The notes beneath the pieces were generated by a model. That model was given only the letters and a program-made list of their open reading frames with translations, made no database searches and had not been told where the DNA came from. Of a DNA stretch of 64,000 nucleotides, positions 1 to 64,000 are shown piece after piece (within the stretch, counting starts at the first letter, position 1; each line of letters begins with the position of its first letter). Source of the stretch: Haliotis rubra. Its lineage: Eukaryota. The position numbers and the translations under genes are program-made. Location of the stretch: assembly GCF_003918875.1 (NCBI RefSeq), contig NW_025766968.1:7626001-7690000 (forward strand), written 5' to 3'.

Positions 1-118
1 GTAATGTTGTTATGATGAAGTCCCCCCTGGAGGGTTGACCGGGTTGTCCACCAGACACTGGTCTCCATGATACAGGATCATGTAGACGATGTCCATGTGT
101 ATCCAAAACAATTCTATT
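1..118 (-). CDS. Possible internal coding exon running off the window edge
   Basis: Acceptor TTTTGAAG, then open frame NRIVLDTHGHRLHDPVSWRPVSGGQPGQPSRGDFIITTL; higher GC than its flanks. Confidence 0.25.
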
Positions 119-232
119 CTTCAAAACAAATAGTGTTTTAATTTCACCAAATGTGTAATATTTTTACTTGTGGCATGAAAGCTATTAGCATAACATGATT
201 TGAAACATCTGGTACTTTACACTTAACTTCAT

Positions 233-397
233 GAGTGAGTGAGTATGGTTTTACGTCGCTTTTATCAATATATTCCAGCAATATCACGGCAGGGTACACA
301 AGAAATGGGCTTCACACATTGTAACCATGTGAGGAATCGAAGCCGGGTCTTCAGCGTGTCGAGCAAACGCTTTAACCACTAGGCTACCCCAATGCCC
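233..397 (-). mobile_element. tRNA-derived SINE (family 1, tRNA-Asp-like head, (ACTC)n tail)
   Basis: A box TAGCCTAGTGG, B-box-like GCTTCGATTCC on the minus strand; 12-bp TSD TTAACTTCATGA at 223-234 and 399-410. Confidence 0.9.
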
Positions 398-419
398 GTT
401 AACTTCATGAAGATAAGGG

Positions 420-640
420 GTGTGTTACATACCCTTATGAAAAACAGGTATATGTTATATACCCCTATGAATAACAGGTTATGTTATGTGTATCCTTATG
501 AATAATAGGTGTATGTCAGGTGGTACATGTGTGTCCTATTGAATAATTGGAGTATGTTACACGTGCCCTTATAAATAACATGTTTTTGTTATGTACCTTT
601 ATGAATATTAGGTATGTCATATGAACCCTTATGAATAAAA
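420..640. repeat. Degenerate tandem repeat (TATGTTAT..ACCCTTATGAATAA.AGG), ~7 copies
   Basis: Recurring CCCTTATGAATAA and GTATGTTA motifs. Confidence 0.7.
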
Positions 641-663
641 CCTGTGAAGATCCAAAGTTGGAA

Positions 664-737
664 CATCCTCGATATCTCCAGGGTATACATTCGTATGGAG
701 ATTTATCGGAACGTATACCCTGGAGATATTGAGGATG
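664..737. mobile_element. Mini-MITE with 25-bp TIRs and ~9-bp TSD
   Basis: CATCCTCGATATCTCCAGGGTATAC / GTATACCCTGGAGATATTGAGGATG; flanks AAGTTGGAA / AGGTTGGAA; related copy at ~9062-9122. Confidence 0.8.
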
Positions 738-835
738 AGGTTGGAATTGATCTTCAGTAACCCATGCTTGTCATAAGAGACGACTAAGGGATCGGGTGGT
801 CAAGCTCGCTGTCTTGGTTGACACATACCATCGTG

Positions 836-989
836 ATCTGTTTGACTGGCATGTATAGAAGTTGGTGAGTAATAAGAAAGTAAGATACTTTATGGATAAC
901 AATGGTATAAGAATCTGCACCGAAACATCGCATCATATGTAATATAGAAGTTGTTATCCATAAAGTACATGAATCTTACTTTCTTACAA
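836..989. mobile_element. MITE-like insertion with internal inverted repeat and 9-bp TSD
   Basis: TSD ACCATCGTG at 827-835 and 990-998; TAAGAAAGTAAGATACTTTATGGATAACAA is inverted at ~951-986. Confidence 0.7.
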
Positions 990-3900
990 ACCATCGTGTC
1001 CTAATTGCGTAGAATGATGCTCATGATGTTGATCACTGGATCGTCTGGTCCAGACTTGATTATGTACAGACCGCCGCCGCCATATACGCTCGTAGCTGGA
1101 ATATTGCTGAGTGCAGCGTTAAACAACCAACCAACGATCAGCACACCCTAACAAGGTCTCTAGTTTGTTTCAATCAGATGGTCCCTGTTTACAAACACCC
1201 TCTTGCTTCAACTTCAATACCCTCTACACCCACACAGTACACAAACCCAGAATTCAACTGTGCAAAATCATCCATTGACATTAAGATGGCTTGACATACA
1301 TTAACAAAACGATTATATATTTCTAATCTACACGTTTTACATACAATTTTGTTATTTATGTACTTGTTACGCACATCTCATTTCGCAAATACAACAACTG
1401 TTGTTAATTTATATCCTCACATCCACCACTTTCCTAATCAAATTGATAGATTCACTATTGAACACCCAAGTTAAATAGTCAAGTGAAAGTTAATATAAAT
1501 ATAGACATGTTCTACTTACCTGTCCTGTTTTAAATCCCTCCTCAGCAAAACATTTTGAATATCACCTCCCAACACAGCACTATCTCGCACTGATGGCATG
1601 TATTTCACTATAAAACACGTTCATTTCTGTCATGCAGTGTTCATATCTTCAGGTTGGCTGCAGTCTTACCACAACTGGTCTGTACTTATCAGTCTATTCA
1701 CTTGTAGATTTCAAAATCAATCCCTCTGACATGGTCATTGTTGTGCTGAACCACGTCTCAAGCCTTCCGATAGCTGTGGGCAGTAAATGGGTTAATAATA
1801 GGTACTAAGCGTTACCGTGAAGGTGGCATGTTACTGTAAACATGAATATAGACAGGCTATTGTGAAGCTACTGACTGAAATGTACGCACGTTGATTTCTC
1901 CTCAGTGGTCCTTAGGGGGTGGAAATCTCTCATTGCTACCAAGCAGAAGGGTGGCTAATGTCTCTGTGGACTTTTGAAAACGAATGAGAGTGGATTTACT
2001 TCAGTGGGACATTATGTGAAGTAGGTAGTAAGTGCATATGCTTGGTTGATAAGAATGACAAACAGATTATTCACTTCCATAGTGCAAAACATTTGTCTCT
2101 GCCTTCATAACATGGTAAAATGAGGCTATGAAAAATATCAGTGTAAACTTGAATTTATTAAAACAATCTTAGGGCATGGTTTTATTTATGGTAACATATT
2201 TTACTAACACATAAAGTAGTCATGACAAATCAAATGATAAATCAAACTCATTGATTGATTTCTCAGCTTTGCAATGATGAATTATGGTCAAAATATGTTT
2301 CAGTAATGGTGACAATTTGTTTCTAATTTGATATAAAATATTTATCACAAATGTTCAAACATAAGATAAATAACTGAAAATTATTTTTATCACAATTGGC
2401 TATATCAATAAGGCCACAATAAATCAATTTATAAATTTTCATCCATAATTTTAGTGAATGCAATGCAGAAGGCATCTTACTAGTCTGTGGTACAGACCCT
2501 GAAGCAAATATATCCAAGAAAGCCCACGCAAGTCTAAAAAATGTGGCAAGTCTGAAAGAAAGTCTCAGGGCTCCTTTTCATTATATTATATATTTTTTTA
2601 CTATGAACTTTTTCCAGTAGAATATGTTCATTTCAGAGACTAGTTGTTAGTCTAGCATCTTACTTGCATTAGCGTTTTGTTCAAGGCCCCAGTTTACCTA
2701 ACCTGTTGATTTGTATGAAGCAAGAACATAATAGTTGCCATTTTAGTAACAAACTGAGCTTTTATTCCACTTGGATATTACTTAAAACATTCCTAAATCA
2801 ACCTTGCTCTATCATTGATGAGATTATGAAATTGAAACTTAACAGACTTACAAACTTAAGTATATGAATAAATACACACAATTCAAAATCAACAAATGAC
2901 ATCTATTTAAGCCAGGTTTGTCCTTGATTTTACAACTAAATATTCTTACTTTTTTATTTCACATTAGATCAACAGTGAACTTAAAACCTGTGATATACCT
3001 GTCAAACACACCTATCAGGTGTACTCTTAGCAGGCTACAAATCAGGTGTATATGTTATACAGTCAACAAGGACATCAACATGCATGTGTGCCCTATAGTT
3101 ACAGACAAACGTGATGTTGAATATGATTATATGCATATACAGATATGTGTGGCGTCTGTGTATGGATCTAAATAGGAAGTGACAACATCAAATTGACTTC
3201 TTGCGAGTATTGTTGAACAGCTTGCTCAGCAAGGCTGAATGTACAATGATAATGATGACTTACCTACTAGATAAGTAATGTATGTTATATTTGGGATTAT
3301 TATTTCTCAGTAAAGTACTGCTTCTAGTACTTTTGTTAGGTTGAGTCCCATCCAAGGCTTCAAACCTGCACTCAGAGTCAGGTACCTAATCGCCAGCACA
3401 TAAAGTCAGCCATCAAATCCATTCAGCATTGGTATAGTGTATTCGCATCTAAATAATCATCTATAAGTAGCAATGATGTGCTTAAAATAATACACAGACT
3501 AGCACAAGTCTCTAAGGTAAAAATTAATAGTTTAAATCATACTTTCTAAAACATGATAAATAACAGACTGTACTGTTCGCTTATCTAGACTTGCTTCTTC
3601 GAGGATAGAATTACTATACATCCATGGGGTCAGCATTCAGTACAGCCTTGGAGCAAGGCTAAGTAAAATTGAGTTGAATTAAGTTGAAATGCCAACAATC
3701 AACTACAGACATAACAAACTAACATTAGTGGTCCCTTTGACCTTGTCATAACCAAACTTTACTATACATGTCATAGCTACCTGGTAATTTGGCCTTGGAA
3801 TTAAATGTTCATGTGTATCATGACGATGGTTATTCTGAATTGATTGTTATGACAAAGTCAACTTTCATCTTGGTATTAAGACCTTATTTCTCACTCATGA

Positions 3901-4440
3901 TTGTCTGTAAGTATTGCATACTGGTAACTGGTTGAGTGTTGGTTACCTAGATGTCAAATGTTTGCAATTAGGGCTACAGTGAAAAGGTGGTGAAGCCATT
4001 TGTGTAGTAAGTATTCATTATGATTTTGCATCTTTATCATATTTGACTTTGTCCTTCTGTTTTCACAAACTATGTCTATTATCAACGTCAGAGTTTTTCA
4101 ACTTCACTTTTGATGTCTCATAATGAGCCATTTCTGACAAAAACAGTACCAAACTTAAAAAGTCTAATGAACTTTGTGTGTGCGTGCGTACGTGTGTTGT
4201 GTGTGGTGTGTCACATAAAGTGAACATTCACAGGTAAGAAAGAGATAAAATGACAGATTGACCATACACAATTAATAGTATCTCCCTGGATTTGTCAGTG
4301 CAACCCTGATATGTTGTTACAGATGTTGTAATTATAATCATAATAATAGGATAAATAAAATTATAAAACCTTCTCTTGCAATGTATCGCAAATGCTCACG
4401 GTAAGGGCAGGTAACTCATCCCAACCTCAGTCAGTGAGTG

Positions 4441-4443
<3 letters not shown>

Positions 4444-4493
<50 letters not shown>

Positions 4494-4643
4494 AGTTTTA
4501 CGCCGCATTTGGCAATATTCCAGCAATATCACGGCGGGGGACACCAGAAATGGGCTTCACACATTGCACCCATGTGGGGAATCGAACCCGAGCCTTCGGT
4601 GTGACGAGCGAACGCTTTAACCACAAGGCTACCCCACCGCCCA
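4444..4643 (-). mobile_element. Family-1 tRNA-SINE whose tail is a (TG)24 microsatellite
   Basis: Full A and B boxes; (TG)n 4442-4490; TSD AGTGAGTGCTG at 4433-4443 and 4644-4654. Confidence 0.9.
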
Positions 4644-5389
4644 AGTGAGTGCTGAAACCGTGGTCATGAGGGTACCCTTAGTTTACGTGGATTTGAACCA
4701 AATTCCTTCTTCAAAGATGGGATATAGTTTGTGCACTACAGGCTGTGGTAAATGGAAGATGTGTAATAGCTGTATTTAGAGCTAGGCTTGGTTTCATGAT
4801 TTTGTTATGATGAAATATGTTTTTGAAAAATTGATATTTTGGGGAACATTTGTCATAACACTGATGAAACTTGTCTTTTTTTAAAGAAAAAAAGTATATA
4901 CTTAAAAAATCATACCTTAAGGTATATTTTTATCATGTGACAAAGGCATTTTTAAAACAAATTCAAAATGAATGACTTTCACATGTGGTCTGCATTTTAT
5001 CAATTTCATTTACCTCCCTTTGAAACCTGCCCCCCACCCCCACCCCCTCGCTGATGCTAATCTGTGTGATTTTTTAAAAGTTTTTGTGGCTTTTTTAGTA
5101 ATGAGAAAGGGGCTTTCAGTCTAGAAAAATGAGACAATTTGCGAAGGAAACGAATTGGGAAAATCCCAATGCCAAAATATAAAGGAATCAACTTTGTCTA
5201 TTAAGAGCCTATGGCCTGTCTTAGTAATTCTACCTTATCATTTAATTTTTCAAGAGTATATATTTAAACTTGTATATAAATATTTTATATTTGTTTTAAA
5301 ATTAGTTATTTTATCAATGAGACAACAAGAGTCATCAGAAGATGACTATCCCACCAGTTTCACATAAATCCTAAGATCTTTCTTCTGCA

Positions 5390-5770
5390 CCAGAAACAAA
5401 CCCTAACCCAGGATTCAATTCTAAGTCTAGCCATGGAAATAAAATTTTGCAGTAATATGAAAATATCAAAAGGCACCCCTTCAATACTTGGTTGATGCAT
5501 ATGTAAAGTTTCAGAAACATACAATAAATGGTTTTAAAGTTCTTCTCTGAAAACGAACCCAGTCTTGGTTTGATCTAAGTCCAGCTTGCAGCCATAGAGA
5601 CAGAAAAAATGTAAAAATGACAATTCTGAAAATATCAAAAGGCACCATTTCAGTACTTGGTTGATGCGTTCAGATAAAAATAATGAACGGTTTTCAAGTT
5701 CTGATTACAGACGGACGGACGGACGGACAGACAGACAAGGTGATGACTACATGTATATCCCACGGTATTA
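5390..5770. repeat. Interspersed non-autonomous element with ~170-bp internal direct repeat and (GGAC/AGAC)n tract
   Basis: GAAAATATCAAAAGGCACC..TACTTGGTTGATGC occurs twice (~5459, ~5628); ACGGACGGACGGACAGACAG at ~5708-5737. Confidence 0.5.
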
Positions 5771-6579
5771 CATACCGTTGGGATACTACACACAATTTTC
5801 ACAGATTAAGTGATTATCAAAACCATTATATATTCCCTAATTCAAAGATTTATCATCAAGTAGGGCTAGACTAAACTAAACAGACCGAGGTATGATAATG
5901 ATAACCACTGATGACTGCAACATATGACACAAGACAGGAAACTCTCTCACTCACTGCACATGCAACTATACAATAAAAACATATCTTCAACTTAGTTCCT
6001 TTAACACTTCCCCTTTGAATTTGTGGTTGACATACAGAGTGCAAGAACATTATCTCCCCACAGAGTAATGGGTGTTTTTGAACAATTTTATCCAATTCCA
6101 CCTAATTTTTCTCCACTATTTTTCTATTTATAAAACCACTATGAACACCCTTGACCTTAAATTGTGTTCCCACTAATCAGCATTGATAAGAACACATTTG
6201 TGATGCAAAGATTTAATTTTTTCCACCAAATGTGAATATTTGATGAACAGTTGTCACTTTTCTGGTATGTTTGGTTTTTGGGGTCCTGACGGTGCCATTT
6301 TTGTATGTTTTTTCATATGAGAAATATGGACAATTAAAATTCATAAAAATGATGGGTTTCTTTCTTATGGTTAATATGATATTGTGATATTTTTCTTATA
6401 ATAATATCACATGTTAAGAAAAATCCTTGAGCATAGCTACAATGTGTTGTTCTTCTGGAGATTAATTATTCCAACAATTGTACAGGTTTGTAGTTAATTA
6501 AACTGAAATCATATATTGAATTTTCCTTTGAAAAAATTACACGAATCGAGAAGACATACGAATTTCCAAACAAAATTAC

Positions 6580-6678
6580 ATCGTAACTGAATGAAACGTC
6601 GTCCTCATGAAAATAAACCTCGGTATCATTGTATATTGTACGAACGCTTCGGTCAATTGCACTTGAAAAGGAACTCAT
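6580..6678 (-). CDS. Possible first coding exon of a divergently transcribed neighbouring gene
   Basis: ATG 6678, 33 codons (MSSFSSAIDRSVRTIYNDTEVYFHEDDVSFSYD), then GTAATT donor in phase 0. Lies in a relatively CpG-rich stretch. Phase-compatible with the open exon at 118-1. Confidence 0.25.
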
Positions 6679-7424
6679 GGAAAAATACCCGCAAATTCGA
6701 GATTGTTTCAACCATTCTATGCAATATTTGTTTATGGGTAACGGTCCCCATCAAACTTTATAAACCAATTCCTTCTTAAGACATTGTCCTTAATCAAGTT
6801 GTACATCTTTGATTGCAACATTTAGGTGGAAAGAAAACCACATCAGAGATATTCTCCTACCTCAACGGAACAGGTTGTCACAAATCTGGGAATCTCCCGT
6901 CACTGTTTGTCAGACGACCTGATCTGCACGTGCGCTTATACCATCATTCATTGGCTGATTTTTAGCGTCGACGATTTTGCGTGGAATACCATGGACTTTC
7001 ATAAAACCACTGTTTCTGGCATTGGATATTTTGATAAGATGGCATATGATCACCGTTTCTCTTAAATATATCACGAATAAGGCTCCAACGATGGTCACAA
7101 TGATATGTGATTATATTTATTGAGCGTTTAAGATTTATATACTATTTTCCCTAGAGCTGTTTGTCAACGTGTAAAGAATTAATTGGCAAGAAATATTACA
7201 CAACACATACTGACAGTTCTCCGAATGACTTTGCTGTTTGAGCAACTGTGAATAGTATCCATACGTTTCTTTCACTGGAATTTGTCAGTGTTCACATGGC
7301 TGTATTTTATCAGTTAATCCATGATCAATGCTTTGTTTTCTTGCCGATGCATAGAGAACAAGTCAAATGAACGGCTCATATACTGTCGGGTGGAAGCTTG
7401 GACTTTGTAATGCCACACACTCAC

Positions 7425-7533
7425 GAGTGAGTTTAGTTTTACGCCGCTTTTAGCAATATTCCATCAATAACATGGGAATCGAACCCGGGTTGACGAGCGT
7501 ACGCGTTAACCACTATGCTACCCCACCGTCTCC
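7425..7533 (-). mobile_element. Internally deleted family-1 SINE
   Basis: GAGTGAGTTTAGTTTTACGCCGCTTTTAGCAATATTCC tail plus GGGAATCGAACCCGGG. Confidence 0.8.
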
Positions 7534-7774
7534 CACACTCTCATGAACCATTTTACTGATGGACAGTGTCTATATACAAACCACCAGGGTTTAATTTAAG
7601 TTTCCATTTCTTTCACACTAAGATTTCGTAATGTTTTTTTCCGTAACATTGTAGGCATAATATTTTCATGATATTTTACTTCTATGTAAAATGTTATTGA
7701 AATATATTTTTATACGAACGATGTTCATATTACAACATTTTCAAAACTATTTCAAAATATGTTATTAAATATAT

Positions 7775-8205
7775 AATGACATGTGTGATATGTGAGAGCG
7801 AATGTTGTTCTAGTGACATAAGTGATATGTGAGAGCGAATGTTGTTCTACTGACACGTGTGATATGTGAGGGTGTCATGTTGATCTATTGACTTGTGCAA
7901 TCTGCGAGTGGTCTGTGTTGATCTAGTGACATGTGTGATGTGTGAGAGCGAATGTTGTTCTAGTGACATAAGTGACATGTGAGAGCGAATGTTGTTCTAC
8001 TGACACGTGTGATATGTGAGGGTGTCATGTTGATCTATTGACTTGTGCAATCTGCGAGTGGGCTGTGTTGATCTAGTGGCGTGTGATATGTGAGAGCGAA
8101 TGTTGTTCTAGTGACATGTGTGGTATGTGAGGGTGTCTTGTTGATCTAGAGACGTGTGATGTGTGTCTTGTTGATCAAGTGACGTGTGATGTGTGTGAGT
8201 GTCAT
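7775..8205. repeat. ~37-bp minisatellite with a 150-bp higher-order period
   Basis: Unit GTGACATGTGTGATATGTGAGAGCGAATGTTGTTCTA; the block starting 7791 repeats at 7941. Confidence 0.9.
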
Positions 8206-9469
8206 GTCGAGGCAATGCCGGGCCATCCGTTACCACTCGTGGATTTCCGTAACGTGTAAGAAGATGTGTGAGCGACGAATGACATGCAGAGAAGCTCCTT
8301 CCCAGTCAGTGACACCCTCGGTTCACAGATCAATATAGCGCTTGGAAAGGTACAGTATGTGTGTCTGTGAGGTGCAGTCCATGCACAACGGTTTACATAG
8401 CGTTTATCTCCCTTGTCTCCATGGTCACGACAGGTAAACGGATTTAGGCTGACAAGTAATACGAACACACTCATTTACTTGATTGGTTTATGAAACTGGG
8501 ACAATGCACGGATGCATCAGGATTGATCTTCATATGACTACATACACTGAACACTAAAGGATAGATAGTGAATGGACAGATCAAATCGTTTGTCAACACC
8601 AAGGGCTCTGTGAGGTAAGCAATAACACATTACGTGTGTGACATGTATCGTACAAGTTATGTTATCTGCTCACAGCCATAGACAGATTTTGTTTCAAGTG
8701 TTTCGAGTACTGTGCAGATACAATGCATATCCTGGGCCCCGGACAATTAGACAGCGTGACCCGGGCCTACTGCACTCTTCGACTACCGGTCAGCGAAGAC
8801 TCGTCCACTTGGTTCAAGATGTAAACACAATTTCGTGCATGCAAAAAAAGCATATACATGTACATATATTTGTGAATCTTCAGCGCGTCAGCATATTTTC
8901 TACAAAGGAATTTAACGGTGTGGCTGTAAATAAACAGAAACAAAGTGAAACTAAATTGCCTAGTTTTGTGTCCTGAATGATTTACTAACTTTGTACAAAA
9001 TGTTTCAACATTTTCTGCTTTTTAAGAGATCGCTCAAGATCGCATGGCTCATATATTAAACTTCCTGGATAATCTCCAGTGGAGATTTATCGGAACGTAA
9101 ACCCTGGAGATTATCGAGCATGATTTTAATTTTTTTAGGGCTGTCAGTTTGTCGTTTGAAATAGTTCACACAGGTCAACCGGTTGAAATCAATTAAGTAT
9201 AATCATATGGAATTTGGTGTGATATGATTTGCGTGGATGGGTCTCTTCTTAAGTTCTTAACCAAGCGGTCGAAACAAAACTGGAGTCAAACTGAGGGCTT
9301 TACGTTCTTAGAACGGCGAGATTCTTGCTGTAAAAACTCCAAATGTCAAGTTTTTCAGTTAGTGTGATCCTCAGTCTCGTGCCTATGAATCGCTACCTTT
9401 CGTTTATTTGTGCAATTCTTCTTTCGAAGTGCACCTGAATTTGTTCTGCGTAGTTTTACACTCACCGCA

Positions 9470-9571
9470 GAGTGAGTTGGGTTTTACGCCGCTTTTTGCA
9501 ATATTCCAGCAATATCACGGCTTCACACATTGTACCCATGTGGGGAATCGAACCCGGGCCTTCGGCGTGAC
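9470..9571 (-). mobile_element. Truncated family-1 SINE
   Basis: Tail plus B box; internal segment missing. Confidence 0.8.
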
Positions 9572-9637
9572 GTCACCTCAGAACATAAATTACTGTTCTA
9601 ATCGGTCAAGCTGCAATTGTTTGATTGCAGTTAACTG

Positions 9638-9812
9638 TGTGTTAACGACAACGACGTCAGAGAGGTCTGGATGTGTTAACGACAACGACGTCAGAGAGGT
9701 CTGGATGTGTTAACGACAACGACGTCAGAGAGGTCAGGATGTGTTAACGACAACGACGTCAGAAAGGTCAGGATGTGTTAACGACAACGACGTCAGAGAG
9801 GACTGGATGTGT
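9638..9812. repeat. 34-bp tandem repeat, 5 copies
   Basis: TGTGTTAACGACAACGACGTCAGAGAGGTCTGGA head-to-tail, no spacers. Confidence 0.95.
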
Positions 9813-10571
9813 TCACTTTACCTCCTCCAGTTCTTTGGAGAATAGATTTGATACCTCAATGCTAAATTCTACACTTTCAAGTGTATTTTTAGGAAGAGAG
9901 GGACAGATACCTCTAGTATGACATATGTGCTCGTTAAAAGTTAACTGCTTTGGGGACACAGAAAAGTAACTAAAAGTTATCTGTCTCCCTGTCTGTCTGC
10001 CTGACAAAAAATGTTTTTTAACAATTGATCATTATTTTGTTGTCACTTACCGCTAGTTGTTACGATGGAGGACCACTTGCTGGTAGAACAGCCAGGTAAT
10101 CAACAAGCGTCTGTAGTGAACTTTCAATTTCATACGTGCAACTCGCACACCTGGCTGTTCTACAGAGGTGGTCCCTCCTTATAAAAGATAGCTGTAAGTA
10201 ACACCAATCAGAGTTCTAATTCTAACAATACTTTCTAAAGATTGTAACAGTTTCTGTCTTCGAAAAGTATACAATGGACATTCAAGGAATTTTATGAAAA
10301 ATATTCTCACATACATGGCCACATTGACATGATGTGTAATGGGAGGTCATCTGCATGTAATAATTATTACTAATTAGTCGTTGGGATTTACTTACTAATC
10401 TTAGATCGTCATGACACCTCAAGAGTTAAGAATACCTGATTTGGGATGTTTTATTTAATTTTGAACAGGATGCAAATATAAAATAATATTTTACCTCTTC
10501 CTTTTCAGACAACCACAGAGACAGTAGACTTGATGTGCTTTGTCACATGAAGTCAAAACATCCTCTTTCCT

Positions 10572-13500
10572 ATGGGATGTGGAACGAGTTTTCCTGTGAT
10601 TCCTCCAGATCGCAATTTAGCATCGACAGTCGAAGAACCCCACCTGCCTGAAGAAAACGATAGCGGGATTTTGGATGCGGACTCCGTTGATGGAGCCATC
10701 GAGTCCAACGGTAACACGGAGTTGGTAGAAGGTACATCTGACATTCAACTGATACAGACCCAAGAGGAACCAGGGTTACCTACTCCTAGCAAACCACTTG
10801 ACCAGACTCCAACCCTATTGTCTACAATGAGTACGGATATACCTCCTTTCAATCAAGACTGTCTGAAGTTAGCTCAGCAGTTAGTCACCAAACATCCTCT
10901 GTTAAAATCCGGGTTTGAAGACATCAACTCCTTAGTAAATGCTCTCGAAGACGACCCCGCTTTGGCGTCAAACGGAGAACAGATTAGGGTGCTCGCACAT
11001 AAGGCAATAGGACTTTCATACGTGAACAAGGATGAGTCCCACAGACAGATATTTGCAGAGTACCTGTCTTACACGCGTGCTGCAGATGCTATATACAAGG
11101 CGTATAGTTTGTATCTTAAAGCCAGGAATCTTGAGTTCTTGACGGATAAAGTAGCTCGAGCACAGCTGACGTCAGAGGGAAGCTACCAATTTGTCCGTGA
11201 TATTAGGGGGTTGTTGTGGAACTACACAGACGCCAGTGTCCAGTTCGGCGAGAGGGTCTGCAACAGTGGCCTCCTGCGATATTTTGTGGGGGACCTGGAG
11301 GCTGTTCTGAAAGAAGCTGGTAGCCCTGACAATGTATGTACCAAGCCTTCAACATTGCATCATAAGAGATCGTTCATAATTTATGGCTGTGTGGTGTGTG
11401 TGGTGGTGTGGTGATGATGAATTTAAGGGGGGTCACCCATTTTGTTCTGGGGAGGTGGGGTGGGGACGGTCATCAATTTTGTACACATGTACTAGAGGTG
11501 GGTGGGGTGGGTTGTGTTTGTACATGACATCCAAGGGGGAAGGGGCACATGGTTCTCCATAAAATCATCATTCTCCAAACCATCTTTATCAAGGGTGTAG
11601 AGAAACAACTGTGGATGTAGTCAAACTGTTGTAATACTGTATGCAATCTTTGTATTATTTTTGTGTGACATACATTAACATGATGTTAAATGTTACTTTG
11701 ATTTATAAGATATGAAGCGAGAGTTTAGGCGATACAGTAGCTACAAGACAAGCAAACAACGATAGGACGAAGTGTATAGCGATGGTTGACAGACTGTAAT
11801 TGCGGAGTGTGGATTAACGGACTGTTTTGAATCTGTGCTATCTATCAAGTGTGGATCTTTGTTGACAAATTATGAATCAAAGCGTGTTGACCAGTTGCGA
11901 ATGCGTTTTAATGATTTTTATTTGTACATCTGCATTTACGACCAACTGTAAATCTTTGTTGAAGATCCATCATTAATAGTTTTTGATGGTTTGTTGCTTC
12001 TGTGAAGATCCGGGTTAGAATTGGTCTTGAGCAACCCATGCTTGTCGTAAGAGGCGTCTTAAAGGATTCGGTGGTCAGGCTCGCTGACTTGGTTGATGCA
12101 TGTGATCGTATCAGAGTTGCGTAGATCGATGCTCATGATGTTGATTACTGGATTGTCTGGTCCAGACCCGTATATTTACTGATCGCCGTCATATATAAAT
12201 GTATATGGAATATTGCTGAGTGCGGCATTCAACAAACAAACAACAATTAATGGTTTGCTGAGTATTTCTAATGACGGCCTGTTGTTCATCCTTGATGTGC
12301 AGGTATCCGTACGTGACTCCTTCTTCCGGTCTGCTAGGGGTGTCCTCCACAACTGCACCAACAACCCCATCACCCGCCAACCTATCAGGGAACTGGGAAC
12401 AGTATCTGTTGCCATGGGCTACCTCAAAGGTGAAGCCCCAGGTGAGTGGCGCCGACAGGAATGAAATACTGCAATATATACAATATATTTCTGTATATGC
12501 TATATCTGTCGACCTATAAATATAGTTAGTAGTGCCATATCCCAAACAAATATCTTTAATTACTCTTGACGTGAAGATCCAAAGAATGAATCGGTATGAA
12601 GAAAGCTGTGGTAGTCGAAAGAAGCAACTAACGGGATCGAGTGGTCAGAGTCGTTGACGTGGTTGATGCATGTGATCGTATTCCAATAGGGCTCGTAAGT
12701 AGGTCACGGTACTTCGCGAGACCTCAGTACTTCCGGTGACAAACAGCGTTTCAAACCTTTTCGATAGGCCTCATGGCTGTCAGGAACCGATAATACTTGC
12801 AGGAATAACAAATTTCCGATCAAGCCATCCCCAAATTAGGCAAGTATTACGACTGTCAACATCTGTCCGGTCTAGTAAACTCATATTTGGCCCTATTGCT
12901 TACACGTTAATCGAGGCTCATGATTATGATAATATAATTTGTCCTCAGACCATAGGAAGTTTCTGTATTTACAATTTGTCCCAAATAGCTTGTGACAAGT
13001 CATAAATCACACCTTCTAAGAAACAAAATGGCAGCATTCTGAGAATGATAAGTTCCAGATTTGCTGGATGGGGTAATATTCTACTAGGCATTTTGATGTT
13101 ACTTCCTAAAATCTTGTACCATGGGACCCGCTTCACAAACCAAGCTATGTACATTTACAAAGTCTATCAGGGGACGTTTGGTTAACCTACAGAGGGGTAC
13201 AATGTGTGAAGCCCATAACTGGTATCCTCCATTATGACACTGCAGAAATAACTAGACGTAAAACTAGACTCACTCACTTCAGAGTCTTTGAATTTTCCAC
13301 CTTTCTTGATTCAACAGAAATTAAAATGATGATTCTTCTGCTGCTGGCGAGCATAATCGACGAGGATGACAATAAAGCTCTTCTAGCAGACAGAACCGTC
13401 TTTACCATAATGTTGAACATGATCTTGTACGCCTGGAGAGATCAACGTCATCGCTGCAACGGCTTCTCTGCGTCTGAGCTGATAGCCGGGCTCACGGGAC

Positions 13501-16500
13501 TGGCGAAGAATGACGACAATAAGAAGATCCTCACAGAGAAGGGAGCGATCAATGTACTAATGACTGTGATGCAGGAAGGATCGGATGATGAGCGAGAGAA
13601 GGCAGTTCAGTGTGTTTGGGAGCTTGCATTCGACAAGGATAATCAACGGATATTTTTGGTAGGTCGTTAAAGTGAAGTCTTATGGGTTCATGATCATGTT
13701 ATGTTATATGCATGTACAAAGAGTGAGAGAGTGAGTTGGGTTTTACGCCGTTTTTAGCAATGTTCCAGCAATATCACGGCGGGGGACACCAGAAATGGGC
13801 GTCACACATTGTACCCATGTGGGGAATCGAACCCGAGCCTTCGGCGTGACGAGCAAACGCTTTAACCACTAGCCTACCCCACCGCCCCGCATGTACAAAG
13901 AGCCTAGCATTTATTGAAAAATGGTTTTCAGTTAATGAATCACCACTTCTTATAGATATGGGGGCGGTGGGGTAGCCCAATGGTTAAAGTGTTTGCTCGT
14001 CACGCCGAAGACCCGGGTTCTATTCCCCACATGGGTACAATCTGTGAAGCCCATTTCTGGTGTCCCACGCCTTTCTATTGCTGGAATATTGATAAAAGCG
14101 ACGTAAAACCATACTCACTCATTCATAAGTCTACGTTCGCCTTAGCGTTAAACAAAACTCACTCTTATAGATATGAGTGTGGGTTAATGAATGTGGTGGG
14201 GTAACCTATATAGCTAGGGGTTAACGTACTTGCTTGTCTCGCCGTAGACCCGGGTTTAATTCCTCACATGGCTACAATGCGTGAAGCCAATTCCTGATGT
14301 CCTCCGGGCGCGATATTGCTTTAACACCGCTCATAGCGATGTCCGTACAAATCAATCATTCAGTCAAATAATTATAATCAAATTATTTTACAATGATTAA
14401 CGATTTCATGTTCTCAAATATGACTGAAATTGACATCCAGTACTGGTTTCATCGTTTATCCATCTTTTAAATAGATCACGATCTTTGGAGTGACGGATGT
14501 GCTTTGTTTTTAAAGAACTACAATAATCTTATTTGTCCCTATTTGTTCTGATGTTTAGTTATGTTTTCAGGAAAACGCTCAACTGATGGCAACACTGAGA
14601 AAACTGAACGGGTCACTAAACAAGAAACTGTCCAAAGTTTCCGGGGGCGCTCTGTGGGCTATCACCCAGGAGGAGAAGAGAGAGAACCAGAGTAAGAGAA
14701 CGTCCATTTTTTACTGGACATTTATTTTTGAAAAACCTATTTCATTTTAACCAGTACAATGAGACAAAACATCGCTTGAAGTTGATCCTCCTCTCACAGA
14801 AACATGCCTGTTTGAAGGAGTTCCTCTTCCCAGAATATTTAATGTTGCGTCCCCACCAAGCATTTTAATGTAATAAAAGGCGATTAAATGTTAAATATTG
14901 ACGACACTTTGACGTCTCCTCCCAAATTTAACTGTCACTGAACTGAAAGATTGTTATGACATGGCACTTTGTAAATTGTTTCTAAAGATTGTATCCCACG
15001 TTCATTTCGAGCAGAATTGAAGAAGAAAGATGTGGCGAAGAAGGACGAAAAGGTGCAGGATGCAGGTCATATTATGATCAGTTATCAGTGGGCGGATCAG
15101 AAAATGCTTATCAAGGTATGTTTCTTGTACTCCGACATGAACCTTGTTAGATATATTCTTCTTATGTCTATAGATCTATACGAGGCTTTGTCTATAATTC
15201 GCTGTGTGGACTGTGTCCATTTGACGTGCAGGAAAGCTTGATCATTGGCTCGTATCCTGGCTATATTTCCACAGCATTTTGGGTTTCAACAAAGTGGTAA
15301 AAATGCTACTTGGGGTTTTCCGTTCCGACACTGAAATACTGCTCAAAGCAGCGTTAAAGCAAACAAATCCGATCTTATTCTTCTAAATAATAAACTTGTC
15401 TTTAAGGTGAAGGAGTTTTTGAAAGGCCACAACTTTAAGGTGTGGATGGACATCGACAACATGGAGGGGTCCACGCTGCAGGCGATGGCGGAAGCCGTTC
15501 AGAACGCCTCTGTGGTGTTGGTGTGTATGTCGGAGAGGTACAAGCTGAGTCAGAACTGCAGGTCAGGTGGGTAGGACAACTACAGTAGTTTCAGTTGTAT
15601 TACAGGCCGATATGAATGGCCCATTTAACACAATATTCACACCAGTAGTGGTTAAACAGTTAGAGGTGTGAAGGATCAGTGGCACTGCATTCAGCAGTTC
15701 TTGAATTGTCTCAGGACACTTGCGACTTGGTCGACACATCGTATCCAAAATGCATCTTCTTTCAGGGGCATTTTAGAAGTTTTAAAGATGAAGGAAAACC
15801 AAGTTGTATGGATTGTCAACTTCTTTATTGCAATGAATGCGACGTTTCGGTGTAGGTACTCACACCGTTGTCAAGCAGGTGCTTCAGCAAGTGTTGGACA
15901 ACGGTGTAAGTACCTGCACCGAAATGTCGTATTCATTGCATATGACATAGGTTTCCGTCATCACTGGATTGTCTGTTCCCGACTTGATTATTTGCAGATA
16001 GCTGGAATAACAACAAATAAACAAACAAGCTCTTGCGAAGGTTTCATGCGTCGCACACTGTGCATGTCTTAGCCGTCCCAGTAACCAGTGTTCATGGGTT
16101 CGAATCCCAAATTGTTCCTGATTCAGTATATCGATTTTTTCAGAACTATACCTGGCAAGGTTACCGAGGAGGCAAACAACGTAAACAGGTTTTGTCACAA
16201 TCAAGCTGACATACTGTAAAACTTAAATACTTACACAAACTTTAAATCCAGCTCACTCGTACCCAGTTTCGTACATACAGACCGGTTTGTGACAAATAAC
16301 AATCTGGATGATAAGACGTCCATATTACAGTTGTAGACGACATGTCTGCCCAATATCTGACAGCTTTAGCAAGCACGTGATCATGGAACAAGTCACTTCC
16401 GGTTCAACCCACAAAGGAGAGTTAATTCTAAACTTATCCTCGAATGGACATTATTTTTCTAATCCTAAAGGGACCATATCTTTCGATCATATCTTTAAAG

Positions 16501-18620
16501 GGACAGTTACCTCCAATCTAATCCTTGAAGGGATAGTTACTTCCGGTGTAATTCTTCAAGAGACTGTTATTTTCCGATATAACCTGACTGGGTGATTAGG
16601 GACATTTTCAACTTATATTTCAATTTTTGAGCCCTGTTCCATGTCACCCTTAGTCTCAGATTAGCAGGAGACCCTGAAAGTAAAGTAAATCCTCCATCCT
16701 CACTCAGTCAGTTTTGAAAAACAAAACAAATATGGGCTCACAAAAACAACAGTTCTTTGACCTCCTAGCTTACTTTGCCTCCATGTACGGTGATACAGAA
16801 CTATACCTAAGAGGATTTGCTGGAAACATTTTATCACATAGAACCTGACTCAAGCGATTTTACATTACAGAAGCTGAGTATGCCTTTGACCTCAGGAAGC
16901 CCATAATACCCCTTCTTCTACAGAGAGACTACAAGCCCGATGGCTTTCTGGGATTGATCAAAGGGGCAAAACTCTTCTTCGACTTCAGCGGAAAATACCC
17001 TTTCGAAAAGAAAGCTTCGGAGTTGGTGAAGGAACTTGGTGCTCGAGGCAAGGCAGGGTCGTCAGCCGATAGTATTGACGTGAGTGACAACATTTCTGTC
17101 CAGTCAGATTCGTACGTGAAACACCTATGTCCTTAAACGAGCTTTACTGGTGTGTTTTTCATCTGACAATAGCTTTTCAGCGGATTTATATCTCAAATGA
17201 TACATAGCAACGGTAATGCCATCGTTTTCTCGAACATAAACAATATCTCGTGGGTATAAAGGCGAAGTGTGAAAAAGCAGCGATTTTGACGTACTGGGAA
17301 AACTGTAGTCATACCAACCTCGATTTAAGAATCCCTGGGACAAAGAATTAATCTTTGTTTAGGTAGAACCTTCGAACTGCACTCTGAAGGAGAAAAAGAA
17401 ACGTCATCTTTGTTATTTACGAATGATATAATACCACATTTAAAAATATATTCAGTAACAACGGATACACCGTTTTCAGTATCTTTCAAGTTTTTTTAAA
17501 GAATATCACTCTAAAACAATGATTCTGTTACTACAGATATTGGTTAATCAGGGCGAATTCCCTTGATTGGTACCGTCAGGATTAACGAGATTTCCCTTTA
17601 CTCAGCGTCTTTATGAATATCTCATTGTTACAGGTTTCTTCCAAATTGTTTCAGGGGGAGACAACTGCAGTTGTGAAGTCCCAACCGTCTGATGCTGGTC
17701 GGGGCGCGAGTGGTACAGCCAACTGGTCACAAAAAGATGTCCAAAACTGGCTTTGTAAACTGAACTTGGAAAAGTAAGTATCTGATAAACATTTGACAAT
17801 GGGAACAAGTTTCATCGTAGTCGTCTTATCAATTGACGGAGCTCTATGCTTCAGATTAGTGAGATATTTGAATGTTAATTTTGATTCAAGAGTTGCGGCC
17901 CTTACCTGTGTGAGGACTTGCTGTTGTTGAATCACCTTATAGTGTTTTCAGTGGTCATATCAAACATTTGTCTCACACAGTGCTGTCCAAGACTGTTACA
18001 CTTAGTGTTTTTTCAGTTTTACAACCACCATGAACGAGTTGAGGGACTTTGTCGCTGTTGGAGTGGAACAAAGTCACTGAGATGAAAGCATGATGTATGT
18101 TGAATTTGTCCAGGTTCAGAATATTTCTGCTCCCTTATTCAGTGATCGTTTTTCAGACATTCTTCGCTGAAAGGTCTCACCGGAAAGCAGTTGATGTTTC
18201 TTCATAAGATATCGTACAAGGTAAACAAGTGGATACTTCAAAGTGGCTGTATATATTCATAATATCACATCACGATTCTTCACGAATCAAATTCGGGATA
18301 ATTAAATTTAGTATAAAGTTTTCCAATCCTCTCTTTATGTGTCTTGACTTTGTTAATCCAAACGAAAAAAGAATTGTTTAAGGGTTCATTTTTAGCGTTC
18401 TGGTTGATAATGGTTAAAAGGATATGGTCACTTACTTTTGAATATGAGCACTGACTAAAGCAGATATTCAGAATTTCACAGGGTTCAATTACTGCTCAGC
18501 GATAAAATTCTCTTTTGTTTACAGGCACCAGAATTCTTCTACAATTACATCAAAAATGACCTGAAGTTGAGCAGTCTGGAAGATCTGATGATCTTCAGTG
18601 AGGCTGTGGAGAATTTGTAA
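10572..18620 (+). CDS. Paralog A: myristoylation-motif ARM-repeat / TIR / SAM-like protein, 703 aa, 10 coding exons
   Basis: Exons 10572-11333, 12303-12441, 13318-13658, 14571-14691, 15015-15115, 15407-15566, 16871-17079, 17655-17773, 18157-18220, 18525-18620 (TAA). All introns GT-AG, phases 0,1,0,1,0,1,0,2,0; 2112 nt open. Starts MGCGTS. ARM-like motifs LLWNYTD, GVLHNCT, GLTGLAKNDDNKK, AVQCVWELAF, GALW. TIR GHIMISYQW..VWMDID..VVLVCMSERYKLSQNCRSEAEYA..IIPLLLQ. SAM-like WSQKDVQNWL..LTGKQLMFL..APEFF. Confidence 0.93.
11362..11580. mobile_element. MITE-like element in intron 1 of gene A
   Basis: TIR-like TAAGAGATCGTTCATAATTTATGGC; body GGGGGGTCACCCATTTTGTTCTGGGGAG shared with 26944-27072. Confidence 0.6.
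12001..12245 (+). mobile_element. Family-2 short retroposon, near full length
   Basis: GTGAAGATCCGGGTTAGAATTGGTCTT..CCCATGCTTGTCGTAAGAGGCG..GGAATATTGCTGAGTGCGGC and (AAAC)n tail. Confidence 0.85.
13724..13888 (-). mobile_element. Family-1 tRNA-SINE
   Basis: Full length; 14-bp TSD GCATGTACAAAGAG at 13710-13723 and 13889-13902. Confidence 0.92.
13961..14163 (+). mobile_element. Family-1 tRNA-SINE (a degenerate copy follows at ~14195-14360)
   Basis: GGGGCGGTGGGGTAGCC..GGTTCTATTCCCC; TSD CTTATAGATATG at 13949-13960 and 14164-14175. Confidence 0.9.
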
Positions 18621-21047
18621 ATGATTATAGTTTACTATAATCAACTGAATCAATGCTCGACCAGGGGTAACCCTTCGCCAGCCTGTCTCTATGTGATCTT
18701 CATTCGTATGGCGCAAACTTACATACTTCGAGCATCTGTGACTCAACCTGTTGATATAATGATGTACATGGAGTCTGAACACTCTAATCATATCAGGACA
18801 CTGGATCAACTTTCAAGAGAGGAGTCACTTGTGCCATCTACCTACATGGGATATGAGCCCATCACTGGACCTTGTTTCACAAAGTAGTCGTAGCTTTACG
18901 AAGTCGTAATTCCTATTTCCTATGCTTTAACATGCGCTTTCTACAGTCGTGGCGCTAAGGGGAACGTAACACAAATATTATAACACTTACTTGCGAGAGC
19001 CAAAGAGCTAAGGTGATCGTACTTCAATACTAACATAGGGTTACGACAACCGCAGCGCTTAGATAATTGTAACTCCGATACTTTCACGTAGGCTGACAAC
19101 ATTAGCGCTAAGGTGATCGTAATTCTTATACTTAAAACAGACTTACGACAGTCGTTGCGCTTCGCTTTGTGTTACGGAGCACTGCAGCGGGCAGTAACTC
19201 GACATGTCGACATTACGATACTGCTTGTTACTTGTATATTTCTACATTGTAGAATGTGAGTATAGGACGAGCTACCAGCACTGGTGTAGGAGTAACTCGA
19301 CATGTCGACAGGACAATTACTGTGTTGGTTTACTACTCCATCAGCGCAGACGCCTACTTCGATGTATTTCCTCGATAAAACAGGGTATTGATGGCGAACA
19401 GTCTCCACTACGTCACCTAAGAATGTGAAAACGTTATTGTATATTTATAATTGTTATGAATGACATCTACGCATACCCATAAAAATGTTTTTTCTTTCCC
19501 CTCTGTTTTCACTGAGAGAGAGAGAGAGGGGGAGGTCATAATGAAACATCAAAAGTGAAGTTGACAGACTCTTAAGTTGGTAATAGACATAGTTTGTGAA
19601 CACATAGGAACAATTTTTTTTATTGTTTTGCCAGCTAGTCAAGGCATGTTGTGTTGAATGGCTGTTGTTAACACTTCATTATACTCAGCCTGAGTAGTAA
19701 ATGAGGTTCTGTTAAGGGTTAGGCAAAGAGTTGATATAGAATACAAATTAACACGGATTGAACTGAATAAAAAACAATTCAGTTTGGTGGAGGGCAATGA
19801 AATGATATACTTTTAATGATAAACATATAATATTATTGAATAAAACAAATATAGTTTAGAAAAAGTTAGCACTCAATCGATTAGAATGGCGACATGTGTA
19901 CGTGTTGTATACTGTGTAGGGTCGGCACCCTTTGTTCATGGGTCATGATGACATTCCATGAATTACCTCGTCTTTACCAACTAAGAATTTATTTCAATCT
20001 CTCGCACATACATCTACTAATAACTATACTCTAACATTATGACAACTCGGATATGTAAGACACCAAGAGACATGGTGGATGTGGTTATTCTTTGTGGTCA
20101 CATAAATGCACTTATTTAATTCTGGGCGACAAAGTTGTGACAATGACATCGCAAGATAAAGCTGTCTGCTCAAGCCATATGAAATTAGCACAAAAATCAT
20201 GTTTGGAGAAAATAGCGTATGAAATACACGGTAGCCAATTGTAGTCGGATAAATTGATTTTACAAGTTAAAATGCACAGCTCTCATAATTTCTCCGTTTC
20301 CAGCATAACTGAAACAAATAGGTTCATGAAAGTCAGACATTTGCTTTGTTTGTCGGAAATTCAATCCACCACACTGTTAAATGTGCCTGAATACTGGTAC
20401 CGTTTTCAGCTGACATTTTAGCACACACGACAACAACAAAAATAATATATACATACAAATATTATTTAAAACGTTCGGCTTTATTTCATGAAACATTATC
20501 AATACATCAGACAAAGTATATAAAAATGGATAAAGCCTATTTTACAAGTAATTATTTAAGACCCATACCTTCATTGTGCCACTCTGGTCCTGTATTGAAC
20601 TATTTTGCACATACATACTGATATGTTCATTCATTTAACATATCAGTTATAATAACCTTTGTAATATCTGTGCGAGTTACCGTCGAGTTATGACTATGTT
20701 TTGACTATTGGAGTATGACTTTGCGAGACAATACGGACAATTAATATAAGTCGCTCTTGAAGAGAAAGAATTAAGAATGATAAAACTGCGTCCGTCTTCC
20801 AATTTACAATTCTTTAAAAAAATTGAACCATATCTCTTACCAGGCGAAAGCGTAACTAATTTGACTTGAATGAATATATTATGCCATAAGTATATTTTAT
20901 TGCAGTTTCAGATTCTCTTCCCCTTTTTTTTCATGCAAGTTTGCGTAAAGCCATGTAATCAAACCGCCAACGTGATAAGAAAATCATTGATATAATACCA
21001 GAAACCAACTATCACGGGCCACCAACCCCCGGGTGTAAGGTTTGAAG

Positions 21048-21470
21048 ACCCGTGAATCCGGGTGGGAATGGGTCCTCAGCAAGACATGCTTGTTGTGAGA
21101 GGCGACTAACGGGATCGGGTGGTCAGACACAACCGTGATGTTTAGACACGATTATTATTATGTTTTACAGAAGGATTAAGATGAAAACGCAGCAGAGAGG
21201 GTTCGGGTTATCCTGGCACAGTCAGGCTGGTAAAGCTCATCATCAGATCACGGCCCTTGCCCCCTCTACACGCAGCCCAGACAGCGAATGGGACTTCTCC
21301 AAGGAAACGCTGCCTAGTCGAACCCACCAAGAACTGTCTGGAGAATATGTAGACACCCCAACACTGCAGCCTTCTGCATTACCCAGAGAGACACGATTAT
21401 TACCATTATTACGGTTATTATTCTTCATATAGCTGTAATATTGCTGCATGCGGCGTTAAACTACAAACAA
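21048..21470 (+). mobile_element. Family-2 retroposon interrupted by a ~300-bp insertion
   Basis: Head ACCCGTGAA..GAGGCGACTAACGGGATCGGGTGG at ~21048-21127; tail CATATAGCTGTAATATTGCTGCATGCGGCGTTAAAC at ~21426-21470. Confidence 0.6.
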
Positions 21471-21674
21471 GTAAATACACTACGAACAGCTGGGTGTGAA
21501 ATGGACATGGCGTATATACAGAGAACACCTCCCCCACCCCCAAAAACGAATAAAAACAACAACACCAAACAAGTATTGATCACAGAATTAACCGATAATA
21601 CGTTAATGTAATGTTCGGGATCGCCATCCCTCGGTGAACGTTGATCATCGGTGTGTACCGCAGTTTGTCTATGA

Positions 21675-22017
21675 GTGAGTATGGATTTACGCCGCTTTTA
21701 GCAGTATTCCAGCAATATCACGGCGGGAGACACCAGGAATGGGCTTCACACATTGTACCCGTATGGGGAATGGAACCCGGGTCTTCAGCGTGACGAGCGA
21801 AAGCGTTAACTACTAGGTTACACCACAGCCCAGTTTGTCTATGAAAGACTGACTGACTGAGTTTGGTTTTACGCCGCTTTTAGCAATATTCCAGCAACAT
21901 CACGGCGTGGGACACCAGAAATGGGCTTCACGCATTGTACCCATGTGGGGATTCGAACCCGGATCTTCGGCGTGACGAGCCAACGCTTTAACCACTTATA
22001 GGCTACCCCACCGCCCC
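21675..22017 (-). mobile_element. Two tandem full-length family-1 SINEs (21675-21830 and 21849-22017)
   Basis: Overlapping TSDs: CAGTTTGTCTATGA (21661, 21831) and TGTCTATGAAAGA (21836, 22018). Confidence 0.92.
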
Positions 22018-25000
22018 TGTCTATGAAAGAAGTGATGCAGCGTTTGATAATGAAATTACTTCTCCCTTAAACAACAGGAAAGTTAACTGGGGGGAATCGA
22101 AGATATTTACCAGGCCTACCAAAGAAAACTGCCCCACTGTGCAGACAAACGCAGAAAAGCCCACATTAATCGTGGAAATAGCAACATTAACATATTACCT
22201 CGTTACTGAAACAGTAAAAACGGCAAAGAAAGACTATGAAACTGCAACATTTTTATATCAGCGAACTTTGACCTCTACTGCGCATGCGCGTTACAATCCG
22301 CGCTATTTCAAATTTCCGAGCAACCGTGAATCGCCTCGCGTAGAAAAGTATTGAATATGTCGAAATAATTACTGTCAATCATTTAATACGAAAGTAAAGT
22401 AAGCTAAACAAGTGTGCACACAAGCATGATGATGATAAATGCCAAATAACACAACAAAAATACCTAAAAAAAGGAAATGTAACTTTTGTCCAAGCTGGAA
22501 AATGTCAATATGCAGTCGACACGTTGCAAACGCTTTGTTTTTTTATCCAGTTTTAGATTTAAAGTTACCGTTTTTACTGTTTCAGTGGCGAGGTATTATG
22601 TTTATGTTGCTATTTCCACGATTAATGTGGGGAAGTTTTCCTTCTTAGGCCTGTTTACTCTTATTGATGGCATGATTTGGACGCAAGCAAATATGTTAAA
22701 AAAGAGAGTAAAAAGCGGCGTTAAACCCAACTCACTCACTCACTCACTCACTCACTCACGGCTCACCTTAAGTGAATCCCTTCAGCAAATGAGTAAGTGA
22801 GTATTATAGTGCGGCGTGACGTTAAAATCCATTACAAGTAATTGCCATCTCAGATACCGGGTCGGCAAAACACCACAACAAACAAACCCACGTCAGATTC
22901 ACGTACAACACAAACCGGTATAAATCAATCTCTCCAGCCATCCGTATCGGCAAAATCCGATCATTACGGGACTACACGTTTATCGATTACCAGTGGCCTA
23001 CATGCGCTGAAACAGAACGCACTTCACTGACTACCTATGCGTGCGGTTCGTCAATTCAATCCAAACTGTATTCAGACAGTGGGAACAGCCCACAATACCG
23101 AGACGAGCCGGCCTCATTCAGTCTCTAAACTCGGCCTATCCATTGTATACACGTTGTCAAGGTGCCTTTCTTCTTTAAATGTGAAACAAGAAATGATATC
23201 GTTGAACCTTAATGACATGCCGAGATTGGTCATATCCGAGGAATATGTGTTCAGGACGTTAAAGGATATTTCAGCTGACAATTGTTTGAGAATCAGCATG
23301 CACAGGTAAGCTCGTGAACGCTACTACCTGTATTGGTAAAAGTGTATGTATGTTATGCTTCAATGTGTACGTGTTTTCTTGATACTTGGTTATAGAACGG
23401 CTATTAATGTTTACCATATAATAGGTTGTTGTCGCGGCAGGATAAGCCAACTGATGGGATCGGTATCTGTTTGGGTCATTTAAAGATGCAAATATGAAAG
23501 GTCAAGAAAGGAGTCTCAGTGTTTAGAAACAAACATGGCGCCGGACATGTCAGTAAGCGATCGTGTCGGAATTAACCATCGGGAATCTTGAGAAGTGACT
23601 CGAATAATTGGTATAATTTTCACATCAACAGTCCTAGATAATGATTTCAGTGCCTACCTAGGACGTAGCTTGGTCATTTTACAGCTTCGAGGCATATTTA
23701 AATTGCGAAACAATTCGACGATTACATTGTCATTTGCCAAGCGGGATCATTTTCCATATCCATCCCGTCTATCTGCAACTTTCGGCCTTTCCCCGCATAT
23801 AGAACTCTTGAATTAGGCTCGAATATATGGCGGATTTGTGCACTTTGGTTCATTATGTTGTCTCTTGTGCACCTCACTCTGCACGGTAGGAAAGGCATAC
23901 TCCAAAGAAACGTCACATCTCGTAGAGTAGCTTCCCTTCAACAAAGGGCGGTTACTCTAGCGAGCAGATCAATGGAGTACCGCGAAAGACACGTGGAAAC
24001 AATGCGTGTAGGCAATAGTTGTTTTGAATATACGTCGTTACATCACTGTCTAAGAACGGTTGGAACAATGCTGACTGTTGACACTGTCCGACTCAAACAT
24101 CACCGATCTTTTGGCGTAATATATATTAATGTGCACATTCAAGGAAAACTTGCAATGCATAGGTAATGTTTGTGAGGTTTAAGAAGATTTTCACACAACA
24201 GACTGACATTATGTGATAAAGTGGTATTGACGCTTGTGTGTTTTGAGATGGTAAATATCTTGCATTTGGAAGCAACACTATGTTCTTTTCGTAACGCAGA
24301 AAATTCAACATTCCAAAACACTCTCGCATTAGAACCTCTCTATCTGGACAACAATCCCAAGTTGTCAGGTACAGATAACGTTGGGCATAAATAGATCTGA
24401 GAGTTTCATTATATTCAAGCAATTACTTTCTTTTGTTGTAGGCAATGATTTGCTATACTGGACTTCAATATACACTTTGAAGACAAAGTTCTTGTCGTTA
24501 TGTAGCTTTGAAATTCTTTATTGTTTTTTTAAGAAAATTCTTTAACACGTTCCAGGACGAGGTATTGTAGCTATATGACGTCGGTCAGAAAATATTTTGT
24601 TCTGGACTAAACAATCCAGCATTTTATATATGGACTTGACAATCCACTGATTGATATATTAAGCCAAATGCCACCCCAGTTCGGGTATGATGACATACAA
24701 CTAAGGAGTCACGCACTCAGCAAAGTGAGTGAGTATGGTGTTTCGCCGCTTTTAGCAAAATTCAAGCATACATCACTAGGCTACCTCACCATCCAGCAAA
24801 AACTCATGACCCTGTCGCCTCTTATCACAAGGCAATGTTTTTAGATTGCTGGAGATGTGTTCTGACATTCAAGCATGGCGTGCACTAAATAGGTTACCCC
24901 GTGCAAGTTAATACGTTTTAAGGCGGAAGGCAAACACACAGGTCCAGTGTACGGTGATCAAAAGGTACATGTTTAAGAACAGTTCACTTTACGATCCTGT

Positions 25001-25957
25001 TTCTATTCATACAAAACCATGAACATAGACAAAGCCGTCCTGTCTTGAATGAAACCATACCAATGTGTTGCTCGACAAACATGTACAGATGGATTTGGTT
25101 TCCTCGTAAGTAGGAAGCAAAACCTCTGTAAGTAGAAATCCAAAGGGTCTTTATTTGTTAATTAAAAATTACACACCATTTATCAAAGGTGAATGCTAGA
25201 ATATATATTTTTATTATAATTAATAATATTTCTTTCGAAGGAAATAGAGTGGAGATGTTTGGTGATATTGATTTAGATAAACAAACTTGCCAAAGGGCTA
25301 TGAGATGAGTATATACAGGAAGTTCCTTCGTTCGAGGTGTTCTTGAACTTAATATTTTCTTCGTGTCTCTTTCATTCTTTCCCATCTATATAGTTTACAA
25401 AATGCAGATTGACTGAAAGAGATGAAAAAGCAATCTTAAAGCGGAGAATTAAACGTTATAACTTAACTTAAATAGAACATGATGGTAAAGCATGGTAAGG
25501 TGTGCTAACAGGTGAACATAACACACACTAACACACACACACACACACACACACATGGGGAAAGAAATATCTCTTCTTAACACCAGATACTTACTCCAAA
25601 TAGTTTAATATACTGGATACATGTATATGTACGAGTAATGTAATATTGCATTTACAGCAATTGTTTTAGGCTGTGGGTAAAATTGTAAAACTGGCTTACC
25701 ATTGTGTTAGACCACTTAATGAGTTTGGGACTTGAGCATGTGCTTGCTGAGAGCACATGCCTTGAAATGCATGACCTCTGTGCAGGTGTGGACGGGTAAC
25801 ATTAGGCCAGTTAATGATAATGTTAGAACCTTAAACTAAATGGTAATACCGGTAATACAAATTGGGGACTTAATGTCAGTGAAAAATTATTCCATCTTTG
25901 GGAAAATGAGTGAATTGTGACCACGACATTTCTTTAATTGCCAGGTAACACTTCAAA

Positions 25958-28900
25958 ATGGGCAGTTCAAGTAGCGCGTCAAGGCCACCACGCAGTGTTT
26001 CCCACAAAGACCCCAGAAGTCCCATCCGACATTCAAGACATGACGCGGGAACCATGGAAACAGCCGCTAGCGACGACAAGACACAGACGATGGATCTTCT
26101 ACTTCCAGCATATAACGAAGATGACGTCAAAACGGCCCAGAACCTGCAGAAAGACCACCCAGAGTTGTTCTATGTGTTTGAAAAAATGCACGCACTTGTA
26201 GAGAAGCTAGAAGAGAATCAAAAGTCCCAATGGCAGTGGATTGAACTCGAGGAAAGTATTGAATCCAGCATGGAAAGTTCATATTTTGATCATTATGAAA
26301 AGAAGCGGATTTTGGGGAGGTACATGGCCTTGCTTCGAGCTGCAAATCCCTTTACCGAGGCATATGGTGATGCACTTGGTGAAGCCGGTCTCACAGCATT
26401 CACTGCCAGAACTGTTAAATCCCACGCAGCAGATGCGCCTCTTGGGTTCCTCGTCACGCTGAGATCAGTGTTGCTGAACTATACTGATTCCAGTTTATAC
26501 TTCTGTGAAAAACTTGCTGATAGTGGTATCTTCAAATATTTTGTTGACGATCTAAAGCAATCCCGTGAACATGTGGCGGACTTCGATGATGTGAGTATAT
26601 ATTCTCTGTTGTATGTTCTCAGCTTTCAATATTCTAAAACATCTAGTATATTTCACCTTGATCACATGAACTTTACAGATTTACGTTTAACATATTGTTG
26701 TAGTGAAGTAACATTGAGATCCTATCCAGCAAGACACCAGCAAAACCACATGATAAACACCAGTTTAAATACTATCAACTAAAACCGGACTGAACTTGTG
26801 TTTTTGTGGACTAAGGNNNNNNNNNNNNNNNNNNNNNNNNNNNNNNNNNNNNNNNNNNNNNNNNNNNNNNNNNNNNNNNNNNNNNNNNNNNNNNNNNNNN
26901 NNNNNNNNNNNNNNNNNNNNNNNNNNNNNNNNNNNNNNNNNNNNGGGGGGTCACCCATTTTGTTCTGGGGAGCTGGGGGGTCATCAATTTTGTACACACG
27001 TACTGGGTGTGTGTGTGTCTCCATAAAAATCATCATCACCCCCCCTAGCCATAAACCATGAACGGTCCCTAATTCAAACGTCAATTATTCAAGAGGCAAT
27101 GAGATTTCCGGTCTTTACATCTCTTGAAATGGGGTTGAGTATTACCGTAACACTTCTCACACTGGTAAAGCTGATTCAGCCGTTGTCTAACAACTTTCAC
27201 ATCTCTCTGTAAGGGGGCCGACGATTGTTTTGTCGCTTCCATTGGGGTGCTGTACAACTCTGCCCGAAATCCTGCCATCAGACAGACTTTAAGGAACCTG
27301 GACACCGTGTCTGTTCTCTTGCCATTCCTTAAATCCAAATCCGAAAGTAGGTATTGGTGCTTTTTGTTTCTCAGTTATCCTCCTGTAAATATGAACTCAT
27401 TATCACACATTTTTAAAGATGATGTCATCCGTTGGTTATGACTTCACTAAGATTTAATTAACGTCTTCCTAACAATTTCTCCAGTGAAAGCAGAAAATAA
27501 ATACTTCGGATAATATAAAGAATAACAATAACATACGACCTATGCAGAATCACAGTTACTTTAATGAACATTATGAATTTTCGTTGACATCTCTCTCCAA
27601 GGATCGTTGTTTACAACATCATTTCACTCGGGAGAGATAATCCGTACCTGTCATTCTCTGGGTATATTGTATGGCAATTACGTCCATGTTTACAACGTCT
27701 CACTTCTTGTGTTGCAGAGGTGCGGATGTTGGTTCTTCTCAGTCTCGCTAATATGTTGGATGAAGACCAAAACGACCTTCTTTTGGCTGATGATTCTGTG
27801 TTTGACTTCATTCTGTTTGTATTGGATCGAGCCTGGAAATATTCAAATCATCGATTCGATGGCTTCAGTGTTGAAGAATTGATAGATGGAATGACAGGGT
27901 TGGCCAAGAATGACTCCAACAAGACTCTGCTGGTGAAGAAGGGGGTGTTGCCAAAGATGATGCTTGTGATAAAGAACAGCAGCAGTGGTGAGGAGATCGA
28001 GAAGGCTGTCAAGTGTGTTTGGGAACTGTCTTTTAACGAAGAGAACAGGAAAGATTTCAATGTATGTACCATTCGGGTGTTGGGTGTTGAACGGGAAACT
28101 TGATTCATAAACAATTTTTTGAGGTCGTCAGAACCTTTGGATTGGAGAGTAAGGGTTTTGCAAACGTACCTCTATTTTCAGAACAGTTCAGCCTTTATTA
28201 AATTTATCCTTTGTTTAGATATATAATTGTTTTAAGAACTAACATATGCCTACGTTGTGTTGACTGCCAAGACACAGGAGTCAGTACATGAATCGCCAGG
28301 CAGTAGGAGAGTAGGAGCAGGAGATGGGGCCCGGGTTCCCCGCCAATGTATTCCTTGAAGATACAAACGAAGTCATGTCATACTCAGGCATGCCCTGTTA
28401 CTAGGATTATTGGGAATCCAAATCCAATTGTGTCCTCTGCATTTAAAGGTTACGAATGCATTTGTACGATGTGATCATTGACTAAAGTCTAGAACTCGTT
28501 GTTCTTACTCGTATATGATTTACAAACGAGCATGAAAAGTCATGAGATAGCCATTGAATATAAATTAATCAAAAGATTGTTTGAACTTCATGATCCTTTT
28601 ACAGGAAAACAAGGAGCTAATGGATTTACTAAGGAAGTGTAAGAATTCCTCGGATAAGGCCGTCGCCAAAGCAGCAGAAGGAGCTCTTTGGGTTCTGCAG
28701 ATGAAGACAAAAGACGGTATGATGCACTATAATAGTACCCCCTTCCCCTTTAGTGTGGTAAATGTACCGCGCACCTACCGCTGTGGTAAACCGAAGCTTC
28801 CGTATGAAATGTATGGGGCAAACAGTGCCCACCCGTCGATAAAATTACAAATCACTCACAGTCACGGTTTATATCTATCGTTATCTATGTCACCATATCG

Positions 28901-31900
28901 CAGTATCAGTTTGTGGATAGTCTTGTTTGCTCTGTGAAGAATTTACTATGCATCACTGCCATTTGCATATCACGTGATCGGGCTTTTCTCCTCGTGGGGA
29001 TCCTCCCATTACGCAGACAGGCAGTTCGCAGACACCTTAAAACAACAACATTTACAGATAAGTTGCTACCTGTTACCTACACATTATAATGGGATAGTCC
29101 AAATAAAAACAGAAAAAAACTGGAGCTATATTATTTACTTTGAAAGATGACGGAAAATACATGTCATTAATTTGAATTCTGATTGCTGCAACATAAAAAC
29201 TGTTGATTTTCGTAAACATTTGGGTTTAACGTTCTCATCATTATTATATTGAAAACATTGTCAAAAACCCATCTAAAATGATTGGAGCATTTCAGAAATT
29301 AAAGTTCTTACTAAATAGAACAACACCAGGTTTTCTTCAGGATTTACTGCCACCTGTAGTAGGCAACCGGACAAGCTATGAGTTAAGAAGTTCCAATAAT
29401 TTCTAGCTAACCATGTACAAGACTGAGGCACTCAACATCATCTTTTTTTCCACCAGCAGTTAAAATGTGGAATAATATTCCCTTAGCTATCAGAAATTGC
29501 GACTCTGATGCATCACTTAAATCTTGTGTCCACATGAAAGAAAAATGTACACCTAAATATTATTCATATGGAATAAGAAGGTTAAATGTTTTGCACACAA
29601 GATTAAGATATAAGATATATGCACTTAATTATGATTTATTTAGAATAAATATAACAATATGACGCATCATGTCAACGTGGCCATGGATGTGAGAATGTTT
29701 AACATTACTTCCTTGAATGTCCATTGTATACTATTCAAAGACATAAACTGTTACAATCTTTAGAAAGTGTTGTTAAAATTAGAACACTGATTGGTATTAA
29801 TCTTATCTTTCATGGCAATGCAGGTCTCTCAGTTACTGACAATCAGAATGTTTTCAAATATGTACATATCTATATCTCTCAAACAAATCGTTTTCTCGGT
29901 TAACTTTTGTTGTACATATTCTGTTATTGGGAGAGGGCTTTTCTAAGTAGGAAAACTTGTGCCCAATCCTTTTCTCGAATGAATAACATATGTTTCAATC
30001 AATAAACACAATCAAACCTCTCAGTGACAAACCTGTTTTTATATTCGATAATAATTGATAGTAAAAACAATTTGGAGAAGAGAAGACAGATTATCATTTG
30101 ATCACAACAAAAGTCTATTTACACACAATCAAACTTCTCAGTAACGAACCTGTATGGGCTCACCCTACTCTACTCACCATGGGAGGACTGTTCCATTATA
30201 CCCGTAGGTGTTACCCTAATTAACCTACTAGTTCAGTGTCTTTCAATCGACTGTCTGTCAAATGGGTGTATGTCAATTGGGAGATAACCTCCTCGTGCAA
30301 ACAAGCCACCATTACGGAAATTTGAGCAGGTCTTGCTAATGGCCAAGCGTGGTTTACTGATTACAGATATTTCGCGACACTCGCATGCCAATGACCGTAT
30401 TGTTTGCTTTCGAAAGAGTACGATATGGAAGCACACAGCCTGTGTAAACAAAGAACACATCTAACATTTGAAACAATATGTTCACGTTTCATATGCCGTC
30501 AATGAAATTAACCTATTCATGATAAATGTTAGTCTAAATGTGGCGACCTTTCAGAAACACGATTGATGACAATCATAGTTTATTGAATGGATTGAGAAGA
30601 CCTGACGAATCGTCACATTTCCTTGACTGGTCCCAGTGGCACTAGCTTGACTGCCAGGATCTCTGGGTGGAAGAGCGGAACATTATTGTGAACAGTACTG
30701 TAATTCAGTCGATCAGATATGTGGATTGTAAGGATTAGTAGATTCTTCAAACAATGTAATATTTCTTAGATCGTGGTTGTTTTATTTACCCCAGAAAACA
30801 AGAAAAATCTCAAAGAAGACAAGAAAGACATATCCGGTCACGTGATGATTAGTTACAACTGGGGCGACCAGAAGACGCTTCTCCAGGCAAGTAGGGGTAA
30901 TTCTTGCGGATCGTCATGTTCATGACGTAGAACCGTCTTAACATACATAGGCGGATCCATAGGGAGGGTGCAGGGGTGCGCAACCCCACCCCACCTTTTG
31001 TACAGAAAGTTTATTAAAAGACCATTGAAACTCGAGAGAAAATGGGTAAAAATGAACTGTGCACCCCCCATCCCCTTTCTGAACTGCCCTATCCCCCTTT
31101 TTTCCAAAAACTGTATCCGCCCCTGACATGGTAAACTACCGTATTTCTCCATTTATTTTATCAACGGACTTTCAGACCCGGCGCTTATTGCGCTTACTGG
31201 GTGTAATTAATATGACTAAAGGGACCATTCCATAATAAATCTACTTCTTTATCAAGGGAGAATACATTTATGAAAAAACCGTACCCGCCGCTTATTAGAG
31301 TCTCGGCGCTTTTTAGAGGAAATAGGGTACATATAACATCAACAGGTGCCCAATATACAATGTACAGCTCATCTAACGGATAGGATTCGATTGGGTGTAA
31401 AACGCAAATTAGGTGAAAATGTGCACTTGTGAATGGATCACTGAACCTTAACGAGGACATCATGTATTACCGACAACAGTAACCAACTAACTGGTCAAGT
31501 TCATTTTAGCAGGGGGTAGAACAGGTCAGATCAGTGTATTACCATTAACTTCACTTTCTTATCACTGGACCGTATCATGTTGTTTTAACCTGTAGGCAGT
31601 TTGGAACTGTAGGCAGTATGGGAATACACCGGCGTCTTGTCCTATCTGTAGCACCCGTCTCGGTTAGGGATACAACAGCGCTTGGAATACACGCTTGATG
31701 GTCACAATTGCCATTTATGGTTCGTGTGTGTGTGTGTGTGTGTGCGTGCGTGCCGAACTTTGATGTGTGTGTGTGTAGTGCTATTTCAAATGAAGAATTC
31801 TAAAAGTTAAGCGTTCATCTTATCATATGTCGAAATGACATTGTTTTCAGCGAATATATTGATAGTTCTAATACGAAAAAATATCGTTGTCAACTTGTAC

Positions 31901-34900
31901 ATGCTTTCTACCAGGTGAAGGAACTACTGAAGGCTGACGGTTATAATATTTGGATGGACGTCGACAACATGGGAGGGTCCACACTGCAGGCGATGGCGGA
32001 GGCCGTTCAGAACGCTTCTGTGGTGTTGGTGTGTATGTCGGAGAGATACAAAGAGAGCCAAAACTGTAGATCAGGTAAACTGTCACAGAACGGATGTATA
32101 AATTTGTTTGTTTGTTGTCGCTAAGCAATATCCCAGCTATATGGCGGCGGTCTGTAATTAACCGAGACTGGACCAGACAATCCAGTGATCAGCATCATGA
32201 GCATCAATCCACGCAAATGGGACATGTCAGCGAGCCTGACCACCCGATCTCATTAGTTGCCTCTTACGACAAGCATGGATTGCTGGGGTGAGGTGAGGTG
32301 AAATTGGGGTTAACGTCGTGCTTGAGAATATTTCGCTCATATGACGACTTGCATGCGTGTGTATGTGTATGTGTGTGCGGCTGCTTGTACTAGCCCAGAC
32401 TTAAGCTGGTTTTATAGTGCTAGCCCACTGAGATACCATGCCGCAGTGAAGCATGAATACCCCACTCAGACACATTATACTGACTCCGAGCCGACCAGTC
32501 CTTGTTGTACCCATTAATGCCGATCGCCAGGCAGGGACCAACAAGTACCATATTTTAACGTCTTTTGGTATGACGCGGCCGGGGATCGAACCCGCGACCT
32601 TCCGCTCTCCGGGCGGACGCTCTAACCACTACACCACAGAGGCGGTCGGTGTGGATTGCTGAAGACCAATAGTAACTCGGATCTTCTCTACAGTGTGCGA
32701 AATAGTTTTCGAAGTTTGCTAGTCAGTCGGGCTAGCGATGCCTGAAAGTTACTAGCAGACAAGTGGACACGGGTTTCATAATTTAGCTGCTAATATGATG
32801 AACATTTTTATCAGGCCATAATCTTGTATGTTTTTTAAAGTGTATTATATCTTAAAAAGTCGGAGAGAGTGATATATTTACAAAATGACCCTAATGAAAA
32901 TTCACTAGCCAGTCGGACTAGTGACTGTGGAGATTTACAGGCCCGACTGGATTTTTACTAGCCACGAGCTAGCGGGTCAGTGGCTATTTCGCACACTGCT
33001 TCACGGGTTTATAACTTTGTACTCGTTGATATATCGACAACTGTATAGTATGGGAAAATATACATAGGAGCAAATCAACCCTTCGAAGAGTTGTTATAGA
33101 GGTATAGAATGATTGAGTGGTTAAGTTTTCATTGTTCTTACGTTATTGCCTAAATAAACAAGTTTAATCATAAATAAAATGAAAGTGGATGCTTGATTTA
33201 AGGTACAGAAGGATGCTTTCTACATGTAGGTTGCATTCAGATGTCCCTTGACAATTCTAACATTATTACCTTCAGACGTTGTAATCGACATTTGCCCATG
33301 TAATTTACTCTGGCATATACCTACACAATAACCGTTAATCGCGTTAATCCCTGTAGCCAGGCACACATTGACAGCGATCAGATAATCTGTTATTCCGAGG
33401 TTATTCTTCATATGACTCATAATATTATATATTTTTGAGAACTAAATGCAGAACCAATGTGTGAAAGGTCAGCCGTACAGAGATCCATCACTGACGTTAG
33501 CCTATTTGTCCTATGTTAGCGGTGCTTGATATATACTGAGAGAGAAAAATAAAGGATGACAGGGAAATTTACGCGTTCTTTAATATTTTTCCAGTTTTCA
33601 TCACCAGCTTTGAATAGCGCTGTGGTGATGAAAACTGGAAAATAATAAAAGGAACGCTTGAATTTTCCTGTGATCCTTTATTTGTTTCTCTGGTGTCCTC
33701 CAATTACGCAGACAGCCAGTTCGCAGACACCTTAAAACAACAACATTTATGGTTCAGTGAACAGATTATCTCCTACCTGTTACCTACATATTATAATGGA
33801 ATAGTCTGCAAATCAGAATGTTTTCAAATATGTACCTATCTATATCTCTCCAACAAAACGTTTTCTCAGTTAACTTCAGTTGTACATATGCTATTATTGG
33901 GAGGGGTCTTATCTATCAATAAACACAATCAAACCTCTCAGTGACAAACCTGTCTTTATATTCGATAGTAATTGATAGTAAAATCAATTTTCAGAAGAGA
34001 AATCATTTATCATTTAATCACACCAAAGTTCTATTTACCCACAATCAAACTTCTCAGCAACGAACCTGTTTCAGGCTGACCCTGCTCTACTCACTAGACA
34101 GTGGACTGTTCCATTATACCCGTAGGTGTTACCCTAATTAACCTTCTAGTTCAGTGTCTGTCAATTGGGTGTCTGTCAATTGGCAGATAACCGTTTCTCT
34201 CAGTATATTTCCACCTGTATATGTAACTACATGCTCTTGTAACCAGGCTTGGTGGAGTAACCTCGTGGTTAAAGCGTTGGCTCGTCACGCCGAGGGCCCG
34301 GGTTCGATTCCCCACATGGGTGCAGTATGTGAAGCTCATTTCTGGTGTCCCCCGCCGTGATATTTCTGGAATATTGCTAAAAGCGGCGTAAAACCCAACT
34401 CACTCACACAGTAACACCAAAAATGGGTACAGGGTGTGAAGCCAATTTCTGGTGTCCCCCGCCGGGATCTTGCTGTTATATTGCGGCGTAAAACTAAACT
34501 CACTCATTCTGACATTATCAGAAATATTTCCCTTTCTTCTCCAGAGGCAGAGTACGCATTCTCGCTACAGAAGACCATCATCCCCTTATTGATGCAGAGG
34601 GAGTATAAGCCAGATGGTTGGTTAGGGATGATAAAAGGAACCAAGCTTTTCTTCGACTTCAGCGGAAAATACGACTTTAATAAGAAGTTGATAGAACTCA
34701 GCAGAGAGTTAGGAGAGAGAGGCAAGGGTCTTGAAGCTGATGCTGTTGATGTAAGTTTCTTGGTTGTTTATGAGAACATAGCTTATTTTGTTTCTGTTAA
34801 ACAGTGAATCAGTTGTCTAATGAGTAACTGTCGGAGTAACAGGAAGACTACGCTGTATATTCTCATTCGATATACATGTGCATGATACAAAGTTCCTGTA

Positions 34901-37900
34901 TAGAATAGAATTAATATTATTGGTCATAACGGTAGTTATTTAAATAGCAAACAACGCTTTGCATGATCCCAGCTAGTGATTATTATGTTTTCGTTCCCCT
35001 AAAGTTGTTCTTTAGATCGTTTAGTACGCAAATGTACTCAACAAAAAGTTAGGAATCATGAATATTTTTATGAAAACGTATGTTCAGTTTTAACAAAACA
35101 TACTAAAAAAATTATGTACTATGCTTTCTGTTTTCTGTATTACATATACAGTTAATTTGATCCCGTTCGTTAGAAATCTCTTTATTAGGACGATATAGTT
35201 TTTATGAACATAATTTCATTATTACAAACACGATTACAAGAAAATATCATATCACGTAATTTAGCCTGTTTTGATTACATTCAGCTAAAGTATAGCGTTA
35301 TTAGAATTGACAACACTGTCTGCCACTGAATTTTTATGGTGCATATCTGTTTCAGTAAACCGTCCGTATTAGGACTGAAGGTTTTGTTGTACTTGTTCAG
35401 GAGGGGCGGTGGGGTAGCCTAGTGGTTAAAGCGTTGGGTCGTCACGCCATAGACCCGGGTTCGAATCCCTTCATGGGTACAATGTGTGAAGCCCATTTCT
35501 GGTGTCCCCCGCCGTGATGTTGCTGGAATATTGCTAAAAGCGGCGTAAAACCAAACTCAGTCAGTCAGTCTTGTTCAGGACCAGGTATTATTTCATAGAG
35601 ATGTGACGACAGGCAGGAATCCATGAAACAAATAAACGATATTTCTTAATAACGGTAACCATTGTACGTTGTTCCGTCAGGGTGAGGTGAGGACGACCGC
35701 TCCCGTCCTGAAAGCCGCAGCTGTGGACGCAGCAAGAGGCCCAACAACTGCCGCTTGGTCCAACAAAGACGTGCACAACTGGCTAGTGAAGTCCGGCCTC
35801 AACAGGTACATCGACTGTCATGTCTACATTAGGGCTTAATGCGATTGGTTACACAAACCTATGCTTGTGTTTTCGAATTTAGCTTTACTCTTATTATATT
35901 TCTATGTTTGCCAACATCATTCCGTTTGCTCGTTGGTTCACTAAACTGGTAAACTTCTAAGGCCCTTTCCACTTCCTCATTGAGCTAATAGGGTTGGTGG
36001 GGTAAATTAGTGGTGAAAGTGTATGCTCGTCACGCTGAAGACCCGGGTTCGATTCCCCAGATAGGTACAATGAGTGAAGCCCGTGATATTGCTGGAATAT
36101 TGATAAAAGCGGCGTAAAACCATAATCTCTCATTGAACTGGCATGCTGTGACCTGACTGAAATACTCTCCTAAGTGTATGTCCAAATATATTCAAATGGC
36201 ATTAAAATATCTCCGTTAGTTTTGTTGTTTGTATTCATAAACGGTTCAATAACGCGGGGAACTGTCTCACATGGCAAACATTATTCCACTCCCTATTCTG
36301 GAGTTGTCGACCAGAGTAGACAATTGACGAGTCACCCGTCTCTGCGTTCTACTGGGTCAACAGGTTTATATATGTATACAGTTTGTACCGAGTAATGGTT
36401 CTGGAGTAGTTTGCCCGAAGTGTTGTGTTGTGTTGTGTTGTGTTGTGTTGTGAATAGACTTTGTTGGGCGGATTCTTGTTGGCGTATGGTTTCATCTGTG
36501 GACCTTAACTCATTAAGCCCGAGAGACGCTTCACTACTCAACACCTGGAACCCTTCGCTAATTGCCCTGCTCGCTGTTGCGAGGCTAATTAGTGCTATTC
36601 ACACCTGATTTCCCTGGTAGGTTTCGGGGATGACAGGAAACTGTCTAGTCGTACAATCAAGCTCTGATTGTTTAATTGTGTCGTAAACATGTAAGTTAAA
36701 AGAAAGCATGGAAAGAAAGCTTGGATAGAGATTGATTATTGGCTATATCGTTGACCAGTCGATATGCTGGGTTTCGGCGTTATCAACTCAAGCTATTATG
36801 TAACAGTTTGTGTATTATAAACATACATACTCGTAACGATCCATGAAATATACACATAAGACAAATAGGAGTAGATAGATCTCAGAGATCGAAAACACAT
36901 TTGAGTGTTTTTCGATAAGTAAAACAAAGAGATTGAAATCCAACCATTGAGTAGAGATAGTATTTATTTTCATATACATTTTACGCACACAACTAGTACA
37001 TAAACATAATGGTTTGCTGTACATGTAAACATAATCTTCACCATGAAACGAATGAATATCCAAATTAAAGTACACGTATTATAGAATTCAAAAAGTGACA
37101 CGATACTGAATAATTATAATGCATAAACTTGCAGTTTAATCCCCCAAATATTTATGAAGATGGGCGTGCCTATATTCATACTGAATGTAAACGAGGTTCA
37201 TAAGAATACAGATGTGCATTTATGCATAAACATTACAAAGAGGGGCGTAAAGCAGGTTGTCCAATGACATAACATCGCATCTGTTTATTTTACACTTATC
37301 ACGGGACAAACCTTTCAACAAGGGCGTAACTACATATGCATTCTACCGGAGGCTGTTATTTCAAGGTCGAAAGAGATGTTCAGTTATCTCATTACTGTAA
37401 TCTGATTGAATGATTATACGCATGTGTATCGATACTGTAACTGATATACTATCCTGCTTTTACTGACGATGGATCAATAGAGACTGAGTTCATTGATACA
37501 CGTGATAATTACACCGGATCAGATAATTACAGAGATCAAATACAAAAGTTTTTACACAATGCTCATGTAAATTGCATAGAAAACTGACAATTCAAATCAA
37601 CATGAAATTTTCAACAGCTTGAACAAAAATGCTTGAAATACCTTTGTACGGTTTACATGTCATAACTTATGATATTATTTCTGTCTATGAGTAAGAATCT
37701 TTTGAATTACCAACTTACTGTTTTTTGTTGTATTTGTTTCATTGTTGTATTAACACTGACATGTATATATATTCGATGCGAGTTATCACTTTATATTCGA
37801 TTAGGTAACATTATCAACTTTAGATTATGAAAAATAAATAGTTACAATTCAGTAAGCTTTAAATTAGTAACTTATGTCTAATCTATTCGAGCTTGGATAT

Positions 37901-40348
37901 ATAATTATTTGTGTATACGATTCATTATATGAAACATGACAACGTAAAAATACCTAGAAAGTAAATTCAAACTATTCTATTGTGTTTGAATTCTTTGTAT
38001 GTCCTTGAAATTTCGTATATTGTTTCCTATTTATTAGGTAGTTGAAGAAAATATAATCTTCAGTAACCTCTAAACCATTACATCAAATTCAATCAATGTG
38101 CATAAGAAGCATTTTAGTATCCACTCCCAATGAAGAGTACCAGACACTTTCCTCTGTAAAAACATCATAATCCCCTTTCTCGCCGACATGTGTGTATTTG
38201 CCAAACGCTGTATAAGCCTATGATAATGAATAGCGGTCTACTCCCATTTGTGAGAACTCCCAGTTGTGAGACTCCAAGTTGTGAGACAGTGGAGTAGGTA
38301 CTTAGCAAAGAAAACACACCTTACTCCCCTATCTGATAGAATGGATTAACCCCAGCTAATTATGGATTAGCTATTTAAATGAATCTTGTGGAGGTAACTT
38401 AATGAAACTCTAAAAGATAAAGTAATTAACCTACTCAGATAAATGGCTTTAAAAAATAAACACTTTGTGTAGGTAACTTCGTGATCATTTGAAAGAGAAA
38501 TAGCAATTGCTATCAAAACACTTTAAATACTTCTTCTGATTAACACTAAAGGTAGCAACTCTCGTACGAAAAGCTAATCTTTGCTCAGTACAACTATATT
38601 GGTTGAAATAATAGGTACAGTGCAATTTTTAAAAGTACGACACACATGTGCGTCTCTCGCTGAATAAGAAGTGCTTTTCTGATGTCGCCCATGTGCGGCT
38701 CTCGCTGAATAAAAGGTGTTTTCTGTTGTTGCACATGTGCGGCTCTCTCTGTGAGAAGCTAATTAATTTGTCGCACATATGCGTCTCTCGGCCTTAAATG
38801 TAAACACACTTGACTCGTCAACAATGGATATAGTGGTTGATCAGTTGATCGAATACTATCAGGGTTGATGGGACCCAGAAACATGAATTCAACCACTATA
38901 AATATATTTACTGATGATCAACTACCAATATTATTGCCGATCGCTAACAATCATTATCATTAAATAAAATCAATAGAACGTGTGATCGGCAACAATAAAT
39001 GTTATTTATGGTCGCCAACAATCAGTAGTTAGTGTCCGTCTAACAACAGAACATTATCATGTCTAATCACACACAATAAATATTTCAGACCTGATCGGCA
39101 GAGAACAGTATCGTGTCTGATAATCAGCCATTACTATTTCATATCCGTCCATCAGCAACCAACATCACGCCAACAGGAGGGCATCAAAACTAAATTGCAC
39201 AAACAAAAATCGTTCAGTGATTATCTGCTTTCTCTATTAAAGGCACTCCTCGCTGAAAGGTCTCTGCGGTGAAGATTTGGTATTCCTTAAGAAGCTTTCC
39301 TACAAGGTATAACTCACAATTCGTATACATATCCCTTTGTGAAATGTCTATTACGATATAGTAGTAAATCCACACTAGAGTCCATTTGTCTACAAATGAA
39401 AACAATGAAATATCTTAAATAACTCCTACCGTTGTGCCCTCTCCGTTGAAGATGTCAACTTGTACAAATAACGACATAGTAGTTTCTTTACAACTTTGTC
39501 CAGTGATGGGTATAACAATAACTAACATCCATGTTATTGGGCACAGGATATTCTTTGCTTAGTACCGATTTGACAATTAATAACATATTCCCGATTTTAT
39601 ATTTTGCTATTCATCATGGTTCCAATTTGGAACGGACTACAAAACGATTCATTCCCAACTGGTCAAAGGGACAAACATTATCAATATTTTGATTGATGTT
39701 CCTGGTTGAATATATGGTTTACTATGCAGCTAAGTGACATGAAACTGAAGATGCCATGTGCCAGAATAAATTAAAGCGAAAGTTTGAACACATAATACGC
39801 TTATTTATTCAATGTACCTGAACGCTTGATATGGATATCAGAACTAGTTGTGTAGAGTAACTTAACTAACATGATCCAGGAGTCGTGATTATGTGAAACA
39901 TTTAGTGATTTCCAAAAACTTAAAAAATGTTGCTTGACAGTCTATACGTTTTCGCAATGAAACAGTAGCGTCAGGTTTACTCGCCAGTGCTCGCCATTAA
40001 TTTGCTGCCCCAGATAATAACAATAGCGTGATGTCATGATAATGGTTTGAGATTCATTGTTATTCCCTTGTACCCAAGGTGGTTGGTGTCACCCTTTGTC
40101 CACATTCTGGGCTTGTTTATGCTTCGCGAGCAGACATAGTTGTCAACCTGAGTATGTACAGTTATCTGATAGCATACCGTCACCCATGCAGAATGGAACT
40201 CATTATATGATGTATAAATGTTAAATAATGTATTCATTATTGTCTTCAGGCGCCGGAGTTCTTCTACACGTATGTCAAGGACGATCTCCAGCTGAACGAC
40301 CTGAGAGACATAAGGAGGTTCAGCGAAGCAGTGGAACGTCTTAACTGA
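25958..40348 (+). CDS. Paralog B: ARM-repeat / TIR / SAM-like protein, 655 aa, 10 coding exons
   Basis: Exons 25958-26590, 27214-27346, 27718-28061, 28605-28716, 30795-30886 (GC donor), 31915-32074, 34545-34750, 35681-35805, 39243-39306, 40250-40348 (TGA); 1968 nt open, same intron phases as A. Starts MGSSSS. TIR GHVMISYNW..IWMDVD..SQNCRSEAEYA. SAM-like WSNKDVHNWL. Confidence 0.92.
26817..26943. other. Assembly gap (127 N) in intron 1 of gene B
   Basis: Run of N. Confidence 1.
26944..27072. mobile_element. MITE-like element, same family as 11362-11580
   Basis: Shared body; terminal GCCATAAACCATGAACGGTCCCTAA is the reverse complement of the TIR-like end seen in gene A. Confidence 0.6.
29180..29905 (+). 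mobile_element. Decayed 3' fragment of a CR1/L2-type LINE ORF2
   Basis: Frameshifted peptides KHLGLTFS, GAFQKLKFLLNR, MWNNIPLAIRN, YYSYGIRRLNVLHTRLRY..LNYDLF, HYFLECPLY (C-terminal Cys/His motif). Confidence 0.75.
30949..31125. mobile_element. MITE with (CAGG)GGCGGATCCA-type TIRs
   Basis: AGGCGGATCCA ... TGTATCCGCCCCTG with G- and C-rich subterminal tracts. Confidence 0.65.
31137..31330. mobile_element. Tc1/pogo-type MITE
   Basis: TA-CCGTATTTC ... GAAATAGGG-TA ends; internal repeated GCGCTTATT. Confidence 0.55.
32286..32651 (-). mobile_element. tRNA-derived SINE with V-domain-like core (family 3)
   Basis: Minus strand TGGTGTAGTGG (A box), GGTTCGATCCC (B box), GTCATACCAAAAGACGTTAAAATATGGTAC core, (TCACC)n tail; 10-bp TSD TGGATTGCTG at 32276 and 32652. 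Confidence 0.85.
32691..32998. mobile_element. hAT-like MITE
   Basis: Perfect 15-bp TIR CAGTGTGCGAAATAG / CTATTTCGCACACTG; repeated subterminal (G/A)CTAG motifs. Confidence 0.85.
33541..33691. repeat. ~150-bp imperfect palindrome (foldback MITE)
   Basis: AATAAAGGAT.ACAGG.AAATT..TTTTCCAGTTTTCATCACCA / TGGTGATGAAAACTGGAAAA..AATTTTCCTGT.ATCCTTTATT. Confidence 0.85.
34246..34407 (+). mobile_element. Family-1 tRNA-SINE (a 3' fragment follows at ~34424-34507)
   Basis: B box GGTTCGATTCC; (ACTC)n tail. Confidence 0.88.
35403..35569 (+). mobile_element. Family-1 tRNA-SINE
   Basis: Perfect A and B boxes; TSD CTTGTTCAGGA at 35392-35402 and 35570-35580. Confidence 0.92.
35990..36128 (+). mobile_element. 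Family-1 SINE, internally deleted
   Basis: B box and tail present. Confidence 0.8.
38642..38790. repeat. ~45-bp degenerate tandem repeat, 4 copies
   Basis: CACATGTGCG(T/G)CTCTC recurs. Confidence 0.7.
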
Positions 40349-40549
40349 CTACACCACCTGTGGCGTACAGGACTTGTTAGCGACGTGGTGCACGCCTAGC
40401 GTATGACTCGAACAGGTGTCATAGGAAATATACACCTGGAAAACACTGCAGTTCTGTTGTTATGTCTACATATGACAACGGCCTCGCTTTAGAGCCGTTG
40501 TGCCAGCACTGACTGGATTCTTGCGCTATAGAAATTCTTAGTTGATGAG

Positions 40550-40712
40550 GAGTGAGTGAGTATGGTTTTACGCCGCTTTTAGCAATATTCCAGCAACATC
40601 ACGGCGGGGGACACCAGAAATAGGCTTCACACATTGTACCCATGTGGGGAATCGAACCCGGGCCTTAGCGTGACGAACGAACGCTTTAACCACTAGGCTA
40701 CCCAACCGCCCC
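40550..40712 (-). mobile_element. Family-1 tRNA-SINE in the presumed 3' UTR of gene B
   Basis: Full length; 12-bp direct repeat GACAACGGCCTC at 40474 and 40713. Confidence 0.9.
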
Positions 40713-41463
40713 GACAACGGCCTCAGAATGTCAAAGTTCCCTAATATATCGGAAGTTTGTATAAAATCTGTGAATGTTCCTCCAAGTCATCGCGATAGAT
40801 AATACGATAGGCGTAGTTAGTGCGTGTCATCCGGATTCGAACCTAAAAGCATACGTTTCTGGTGTACCCAAGGGGAGCAACTCTATTTTCAGCACCTTAA
40901 ACGTCATGGCTACCCTTTTTAAACAAAAATTATTTTATTCATTTCAGCCATTATACAAATATTGCACATTTTCACAATGTTTCATGACAGTAGGGGTAGG
41001 TTCATTTTCACAATAAACATGGCAATTTAAACATGGTAGTTCTTTAGGCCATTTACTTTTATTTTTTTTGGATACTGTTGGTGCATGGCTACCCTTACTA
41101 TTAATGAGAGAGTAGATCATGTCTTAAGCAAATACCAGCTCTATCACGCAGGAGATACCAGCATTGGCTTCACATATTGTACCCATGGAAATACAACACG
41201 GGCCTTTGGTGCGATAACCACGGAGCTACCCTACCGACCCTTGAGAGGATATTTATTGATTTCCTTGGAATAGTTAAACATAATAACACACACTCTGCTC
41301 TCTGTATTTCAGTATGTGTATTCATCTTGACAAACAAAAACATATACATTCCGTCAGAATATACAAACAGGGCACGAGTTACGAACATACTATTTCGTTC
41401 TGTGTAGGTATCGGTGCTTGATATATTTCCACCTGTATATTGAGCTGCGTGCTCTTGTAACCA

Positions 41464-41600
41464 GGGGCGGTGGGGTAGCCAAGTGGTTAAAGCGTTCTCC
41501 CACATGGTTACAATGTGTGAAGCCCATTTCTGGTGTCCCCTGTCCGTGATATTGCTGGAATATTGCTAAAAGCGGCGTAAAACTAAACTCAGTCACTCAC
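41464..41600 (+). mobile_element. Family-1 SINE, B box deleted
   Basis: Head and tail match the family. Confidence 0.82.
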
Positions 41601-42789
41601 GCACGCACTACTGTATAAACCAGCTCATGTTCATTGTGAAGTGAGCGGGCTCTTAACGCCACTTTGAAAATTCAGCTAATAAGAACGACCGAAATGGTCA
41701 TATTTATAATACATACGTGTGATATAGTTGATCATCACTGCCATGTAATTAGGCTATTAAGGTAAAGCTAGGTTGCCTTGGTTACACACAGATCCCTGGT
41801 TTACCTGAACTCATCGCTTCTTGTTTTATATGGAGCGAGCTATTACAGTATTTATGCCCAACCTATTGGCATATATAATGACAGTCATATTAATTCAGTT
41901 ATTCAGCATTATTTAACTGTGTTGACGATTACCATAATGTAGACATGCTTGCCATAACATGCCAAGAATGTTCAAGCATACTCATTATTAACACATGACC
42001 AAGATTATTAACATTTCACCATAATTTAGGACGCATATGTATTAACATCTGACTTATGTTTATGCATAATGTTTATTAGCATATTTTATAGGGCATTGAC
42101 TCAGCAACTTGTACATTATTCAAATGTGTTGATGTGATATTCAGCTCGATAATAAGAACCAGTAGTTGTGGCACCTCAAAATACTCCGCAATTTGTTGTG
42201 AATGTTCAATCGCAGTACTTGTTTGCGTTGGCACTGTATTTGATAAATTATGGACTTCATCCGGTTCATCTGATAGTCCGATATCGATCATTTTCAAAGT
42301 ACATACTTCCCGGCCCATTAAACCGAATGAAACACATTCAGGTACAGGTGGATTTAACACCAACGTGTAATTTAAGCACAATATATCAACACAAGTAGCC
42401 TTGGGTATTTGGTAACAGACCATTAATCAATAAGCGTATAGCTTTTGCACCCACATTGTAAAGTTAGCTATGGTAAATTCAAAATGGTTTCATGCCTAGG
42501 GATTATCACTGAGCAGTACCAGATACTCGTGCTGACGTCACAATTGACTGTGCTGTTCACTGCAACACATTCAACATGGGGTGGATGAGTATAACAATCC
42601 CCTTGACTGAACTGAAATGTAATCACTTTCCCGATTAATGATCAACACATCCAATGCACATACTAGGTCAAGGTGACCTGAATATGGACAGTTATTTAAT
42701 TAATGTTATCTAAAAGGCAAACAGTATCACGTCTCAGTTGATTGTATCAGCAGTCTGACTTTTAAATGAACATATCTCTTCTCTTAATA

Positions 42790-42917
42790 GGGGCGGTGGG
42801 GTAGCCTAGTGGTTCAAGCGTTGGCTCGTCACGCCGAAGACCCGGGTTCTATTCCCCGCCGTGGTATTGCTGGAATATTGCTAAAAGCGGCGTAAAACTA
42901 AACTCAGTCAGTCAGCC
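42790..42917 (+). mobile_element. Family-1 SINE, internally deleted
   Basis: TSD TTCTCTTAATA at 42779 and 42918. Confidence 0.88.
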
Positions 42918-44136
42918 TTCTCTTAATAAACTGTACTACCGCTTTGTCAGAACTTAAAGAATTTTTTGTTCAAAATACAATTTGATTTTAAAGTTATAAC
43001 GAAAGTTAAAAACGAAACTTCGCATCAGATATGAAAAATGATGGATATCTTTGAAACTACATCATATCAAACATATGACCACGTGGCTGCATATTCATTT
43101 CTTACGCCAACATTCATGGAAGCAGTTTTTTTCACCAGCGGAAGATTACTTTCTTAAGCTGTTGTCGATGTTAGTGATTGTTATGAGGTCATAATCAAGT
43201 TAAACAACAGTTCTTTATATTTTTCCATTACATGAAAGACAGAATGTCTTTCTCTAGAATCCGTTCGACCCCGTGTTTTCCAAATAATTGGCGTATATTC
43301 TTGTTGACTAGCGATCTGGGTAATCAAAGTTTCAACGAAGGGTGAATACATTTCTTGAATACATGTAAGACACTGTTACAGATCCACCACAATGGTTGCT
43401 GAACATCGACGTTATAGTACGATGAAATCTTAATGCAGTATCCTCACACCATTTAACCAGGTGAACTTCAGCTCTTAGGCACATCGGCCATCTGAACGGC
43501 AAACGTAGTGATATTACATACGAAACTGTTTTAAAACACCTGATTACTAGCAGGAAGACGTGGGGGCTTATATCAGTACAGGGGCATACCAGGTGTATGT
43601 CAGGAAACTAATAAAACATGATACAATGAAACACTGTGTAAAGTTATTCTATTCTTCTTATTATTATTAGGATATTTAAAGGATATATATACAGCGCACA
43701 TATCCACGCAACAAGTACATGCTCAAGGCGCTGGAGTGTTTCCTTGATCAACGGATGTCTTTTTCTGGCATTCTTTTAACCAACTCAACTTCCACAGGAA
43801 CAATATTCCAGCAATACCACGGCGGGGGACACAAGAAATGGGGCTTCACACATAGTTCCCATGCAGAGAATCGAACCCCGGTCTACGATGTCACGAGTGA
43901 ACACTTTAACCACCAGGTTACCCGACAGCGCGTTTAGGGTGAGAATTCATATTGTCAGCACATTAATTAATATCGTCCCTAAGTTCCCCAAATCTGTTGG
44001 ACGATAAATACACTCTTCTGGTAAGACATATTAACAAAACATTAAACAGCTGGTGGTAAGAACCTTAACACTTAATAAGATAAGCAAAACGGCGCGCATG
44101 CAATACCAGCCGTAGAACTCATAGCGAGCATATTGA

Positions 44137-44300
44137 GCGAGTGAGTTTATTTTTACGCCGCTTTTAGCAATATTCCAGCAATATCACGACAGGGGACACC
44201 AGAAATGGGCTTCACACATTGTACCCATGTGGGGAATCGAACCCAGATCTTCAGCGTGACGAGCGAACGCTTGAACCACTTGGCTACCCCACCTCCCCGA
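44137..44300 (-). mobile_element. Family-1 tRNA-SINE
   Basis: TSD GAGCATATTGA at 44126 and 44301. Further decayed copies at ~41130, ~43800 and ~46218. Confidence 0.9.
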
Positions 44301-45410
44301 GAGCATATTGAATACTCATTGAAGTACAAAAATGTCAGTCAGATTTAACACAAATAAACACACACATTCACATATACAAACACTATGAATAGCTTAAGTC
44401 TGATCTTTACTCGAGTTCGTGTGCTCTCACCCCTGACGGTTCTCTGTCAGAGCTTTGTGTACTCGTTGCCATGGTGAGAATGACTAATAACAACACTTAT
44501 TTCGGATCTTGATACCGGTGTGTTGGCGGGAAAATGTCGGCCATGTTTGACCTGCATACTCTCTCATACCACATGGAATATGTAAGCGAGGACCCATAAA
44601 CTATTAGGTCAGTAGAGAGAGAACCCGTTACCGTTTTGTAGCTGTGATTTGGTGTATAAATGTCGAGATGACATGCTGAGATATTGTGATGCAATGTTTA
44701 TAGCAGCGGGTGGTAAACAATTTTCGTTTGAGAAATGTCATTTGATCGATTGTGGCATATTGAATAACACAACTATGGTAGTTATCCGCAGTTTAACACA
44801 CATCTTGAATAACGGCAAATCAAGAAGAAATGTTCCAATGTAGAAATCGATGTGTATTGAATATTGATTAGGTGCATGCATTGCATGCGTTCTTGTGTCA
44901 TTATCCAGAACTGAAATGTGTGGACATTAATGCAGTTATGCAAGTCTCCGGTTTTATCTGAGGATTATGAAACCGATATTACCGAGAGGTATTTAACGAT
45001 CAGTGAAACAAATCTAGCATATTACATGAGAGACATTGATTGAAGCGCTCGTATAATATTCTCGATACGTGATAGGCGTCCCTGTGGTCGACATCCCATT
45101 CAACAAATCAATAATGCTCACTTTGCTTTGAACAATGTTCCATCGATACTAAGTGTTCTTATCCTCAAATGAGGCATCGAACTCGTGCCTACAGTGCAAA
45201 GGTGGTCATGACCTGGCTACCACCGCCCAGTATTACCGAATAAGGGAGGGATGGGGCCTTTGGCTACGTTGCGAATAGCGAACGCTGTAACGCTGTAGTT
45301 AAAACCACTCGTTACTAGTATACTATAGTTACTAGGAACTAGTTACTAGTATAACCAAAATCAGGACGTTCAATTCGCCCTACAGATTCCTTATTGTTTC
45401 AGATAATCAG

Positions 45411-48400
45411 ATGGGCAGTACAAGCAGCATGCAGAGGCCTCCTCCTCGCAAAACTGCTGATGCAGCAAATTCTAGCCCAGGCGATACTCGTAATCAACCG
45501 GTGAATAACCTATCTAAAACACAGTCTGATCGAGGAGGAACTGATATCACTCAGAAACCAGCAGTAAACTCTGTACCTTCTGGCGTGGATACGGAGGCTG
45601 AAATGAAGAAACTGCGGGAAGATGCTTCACATTTAAATTCGGAATTTGACGAAATTGACACTCTTATTCAAGAACTTAAAGCTGATGCTTTCACGAAGAC
45701 TGGGAAATATTCAAGGATCTACAACTGGAGATCTCTGGGCTTCGAGGACTACGCTGATACGGACCGTCGTAAGCTCGGTGAATACTTAGCGGTATCTGAC
45801 GCTGCTGAAGTGCTGAATGCAGCATTTGACACACTGCTGAAATCACTTGGGTTTACATGTATGTGGCCTATAAAGATGGACTTTGAAGACAAGACGCAGG
45901 TTCTTGTTGCTCAAAAGTTATCCATGATACGAATGATTGTGTGGAACAATACGGATGGTAGTCTCAGTTTTGCTGAAAAGGTGAGCAAAGCTGGGATGCT
46001 TAAATATTTCGTGGAAGATTTAAAACAGATGGATGTGGAAGATGCCGCCGCCGCTGATGACGATGATGAAGATGATGACGAGGTCAGTGAGATATTTACA
46101 CACACTCAATGAATGGGAAAGCGTTCATTTCAAAGAAGCATGCATATATATATGCCCCTCATTTTCCATAAATATTGTTGTTCTTACGTAGGCTATCAAT
46201 TTCGTGTCAATGCAATATTACGCCGCTTTTAGTAATATTCCAGAAATATCACGGCGGGTTTCACACATTGTACCCATTGTACCACTAGGCTACCCAGCCG
46301 CCCCCTTTTCAACAGGGCATGCATACTTATAGCAAAAAATCCCGCCGTAATTGTCATGATATATAAATTCCGCAGCCCAAATAGACATTTTGAAGTCCAG
46401 TTATAATCCCACGTTGCAAGTAGAATGTTCTCTCACACACTAAAGTCTCTCAAACATTCATTTAGTCCATTCAGGAGATAATTGTAAATGCACGTAATCA
46501 TACGAGCCATGGCCTTCCAAAAATTGTACACTGAGCTGATGTTGTGTATAATATTCGACGGGAATACACGTTTTACGAAGACTTGTCTATAAATAATCGA
46601 GTCTTGACCAGACAAAAACAGTGAATGTTATTTGTAGGAACGTCCCTTGTCATGCTTGGGATGACTTAATACTCAATCAGTTTAAAACTGAACAGATGGA
46701 AGATGAACACAACGTCAGTTAGACGTAACCGTGAACATTTTGTCAATGTATGTTGCAGGAGCTTGACAACACATTTGAAGCGGCCATTTCCATCCTCCAG
46801 AACTGCTCAAGGAACCCTGCGACCAGACAACATCTTCGGGAACTCGGGACAGTTTCCGTCCTGCTGCCGTATCTCAAGTGCAGGTCAGATGGTAAATATT
46901 ACACATCTGTTTGCGAACACGTTCTTGAAGAAATAGCTTTTGAGAATTCCAGTGGACATCGGATACCACTCATTGTGAACGATGAACAATATTGTCAATA
47001 TTGTTCCTCTCTTTTACTCCTCCCTCGTAACAAATCAGTGAACTCAGCAATGTGTTTGCCGTATTTTAGAATGATAGTTTGCTAAACATGGTTCTATGTT
47101 TATTGTTAGGACATAGATTTTCATTACAAAAATGATAGAGTTGGTTTGATACATTTTATTATGATCAGCGTTTCGTTGAGAATATATGTTTGCTTAGAGA
47201 AGCGAGTTAGATGATAATTCATAGAGTCCCTATTGACTAACACCAAAACGGACTCTATAATCTTACTCGTCTACACAGCACCTGATAATTGCTTCCGGTC
47301 AGGGTTTAAATCGTGATTAAAGAATGGATCTGAACTGGATGGTCAGCTCACAGGAACGTAATCATGTTGGCCAAACATGGATCGACTGCCTTTCTCTTTG
47401 CTTAACAATCAATTATTTACATTACATAAAAATGAATGAGCATTCACATGGGTAGATTCATACAAAAGTATGTGTTCAATGTTAATAATGAGAATACCTC
47501 AAGAAGCGAGATTGTGATAATTATAGAGAAATCCTATTCGACTAACACCAACAACAGATACTGATTTACACTCGTCTATAGGATTGTTCATCTTTCAATT
47601 GCTTATTAACTGTTGTACATGTCCAACGTCTTTTGTATAATAGATAAGTTATATTCCAGTTAACACAATGTGATGTTCATGGTGACACTAATTATGTTGA
47701 TAGTATTAATAACGATGCGGACCCTTGAGAGTCATGACTTACGTCGATTGTTCCAGAGGGTAAGCTGCAGACTCTGTTTACTCTTGCCAACATCGTGGAC
47801 GAAACCGAAAGTGAACATCTTCTGGCTGACAAAACCGTGATTGATCAATTGTTCGATATACTGAAGGAAGCATGGGCGATTGAGGAACACCGCTATATTG
47901 GTTTCAGTGTGGAGGAGATAGTGGATGGGATGACTGGTCTAGCCAAAAATGACACCAACAAGAAGGTCCTGTGGGAAAAGGGAGCCGTTCCTATACTTAC
48001 AGAGATTATGAAATTTGGATCGGACGAAGAGAAAGAGTATGCCGTGAAATGTATATGGGAACTGTCTTTTGATAAAACTAACAAGGAAATATTCAATGTA
48101 AGTTCCTTGGAAGTGGATTGTTTGGTTTTTGAGATTCGAGTAAATGCTTCATTTGCCACTTTCATTTCTCATGGTTCAGAACTAAATATATTATATTTTT
48201 TAAGTGGATTACATAATCATTGATATGCGTTGTTTCTTCTGGCCATAAAATATTTTTAATATTTATTACTACACGTCCGTCATTAGTATAAAAGAAGGAA
48301 GGATTCCCCACTGCGGAAAATTGTCAGCCGTATGTTTGGCCAGGTATTGTACTGACAAGACACTTGCGTGACATGCCCTCTATACTTCGTAGTCTGTGTA

Positions 48401-51384
48401 AATGGAAGAACTACAAATAGAATCCTGTCAGAGGTGAAACCGATGTATAATGGCAACCACATCATCGTAGAGACACATATATATATAGTGTGATATACTT
48501 AGTTTAGTCCCATTCTTTCAGGAAAATAAAGAGTTGCAACAGCTACTTCAGGAACTCAAGTCATCCTCTTCTACAGGCGTTTCTAAAGCTGCAGCTGGAG
48601 CATTGTGGGTGCTAGCTATGGAGGAAAACAATAATACAAGTACGTAACAACGAACCATATTACCATTAGCCTTAGTAACGTAAACGTTAGACAAAGTAAC
48701 GGAACACTTATCATGATAATTATGCTGTGAACCTGATTGTCCGATTTTGTATATAATCTCCTGCGTCAAGTAGGGGTTGCTGAAGACCAACTGTAACCCA
48801 ATTCTTAGCGGGGCTTTTATTAGTTTTGGGAAAAGCTCTAAATTTGCCAATTACTGTTTTTTCATCTCACTGAATATGTTATTTTCTGTCTATTTATGTT
48901 ATGTCATAATTTTTGTTAGATTTTATTCATGCATATAATTTTAATGTTGACAACTAAGTTTACGTTTTACTTAATTGGTTGTCTTATAGTTGTCTTTATT
49001 TATTTGTTACGTATATCTGTCCTTTTAAATATCATGGTATCGAATACCAAGTGCTGTACTTTTTAAATAGCATACTTTAGGTCGAAATCCTACAATTATA
49101 GAGTATCGTAAACAGTATCACCTATGTGTTTTGATATGTGGTATGAACAGTGAAGTAAAATTTGAGGGTGAAACATAAACATTTTTTCAGCATTAACAGG
49201 GGGTCTCGAAGGGAGGAGTGGGTCATATGGAGGTCATGTGATGATCAGTTACCAGTGGACAGACCAGAAGCTGGTGCTGAAGGTATTTTATAATTTGTTT
49301 TCTGAATTGATCAAACATATCATTAAAAGGTTATATGTTGTTCAGTGACCAGTCGATTGACCACAAGGAGGTGTGTCTTTCCATTGGTTTTCGGAATTGA
49401 TAACAAAATATTATTCAGTATAATGTCATTGATATTGCAATTATTTTTCAAAAATAGATCAAGGAATCACTGCGCCAGAAAGGGTACAAGATCTGGATGG
49501 ATGTTGATCACATGGAGGGGTCCACGCTGCAGGCGATGGCGGAGGCCGTTCAGAACGCTTCTGTTGTGTTGGTGTGTATGTCGGAGAGGTACAAGCTGAG
49601 TCAGAACTGCAGGTCAGGTGAGTCAACAATTTCAGGAATCCATTGTTTGGTCTAGATAAGTTTGAATGTTGCAATTTTGACTACATGTAATGGTGAGTAA
49701 AATTAATCTTTATCATGTTTTATATCAGAGGCTGAGTATGCTTTCTCGTTGGAGAAGAAGATTGTCCCTCTTCTGATGCAGAGGGCATATAAACCAGACG
49801 GATGGTTGGGTATGATTAAAGGGACAAAACTCTTCTTCGACTTCAGCGGAAAATACCCGTATGATCAGAAATTAACTGATCTTGTGAAGGAGCTTGGTGA
49901 ACATGGGAAGACTCAGCAGCTCACTGATGAAATTGATGTAGGTTATGACGTAATGGTGACTATTGCATAAATATAATGGTGTATTGATAGGTAAACATTA
50001 TAGAAAGCACAAAATGTACACGTGAGAAGTCAGCGAGGACTATCCTTCAAGCAGGTGCTGCACTTAGGTCATAGATTTCATAGGTCAAGTATCAAGTCGG
50101 TTATTGGAATGCATATTCTTACACTGAATGTTCTTCTTAGTGCTAAAGGTAAATGTGATGATACTCTGTGTCTGATTGACAAAACGTTGATTCTTTCATG
50201 ACACTTGTTATTAATTACGAATAGTCTATGTGTGATATTGTATAACACAGACAGTTGTTGTTTTTATCTTCAGGGTGAGACTAAGATAGTTCCCGTTGTG
50301 AAAGCAGCTCCCCTTGCCGCTGCAAGAGGTCGGTCACTTGCTGACTGGTCAGTGAAGGATGTCCAGAATTGGCTCACGAAGACAGGATTAACAAAGTACA
50401 TATATCCTTGGTATTTACTTGTCTGAAGAATACCATAGTATGTGCCGTACCTACGGCGTCCTCACGCACTCTTATTCAGTATATTCATTGTTTGGGATTG
50501 TAAATGTAGGTTAAATATATGTTCTTGGAGTACGTCAACCCAAAAAATATAATAGGAGAGGGTAATCACTCAATTAAGTTGAATGAATCAAACCAGAACT
50601 GATTTTCATTTGTTTCAGTGACTCGTTGCTACGTAAAATGACTGGGGATGATCTATTGTTTCTGCGTGAAGTATCTCACAGGGTAAGCATGAAGGCTTGT
50701 TGCAATCCATTACTAAATATATGGGATGTCGAAACGCCGTATTTCCAATTTAGCTCGAATTGAGTTCGCTCCAAAGTTTGGTTCCAGGCACCATGATATG
50801 AGTCCTTACTCATGTAAATCAGAGTTAAAATTGATCTTTAGCAATCCATGCTTGTCGAAGGATTGTCTGGTCCAAACTCGATTATTTACACACCGCCGTC
50901 ATATGGCTGGAATATTGCCGAGAGCGCCGTTTAACAACAAACAAACAAACAAACAAACAAACTCTTCTGCCATATACTTCTACAAAAACACGAACAACAG
51001 AACAATATCAAATGAACATTATTTTTTCCCATAATTACATTGTATGATTAGGAGGTGTTAATATGATAACGTTTCAGATGCTGGTGACTGATGTAAGATA
51101 ATTAATGCTTTGAATGTCTCGTTCCACAAGAGAAGTTGCATGTTGTTCCAAATGCATGTTGTGTCTGGTACCAGCACTGAGATTATATGACAAACTTTAT
51201 CATTTGATTCCGAAATTCCCATTCACCTCAGGGAATTCGCTTCAATACTGGATTGTGATCGGAAAATAACCTATAACTTTTATCCGTTCAGGCACCCGAG
51301 TTTTACTTCAACTATCTGCTGACTAATCTTCAGCTGCCCTTTGATGACCTCAAGAAGTTCAGCAGAGCTGTTGACAAGCTGTGA
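45411..51384 (+). CDS. Paralog C: ARM-repeat / TIR / SAM-like protein, 667 aa, 10 coding exons (left arm of palindrome)
   Basis: Exons 45411-46082, 46759-46891, 47757-48097, 48522-48639, 49191-49282, 49458-49617, 49729-49937, 50274-50395, 50619-50682, 51292-51384 (TGA); 2004 nt open, all GT-AG. Starts MGSTSS. TIR GHVMISYQW..IWMDVD..SQNCRSEAEYA. SAM-like WSVKDVQNWL. Confidence 0.93.
50820..50961 (+). mobile_element. Deleted family-2 copy in intron 9 of C (mirror copy ~54535-54680 in D)
   Basis: ATCCATGCTTGTCG..GGATTGTCTGGTCCA..GCTGGAATATTGC and (AAAC)n; present in both arms, so it pre-dates the inversion or was copied between arms. Confidence 0.75.
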
Positions 51385-54115
51385 ATCATTATCCCAACTG
51401 TGTGAAGTTTTGGATCTAATGTATATTACATTACAAACTCTCAGATGTATCACTGGACGAATACGTGGCATAGGTTGACTTGCAGATAGTAATACATGCC
51501 TGTGTAATTGACATTGTGTCTGCTGCATATGACAACCTTCAAAGTCAGTTTAATCATGTTTGATGTAGTACAAACATATGTACCTCTAACCCCCTAACCC
51601 CACACCCACCCGACCCCACCCCCCTAACCTCCCCACCCATATACCCCCTGCAGGTTGACGGTTTGACAGCCAACTTATCCATTACATAACAGCCTTTCCT
51701 ATGCATATTTGTGTGATGATATCTCTAGAGATCTGTCTTATGCTTATTGAAATGCCTTTGTTCTTAATAATATTCGTTCAGATGTTGACATCAGTAGCGT
51801 GTGAATCTACGATCATGCACACTCACTACAGACCGAATGAATTATGAACATATTTCTGCATGAATTCTGCACGGATAAGTTTTTGGATTGAATTGGTAAA
51901 TGTACCAGATGCTATAATGCTATATGTATGCACTCTGGTAATGTAAGATACAAACAATATGTATATGGACTTTTCTTTGGTTTTGTTTGTGAAACATACA
52001 TATGACAGAATGAATACAGATGCACTATCTATGTTTATATGCGATAAGCTGAAATCTGTGATACATCTATATTTGAATGTATATATAATGTTTCACACAA
52101 ATGCATATCTGTGATAGATAAAATTGATATTTTGTAGTTCTACTTTTGATGTTCATGTTGAATCCAATATGAATTACATGCGTCGTTTTAATTTAAAAAT
52201 ACAACACTCGTGTCTAGTCTATATCCATGTCAATATGTGAGAGATACTACAATGTCCATACTATAATGTATGATATGTTTATATGTAATATATTTCTCCT
52301 AAGATGAGGCAGCCCTAAGTTATAATCGGAGTTTGCAATATCATTGTTTCTGCAATGTAACCAGGTACAATCATCAGAAAGAATCACTCAGAAAGGTGAA
52401 TAATTATGTGTAATTAATTATTTGACATTTCCATGTATATAGCAAGTTCTTTAATTTAAATAAATCTAACCTATATTTTTATAACCACTGTTATGTTATT
52501 CTGTGTGCCAAATTCGTTTACGTAATTACACACAAGACGTGAAGGAAAAACACCAAATCGGTTTGGGAAACGCTACTATACACTTGAACGAATTTGTGGA
52601 GGCTGTGTTAAACGCTCAATTACGTTGTTGAACCGTTCATGTGACCAATGTCTCTATGTGTTCGAGCGTAATTGTCAAATAATGTAATCATTTCATATGG
52701 TCTTGTTCGTAAAATGTTTACTTGATCCATTGAAAATATTTCATTTGTAACCGGCGGTTACAAATGAAATATTTTCAATGGATCAAGTAAACAACTTTAC
52801 GAACAAGACCATATGAAATGATTACATTATTTGACAATTACGCTCGAACACATAGAGACATTGGTCACATGAACGGTTCAACAACGTAATTAAGCGTTAG
52901 ACACAGCCTCCACACATTCGTTCAAGTGTAAGTAGCGTTTCCCAAACCGATTTGGTGTTTTTCCTTCACGTCTTGTTCTTGTGTGTAATTCGTAAACGAA
53001 TTTGGCACACAGAATAACATAACAGTGGTTATAAAAATATAGGTTAGATTTATTTAAATTAAAGAACTTGCTATATACATGGAAATGTCAAATAATTACA
53101 CAATAATTAGGTAGTTTTCTGAATGATTCTTTCTGATGATTGTATCTAGTTACATTGCTGAAACAATGATATTGCAACCTCCGATTATAACTTAGGGCTG
53201 CCTCATCTTAGGAGAAATATATTACATATAAACATATCATACATTATAGTATGGACATTGTAGTATCTCTCACATATTGACATGGATATAGACGAGACAC
53301 GAGTGTTGTATTTTTAAATTAAAAACCGTGCATGTAATTCATATTGGATTCAACATGAACATCAAAAGTAGAACTGCAAAATATCAATTTTATCTGTCAC
53401 AGATATGCATTTGTGTGAAACAATATATATACATTCAAATATAGATGTATAACAGATTTCAGCTTATCGCATATAAACATAGATAGTGCATCTGTATTCA
53501 TTCTGTCATATGTATGTTTCACAAAGAAAACCAAAGAAAAGTCCATATACATATTGTTTGTATCACACATTACAAGAGTGCATACATATAGCATTATAGC
53601 ATCTGGTACATTTAGAAATTCAATCCAGAACAATCCGTGCAGAATTCATGCAGAAATGTGTTCATAATTCATTCGGTCTGTAGTGAGTGTGCATGATCGT
53701 AGATTCACACGCTACTGATGTCAACATCTGAACGAATATTATTAAGAACAAATCCATTTCAATAAGCTTAAGACAGATCTCTAGAGATATCATCACAAAT
53801 ATGCATAGGAAAGGCTGTTATGTAATGGATAAGTTGGCTGTCAAACCGTCAACCTGCATGGTGGGGGTGGGGATTGGGTGGGGTTAGTAGTTGTGGGGTG
53901 GGCGGGGTTAGGGTACATATGTCTGTACTATATTACACATGATTAGACTGACTTCGAACGGTGCTATATGTAGCAGACACAATGTCAATTACACAGGCAT
54001 GTATTACTATCTGCAAGTCAACCTATGCCACGTATTCGTCCAGTGATACATCTGAGAGTTTGTAATGTTATACACATTAATTAATCCCAAAACTTCACAC
54101 AGTTGGGATAATGAT

Positions 54116-57100
54116 TCACAGTTTGTCAACAGCTCTGCTGAACCTCTTGAGGTCATCAAAGGGCAGCTGAAGATTAGTCAGCAGATAGTTGAAGTAAAAC
54201 TCGGGTGCCTGAACGGATAAAAGTTACAGGTTATTTTCCGATCACAATCCAGTATTGAAGCGAATTCCCTGAGGTGAATGGGAATTTCGGAATCAAATGA
54301 TAAAGTTTGTCATATAATCTCAGTGCTGGTACCAGACACAACATGCATTTGGAACAACAGGCAACTTCTCTTGTGGAACAAGACATTCAAAGCATTAATT
54401 ATCTTACATCAGTCACCAGCATCTGAAACGTTATCATATTAACACCTCCTAATCATACAATGTAATTATGGGAAAAAAATGTTCATTTGATATTGTTCTG
54501 TTGTTCGTGTTTTTGTAGAAGTATATGGCAGAAGAGTTTGTTTGTTTGGTTTGTTTGTTTGTTGTTAAACGGCGCTCTCGGCAATATTCCAGCCATATGA
54601 CGGCGGTGTGTAAATAATCGAGTTTGGACCAGACAATCCTTCGACAAGCATGGATTGCTAAGATCAATTTAAACTCTGATTTACATGAGTAAGGACTCAT
54701 ATCATGGTGCCTGGAACCAAACTTTGGAGCGAACTCATTTCGAGCTAACTTGGAAATACGACGTTTCGACATCCCATATATTTAGTAATGGATTGCAACA
54801 AGCCTTCATGCTTACCCTGTGAGATACTTCACGCAGAAACAATAGATCATCCCCAGTCATTTTACGTAGCAACGAGTCACTGAAACAAATGAAAATCAGT
54901 TCTGGTTTGATTCATTCAACTTAATTGGGTGATTACCCTCTCCTATTATATTTTTTTGTTGACGTACTCCAAGAACATATATTTAACCTACATTTACAAT
55001 CCCAAACAATGAATGTACTGAATAAGAGTGCGTGACCACGCCGTAGGAACGGCACATACTATGGTATTCTTCAGACAAGTAAATACCAAGGATATATGTA
55101 CTTTGTTAATCCTGTCTTCGTGAGCCAATTCTGGACTTCCTTCACTGACCAGTCAGCAAGTGACCGACCTCTTGCAGCGGCAAGGGGAGCTGCTTTCACA
55201 ACGGGAACTATCTTAGTCTCACCCTGGAGATAAAAACAACAACTGTCTATGTTATACAATATCACACATAGACTATTCGTAATTAATAACAAGTGTCATG
55301 AAAGAATCAACGTTTTGTCAATCAGACACAGAGTATCATCACATTTACCTTTAGCACTAAGAAGAACATTCAGTGTAAGAATATGCATTCCAATAACCGA
55401 CTTGATACTTGACCTATGAAATCTATGACCTAAGTGCAGCACCTGCTTGAAGGATAGTCCTCGCTGACTTCTCACGTGTACATTTTGTGCTTTCTATAAT
55501 GCTTACCTATCAATACACCATTATATTTATGTAATAGTCATCATTACGTCATAACCTACATCAATTTCATCAGTGAGCGGCTGAGTCTTCCCATGTTCAC
55601 CAAGCTCCTTCACAAGATCAGTTAATTTCTGATCATACGGGTACTTCCCGCTGAAGTCGAAGAAGAGTTTTGTCCCTTTAATCATACCCAACCATCCGTC
55701 TGGTTTATATGCCCTCTGCATCAGAAGAGGGACAATCTTCTTCTCCAACGAGAAAGCATACTCAGCCTCTGATATAAACAAGATAAAGATTAATTTTACT
55801 CACCATTACATATAGTCAAAATTGCAACATTCAAACTCATCTAGACCAAACAATGGATTCCTGAAATTGTTGACTCACCTGACCTGCAGTTCTGACTCAG
55901 CTTGTACCTCTCCGACATACACACCAACACAACAGAAGCGTTCTGAACGGCCTCCGCCATCGCCTGCAGCATGGACCCCTCCATGTCATCAACATCCATC
56001 CAGATCTTGTACCCTTTCTGGCGCAGTGATTCCTTGATCTATTTTCGAAAAATAATTGCAATATCAATGACATTATACTGAATAATATTTTGTTATCAAT
56101 TCCGAAAACCAATGGAAAGACACACCTCCTTGTGGTCAATCGACTGATCACTGAACAACATATAACCTTTCAATGATATGTTTGATCAATTCAGAAAACA
56201 AATTATAAAATACCTTCAGCACCAGCTTCTGGTCTGTCCACTGGTAACTGATCATCACATGACCTCCATATGACCCACTCCTCCCTTCGAGACCCCCTGT
56301 TAATGCTGAAAAAATGTTTATGTTTCACCCTCAAATTTTACTTCACTGTTCATACCACATATCAAAACACATAGGTGATACTGTTTACGATACTCTATAA
56401 TTGTAGGATTTCGACCTAAAGTATGCTATTTAAAAAGTACAGCACTTGGTATTCGATACCATGATATTTAAAAGGACAGATATACGTAACAAATAAATAA
56501 AGACAACTATAAGACAACCAATTAAGTAAAACGTAACTTAGTTGTCAACATTAAAATTATATGCATGAATAAAATCTAACAAAAATTATGACATAACATA
56601 AATAGACAGAAAAAAACATATTCAGTGAGATGAAAAAACAGTAATTGGCAAGTTTTTCATCAAAACTAATAGAAGCCCCGCTAAGAATTGGGTTACAGTT
56701 GGTCTTCAGCAACCCCTACTTGACGCAGGAGATTATATACAAAATCGGACAATCAGGTTCACAGCATAATTATCATGATAAGTGTTCCGTTACTTTGTCT
56801 AACGTTTACGTTACTAAGGCTAATGGCAATATGGTTCGTTGTTACGTACTTGTATTATTGTTTTCCTTCATAGCTAGAACCCACAATGCTCCAGCTGCAG
56901 CTTTAGAAATGCCTGTAGAAGAGGATGACTTGAGTTCCTGAAGTAGCTGTTGCACCTCTTTATTTTCCTGAAAGAATGGGACTAAACTAAGTATATCACA
57001 CTATATATATATGTCTGTACGATGATGTGGTTGCCATTATACATCAGTTTCACCTCTGACAGGATTCTATGTGTAGTTCTTCCACTTACACAGACTACGA

Positions 57101-59221
57101 AGTATAGAGGGCATGTCACGCAAGCGTCCTGTCAGTACAATACCTAGCCAAACATACGGCTGACAATTTTCCGCAGTGGGGAATCCTTCCTTCTTTTATA
57201 CTAATGACGGACGTGTAGTAATAAATATTAAAAATATTTTATGGCCAGAAGAAACAACGCATATCAATGATTATGTAATCCACTTAAAAATTATAAATAT
57301 ATTTAGTTCTGAACAATGAGAAATGAAAGTGGCAAATGAAGCATTTACTCGAATCTCAAAAACCAAACAATCCACTTCCAAGGAACTTACATTGAATATT
57401 TCCTTGTTAGTTTTATCAAAAGACAGTTCCCATATACATTTCACGGCATACTCTTTCTCTTCGTCCGATCCAAATTTCATAATCTCTGTAAGTATAGGAA
57501 CGGCTCCCTTTTCCCACAGGACCTTCTTGTTGGTGTCATTTTTGGCTAGACCGGTCATCCCATCCACTATCTCATCCACACTGAAACCAATATAGCGGTG
57601 TTCCTCAATCGCCCATGCTTCCTTCAGTATATCGAACAATTGATCAATCACGGTTTTGTCAGCCAGAAGATGTTCACTTTCGGTTTCGTCCACGATGTTG
57701 GCAAGAGTAAACAGAGTCTGCAGCTTACCCTCTGGAACAATCGACATAAGTCATGACTCTCAAGGGTCCGCATCGTTATTAATACTATCAACATAATTAG
57801 TGTCAACATGAACATCACATTGTGTTAACTGGAATATAACTTATCTATTATACAAAAGACGTTAGACATGTACAACAGTTAATAAACAATTGAAAGATGA
57901 ACAATCCTATAGACGAGTGTAAAGAGTTTCATCAGTATCTGTTGTTGGTTTTAGTCGAATAGGATTTCTCTATAATTATCACAATCTCGCTTCTTGAGCA
58001 ATAAAGGTATTCTCATTATTAACATTGAACACATTTTACTCCAAATTCAGATTCGACTCCAATACTTTTGTATGAATCTACCCATGAGAATACTCATTCA
58101 TTTTTATATAATGTAAATAATTGATCGTTAAGCAAAGAGAAAGGCAGTCGATCCATGTTTGGCCAACATGATCACGTTCCTGTGAGCTGACCATCCAGTT
58201 CAGATCCATTCTTTAATCACGATTTAAACCCTGACCGGAAGCAATTATCAGGTGCTGTGTAGGTAATATTATAGTCCGTTTGGCTCAAAAGCGGACTGAT
58301 GAATTGCAATCTAACTCAAAAACTAATAAACATATAATACTCAACGAAACGTTGATCATAATAAAATTATCAAACCAACTCTATGATTTTTGTGCAACAT
58401 CTATGTCCTAACAATAAACATGATGTTTAGCAAACTATCATTAAAATATTTACACAGTTCACTATTTGTTACGAGGGAGGAGTAAAAAGAGAGGAACAAT
58501 ATTCACAATATTGTTCATCGTTCACAATGAGTGGTATCCGATGTCCACTGGAATTCGCAAAAGCTATTTCTTCAAGAACATGTTCGCAAACAGATGTGTA
58601 ATATTTACCATCTGACCTGCACTTGAGATACGGCAGCAGGACGGAAACTGTCCCGAGTTCCCGAAGATGTTGTCTTGTCGCAGGGTTCCTTGAGCAGTTC
58701 TGGAGGATGGAAATTGCCGCTTCAAATGTGTTGTCAAGCTCCTGCAACATACATTGCCAAAATGTTCACGGTTACGTCTAACTGACATTGTGTTCATCTT
58801 CCATCTGTTCAGTTCTAATCAGTATTAAGTCATAATTTCCGGTTTGTTTCTGTCAACCCATGCTTGTGTTACGAAGCGACGTGCTGGACCTTGTGGTCAG
58901 GAGTGGTGTCGTTGTTGACTCCTGCCTTTGTTCCCCGACGGTAAGGGGCGTTCCTTCAAATAACATTCACTGTTTTGTCTGGTCGAGACTCGATTATTTA
59001 TAGTCAAGTCAATCTTCATAAAATTCTCTGGGAATATTTTAAATAACATCAGTTTAGTATTTCAATTAAAAATGTTCAAGCACAAGGCTCGTGCTCAATA
59101 TGAATTTGTCATTTGATTGTGTACATGTTCCTTTATATCCTGAATGGTCGTTTTAAAGTTTAATGTGTGGGTGTATTCCTGGAACGGATCCAGGATTTTG
59201 GAGAAGGTGTACGTGTGTGTG

Positions 59222-59265
<44 letters not shown>

Positions 59266-60088
59266 TGTGTATGTGTGAAGGGGAGGAAGGTGTATTTATG
59301 TGAGATATCTATTGATGTAGATATGTGGATAATTACATAGATCAAGATAGGTAGGTAGGTAGGTAGGTAGATAGATAGGTATTATAATTCTTTGAAATTC
59401 ACAATCATTACATGTGCGTAAATATCTCACTTACCTCGTCATCATCGGCGGCATCTTCCACATCCATCTGTTTTAAATCTTCCACGAAATATTTGAGCAT
59501 CCCAGCTTTGCTCACCTTTTCAGCAAAACTGAGACTACCATCCGTATTGCTCCACACAATCATTCGTATCATGGATAACTTTTGAGCAACAAGAACCTGC
59601 CCCTTGTCCTCAAAGTTCATCTTAATAAGCGACATACATGTAAACCCAAGTGATTTCAGCAGAGTGTCAAATGCTGCATTCAGCACTTCAGCAGCGTCAG
59701 ATACCACTAAGTATTCACCGAGCTTACGACGGTCCGTATCAGCGTAGTCCACGAAGCCCATAGATCTGCAGTTGTAGATCTTTGAATAGTTCCCAGTCTT
59801 AGTGAAAGCATCAGCTTTAAGTTCTTGAATAAGAGTGTCGATTTCGTCAAATTCCGAATTTAAATGTGAAGCATCTTCCCGCAGTTTCTTCATTTCAGCC
59901 TCCGTATCCACGCCAGACTTAGGTACAGAGTTTACTGCTGGTTTCTGAGTGATATCAGTTCCTCCTCGATCAGACTGTGTTTTAGATAGGTTATTCACCG
60001 GTTGATTACGAGTATCGCCTGGGCTAGAATTTGCTGCATCAGCAGTTTGACGAGGAGGATGCCTCTGCATGCCGCTTGTACTGCCCAT
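54116..60088 (-). CDS. Paralog D: ARM-repeat / TIR / SAM-like protein, 661 aa, inverted near-copy of C (right arm of palindrome)
   Basis: Exons in transcript order 60088-59435, 58741-58609, 57731-57391, 56967-56850, 56305-56214, 56038-55879, 55768-55560, 55223-55102, 54879-54816, 54208-54116 (TGA); 1986 nt open. All splice sites mirror C. Starts MGSTSG. About 23 aa substitutions plus 2 indels versus C. Confidence 0.9.
59213..59276. repeat. Compound (GT)n(GCGT)n microsatellite; (GGTA)n follows at ~59348-59380
   Basis: Directly visible; absent from intron 1 of C. Confidence 0.9.
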
Positions 60089-60591
60089 CTGATTATCTGA
60101 AACAATAAGGAATCTGTAGTGCGAATTGAACGTCCTATATTTGGTTAAACATGTAACGAATGGTGGTAGCTTAGGCAAAGGTTCTATTCCTTCCTTATTT
60201 GGTTATACTGGGTGGTGGTAGCCAAGTTGTTATAGACAAGGGCTCAGCAAATGTGGATATATGTTTCTTGGAATCTTCGAACATCAGTTGTCTTCTGGTT
60301 GATGCTGAGAGAAAAAAAAGAGGGTCAGTGAATATGATGTCATGCGAATATATTCAAACAAATCCAAGGCTGGGAACACAAGTAAAACTTCAGAATCGTG
60401 GCCTTCAGGGTAACGAGAGACTACTGTAACCACACGGTCACCCCACCAGAGAAAAGAAACTAGACCACGAAATCAGAGTGAGGCCCATGTTGTACAAACT
60501 ATAAGGGGTTTAAGGCGTTGTAAATTTCACTGTGCAGAGTTGGACATGCCAGAAATCTTTGCTCTTTGGTAGTAAGATCATGCTGGGTCCG

Positions 60592-60845
60592 ACCCGTGAA
60601 GGTCCGGGTTAGAATATTGATCTTTAGTTACCCATGCTTGTTGAAAGAGGCGACTAACGGGATCGGGTGGTCACGCTCGCTGACTTGGTTCACACATGTC
60701 ATCGGTTCCGAGTTGCGCAGATTGATGCTCATGTTGTTGATCACTGGATTGTCTGGTCCAGACTCGATTATTTACACCCCGCCGCCATATGGCTGGGATA
60801 TTGCTGAGTGCGACGTGAAACTAAACTCACTCACTCACTCACTCT
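60592..60845 (+). mobile_element. Family-2 short retroposon, full length
   Basis: 11-bp TSD TGCTGGGTCCG at 60581 and 60846; (ACTC)n tail. Confidence 0.9.
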
Positions 60846-62242
60846 TGCTGGGTCCGCACCCTACCAGTGTGGTTCAGCACGTTATGTCAGTTCACTTATA
60901 CGTGAACATTCACAGTGTAAAAGCCAATCTGTAGAAAAGTCGAAACTTCCGTTTGTACAATCCGCTTGTTTTAGATGCAAAATATGTGTACTCGAATTGG
61001 TAATTCTAGTTGTCAAATACATGTATACGACTCACCAATTATGTTTTCAAGGGTACCTCCATCTACAATTGGAAACAATGGCCAGGGATTAGTGTCAATT
61101 TTGCGTAAACATCGTTTTCTAAAAATATGTAATTTAAACTAAATATATCGCGGGTAAAGTTAAAGACATGAGCAAAAGTCAAAGTGGCATAGTCAAATAT
61201 ATTTATAAAATGAAATAAACGTTTTAAAACTGATAGAAAACAATTTTACAAGAAACTAAATTCAACCAGTTTCACTAATGAGAATAAAAATCCCATCATG
61301 GATTCCAGTGAATGGTTTTGGAAGCACTTGTGATCAATTACATATCAGAAATCTTTCAACACTGAAGATTTACGTCGCAGTAGATATTGATCTTTTGGCG
61401 GTGAGTATATATACGGCAGCTCCAACCTCGATGAGCCAAGAGTAGATGATAATGTTCACCCAAAAAGGTCGCTTTGTGTGTGTTTCTTTGCACAAGACTA
61501 CGGCACTCAGGCCTTGCGGTATTCAAAACTTTTATTCAAAACTGTTCCCTTGTATATTCACATTAACTTATGACTATCTTAGCGCTAAGACAGCTTTAGA
61601 AATGTAGGCCCAGGACTTCAGCCCAGACCCCCTACACCGCTTACATGGATGACCAGTCACTGATTGCCAAGGGAAATTCCGCAATACAAATAATCACTCG
61701 ACAAATGCAGCATTCTTCAACTGTAACCTGGACCATTTCCCTATGAAGGTCACTTTCTGATTCCGGGCGGCGAATACGCATTTTTTTAAACAAAATCGCT
61801 CGACAAATTTGGAATGCGGAATATTTCAAAATGTCCCGCAAGGATTTACTGCGTCACAAACATGTGCACTATAAACTGGGTACAATGTGTCTTGTAAAAC
61901 CGAGGCGACGCCCGATAATTTACAAGCGGGGTAACTGCTGTCGAACTTGTGAAGAGGACGGGGGTTGGGGGTGCATATGGGTGAGGAGACACCTGATAAG
62001 AAACACTACGATAGAACGCTACGATAGAAAGAAATCACTTAACGTCCAACAACGCAGGTAAACGTTTAGATGCATAAAAATGTTTCTTTTGATTGTCACG
62101 GTTCTATTTAGCATATCAACAAATTAAGACAACATATGCATTAGAACATAGCTTAAGAGTCCAGTTAAATACGACTTGGTGTAATACATAATAGTAACAG
62201 GGGCTCCTTCAGATTATCTTGGGTCTACGCGTCCCTGTTACG

Positions 62243-62440
62243 ACGTAAATTGTAATAAAAACGCAAATTGTAATACTTGCAGCAAATTGTAATAAACTTG
62301 ACGTAAATTGTAATAAAAACGTAAATTGTAATAAAAATCGACGTAAATTGTAATACGCAAATTGTAATAAAAATTGACGTAAATTGTAATAATTTTCGTT
62401 GCGGTAAAATGTAATAAATTTTTACGTAAATTGTAATAAC
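62243..62440. repeat. ACGTAAATTGTAATAA tandem array, ~9 copies
   Basis: 16-21-bp units directly visible. Confidence 0.9.
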
Positions 62441-62489
62441 AGTTTTAATCACTCGTAAATACGCGGGTGTTATTTCATACATCAAATAA

Positions 62490-63840
62490 GCTTGTTAGGG
62501 CGATAACTCAAGAAAGAAATGATAGATTTTGTTCAAATTTGGTACCAAGGTATATTGGCGAGATTCACCGACACAAGTGAAATGGAGTAACCTTGAGATA
62601 ATTTTCAAGGTCACAGCAAAAATCTGAGGGTTTTGCCAATATAAAGATTGTCAGCGCGATAACCCAAGAATGAATTGACAAATCTTAGTCAAATGACGAA
62701 AATGATATTCGTCCTGATATATAATCGATATAAACCGTCCTTTGTATCATGTCTTTTCGCAAATATCTTGTGAGGTTTTGATATGTATACATATAAAGTG
62801 GGGGTGGGGTAGGGGTGGGTTTCTAACGGGATATCTAACACACTTGCATGCATGTAGAGTCGGAGAGGTGGGTGGGTGTTCTAACGGGTATAACTACGAG
62901 GGACGTTCAAATAGTAGTCAGCCTCACCTAGAATATGATTCAAATGCAGCTGTTTTTATGTTTTATTTTTCTACATATTATCTGTCAGCCTCAAGCAAAT
63001 TGGTTTTGCTATGTTGCAGCCGCGCGATCCCCATTTTGTGAGACTGATTATCTTGGCTTGGTACTCCCAAAAAACGTAAAATCTGCAATAAAATGCATCA
63101 CAAACTTCAGGAAACAAAATATGCTATGTTTGAGATTGGTAGGGGTCGGCTAGAATCAAACCTAGATATTAAACTGCACAAAAAAGCAATTTCAAAACTA
63201 CAATCACTTGTTCAAATGAATCCCCATTCGGTTTACTGAAAGAACTCGAGAAAGAAATGATGGATTTTGTTCAAATTTGGTACCAAGGTTTATTGACTGG
63301 AGATTGGAGATTTACCGACACCACTTGAATTTAGTGACCTTGAGGTCATTTTAAAGGTCACAGCGAAGTAACAGTTTTGCACATGCCAAGCTTGGTAGCC
63401 GCGAACTCAGGAAAGTATTAATAGATTTTGATCCAATTGTATATCAAGGTGCATTGGCGGGATTCCCCCAACACCAATTGATTGGAAAACTTGTGCTCAT
63501 TCTAAGTTCACAGTGAAAAGTGTTTTGCACATGTCTAACTTTTTAGTGCGAAAATACAAGACAGAATTAATATGTTTTGCTTAAAGATGCGTTGGGAGTA
63601 TCGTCTAACGGCAGTCGAATTCAGGGACCTTCGGATTATTTTCAAGGTCACAGCGAGTATTCTTGCGATATCTCCAAACCTAGTGGATGGAATTTGTTCG
63701 CATTTTGTATCAAGGCATCAGATGACAGTTTCGGTAACGTTTACATAATTTTCAGGGTCACACAGAGGATAATTGCGACATTCAGATATCGACATGTGGC
63801 GGGGGTAATAGCTATGTTTGTGACAAACGCTTTGTCATAA
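62490..63840. repeat. Degenerate ~150-bp satellite-like repeats
   Basis: Recurring TTCAAATTTGGTACCAAGG and TTTTCAAGGTCACAG motifs (~62532, 62603, 63270, 63350, 63640, 63750). Confidence 0.55.
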
Positions 63841-64000
63841 CTAATTTTCAAATTTTTGTTAGCATATGGTTTCTATAATTTCATGTCAATTCTACCAACT
63901 GTGAAATTATTCGTGACACGTCTTAAATAAGCCAGAGATTATTTGTGTATGTTTCGAAAATTAAAGTTAATTGTTTTTCATTATGGAGTTATTTTCGATG

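What the first reader, a model, noticed from the sequence alone, without database searches (positions are those of the whole stretch)
10572..60088. Tandem array of four ARM-TIR-SAM genes: a domain-permuted SARM1-like candidate immune NADase system
Seen: four intact 10-exon paralogs with identical intron positions and phases (exon 6 is 160 nt and exon 9 is 64 nt in all four). Each encodes a lipidation-like N-terminus, a variable helical region, ARM-like repeats, a TIR and a single C-terminal SAM-like domain. There is no signal peptide, transmembrane segment, LRR or death domain. Established: SARM1/TIR-1 is ARM-SAM-SAM-TIR, with ARM as sensor and autoinhibitor, SAM as oligomeriser and TIR as NADase, and it is typically low-copy and conserved. 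Inference: this is a separately assembled, expanded family with the same logic but SAM placed after TIR, acting as membrane-tethered cytosolic sensors that trigger NAD+ cleavage or signalling. ARM/TIR combinations may already appear in invertebrate TIR inventories, but I know of no functional description.
Basis: partly seen in the sequence, partly recalled or inferred. Interest (0 to 1): 0.92.

Follow-up and report, generated by a model that had tools for sequence, protein, structure and literature searches.

The report
Abalone ARM-TIR-SAM gene cluster
Four neighbouring abalone genes encode probably lipid-anchored cytosolic proteins with armadillo repeats, a TIR domain that keeps the NAD-cleaving glutamate and a C-terminal SAM domain; they are real, but they belong to an old, widespread invertebrate 'ARM-TIR' family that is already catalogued and still lacks a demonstrated function.

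Summary
The window is from Haliotis rubra. It carries four intact 10-exon genes of 703, 655, 664 and 658 aa. Intron phases are identical, exon 6 is 160 nt and exon 9 is 64 nt in all four. G1 equals the public model LOC124282490. The assembly gap lies inside intron 1 of G2 and touches no coding sequence.

It is not a simple tandem array. G1 to G3 are on the + strand and G4 is on the - strand. G3 and G4 are the arms of a 7.4-kb palindrome with a 1-nt centre, which could be a recent inverted duplication or an assembly artefact.

ARM, TIR and SAM were each confirmed by profile searches, and ARM and SAM also by predicted fold. An N-myristoylation motif is conserved across phyla. The putative catalytic glutamate is invariant.

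The family is not a molluscan invention. It occurs from corals to amphioxus, with look-alikes in green algae, and is listed as "ARM-TIR" in oyster and Aplysia inventories. The abalone copies form a Haliotis-specific expansion. The TIR is not of SARM1 type.

A 2026 preprint tested four isolated TIRs of this TIR cluster, including a near-identical amphioxus orthologue, and recorded no activity. The SARM1-like mechanism is plausible but unproven.

Another reader of this scan had already noted the palindrome.

The parts
10572..18620 (+). G1, 10 coding exons, 703 aa (10572-11333, 12303-12441, 13318-13658, 14571-14691, 15015-15115, 15407-15566, 16871-17079, 17655-17773, 18157-18220, 18525-18620). 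Domains in the protein: disordered N-terminus 1-92 starting MGC, helical plus ARM region 95-461, TIR 474-593, SAM about 630-703.
   Evidence: model; identical to LOC124282490. TIR_2 at 77 bits. AlphaFold2 model; exon 1 present in RNA-labelled runs.
25958..40348 (+). G2, 10 coding exons, 655 aa (25958-26590, 27214-27346, 27718-28061, 28605-28716, 30795-30886, 31915-32074, 34545-34750, 35681-35805, 39243-39306, 40250-40348). Intron 5 uses a GC donor.
   Evidence: The H. rufescens orthologue P0003 has the same length and is 85% identical.
26817..26944 (.). Assembly gap (N run), inside G2 intron 1 (26591-27213). It does not interrupt coding sequence and was not filled.
   Evidence: N run; exon borders. 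The residues around the exon 1/2 join match the orthologue P0003 without a break (by eye), and both proteins are 655 aa.
45411..51384 (+). G3, 10 coding exons, 664 aa (45411-46082, 46759-46891, 47757-48097, 48522-48639, 49200-49282, 49458-49617, 49729-49937, 50274-50395, 50619-50682, 51292-51384). An alternative exon 5 acceptor lies at 49191.
   Evidence: The exon 2/3 junction is seen in an RNA-labelled contig. Exon 6 alone scores 39.1 bits on TIR_2.
54116..60088 (-). G4, 10 coding exons on the minus strand, 658 aa (60088-59435, 58741-58609, 57731-57391, 56967-56850, 56296-56214, 56038-55879, 55768-55560, 55223-55102, 54879-54816, 54208-54116). The protein is 95.5% identical to G3.
   Evidence: dN/dS against G3 is 0.47.
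45342..60157 (.). Palindrome holding G3 and G4: arms 45342-52753 and 52755-60157, centre at 52754 (1 nt). The 39 nt on each side of the centre are perfectly complementary. Identity is 96.3% over 7254 aligned nt, introns included.
15407..15566 (+). Exon 6 (160 nt in all four genes; G2 31915-32074, G3 49458-49617, G4 56038-55879). It encodes the TIR core up to the C-R-S triplet. The putative catalytic Glu (E542 of G1) is the codon split by the phase-1 intron 6 and is completed at the start of exon 7.

Best explanation
These are four members (three if G4 is an artefact) of a Haliotis-specific expansion of an ancient, widespread cytosolic ARM-TIR-SAM family.

Each protein most likely works as follows:
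- It is N-myristoylated, and G1 may also be palmitoylated at Cys3, so it sits on the cytosolic face of a membrane.
- About six canonical armadillo repeats follow a variable helical region. They bind a protein or peptide partner and hold the TIR in check.
- On a trigger, the C-terminal SAM domain drives head-to-tail self-association.
- Self-association brings the TIR domains together. They then consume NAD+ or make a cADPR-type signal through the conserved glutamate.

Shown here: gene structures, domain identities and order, conservation of the Glu and of the MG..S/T start, family distribution, and local expansion.

Inferred, not shown: lipidation, ARM gating, SAM oligomerisation, enzymatic activity and any immune role.
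For: - Gene models and intactness.
- TIR: TIR_2 at 77-85.6 bits in family members.
- The Glu of C-R-S-E-A-E-Y is invariant in 44 of 44 sequences. Working from the coordinates in Table S4 of preprint 10.64898/2026.04.20.719644, it is the residue that table lists as catalytic in the amphioxus orthologue.
- The seven best solved matches of the TIR profile are TIRs or SEFIR domains, and the best is an NAD-cleaving TIR: Cat1 6.8e-9, then RPS4, a bacterial SEFIR domain protein, TIR-1 and SARM1.
- ARM: the family profile hits Vac8, beta-catenin, ODAD2 and designed ARM proteins at E 1e-13 to 2e-26. Foldseek hits APC and designed ARM.
- SAM: profile hits with E below 0.2 are all SAM domains, including SARM1 SAM1. 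24 of 37 members hit SAM_3. The AlphaFold2 model has pLDDT 95.7. All 50 top Foldseek hits are SAM domains, among them Shank, DGK-delta, polyhomeotic/PHC3 and SARM1; from memory, several of these self-associate.
- MG..S/T start in 39 of 44 members. No transmembrane segment.
- SARM1 orthologues are the best Swiss-Prot structural matches.
- Related animal TIR clusters were active in the preprint: an oyster 639-aa protein made cADPR, a herring TIR made cADPR, and a coelacanth TIR depleted NAD+.
- Lineage-specific expansion, typical of immune genes. A tandem pair also exists in H. rufescens.
Against: - Four isolated TIRs from the same 40%-identity TIR cluster (Chlamydomonas, amphioxus, gar, Phallusia) have a blank 'Active' column in Table S4 of the preprint. 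The amphioxus one is about 96% identical to family member P0035 (by eye). The negative is weak, because the RUN1, RPP1 and RPS4 control TIRs are also blank and the TIRs were tested without their SAM domain.
- The Trp four residues before the Glu in SARM1, Cat1 and AbTir is Asn here (by eye).
- No ARM-TIR contact, oligomer or lipidation was tested.
- Foldseek E-values for the small SAM model are weak (0.35 or higher).
- Expression evidence is thin: one junction for G3 and k-mer presence for G1.
- There are no induction data.
Confidence: 0.5

Rival explanations
1. The proteins are non-enzymatic TIR adaptors or scaffolds. They sit at membranes and join TLR/MyD88-type TIR assemblies through TIR-TIR contacts. 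ARM and SAM serve as protein-docking modules, and the conserved Glu is structural or vestigial.
For: - This is the reading given for ARM-TIR and ecTIR-DC proteins in the inventories (PMC4346834; PMC9334734; PMC6321704).
- Isolated TIRs of this cluster were not active in E. coli.
- The ARM is of the canonical peptide-binding type.
- MyD88 TIR is also matched, weakly, at E 0.05.
Against: - The Glu is invariant in 44 of 44 sequences spanning corals to chordates, which is hard to explain without catalysis.
- The best solved match is an NAD-cleaving TIR, and SARM1/TIR-1 score above MyD88.
- Sister clusters are active.
- The same architecture occurs in green algae. From memory, these lack TLR/MyD88 signalling.
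Confidence: 0.3
2. G4 is not a separate gene. The spacer-less palindrome is a fold-back or haplotype artefact of a long-read assembly, so the locus holds three genes and G3 and G4 are two alleles.
For: - The arms meet at a single base, with 39 nt perfectly complementary on each side.
- Arm divergence of 3.7% is in the range of the differences between this assembly and contigs of DNA runs, which are 1-4%.
- A second contig of the same assembly (QXJH01001646.1) carries G3-like copies in direct orientation instead.
Against: - There is no N gap at the centre.
- Both arms keep intact ORFs, with dN/dS 0.47 and in-frame indels.
- The DNA contigs laid carry a third sequence type: 2 of 40 variants match G4 and 20 of 40 match the other contig. 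They neither confirm nor exclude two copies.
- Large gene-bearing palindromes do exist in genomes.
Confidence: 0.3
3. The proteins are brakes or decoys. Catalytically silent paralogues co-assemble through SAM or TIR with an active family member or with SARM1 and tune its output.
For: - Many paralogues share highly conserved TIR and SAM domains but have divergent N-terminal regions.
- The isolated TIRs were inactive in the preprint assay.
Against: - The Glu and the TIR core are under strong conservation in every copy.
- No copy shows loss of the active-site residue, which would be expected of a dedicated decoy.
Confidence: 0.1

Closest known systems
SARM1 / dSarm / TIR-1 (ARM-SAM-SAM-TIR NAD+ hydrolase)
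   Same: It has the same three domain kinds, a cytosolic location and a Glu at the TIR catalytic position. SARM1 orthologues are the best reviewed structural matches (E 4e-8 to 6e-7). The SAM profile and the SAM model both match SARM1 SAM1.
   Different: - Order is ARM-TIR-SAM, with one SAM instead of two.
- The ARM is canonical beta-catenin/Vac8-like.
- The TIR profile scores only about 19.6 bits on the isolated SARM1 TIR, against 39 bits on Cat1.
- The preprint places the two TIRs in different clusters.
- The N-terminus carries a myristoylation motif.
- The genes are multi-copy and locally expanded.
- Whole-chain TM is only 0.17-0.23.
Invertebrate 'ARM-TIR' proteins of immune-gene inventories (oyster, PMC4346834; Aplysia, PMC9334734; probably one of the ecTIR-DC families of Gerdol et al. 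2017, which I could not read)
   Same: It is the same family. The Aplysia member LOC101851026 (P0022/P0167) is listed under ARM-TIR in SFile3 of PMC9334734. Members are cytosolic, uncharacterised and lack a transmembrane segment.
   Different: Those inventories do not record the C-terminal SAM domain or the conserved N-myristoylation motif, as far as the held texts show. They treat the proteins as putative TLR adaptors.
TIR cluster A0A0B7AZE4_1 of Hurieva et al. 2026 (bioRxiv 10.64898/2026.04.20.719644)
   Same: Lingula A0A1S3H547 (P0193, in the same 90% cluster as family member P0056) sits in this cluster with an active-site GLU and an N-terminal 'TPR'-clan domain. The tested amphioxus TIR is about 96% identical to family member P0035.
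   Different: The preprint tested isolated TIR domains only and annotated no SAM. It recorded no activity for the four members tested. No Haliotis member appears in the passages returned; two of the tables are held truncated.
Green-algal Arm + TIR_2 + SAM_2 proteins (ESM Atlas clusters of about 730 aa, Chlorophyta)
   Same: They are the nearest neighbours by language-model features (0.94-0.95). By predicted structure (TM 0.55-0.58) they are nearest to the top molluscan cluster, not to P0002 itself. They carry the same three Pfam families. A Chlamydomonas 690-aa protein falls in the same TIR cluster.
   Different: They come from a different kingdom. In these clusters Pfam SAM_2 is recorded for 84-93% of members. 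I did not check their domain order residue by residue.
Cat1 (CRISPR-associated TIR 1), a bacterial filament-forming TIR; NADase activity from memory
   Same: It is the best solved sequence match of the TIR (39.1 bits, E 6.8e-9). The S..Y..S..C..E motif aligns with it.
   Different: It is a bacterial protein with no ARM or SAM, and its oligomerisation is driven by other domains.

Membership tests
SARM1 family | Domain order ARM - SAM - SAM - TIR with two tandem SAM domains | tested here: not met
   The order is ARM (about 190-461), TIR (474-593), then a single SAM (about 630-703).
SARM1 family | SARM1-type TIR domain (own clade or cluster) | tested here: not met
   The family TIR profile scores about 19.6 bits (E 0.007) on the isolated SARM1 TIR. 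That is less than on Cat1 (39 bits) or RPS4 (24 bits). The preprint places the two in different TIR clusters.
SARM1 family | Catalytic glutamate in the TIR alpha-C helix | tested here: met
   E542 of G1 (C-R-S-E-A-E-Y) is invariant in 44 of 44 sequences and aligns with the Glu of Cat1.
SARM1 family | ARM domain that binds NMN/NAD+ and autoinhibits the TIR | not testable with these tools
   The ARM here matches canonical peptide-binding ARM proteins. Neither the pocket nor ARM-TIR contacts could be examined.
Invertebrate ARM-TIR class (Zhang 2015; Aplysia immunome 2022) | Armadillo fold plus TIR domain in one cytosolic protein, without death domain, LRR or transmembrane segment | tested here: met
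   The family member LOC101851026 is listed in that class.
Enzymatic (NAD+-processing) TIR domains | Glu-dependent NAD+ cleavage or cADPR-isomer synthesis | not testable with these tools
   Only the residue is shown. Published tests of four isolated TIRs of this cluster were negative. Sister clusters were positive.
SAM domain | Helical SAM fold recognised by SAM profiles | tested here: met
   P0002:630-703 scores 23.1 bits on SAM_3 (cut-off 22.6), and 24 of 37 members hit SAM_3. PDB profile hits with E below 0.2 are all SAM domains. The model has pLDDT 95.7. All 50 top Foldseek hits are SAM domains, TM 0.40-0.68 (most 0.57 or higher).
SAM domain | Self-association (polymer or ring) | not testable with these tools
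   Best fold matches include the Shank, DGK-delta, polyhomeotic/PHC3 and SARM1 SAMs. From memory, several of these self-associate. No oligomer model was possible.
N-myristoylated proteins | Met1-Gly2 with a small or hydroxyl residue at position 6 | tested here: met
   G1 starts MGCGTS, G2 MGSSSS, G3 MGSTSS and G4 MGSTSG. 39 of 44 family members start MG with S, T, A, G, C or N at position 6. The modification itself was not tested.

The most novel reading that the evidence does not exclude
This family is a second SARM1-like machine, built independently of SARM1. A membrane-anchored protein uses canonical ARM repeats to sense a protein or peptide cue. Its C-terminal SAM then polymerises the TIRs into an active NAD+-consuming or cADPR-signalling assembly. 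The design would be ancient (shared with green algae), lost in some lineages, and expanded in abalone for immunity. The negative tests of isolated TIRs would then be explained by the missing SAM domain.
Probability: 0.3. Interest if true: 0.7.

Novelty: new member of a known kind. Interest (0 to 1): 0.4.

Why it matters
If the proposed mechanism holds, animals have a second, widespread TIR enzyme family beside SARM1, gated by oligomerisation. That would bear on how invertebrate innate immunity uses NAD+-derived signals, and on why TIR catalysis is conserved from bacteria to animals.

Three points make concrete, cheap tests possible: the C-terminal SAM, the conserved myristoylation motif, and the observation that only SAM-less TIR fragments have been assayed so far. 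As it stands, the cluster itself is an ordinary lineage-specific expansion of an already catalogued, uncharacterised family.

Tried and rejected
- Per-exon Pfam scans were too short to call ARM or SAM. Full-length public proteins found with an exon 3 profile solved this.
- A single-sequence search of the TIR against PDB found only Cat1. The profile search was needed to place SARM1, the plant TIRs and MyD88.
- Whole-model Foldseek against PDB was dominated by ARM hits and said nothing about TIR or SAM. A separate SAM model was made instead.
- I hoped the DNA runs X1-X3 would settle whether G3 and G4 both exist. Their contigs carry a third sequence type, so they do not.
- The look-up of encoding contigs found nothing for P0003.
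- Gerdol et al. 2017 (the ecTIR-DC classification) is not held, so the family number could not be assigned.
- An explicit TIR tree with SARM1, MyD88, TLR and bacterial TIRs was not built.
- tblastn of the four proteins found no further copy or fragment in the window.
- I rejected a missing exon in the N gap, and I rejected a signal peptide or transmembrane segment.
Full report
**What is in the sequence**

Six-frame ORF pieces of four sub-regions were compared with each other. They show the same series of ten conserved coding blocks four times: three times on the + strand and once on the - strand. Frame-consistent donor and acceptor pairs at conserved positions give four uninterrupted coding sequences:

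| Gene | Strand | Coordinates | Length |
|---|---|---|---|
| G1 | + | 10572-18620 | 703 aa |
| G2 | + | 25958-40348 | 655 aa |
| G3 | + | 45411-51384 | 664 aa |
| G4 | - | 60088-54116 | 658 aa |

Intron phases are 0,1,0,1,0,1,0,2,0 in all four genes. All introns are GT-AG except G2 intron 5, which has a GC donor (GCAAGT).

My G1 model is identical to a public protein, LOC124282490 of Haliotis rubra, so the window is blacklip abalone. G2 has the same length as its H. rufescens orthologue and is 85% identical to it. tblastn finds no further copy or fragment in the window.

**The assembly gap**

The only N run (26817-26944) lies inside G2 intron 1 (26591-27213). The residues on either side of the exon 1/exon 2 join read on without a break beside those of the orthologue P0003 (by eye), and both proteins are 655 aa. 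No coding sequence is hidden in the gap. The true intron length is unknown.

**Transcription**

- Of the runs laid on G3, three are DNA and cover the introns evenly. One RNA-labelled run has a contig that joins 46890 to 47756 (GT..AG, cut +1), exactly my exon 2/3 junction.
- G1 exon 1 is held at 0.49-0.64 of sampled words by four small RNA-labelled runs from different samples.
- This is thin but positive evidence for G1 and G3. G2 and G4 have none.

**Arrangement**

This is not a simple tandem array. G3 and G4 are the two arms of a palindrome.
- The arms are 45342-52753 and 52755-60157.
- They meet at one base (52754), with 39 nt perfectly complementary on each side.
- They are 96.3% identical over 7254 aligned nt, introns included.
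- Both arms keep intact ORFs. dN/dS is 0.47, and 11 of the 23 replacements fall in residues 99-179, before the ARM repeats.

A spacer-less palindrome may be a recent fold-back duplication. It may also be an artefact of a long-read assembly, with the two arms polished to two haplotypes. The DNA contigs I could lay carry a third sequence type: 2 of 40 variants match G4, and 20 of 40 match another contig. They do not decide the matter.

That other contig of the same assembly, QXJH01001646.1, carries a 96% G3-like gene (P0001) behind a more diverged G3-like copy, in direct orientation. The locus is therefore structurally unstable, or represented twice in the assembly.

In H. rufescens two family genes also lie in tandem.

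**Domains**

- TIR. Pfam TIR_2 scores 77-85.6 bits in full-length family members and 39.1 bits on G3 exon 6 alone.
- ARM. Single Pfam ARM hits are borderline. A profile of 44 family members, however, hits Vac8, beta-catenin, ODAD2/ARMC4, APC and designed armadillo proteins at E 1e-13 to 2e-26. The AlphaFold2 model (pLDDT 76.8, domains mostly above 85) matches APC and designed ARM structures.
- Model layout. Residues 1-92 and the linker 605-630 are disordered. A helical region at 95-184 is followed by about six three-helix repeats up to 461, then the TIR at 473-597, then a small helical domain.
- SAM. A profile of the C-terminal domain hits only SAM domains in PDB at E below 0.2 (liprin-beta, TEL/ETV6, SMS1, Shank, Eps8, SARM1 SAM1, neurabin). 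24 of 37 members hit Pfam SAM_3, and the isolated G1 domain passes its cut-off (23.1 against 22.6 bits). Its own model has pLDDT 95.7. All 50 best Foldseek matches are SAM domains, TM 0.40-0.68, most 0.57 or higher.
- Other features. No hydrophobic stretch reaches transmembrane level, and no LRR or death domain is reported.
- Lipidation motif. All four proteins start MG with a permitted residue at position 6, and G1 has Cys3. 39 of 44 family members from several phyla do the same. This fits the N-myristoylation rule (established knowledge). The modification itself is not shown.

**The TIR**

The glutamate in C-R-S-E-A-E-Y (E542 of G1) is invariant in 44 of 44 sequences. It aligns with the corresponding Glu of Cat1.

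| Solved TIR | Score of the family TIR profile |
|---|---|
| Bacterial Cat1 | 39 bits |
| Plant RPS4 | 24 bits |
| C. elegans TIR-1 | 22 bits |
| Human SARM1 TIR (isolated domain) | about 19.6 bits |
| MyD88 | about 17 bits |

The TIR is therefore not nested in the SARM1 TIR family, and its best solved match is an NAD-cleaving TIR.

Between G1 and G3 the last 105 nt of exon 6 are 97% identical at the DNA level. The first 55 nt are 53% identical and the flanking introns are unrelated. This suggests a short gene-conversion tract, or exceptional constraint.

**The family**

An exon 3 (ARM) profile finds 1302 proteins at E up to 0.001, and 363 at E up to 1e-10, among 50% cluster representatives. 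Many are 600-770 aa with the same layout.

Named members come from Haliotis, Aplysia, Plakobranchus, Argopecten, Mytilus, Solemya, Lingula, Branchiostoma and Pocillopora. All are 'uncharacterized' apart from one automatic 'myosin-7' label on a Pocillopora verrucosa entry.

In the ESM Atlas the nearest clusters outside molluscs and rotifers are green-algal proteins of about 730 aa. They carry Arm, TIR_2 and SAM_2.

A maximum-likelihood tree puts G1, G2, G3/G4 and their Haliotis orthologues in one clade with 100/100 support. The cluster is therefore a Haliotis-lineage expansion of one branch of an ancient family. The G1 and G2 lineages predate the split of H. rubra and H. rufescens.

**What is already known**

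- 'ARM-TIR' proteins are counted in the oyster immune inventory (PMC4346834).
- They are also counted in the Aplysia immunome (PMC9334734). Its supplementary list includes LOC101851026, a member of this family.
- The ecTIR-DC classification of Gerdol et al. 2017 probably covers the family, but I could not read it.
- The taxon make-up of 'group 18' in PMC7075850 resembles this family. This is a lead only.

The most relevant source is the preprint 10.64898/2026.04.20.719644.
- It places the Lingula protein A0A1S3H547, which shares a 90% cluster with family member P0056, in TIR cluster A0A0B7AZE4_1. That entry has an active-site GLU and a TPR-clan N-terminal domain, and no SAM is noted.
- Its Table S4 lists four isolated TIRs of that cluster (Chlamydomonas, B. 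lanceolatum, gar, Phallusia) with a blank 'Active' column.
- The amphioxus one differs from family member P0035 at about 5 of 125 positions (by eye).
- TIRs of related clusters were active: an oyster 639-aa protein (cADPR), herring (cADPR) and coelacanth (NAD+ depletion).
- Known plant TIR controls (RUN1, RPP1, RPS4) are also blank. The assay therefore misses real enzymes, and none of the constructs included the SAM domain.

**How it most likely works**

Shown: an ARM-TIR-SAM architecture with a conserved lipidation motif and an invariant glutamate at the catalytic position.

Inferred:
- The protein sits on a membrane.
- The ARM repeats bind a partner and restrain the TIR.
- The SAM domain drives self-association.
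- Clustered TIRs process NAD+.

This is the logic of SARM1, whose orthologues are the best reviewed structural matches. It is built from a different ARM type, a different TIR clade, one SAM instead of two, and a different domain order.

The main rival is a non-enzymatic adaptor role, which the published negative assays fit. I put the enzymatic, oligomerisation-gated reading at about 0.5 and the adaptor reading at about 0.3.

**Verdict**

The finding is real and well described, apart from the orientation of the fourth gene. Its interpretation is a reasonable but untested hypothesis. The family is neither mollusc-specific nor unlisted.

The additions here are:
- the confirmed C-terminal SAM;
- the phylum-wide myristoylation motif;
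- the Haliotis-specific expansion;
- the palindrome caveat;
- the link to the 2026 activity screen.

Another first-stage reader of this scan had already noted the palindrome, the TIR signature, the exon 6 homogenisation and the pre-ARM substitutions. I checked each of these here.

Noticed in passing
window 45342-60157, centre 52754: A gene-bearing palindrome with 7.4-kb arms, a 1-nt centre and 96.3% arm identity. It may be a real fold-back duplication or an assembly artefact.
   Followed up: partly
window 15462-15566 (G1), 49513-49617 (G3), 55983-55879 (G4): The last 105 nt of exon 6 are 97% identical between G1 and G3, synonymous sites included. The first 55 nt are 53% identical and the introns are unrelated. 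This looks like a short gene-conversion tract over the TIR core. G2 is 88-89% identical there.
   Followed up: partly
window 30887-30892: G2 intron 5 uses a GC donor (GCAAGT), the only non-GT donor among the 36 introns. The orthologue's protein reads across the same junction.
   Followed up: partly
L001 (QXJH01001646.1:3739-29790), 19-7242 and 9014-16620: Another contig of the same H. rubra assembly carries a diverged G3-like copy (80-90% identity, with only a 171-aa TIR gene call). It is followed in direct orientation by an intact 96% G3-like gene (P0001). A G1-like fragment (P0155) is on the same contig. It is either a haplotig or a second copy of the cluster.
   Followed up: partly
window 46211-46810 and 50811-51010: Very high k-mer depth in DNA runs (up to about 390,000 against about 100 nearby) marks high-copy repeats inside G3 introns 1 and 9. 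Loose ends near 46277 resemble a tRNA-derived SINE.
   Followed up: no
window 13727-13869, 21638-21998, 40549-40693, 44137-44345: A repeated element, similar in all frames and therefore a DNA repeat, occurs in G1 intron 3, in the G1-G2 spacer, and twice downstream of the G2 stop codon, in the G2-G3 spacer.
   Followed up: no
window 49191 / 49200 (G3) and 56305 / 56296 (G4): Two in-frame acceptors 9 nt apart lie before exon 5. The public model of the close copy P0001 uses the upstream one, which would make exon 5 92 nt long, as in G2.
   Followed up: partly
window 45705-45947 (G3 residues 99-179): 11 of the 23 amino-acid differences between G3 and G4 fall in the helical region before the ARM repeats (dN 0.041, dS 0.066 there).
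   Followed up: partly

What the first reader, a model, noticed from the sequence alone, without database searches (positions are those of the whole stretch)
15061..17040. TIR domains retain the enzymatic signature in all four paralogs
Seen: H(I/V)MISY (betaA), (V/I)WMD(I/V)D (betaB), a BB-loop Gly, VVLVCMS (betaC) and SQNCRSE-AEYA (alphaC). Established: the Glu of the S-x-W-C-x-x-E motif in plant and bacterial TIRs, and E642 of SARM1, is catalytic for NAD+ hydrolysis. Inference: these are enzymatic rather than adaptor TIRs. Asn replaces the usual Trp four residues before the Glu, which may change the product (ADPR versus cyclic ADPR variants).
Basis: partly seen in the sequence, partly recalled or inferred. 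Interest (0 to 1): 0.75.

Follow-up and report, generated by a model that had tools for sequence, protein, structure and literature searches.

The report
Abalone ARM-TIR-SAM genes keep catalytic glutamate
Four neighbouring abalone genes encode armadillo-TIR-SAM proteins whose TIR domains keep the glutamate that NAD-cleaving TIR enzymes need, but this holds for their whole widespread family, is already catalogued in a 2026 preprint, and no family member has yet shown activity.

Summary
Window 15061-17040 covers exons 5-7 of a 10-exon Haliotis rubra gene (RefSeq XP_046574454.1, "uncharacterized"). All four paralogues in the window carry HxMISY, xWMDxD, a BB-loop Gly, VVLVCMS and SQNCRS-E-AEYA. 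The Glu codon is split by a phase-1 intron, and spliced RNA contigs confirm that junction.

The proteins read: N-terminal MGxxxS/T (a myristoylation-type motif), canonical armadillo repeats, TIR, one SAM.

Profile alignment puts Glu542 on the catalytic Glu of Cat1, RPS4 and TIR-1/SARM1. The beta-A Ser and the BB-loop Gly are also kept.

The claim "enzymatic, not adaptor" is only partly supported:
- Asn replaces the aromatic residue at -4, which published mutagenesis shows is needed for cyclisation and often for activity.
- The fold matches adaptor TIRs as well as enzymatic ones.
- The family spans molluscs, brachiopod, flatworm, amphioxus, tunicate, fish and green algae. Hurieva et al. 2026 already list it as Glu-bearing.
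- In that study four family TIRs expressed alone in E. coli showed no activity, though the authors state limits that make this weak evidence.

It is not a SARM1 orthologue. This is an ordinary new member of a known but unstudied family.

The parts
10572..18620 (+). Gene A (LOC124282490, 703 aa), 10 exons: 10572-11333, 12303-12441, 13318-13658, 14571-14691, 15015-15115, 15407-15566, 16871-17079, 17655-17773, 18157-18220, 18525-18620
   Evidence: Model. It is identical to P0003 = XP_046574454.1. Spliced contigs confirm 5 junctions.
15015..15115 (+). A exon 5: start of TIR, betaA GHIMISY. Ser477 codon at 15080-15082.
   Evidence: Ser aligns to the FISY Ser of TIR-1/SARM1. 48/48 conserved.
15407..15566 (+). 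A exon 6: betaB VWMDID, BB-loop Gly509 (15467-15469), alphaB, betaC VVLVCMS, start of alphaC SQNCRS. Asn538 at 15554-15556. The last base, 15566, is the first base of the Glu542 codon.
   Evidence: Pfam TIR_2 34.4 bits on this exon alone..
16871..17079 (+). A exon 7: 16871-16872 complete the Glu542 codon (G|AA). Then AEYAF..., betaD, alphaD, betaE, alphaE of the TIR.
   Evidence: Joint 15566>16871 seen in runs X1 and X2.
17655..18620 (+). A exons 8-10 (17655-17773, 18157-18220, 18525-18620): linker and single C-terminal SAM domain
   Evidence: Pfam SAM_3 23 bits. The PDB profile hits are nearly all SAM domains. AF2 pLDDT 94.7, with nearly all structural hits being SAM domains.
25958..40348 (+). 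Gene B (655 aa). TIR exons 30795-30886, 31915-32074, 34545-34750. Glu codon 32074 | 34545-34546.
   Evidence: Orthologue P0004 from H. rufescens.
45411..51384 (+). Gene C (667 aa). TIR exons 49191-49282, 49458-49617, 49729-49937. Glu codon 49617 | 49729-49730.
54116..60088 (-). Gene D (661 aa), inverted copy of C. TIR exons 56305-56214, 56038-55879, 55768-55560. Glu codon 55879 | 55768-55767.
   Evidence: Arms about 96% identical.

Best explanation
The interval is the TIR-coding part (exons 5-7) of gene A. Gene A is one of four intact paralogues in the window (A, B, and the inverted pair C/D) in Haliotis rubra. Each encodes an N-terminal Met-Gly-x-x-x-Ser/Thr motif, a disordered stretch, canonical armadillo repeats, a TIR_2-type TIR domain and a single C-terminal SAM domain. 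They belong to an old, widespread and functionally unstudied family.

Shown here:
- gene structure and intact frames for all four genes, and splicing of gene A transcripts;
- the TIR and SAM folds;
- near-invariance in the family of the pocket residues Ser477, Gly509, Ser536 and Glu542;
- near-invariance of Asn538 where enzymatic cyclising TIRs carry Trp, Tyr or Phe.

Inferred mechanism: the protein is a latent NAD+-cleaving enzyme. A lipid anchor holds it on a membrane, and it is switched on when SAM-mediated and/or ARM-ligand-mediated clustering brings TIR domains together, so that the BB loop of one TIR completes the active site of the next, as in SARM1 and AbTir. Because the -4 aromatic residue is missing, the expected product is linear ADP-ribose plus nicotinamide (NAD+ depletion) rather than a cyclic ADPR isomer. 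Activity, product, lipidation and oligomerisation are all untested.
For: - TIR_2 scores 77 bits.
- The AF2 model has pLDDT 86.9 with Glu76 in alphaC.
- The family profile hits enzymatic TIRs first: Cat1 at 1.9e-9, RPS4 at 2.5e-4, TIR-1 at 5e-4, SARM1 at 6e-3, against MyD88 at 0.15 and TLR1 at 0.27. In those alignments the family Glu lies on their catalytic Glu and the family Asn on their -4 Trp.
- Conservation in family representatives: Glu 95/97, Ser(-6) 92/93, BB-loop Gly 79/88, beta-A Ser 48/48.
- A 39-residue core is identical between paralogues that are only 45-50% identical overall.
- Other copies in the same genome keep the same Glu junction.
- The orthologue's Glu493 was placed at the catalytic position by an independent structural alignment.
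- The C-terminal domain is a SAM fold nearest to polymer-forming SAMs: Shank, DGK-delta and SARM1.
- MG(S/C)xx(S/T) N-termini recur across the family.
- A Latimeria TIR with Asn at -4 (SRNCKKE) depletes NAD+ without a cyclic product (Table S4 row 145).
- The alphaC aromatic residue is required for cyclisation.
Against: - Four TIRs of the same 40%-identity cluster (Chlamydomonas, Branchiostoma, Lepisosteus, Phallusia) gave no cyclic ADPR isomer and are not marked active when expressed alone in E. coli.
- Trp-to-Ala at the -4 position abolished NADase in L6 and ROQ1 and reduced it in AbTir, so Asn could mean no activity at all.
- The Glu is kept in most non-TLR animal TIRs, and most of those tested were inactive. 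In TLR2 and IL-1R9/10 the Glu points away from the pocket. I could not check side-chain orientation here.
- The fold search does not separate enzymes from adaptors: Hydra TRR-2 Z 17.9, MyD88 Z 16.4, SARM1 Z 16.9.
- SAM self-association got no verdict from the complex predictor.
Confidence: 0.45

Rival explanations
1. Non-catalytic scaffold or adaptor. The TIR only mediates TIR-TIR assembly in a membrane-proximal signalling complex. The ARM repeats bind partners and the SAM polymerises. The Glu-Ala-Glu-Tyr helix is conserved for structural or interface reasons.
For: - Four of four tested family TIRs were inactive.
- The -4 aromatic residue needed for activity in plant TIRs is absent.
- Adaptor TIRs (MyD88, Hydra TRR-2, IL-1RAcPb) are equally good structural matches.
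- A Glu at this position exists in TIRs with no detectable activity.
Against: - Near-invariance of Glu together with the pocket Ser and the BB-loop Gly from green algae to chordates is hard to explain by an interface alone.
- Sequence-profile similarity is highest to enzymatic TIRs.
- The negative assays used isolated domains, and the authors state that such assays miss oligomerisation-dependent activity. RUN1, RPS4 and RPP1 control domains also show no activity in that table.
Confidence: 0.3
2. An enzyme with another substrate or product than those assayed so far. Examples are NADP+, NAD-capped RNA (decapping), base exchange, ADPR-conjugates, or 2',3'-cNMP synthetase activity on nucleic acids. 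The Asn538 pocket would be tuned for that chemistry.
For: - The pocket residues are conserved, but the residue that stacks on the nicotinamide or base is consistently Asn (80/93), which suggests a specific and selected difference.
- Hurieva et al. state that several known TIR products were not measured.
- TIR NAD-RNA decapping and cNMP synthetase activities are described in the literature (titles).
Against: There is no direct evidence for any alternative substrate. The Latimeria TIR with Asn at -4 simply depletes NAD+.
Confidence: 0.15
3. Domain-permuted SARM1 orthologue or derivative: the same three modules inherited from SARM1 and rearranged.
For: ARM, SAM and TIR modules all occur. Foldseek ranks the human SARM1 TIR first by E-value, and SARM1 SAM domains are among the SAM hits.
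Against: - The order is ARM-TIR-SAM with one SAM, not ARM-SAM-SAM-TIR.
- The ARM profile hits Vac8, beta-catenin and designed ARM proteins (down to 7e-30), and SARM1 is not among the 60 hits shown.
- The TIR lacks the SARM1 insertion before alphaC and the DWVHKE motif.
- TIR sequence similarity is higher to Cat1 and RPS4 than to SARM1.
Confidence: 0.05

Closest known systems
ARM-TIR(-SAM) family catalogued as TIR cluster 'A0A0B7AZE4_1' in Hurieva et al. 2026 (bioRxiv 10.64898/2026.04.20.719644); the 'ARM-TIR' class of mollusc immunome surveys (PMC9334734)
   Same: - The TIR motif is the same: HxMISYxW ... WMDxxxMxGSTLxAMAEAV ... YKxSxNCRxEAEY ... PDGWLG.
- The armadillo (TPR-clan) region lies upstream.
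- Glu is recorded at the catalytic position.
- The Lingula member A0A1S3HGA3 is P0006. It is 65% identical to the TIR of gene A and has the same MG...ARM-TIR-SAM layout.
   Different: Nothing essential; these are the abalone members. New here are the exact gene models, the split Glu codon, the four-gene cluster with an inverted pair, and the explicit N-myristoylation-type motif and SAM assignment.
SARM1 / C. elegans TIR-1 (NAD+ hydrolase)
   Same: - TIR fold: Z 16.9, rmsd 2.1 A over 123 residues.
- The catalytic-position Glu, the beta-A Ser (Ser567 equivalent) and the BB-loop Gly.
- ARM and SAM modules are present.
- Likely control by oligomerisation.
   Different: - Different domain order, with a single SAM.
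- The ARM is the canonical Vac8/beta-catenin type.
- Asn instead of Trp638 at -4, and no insertion before alphaC.
- A lipid-anchor motif instead of a mitochondrial targeting sequence.
- Activity is unproven.
Bacterial and plant enzymatic TIRs (Cat1, AbTir, RPS4/L6/ROQ1)
   Same: Best sequence-profile matches. The S-x-[W]-C-x-x-E helix aligns residue for residue.
   Different: Those carry Trp at -4, which is needed for cyclic products and for activity in L6 and ROQ1. This family has Asn.
Vac8 (yeast N-myristoylated and palmitoylated armadillo protein)
   Same: Top natural ARM match (5.7e-24). The statement that Vac8 has an N-terminal Met-Gly acylation motif like MGCG/MGSxxS here comes from my own knowledge and was not tested.
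   Different: Vac8 has no TIR or SAM. The resemblance is limited to the ARM solenoid and the anchor motif.

Membership tests
TIR domain (Pfam TIR_2, PF13676) | Profile match above the curated threshold, and a flavodoxin-like alpha/beta TIR fold | tested here: met
   77 bits against a cut-off of 28. AF2 pLDDT 86.9. Z up to 17.9 to solved TIRs.
Catalytic (NAD+-cleaving) TIR | Glu in alphaC at the catalytic position | tested here: met
   The profile alignment places Glu542 on the catalytic Glu of Cat1, RPS4 and TIR-1. Glu in 95/97 family members. Orthologue structural alignment 0.53 A in Hurieva Table S2. Side-chain orientation was not checked.
Catalytic (NAD+-cleaving) TIR | Beta-A Ser next to the Glu (SARM1 Ser567 / SNC1 Ser26) and a BB-loop Gly (SARM1 G601) | tested here: met
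   Ser477 aligns to the FISY Ser, 48/48 conserved. Gly509 is conserved in 79/88.
Catalytic (NAD+-cleaving) TIR | Aromatic residue (Trp, less often Tyr or Phe) four residues before the Glu | tested here: not met
   Asn538 in all four paralogues. Asn in 80/93 family members and Tyr in only 2. The role of the aromatic residue is described in Manik et al..
Catalytic (NAD+-cleaving) TIR | Glu-dependent consumption of NAD+ | not testable with these tools
   Literature only: four TIRs of the same cluster were inactive as isolated domains in E. coli, with the caveats stated by the authors.
SARM1 orthologue | Architecture ARM-SAM-SAM-TIR | tested here: not met
   The order is ARM-TIR-SAM with one SAM.
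SARM1 orthologue | SARM1-type ARM (allosteric NMN/NAD+ site) and a TIR with the C-x-D-W-V-H-K-E helix | tested here: not met
   The ARM profile hits Vac8, beta-catenin and designed ARM proteins, and SARM1 is not among the 60 hits shown. The TIR has S-x-N-C-R-x-E and lacks the insertion.
ARM-TIR(-SAM) family (cluster A0A0B7AZE4_1) | TIR at least 40% identical to cluster members, with an armadillo region upstream | tested here: met
   45-73% TIR identity to 38 family representatives, including A0A1S3HGA3. ARM region confirmed.
SAM domain | Five-helix SAM fold and profile match | tested here: met
   SAM_3 23.0 bits against 22.6 on the isolated domain, and 14/19 family members hit SAM_3. The PDB profile hits are mostly SAM domains. 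AF2 pLDDT 94.7. Nearly all the structural hits are SAM domains, TM 0.6-0.68, though Foldseek E-values are weak.

The most novel reading that the evidence does not exclude
The N-acylated ARM-TIR-SAM family is a second executor of NAD+ depletion in animals, evolved independently of SARM1. It would be membrane-tethered and silent as a monomer, which would explain the negative isolated-domain assays. SAM polymerisation or ARM-ligand binding would switch it on. The family-specific Asn at -4 would make it a pure hydrolase, or give it a product not yet described. The fourfold local expansion in abalone, about 13 copies genome-wide, would then reflect immune diversification of the sensing ARM part around a frozen catalytic core.
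Probability: 0.25. Interest if true: 0.6.

Novelty: new member of a known kind. Interest (0 to 1): 0.3.

Why it matters
If the family is enzymatic, it would add a widespread membrane-anchored NAD+-cleaving module to invertebrate, lower-chordate and green-algal cell-death or immune signalling. It would also be a natural test of what the -4 aromatic residue does in TIR chemistry.

As it stands, the finding restates a family-level property already tabulated in a 2026 preprint, for genes already in RefSeq. Its practical value is a clean set of four verified gene models and a specific prediction: a Glu542-dependent, non-cyclising activity that needs clustering.

Tried and rejected
- phmmer of exon 6 alone against the PDB found nothing useful. 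A family profile was needed.
- The word-index protein search was not used. Its length filter cannot reach about 700-aa proteins from exon-sized references, and spliced sequences cannot be referenced. The exhaustive representative search with an exon-7 profile was used instead.
- Complex prediction on two copies of the SAM domain returned no verdict (score 0.02). This is neither support for nor evidence against self-association.
- Residue-level 3D superposition on SARM1 E642 could not be done, because the fold tools return only ranges. I relied on the HMM alignments and on the published structural alignment of the orthologue.
- My first exon boundaries for introns 2, 3, 7 and 9 of gene A were wrong. 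I corrected them by comparing splice positions between the paralogues.
- The 'permuted SARM1' reading was considered and rejected.
- Two attempts to count residues at each position failed on alignment parsing (apart from the Ser477 count). The count is the valid one.
Full report
**What is there.** The window is animal DNA with short exons, GT-AG introns and many SINE-like repeats. Translating 14900-17300 shows three exon pieces that join into one TIR domain:
- ...DAGHIMISYQWADQKMLIK
- VKEFLKGHNFKVWMDIDNMEGSTLQAMAEAVQNASVVLVCMSERYKLSQNCRS
- (E)AEYAFDLRKPIIPLL...ELG

The Glu codon is split by a phase-1 intron, with G at 15566 and AA at 16871-16872. A tblastn search with this TIR finds four copies in the window, each with the same three-exon layout.

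**Gene models.** I compared the paralogues with tblastx and required shared splice positions and phases. This gave complete 10-exon models for all four genes:
- A: 10572-18620, + strand, 703 aa
- B: 25958-40348, + strand, 655 aa
- C: 45411-51384, + strand, 667 aa
- D: 60088-54116, - strand, 661 aa

All frames are open. The exhaustive protein search then returned P0003, which is identical to my model A. It is RefSeq XP_046574454.1, 'uncharacterized protein LOC124282490 [Haliotis rubra]'. The genome is 1.38 Gb.

Contigs of four small runs from one study lie on exons only. They carry the joints 14691>15015, 15115>15407, 15566>16871, 17079>17655 and 17773>18157, all GT..AG. So gene A is transcribed and spliced as modelled, and the Glu codon is assembled on the mRNA.

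**Architecture.** Each protein begins MG(C/S)xx(S/T/G), an N-myristoylation-type motif. Gene A has Cys3, a possible palmitoylation site. A low-complexity stretch follows, and then armadillo repeats. The family ARM profile hits Vac8, beta-catenin and designed ARM proteins down to 7e-30, and SARM1 is not among the 60 hits shown. Next comes the TIR (Pfam TIR_2, 77 bits, residues 474-593 of A), followed by a short linker and a single SAM domain. The SAM assignment rests on several results:
- SAM_3 scores 23 bits on the isolated piece, and 14 of 19 family members hit it.
- The PDB profile hits are mostly SAM domains.
- The AF2 model has pLDDT 94.7.
- Nearly all structural neighbours are SAM domains: Shank, SARM1 SAM1-2 and DGK-delta, with TM 0.6-0.68 but weak E-values.

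**Is the Glu the catalytic one?** I searched the PDB with a 39-sequence family profile (A2). The best hits were enzymatic TIRs: Cat1 at 1.9e-9, RPS4 at 2.5e-4, C. elegans TIR-1 at 5e-4 and human SARM1 at about 6e-3. Adaptor TIRs scored worse, with MyD88 at 0.15 and TLR1 at 0.27.

In the printed alignments the family string s-p-n-c-r-a-E lies on S-D-W-C-W-D-E of Cat1, on S-V-W-C-V-R-E of RPS4 and on ...H-K-E of TIR-1. TIR-1 HKE corresponds to SARM1 H640-K641-E642; compare the SARM1 sequence and catalytic residue number in Hurieva Table S4. The family Ser of MISY lies on the FISY Ser (SARM1 Ser567). That residue sits 2.6 A from the catalytic Glu and is required for activity.

Counts in family representatives are Glu 95/97, Ser(-6) 92/93, BB-loop Gly 79/88 and beta-A Ser 48/48. 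The other family copies in this genome keep the same Glu junction.

Independently, Hurieva et al. 2026 list the Lingula orthologue A0A1S3HGA3, which is my P0006, with 'GLU 493' at the catalytic position and an aligned C-alpha distance of 0.53 A. Residue 493 is the Glu of NCRT-E-AEYSF. I could not run a residue-level 3D superposition myself or check the side-chain direction.

**What argues against 'enzymatic'.**
1. The residue four positions before the Glu is Asn in all four paralogues and in 80/93 family members. Manik et al. 2022 showed that this alphaC aromatic residue (AbTir W204) stacks on the base of the NAD+ mimic and is required for cyclisation. L6 W131A and ROQ1 W82A lose NADase activity altogether.
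2. Keeping the Glu is the rule, not the exception, for non-TLR animal TIRs. Only 12 of 61 Glu-bearing animal TIRs made a detectable product.
3. Four TIRs of this family's cluster were tested and none is marked active (Table S4 rows 149-152, header, rows). They came from Chlamydomonas, Branchiostoma lanceolatum, Lepisosteus and Phallusia. The Branchiostoma one clearly shares the motifs of gene A.
4. By structure, adaptor TIRs match as well as enzymes: Hydra TRR-2 Z 17.9, SPARTA 17.9, SARM1 16.9, MyD88 16.4.

The negative assays are weak evidence. They used isolated domains in E. coli, the LC-MS protocol targeted the three cyclic isomers, and the authors stress that oligomerisation-dependent activity would be missed. 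The RUN1, RPS4 and RPP1 control domains also show no activity in that table. A Latimeria TIR with Asn at -4 (SRNCKKE) depleted NAD+ without any cyclic product (row 145).

**Most likely mechanism.** My preferred reading (0.45) is a latent NAD+ hydrolase that is anchored to a membrane and activated by clustering through the SAM domain and/or ARM ligands. It would give ADPR rather than cyclic ADPR. A pure scaffold role (0.3) and a different substrate or product (0.15) remain open. A rearranged SARM1 is unlikely (0.05). The module order differs, there is one SAM, the ARM is of the canonical type, and the TIR is closer in sequence to Cat1 and RPS4 than to SARM1.

**Family and novelty.** The exon-7 profile finds 1873 cluster representatives at E<=1e-3 and 520 at E<=1e-10. 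Named members come from:
- abalones, Aplysia, Nucella and Gigantopelta;
- bivalves: Dreissena, Sinanodonta, Pinctada, Argopecten and Mytilus;
- Lingula, Macrostomum and Branchiostoma.

The preprint's cluster also holds tunicate, gar and green-algal members. All are annotated as uncharacterised or as 'TIR domain-containing'. 'ARM-TIR' is a recognised class in mollusc immunome surveys. I found no functional study of this family. So these genes are new members of a known but unstudied kind, and the specific point of the finding, that the Glu is retained, is already in the literature at family level.

**Local evolution.** A, B and C/D are 45-50% identical overall. C and D are 96.5% identical and lie in an inverted duplication. 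A 39-codon core (GSTLQ...AEYAF) is identical in protein between A and C, and it shows fewer synonymous differences than the rest: 0.15-0.37 of identical-residue codons, against 0.58-0.62 in the N-terminal/ARM region. This is compatible with gene conversion or with very strong constraint.

Noticed in passing
window 45342-60157: Genes C and D lie tail to tail in an inverted duplication of about 7.4 kb per arm. The arms are about 96% identical and meet near 52710-52800 with almost no spacer. This could be a real palindrome or a fold-back assembly of two haplotypes.
   Followed up: partly
window 15467-16887 (codons for GSTLQ...AEYAF in A) and the equivalent stretches in B, C and D: The 39-codon TIR core has far fewer synonymous differences between the old paralogues than the flanks do (A against C: 6 of 39 codons, nucleotide identity 0.95 against 0.48-0.69 elsewhere). 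This suggests gene conversion or constraint at the nucleotide level.
   Followed up: partly
window 16946-16947: All four RNA-derived contig sets read GG where the assembly has TT. This changes Phe566 (KPDGFLG) to Trp, the residue that is nearly invariant in the family (KPDGWLG). It is either an allele or strain difference, or an assembly error in gene A.
   Followed up: no
window 30886-30887: Intron 5 of gene B starts with GC instead of GT (CTCCAG|gcaagt), giving a GC-AG intron. The other 35 introns in the four models are GT-AG.
   Followed up: no
window 14691-15018: Run X2 shows an alternative joint, 14691>15018, with the three letters AAC in between, instead of 14691>15015. This is a possible allele or alternative acceptor at exon 5 of gene A.
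   Followed up: no
G000 contig C720 (loci L010, L011, L015; also 123407-123613): A second cluster or haplotig holds two C/D-like copies in direct orientation, one A-like copy (81% identity in exon 7) and one copy with an in-frame stop. Further family copies lie on C2345, C2506, C746 (two), C2556 and C2412, making about 13-14 in the genome.
   Followed up: partly
window 13700-14130, 4490-4690, 9440-9580, 40550-44300 and elsewhere: A short interspersed repeat recurs many times on both strands within the introns and intergenic DNA of the cluster. In translation it reads ...FTPLLAIFQQYHGGGHQKWASHIVPMWGIEPGP....
   Followed up: no
whole genome G000: At least 150 TIR_2 matches, many in long single-exon open frames of 700-1200 aa. 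This points to a very large TIR repertoire in this abalone.
   Followed up: no
window 26817-26944: An assembly gap (N run) lies inside intron 1 of gene B. It does not touch coding sequence and was left as is.
   Followed up: no

What the first reader, a model, noticed from the sequence alone, without database searches (positions are those of the whole stretch)
15459..15569. TIR catalytic core homogenised between distant paralogs (gene-conversion tract)
Seen: A 15459-15569 and C 49510-49620 match at 108 of 111 nt; the three mismatches are synonymous and the match runs into the donor GTG. The 5' third of the same exon and the other exons are strongly diverged, and exon 1 barely aligns. B shares a ~60-nt near-identical sub-tract (~31984-32045). 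A second tract, CAAAACTCTTCTTCGACTTCAGCGGAAAATACCC, is identical in exon 7 of A and C. Inference: protein-level selection does not preserve synonymous sites, so ectopic conversion probably keeps the catalytic and assembly surface common while sensors diverge. That would let paralogs co-assemble.
Basis: partly seen in the sequence, partly recalled or inferred. Interest (0 to 1): 0.72.

Follow-up and report, generated by a model that had tools for sequence, protein, structure and literature searches.

The report
Gene-conversion patch in clustered TIR genes
Three anciently diverged neighbouring immune-type genes (ARM-TIR-SAM) share a short, almost letter-identical stretch inside their TIR domain because DNA was copied between them; this is real, but the process is well known and was already described for vertebrate TLR1/TLR6.

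Summary
A 15459-15569 and C 49510-49620 match at 108 of 111 nt. All three mismatches are synonymous, and the match ends 3 nt into the intron.

Everywhere else genes A, B and C are 29-65% identical in protein. Their synonymous sites are saturated: 140 of 240 amino-acid-identical codons differ between A and C. In the tract only 3 of 32 differ (Fisher p 7e-8, permutation p 5e-5). NG86 dS is 0.09-0.14 in the tract and cannot be computed elsewhere.

Three controls argue against nucleotide-level constraint:
- Recent duplicates (A/A2, C/C2) diverge in the tract as fast as in the rest of the gene.
- An unlinked member of the same subfamily, G on contig C2345, has 31 of 35 identical residues but only 76% nt identity, with 16 of 28 codons changed.
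- Homologues from other species keep the motif but not the codons.

B carries a separate 62-nt identical sub-tract. A 34-nt identical tract lies in exon 7. GC3 is raised in the tract (0.8 against about 0.5).

My reading is short-patch interlocus gene conversion among clustered paralogs. The idea that selection maintains it so the paralogs can co-assemble is untested. The close precedent is TLR1/TLR6 (PMC2077338). Interest is modest.

The parts
10572..18617 (+). Gene A. It has an N-terminal MGxxxS start, an ARM-like region (exons 1-4), a TIR domain (exons 5-7) and a SAM-like tail (exons 8-10).
   Evidence: ORFs and paralog-conserved exon cores. Pfam gives TIR_2 at 34.5 bits for exon 6, with weak ARM and SAM hits. 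A spliced contig in run X6 lies on exon 3 and exon 6 with no other letters, with depth also over exons 4 and 7.
25958..40342 (+). Gene B, a paralog of the same architecture. The masked N run 26817-26944 lies in its first intron and was left untouched.
45411..51381 (+). Gene C, a C-type paralog.
54119..60100 (-). Gene D, an inverted near-copy of C (coding dS 0.039). It is the other arm of the palindrome. The outer boundary is approximate.
15407..15566 (+). Exon 6 of A. It starts in phase 0 and ends 1 nt into the presumed catalytic Glu codon.
   Evidence: Splice-site context. Spliced contigs X5 (record 23) and X6 (record 24).
15460..15566 (+). Homogenised tract in A. The coding part is 35 full codons, 15461-15565.
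49511..49617 (+). The same tract in C.
55876..55986 (-). The same tract in D. It has one extra non-synonymous change, ACG to ATG.
31984..32045 (+). Sub-tract in B. Its 62 nt are identical to C-type copy C2. It differs from C at one position and from A at two.
16967..17000 (+). Second short identical tract (34 nt) in exon 7 of A.
49825..49858 (+). Partner of the exon 7 tract in C.

Best explanation
The stretch is a short interlocus (ectopic) gene-conversion patch. The window holds a cluster of ARM-TIR-SAM genes. Their three lineages (A-type, B, C-type) split so long ago that synonymous sites are saturated. Within the most conserved part of the TIR-coding exon 6, about 107 nt were copied between the A-type and C-type lineages. 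This happened roughly when A and A2 duplicated, since tract dS of about 0.1 matches the A/A2 dS. A separate patch of 62 nt links B and the C-type. A third patch of 34 nt in exon 7 probably links A and C.

Shown here: the anomaly at synonymous sites, the mosaic breakpoints, the ordinary substitution rate of the tract among recent duplicates, and the lack of homogenisation in an unlinked family member.

Inferred: the mechanism, namely heteroduplex repair from a nearby paralog, with patches confined to the stretch that protein-level selection keeps similar enough to pair and ending where the intron removes homology. Also inferred: because paralogs about 76% identical rarely start conversion, the patch has probably been homogenised repeatedly since the duplications.

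Selective benefit is not required by the data.
For: - Tract against rest. A-C shows 3 of 32 amino-acid-identical codons changed in the tract and 140 of 240 outside (p = 7e-8). A-C2 shows 2 of 32 against 138 of 238. Permutation gives p = 5e-5 or less. dS is 0.09-0.14 in the tract and saturated outside.
- Rate control. A-A2 dS is 0.144 in the tract and 0.106 in the rest. C-C2 is 0.045 in both. The tract is therefore not intrinsically slow.
- Unlinked control. G on contig C2345 has the same exon structure and the derived AVQNA motif, with 31 of 35 identical residues. Yet it is 80/105 nt identical, with 16 of 28 codons changed. Against A-C2, p = 1.8e-5.
- More distant relatives. Far paralogs F2 and F3 show 9-12 of 24-25 codons changed. 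Other-species homologues show 7-16 of 21-24.
- Mosaic structure. B is identical to C2 for 62 nt, then has 8 differences in the next 25 nt.
- Uniqueness. Genomic self-BLAST finds no other A-C similarity apart from exons 6 and 7.
- GC3 is 0.78-0.83 in the converted copies against 0.49-0.56 in the rest of the genes (p = 0.001), as GC-biased conversion predicts.
- A's own version of the tract is seen in contigs of two further studies with no other letters, so it is not an assembly or polishing slip.
- Precedent: TLR1/TLR6.
Against: - The classic test was not possible: paralogs within a species being closer than orthologs between species. In organism C the contigs break inside the tract.
- The 3' end of the tract coincides exactly with the exon end. 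A splicing-related constraint would also give that.
- The donor and the number of events cannot be determined.
- The 34-nt exon 7 tract is only borderline on its own. By my own rough estimate, not a tool result, its chance probability is about 0.04. Some of its two-fold codons are also kept in the far paralogs.
- The raised GC3 is also seen in the unconverted 5' part of A's exon 6 (15 of 18).
Confidence: 0.8

Rival explanations
1. Purifying selection acts on the nucleotides themselves (an exonic splicing signal next to the donor, an RNA structure, a small-RNA target or an antisense element) and keeps the tract alike in A, B and C-type genes without any copying.
For: The tract ends exactly at the exon/intron boundary. 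The intron position after 'NCRxG' is conserved in the ten fragments from other species.
Against: - Recent duplicates change in the tract at the normal rate or faster.
- The unlinked subfamily member G, the far paralogs and other-species homologues keep the peptide and the intron position but not the codons.
- B has diverged in the 3' part, next to the donor, where a splicing signal would lie.
- There is no excess RNA structure (z = 0.17) and no Rfam match in the tract.
Confidence: 0.07
2. Chance, combined with strong amino-acid conservation and codon preference.
For: The peptide GSTLQAMAEAV is nearly invariant across species. The region is rich in GC-ending codons. One other-species homologue shows only 7 of 21 codons changed.
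Against: With the same peptide, genome and codon usage, copy G reaches only 76% nt identity. Permutation and Fisher tests give p from 5e-5 down to 1e-8.
Confidence: 0.03
3. A single structural event rather than homologous conversion, for example replication template switching or a chimeric partial duplication that pasted an exon fragment. Alternatively, an assembly or polishing artefact that blended paralogs.
For: - Paralogs about 76% identical are poor substrates for classical conversion (general knowledge).
- The window contains a spacer-less palindrome (C/D) that might itself be an assembly or fold-back product.
Against: - There are at least two tracts with different end points (A/C 107 nt, B/C 62 nt) and a third in exon 7.
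- There are no junction scars or indels.
- The same tract is present in eight copies on two contigs, each with private changes.
- A's version is confirmed in contigs of two other studies.
Confidence: 0.08

Closest known systems
Gene conversion between mammalian TLR1 and TLR6 (Kruithof et al. 2007, PMC2077338)
   Same: Tandem paralogs of an innate-immunity family. A TIR-containing segment is kept alike at the DNA level while the sensing parts diverge. The authors attribute this to conversion that limits divergence of interaction surfaces.
   Different: - There the tract covers about 300 residues and was shown to be independently homogenised in nine species.
- Here the patches are 34-107 nt within single exons, between genes with saturated dS.
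- Here the proteins are cytosolic ARM-TIR-SAM proteins, not TLRs.
- Here there is no between-species evidence.
SARM1 / TIR-1 (ARM-SAM-SAM-TIR NADase)
   Same: The same three domain types (ARM-like, SAM, TIR). A Glu sits at the position of the catalytic Glu, after a C-x-x motif.
   Different: - The domain order is ARM-TIR-SAM.
- There is an N-terminal MGxxxS motif, a candidate myristoylation site.
- The family is multicopy.
- No sequence-level orthology was shown.
- The SAM and ARM hits are below Pfam thresholds exon by exon.
[quoted passage not shown]
   Same: Cytosolic TIR proteins that are expanded in invertebrates and absent from vertebrates.
   Different: I could not read the defining paper, so I could not assign these genes to a numbered ecTIR-DC family.
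Converted TLR TIR segment elsewhere in this genome (earlier scan note s1-325340)
   Same: The same genome and the same kind of event: a TIR segment homogenised between paralogs with diverged sensor halves.
   Different: It concerns a different gene family (TLRs) and a longer tract (377 nt). I did not check it.

Membership tests
Interlocus gene conversion / concerted evolution | A bounded tract whose divergence between paralogs is significantly lower than in the flanks, including at synonymous sites | tested here: met
   3 of 32 codons changed in the tract against 140 of 240 outside, p = 7e-8. dS is 0.09-0.14 against saturated. Permutation p = 5e-5.
Interlocus gene conversion / concerted evolution | The low divergence is not explained by a locally low substitution rate or by constraint | tested here: met
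   A/A2 and C/C2 diverge in the tract as fast as elsewhere. Unlinked copy G has the same peptide but is 76% nt identical.
Interlocus gene conversion / concerted evolution | Paralogs within a species are closer than orthologs between species in the tract only | not testable with these tools
Interlocus gene conversion / concerted evolution | Mosaic breakpoints or several tracts with different ends | tested here: met
   The A/C tract is 107 nt, the B/C2 tract is 62 nt with a diverged 3' part, and exon 7 has a 34-nt tract.
Interlocus gene conversion / concerted evolution | GC-biased composition of converted sequence | tested here: inconclusive
   GC3 is 0.78-0.83 in the tract and 0.49-0.56 in the rest (p = 0.001). 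But the unconverted 5' part of A's exon 6 is also 0.83 (n = 18).
TIR domain (Pfam TIR_2, PF13676) | Score above the curated cut-off | tested here: met
   Exon 6 alone scores 34.5 bits (A) and 39.2 bits (C) against a cut-off of 28. Exon 7 continues the profile from position 71 to 121, below the cut-off on its own.
Enzymatic (NADase-type) TIR | Catalytic Glu in the helix C motif | tested here: inconclusive
   A Glu codon is split by intron 6 and falls between the Pfam matches of exon 6 (to profile position 69) and exon 7 (from 71). A weak alignment (E = 0.5) of far copy F2 to the RPP1 TIR places ...SPNC on ...SSWC. That this is the catalytic position rests on general knowledge. No structure or assay was done.
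SARM1 orthologs | ARM-SAM-SAM-TIR domain order | tested here: not met
   The SAM-like exons 8-10 lie after the TIR exons 5-7.

The most novel reading that the evidence does not exclude
The segment coding the BB-loop, helix B and strand C is a concerted-evolution island that selection maintains. Repeated conversion would be retained because paralogs with very different ARM 'sensor' halves must still form mixed TIR assemblies, or share one partner. The cluster would then work as a combinatorial sensor array with a common output module.
Probability: 0.12. Interest if true: 0.6.

Novelty: new member of a known kind. Interest (0 to 1): 0.3.

Why it matters
This is a clean, well-controlled example of conversion homogenising a very short stretch between paralogs that are otherwise saturated. 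It occurs in an invertebrate TIR family whose function is unknown.

On the practical side, trees or dating built from the TIR domain of these genes will be misleading.

On the biological side, it marks the stretch (by inference the BB-loop to helix C) as the part of the protein that does not diverge among cluster members. That makes it a reasonable place to look for a shared interaction or catalytic surface.

It does not open a new question. The same logic was described for TLR1/TLR6.

Tried and rejected
- cDNA-templated conversion is rejected. The first 33 codons of exon 7, which follow the tract in the mRNA, are as diverged as the rest of the gene.
- RNA structure or a known RNA family in the tract: z = 0.17 and no Rfam match.
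- PDB sequence searches with single exons gave nothing significant, the best being E = 0.2-0.5. The mapping onto TIR secondary structure is therefore by inference only.
- The word-based protein search with exon 6 found only fragments 63-73% identical, from other organisms. No near relative was available for an ortholog-versus-paralog test.
- Read laying at 80% likeness was dominated by interspersed repeats. It confirmed splicing and A's tract but gave no usable tract sequence for organism C.
G is known only for exon 5, exon 6 and the first 28 codons of exon 7.
- Incongruent sharing: two sites in the tract are shared between A2 and some C-type copies (codon 26 position 1 with C4; codon 36 position 3 with C and D). 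This could mean later exchanges, but two sites are too few to claim it.
- A paper search for the suspected species and its assembly size found nothing.
Exons were searched one by one by reference. Joined codon statistics were computed only inside scripts from the stored files.
- The big representative-protein search was not used, because the claim did not depend on it.

Full report
**What is in the window**

The sequence is eukaryotic, about 39% G+C, with spliced genes. An earlier scan note calls the genome abalone, which I did not verify.

Four paralogous genes lie in the window:
- A, 10572-18617, + strand.
- B, 25958-40342, + strand.
- C, 45411-51381, + strand.
- D, about 54119-60100, - strand.

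Each begins MG(C/S)xxS, a candidate N-myristoylation motif. Each has four exons with weak ARM-repeat similarity and three exons (5-7) that form a TIR domain. Exon 6 alone scores 34.5-39.2 bits against Pfam TIR_2 (cut-off 28). Exon 7 continues the profile from position 71. The C-terminal exons have weak SAM similarity. The order is ARM-TIR-SAM, which is not the SARM1 order.

C and D are the two arms of a 14.8-kb palindrome with virtually no spacer. Its centre is at 52754/52755 and the arms are 96.5% identical.

Gene A is transcribed and spliced as modelled. A 1956-nt contig of run X6 lies on exon 3 and exon 6 with no differences, with depth also over exons 4 and 7. A 182-nt contig of run X5 covers exon 6 (15404-15566).

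**The observation**

A 15459-15569 and C 49510-49620 agree at 108 of 111 positions. The three mismatches (15493, 15508, 15514) are third-position synonymous changes.

Exon 6 is 15407-15566, so the last three matching letters are the donor GTG. Identity collapses immediately after that and also 5' of 15460.

The rest of the genes is very different. Exon 1 is about 30% identical in protein and the ARM exons are 37-51%. The 5' third of exon 6 is 52% identical in nucleotides, and exons 7-10 are 57-65%.

A genomic self-comparison finds no other A-C similarity, except a 52-nt hit in exon 7. That hit contains the exact 34-nt match at 16967-17000 / 49825-49858.

B carries a 62-nt stretch, 31984-32045, identical to the C-type consensus. 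It is followed by 8 differences in 25 nt.

**Is it more than chance or protein constraint?**

I scored only codons that encode the same residue in both genes, leaving out Met and Trp.
- For A-C, 140 of 240 such codons outside the tract differ. Inside the tract, 3 of 32 differ (Fisher p = 7e-8).
- For A-C2, the counts are 138 of 238 outside and 2 of 32 inside.
- Shuffling these flags 20,000 times gave a 33-codon window this clean once.
- NG86 dS is 0.09-0.14 in the tract and cannot be computed (saturated) for the rest.

**Controls against nucleotide-level constraint**

1. The genome (G000) holds further copies. A2 lies on contig C720; it is a relative of A with 80-98% identity across the gene region. 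C-type copies C2, C3 and C4 lie on the same contig.
   - Among these recent duplicates the tract changes at the ordinary rate. A-A2 dS is 0.144 in the tract and 0.106 elsewhere. C-C2 is 0.045 in both.
2. A protein search of the genome found another member, G, on contig C2345.
   - G has the same intron between exons 5 and 6, the same derived 'AVQNA' motif, and 31 of 35 identical residues in the tract.
   - Its nucleotide identity to A and to C is only 80/105, with 16 of 28 identical-residue codons changed. Against A-C2 this gives p = 1.8e-5.
   - The same peptide, genome and codon usage therefore give about 76% identity, not 97%, when the copy is unlinked.
3. More distant copies and species do not keep the codons.
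   - Three far paralogs align at 76-78% in the DNA search.
   - F2 and F3 have 9-12 of 24-25 identical-residue codons changed; the F1 exon is broken.
   - Exon fragments from other organisms keep GSTLQAMAEAV, with 7-16 of 21-24 codons changed.
4. The tract has no unusual RNA folding (z = 0.17) and no Rfam match.

**Mechanism**

The pattern is a sharply bounded patch with recent common ancestry inside anciently diverged genes. Different patches link different gene pairs, and only the copies on contigs C2078 and C720 share it, not those on C2345, C746 or C2506. This is the signature of short-patch interlocus gene conversion.

The A/C patch is about as old as the A/A2 duplication, since their dS values are similar. 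Both A and A2 carry it.

The patch does not continue into the start of exon 7, so a cDNA template is unlikely.

Its 3' end at the intron, and its location in the most conserved peptide of the protein, fit conversion being limited to the only stretch with enough similarity to pair. This is an inference.

GC3 is 0.78-0.83 in the converted copies. It is 0.49-0.56 in the rest of those genes, 0.58-0.67 in the same stretch of F2, F3 and G, and 0.29-0.40 in two of three other-species homologues. This agrees with GC-biased conversion but is not conclusive.

Because sequences about 76% identical rarely start conversion, repeated homogenisation since the duplications is more likely than one late event. 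This is also an inference.

**What the tract encodes**

Exon 6 matches the TIR_2 profile up to position 69. A weak alignment of far copy F2 to the RPP1 TIR places ...S-x-N-C on the plant ...S-S-W-C.

By general knowledge of TIR domains, the tract would then span the BB-loop, helix B, strand C and the start of helix C. It ends one nucleotide into the Glu codon that would be the catalytic Glu. The rest of that codon and helix C lie in exon 7, which is not homogenised at its start.

'Catalytic and assembly surface' is thus a fair but unproven label. No evidence bears on co-assembly.

**Comparison with what is known**

Kruithof et al. 2007 (PMC2077338) showed that gene conversion keeps most of the TIR domain and adjacent parts of tandem TLR1 and TLR6 alike in nine mammals while the N-terminal parts diverge. 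They proposed the same rationale.

The present case is a new member of a known kind. It is shorter, lies between more diverged genes, and belongs to a different, uncharacterised TIR family.

**Limits**

- The between-species test could not be run.
- The full G gene could not be fetched.
- The donor cannot be named.
- The exon 7 tract is only borderline by itself.
Exons were searched singly by reference.

Noticed in passing
window 45342-60174 (centre 52754/52755): Genes C and D are the arms of a 14.8-kb inverted repeat with virtually no spacer. The arms are 96.5% identical with many indels. Contig C720 matches both arms only up to the centre point. This is either a real fold-back duplication or two haplotypes joined head-to-head by the assembler.
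   Followed up: partly
G000 contig C720 (135 kb; loci L018-L030, L037): A second cluster holds one A-type copy (A2) and three C-type copies (C2, C3, C4), but no B-type copy. C3 has a frameshift in exon 7, and C4 is badly degraded in exons 1-4. Whether C720 is a neighbouring segment or a divergent haplotype is open.
   Followed up: partly
G000:C2345:907693-907851 (L046): A further member of the same subfamily (G) lies on another contig. It has the same peptide but unconverted codons, and I used it as the control. The rest of that gene was not seen.
   Followed up: partly
G000:C746:652278 and 672720 (L009, L010, L031-L034): The far paralogs F1 and F2 lack the intron between exons 5 and 6 that A, B, C and G have. 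F1 has in-frame stops in exon 6 and is probably a pseudogene.
   Followed up: no
window 13721-13888 and 13961-14125, plus more than 15 other places (e.g. 232-391, 4495-4642, 21672-22017, 35403-35566, 40550-40712, 44139-44298): An interspersed repeat of about 165 bp, SINE-like, 85-93% identical between copies. It often occurs in inverted pairs inside introns, and contig depth over it is enormous in all four runs laid. ARAGORN finds no tRNA-like part in it.
   Followed up: partly
window 15830-15940: A 110-nt self-complementary element in intron 6 of A. It gives sub-threshold matches to miRNA-precursor models on both strands (41.6 and 27.9 bits against a cut-off of 90). It is very deep in the laid runs, so it is probably a hairpin-forming repeat (MITE-like) and not a gene.
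   Followed up: no
window 7777-8196 and 9638-9813: Two minisatellites lie upstream of gene A. One has a 37-nt unit with a 150-nt higher-order period. The other has a 34-nt unit in 5.2 copies at 96% identity. The first is greatly expanded on contig C720 (about 32.5-36.7 kb).
   Followed up: no
window 12889-13673 against C720 47023-47806: The exon 3 region of A and A2 is 97.6% identical, while the flanking introns are about 87%. This may be plain coding constraint or another exchange.
   Followed up: no
window 10572, 25958, 45411: A, B and C all start with M-G-(C/S)-x-x-S, a candidate N-myristoylation signal. This suggests membrane anchoring of these ARM-TIR-SAM proteins.
   Followed up: no
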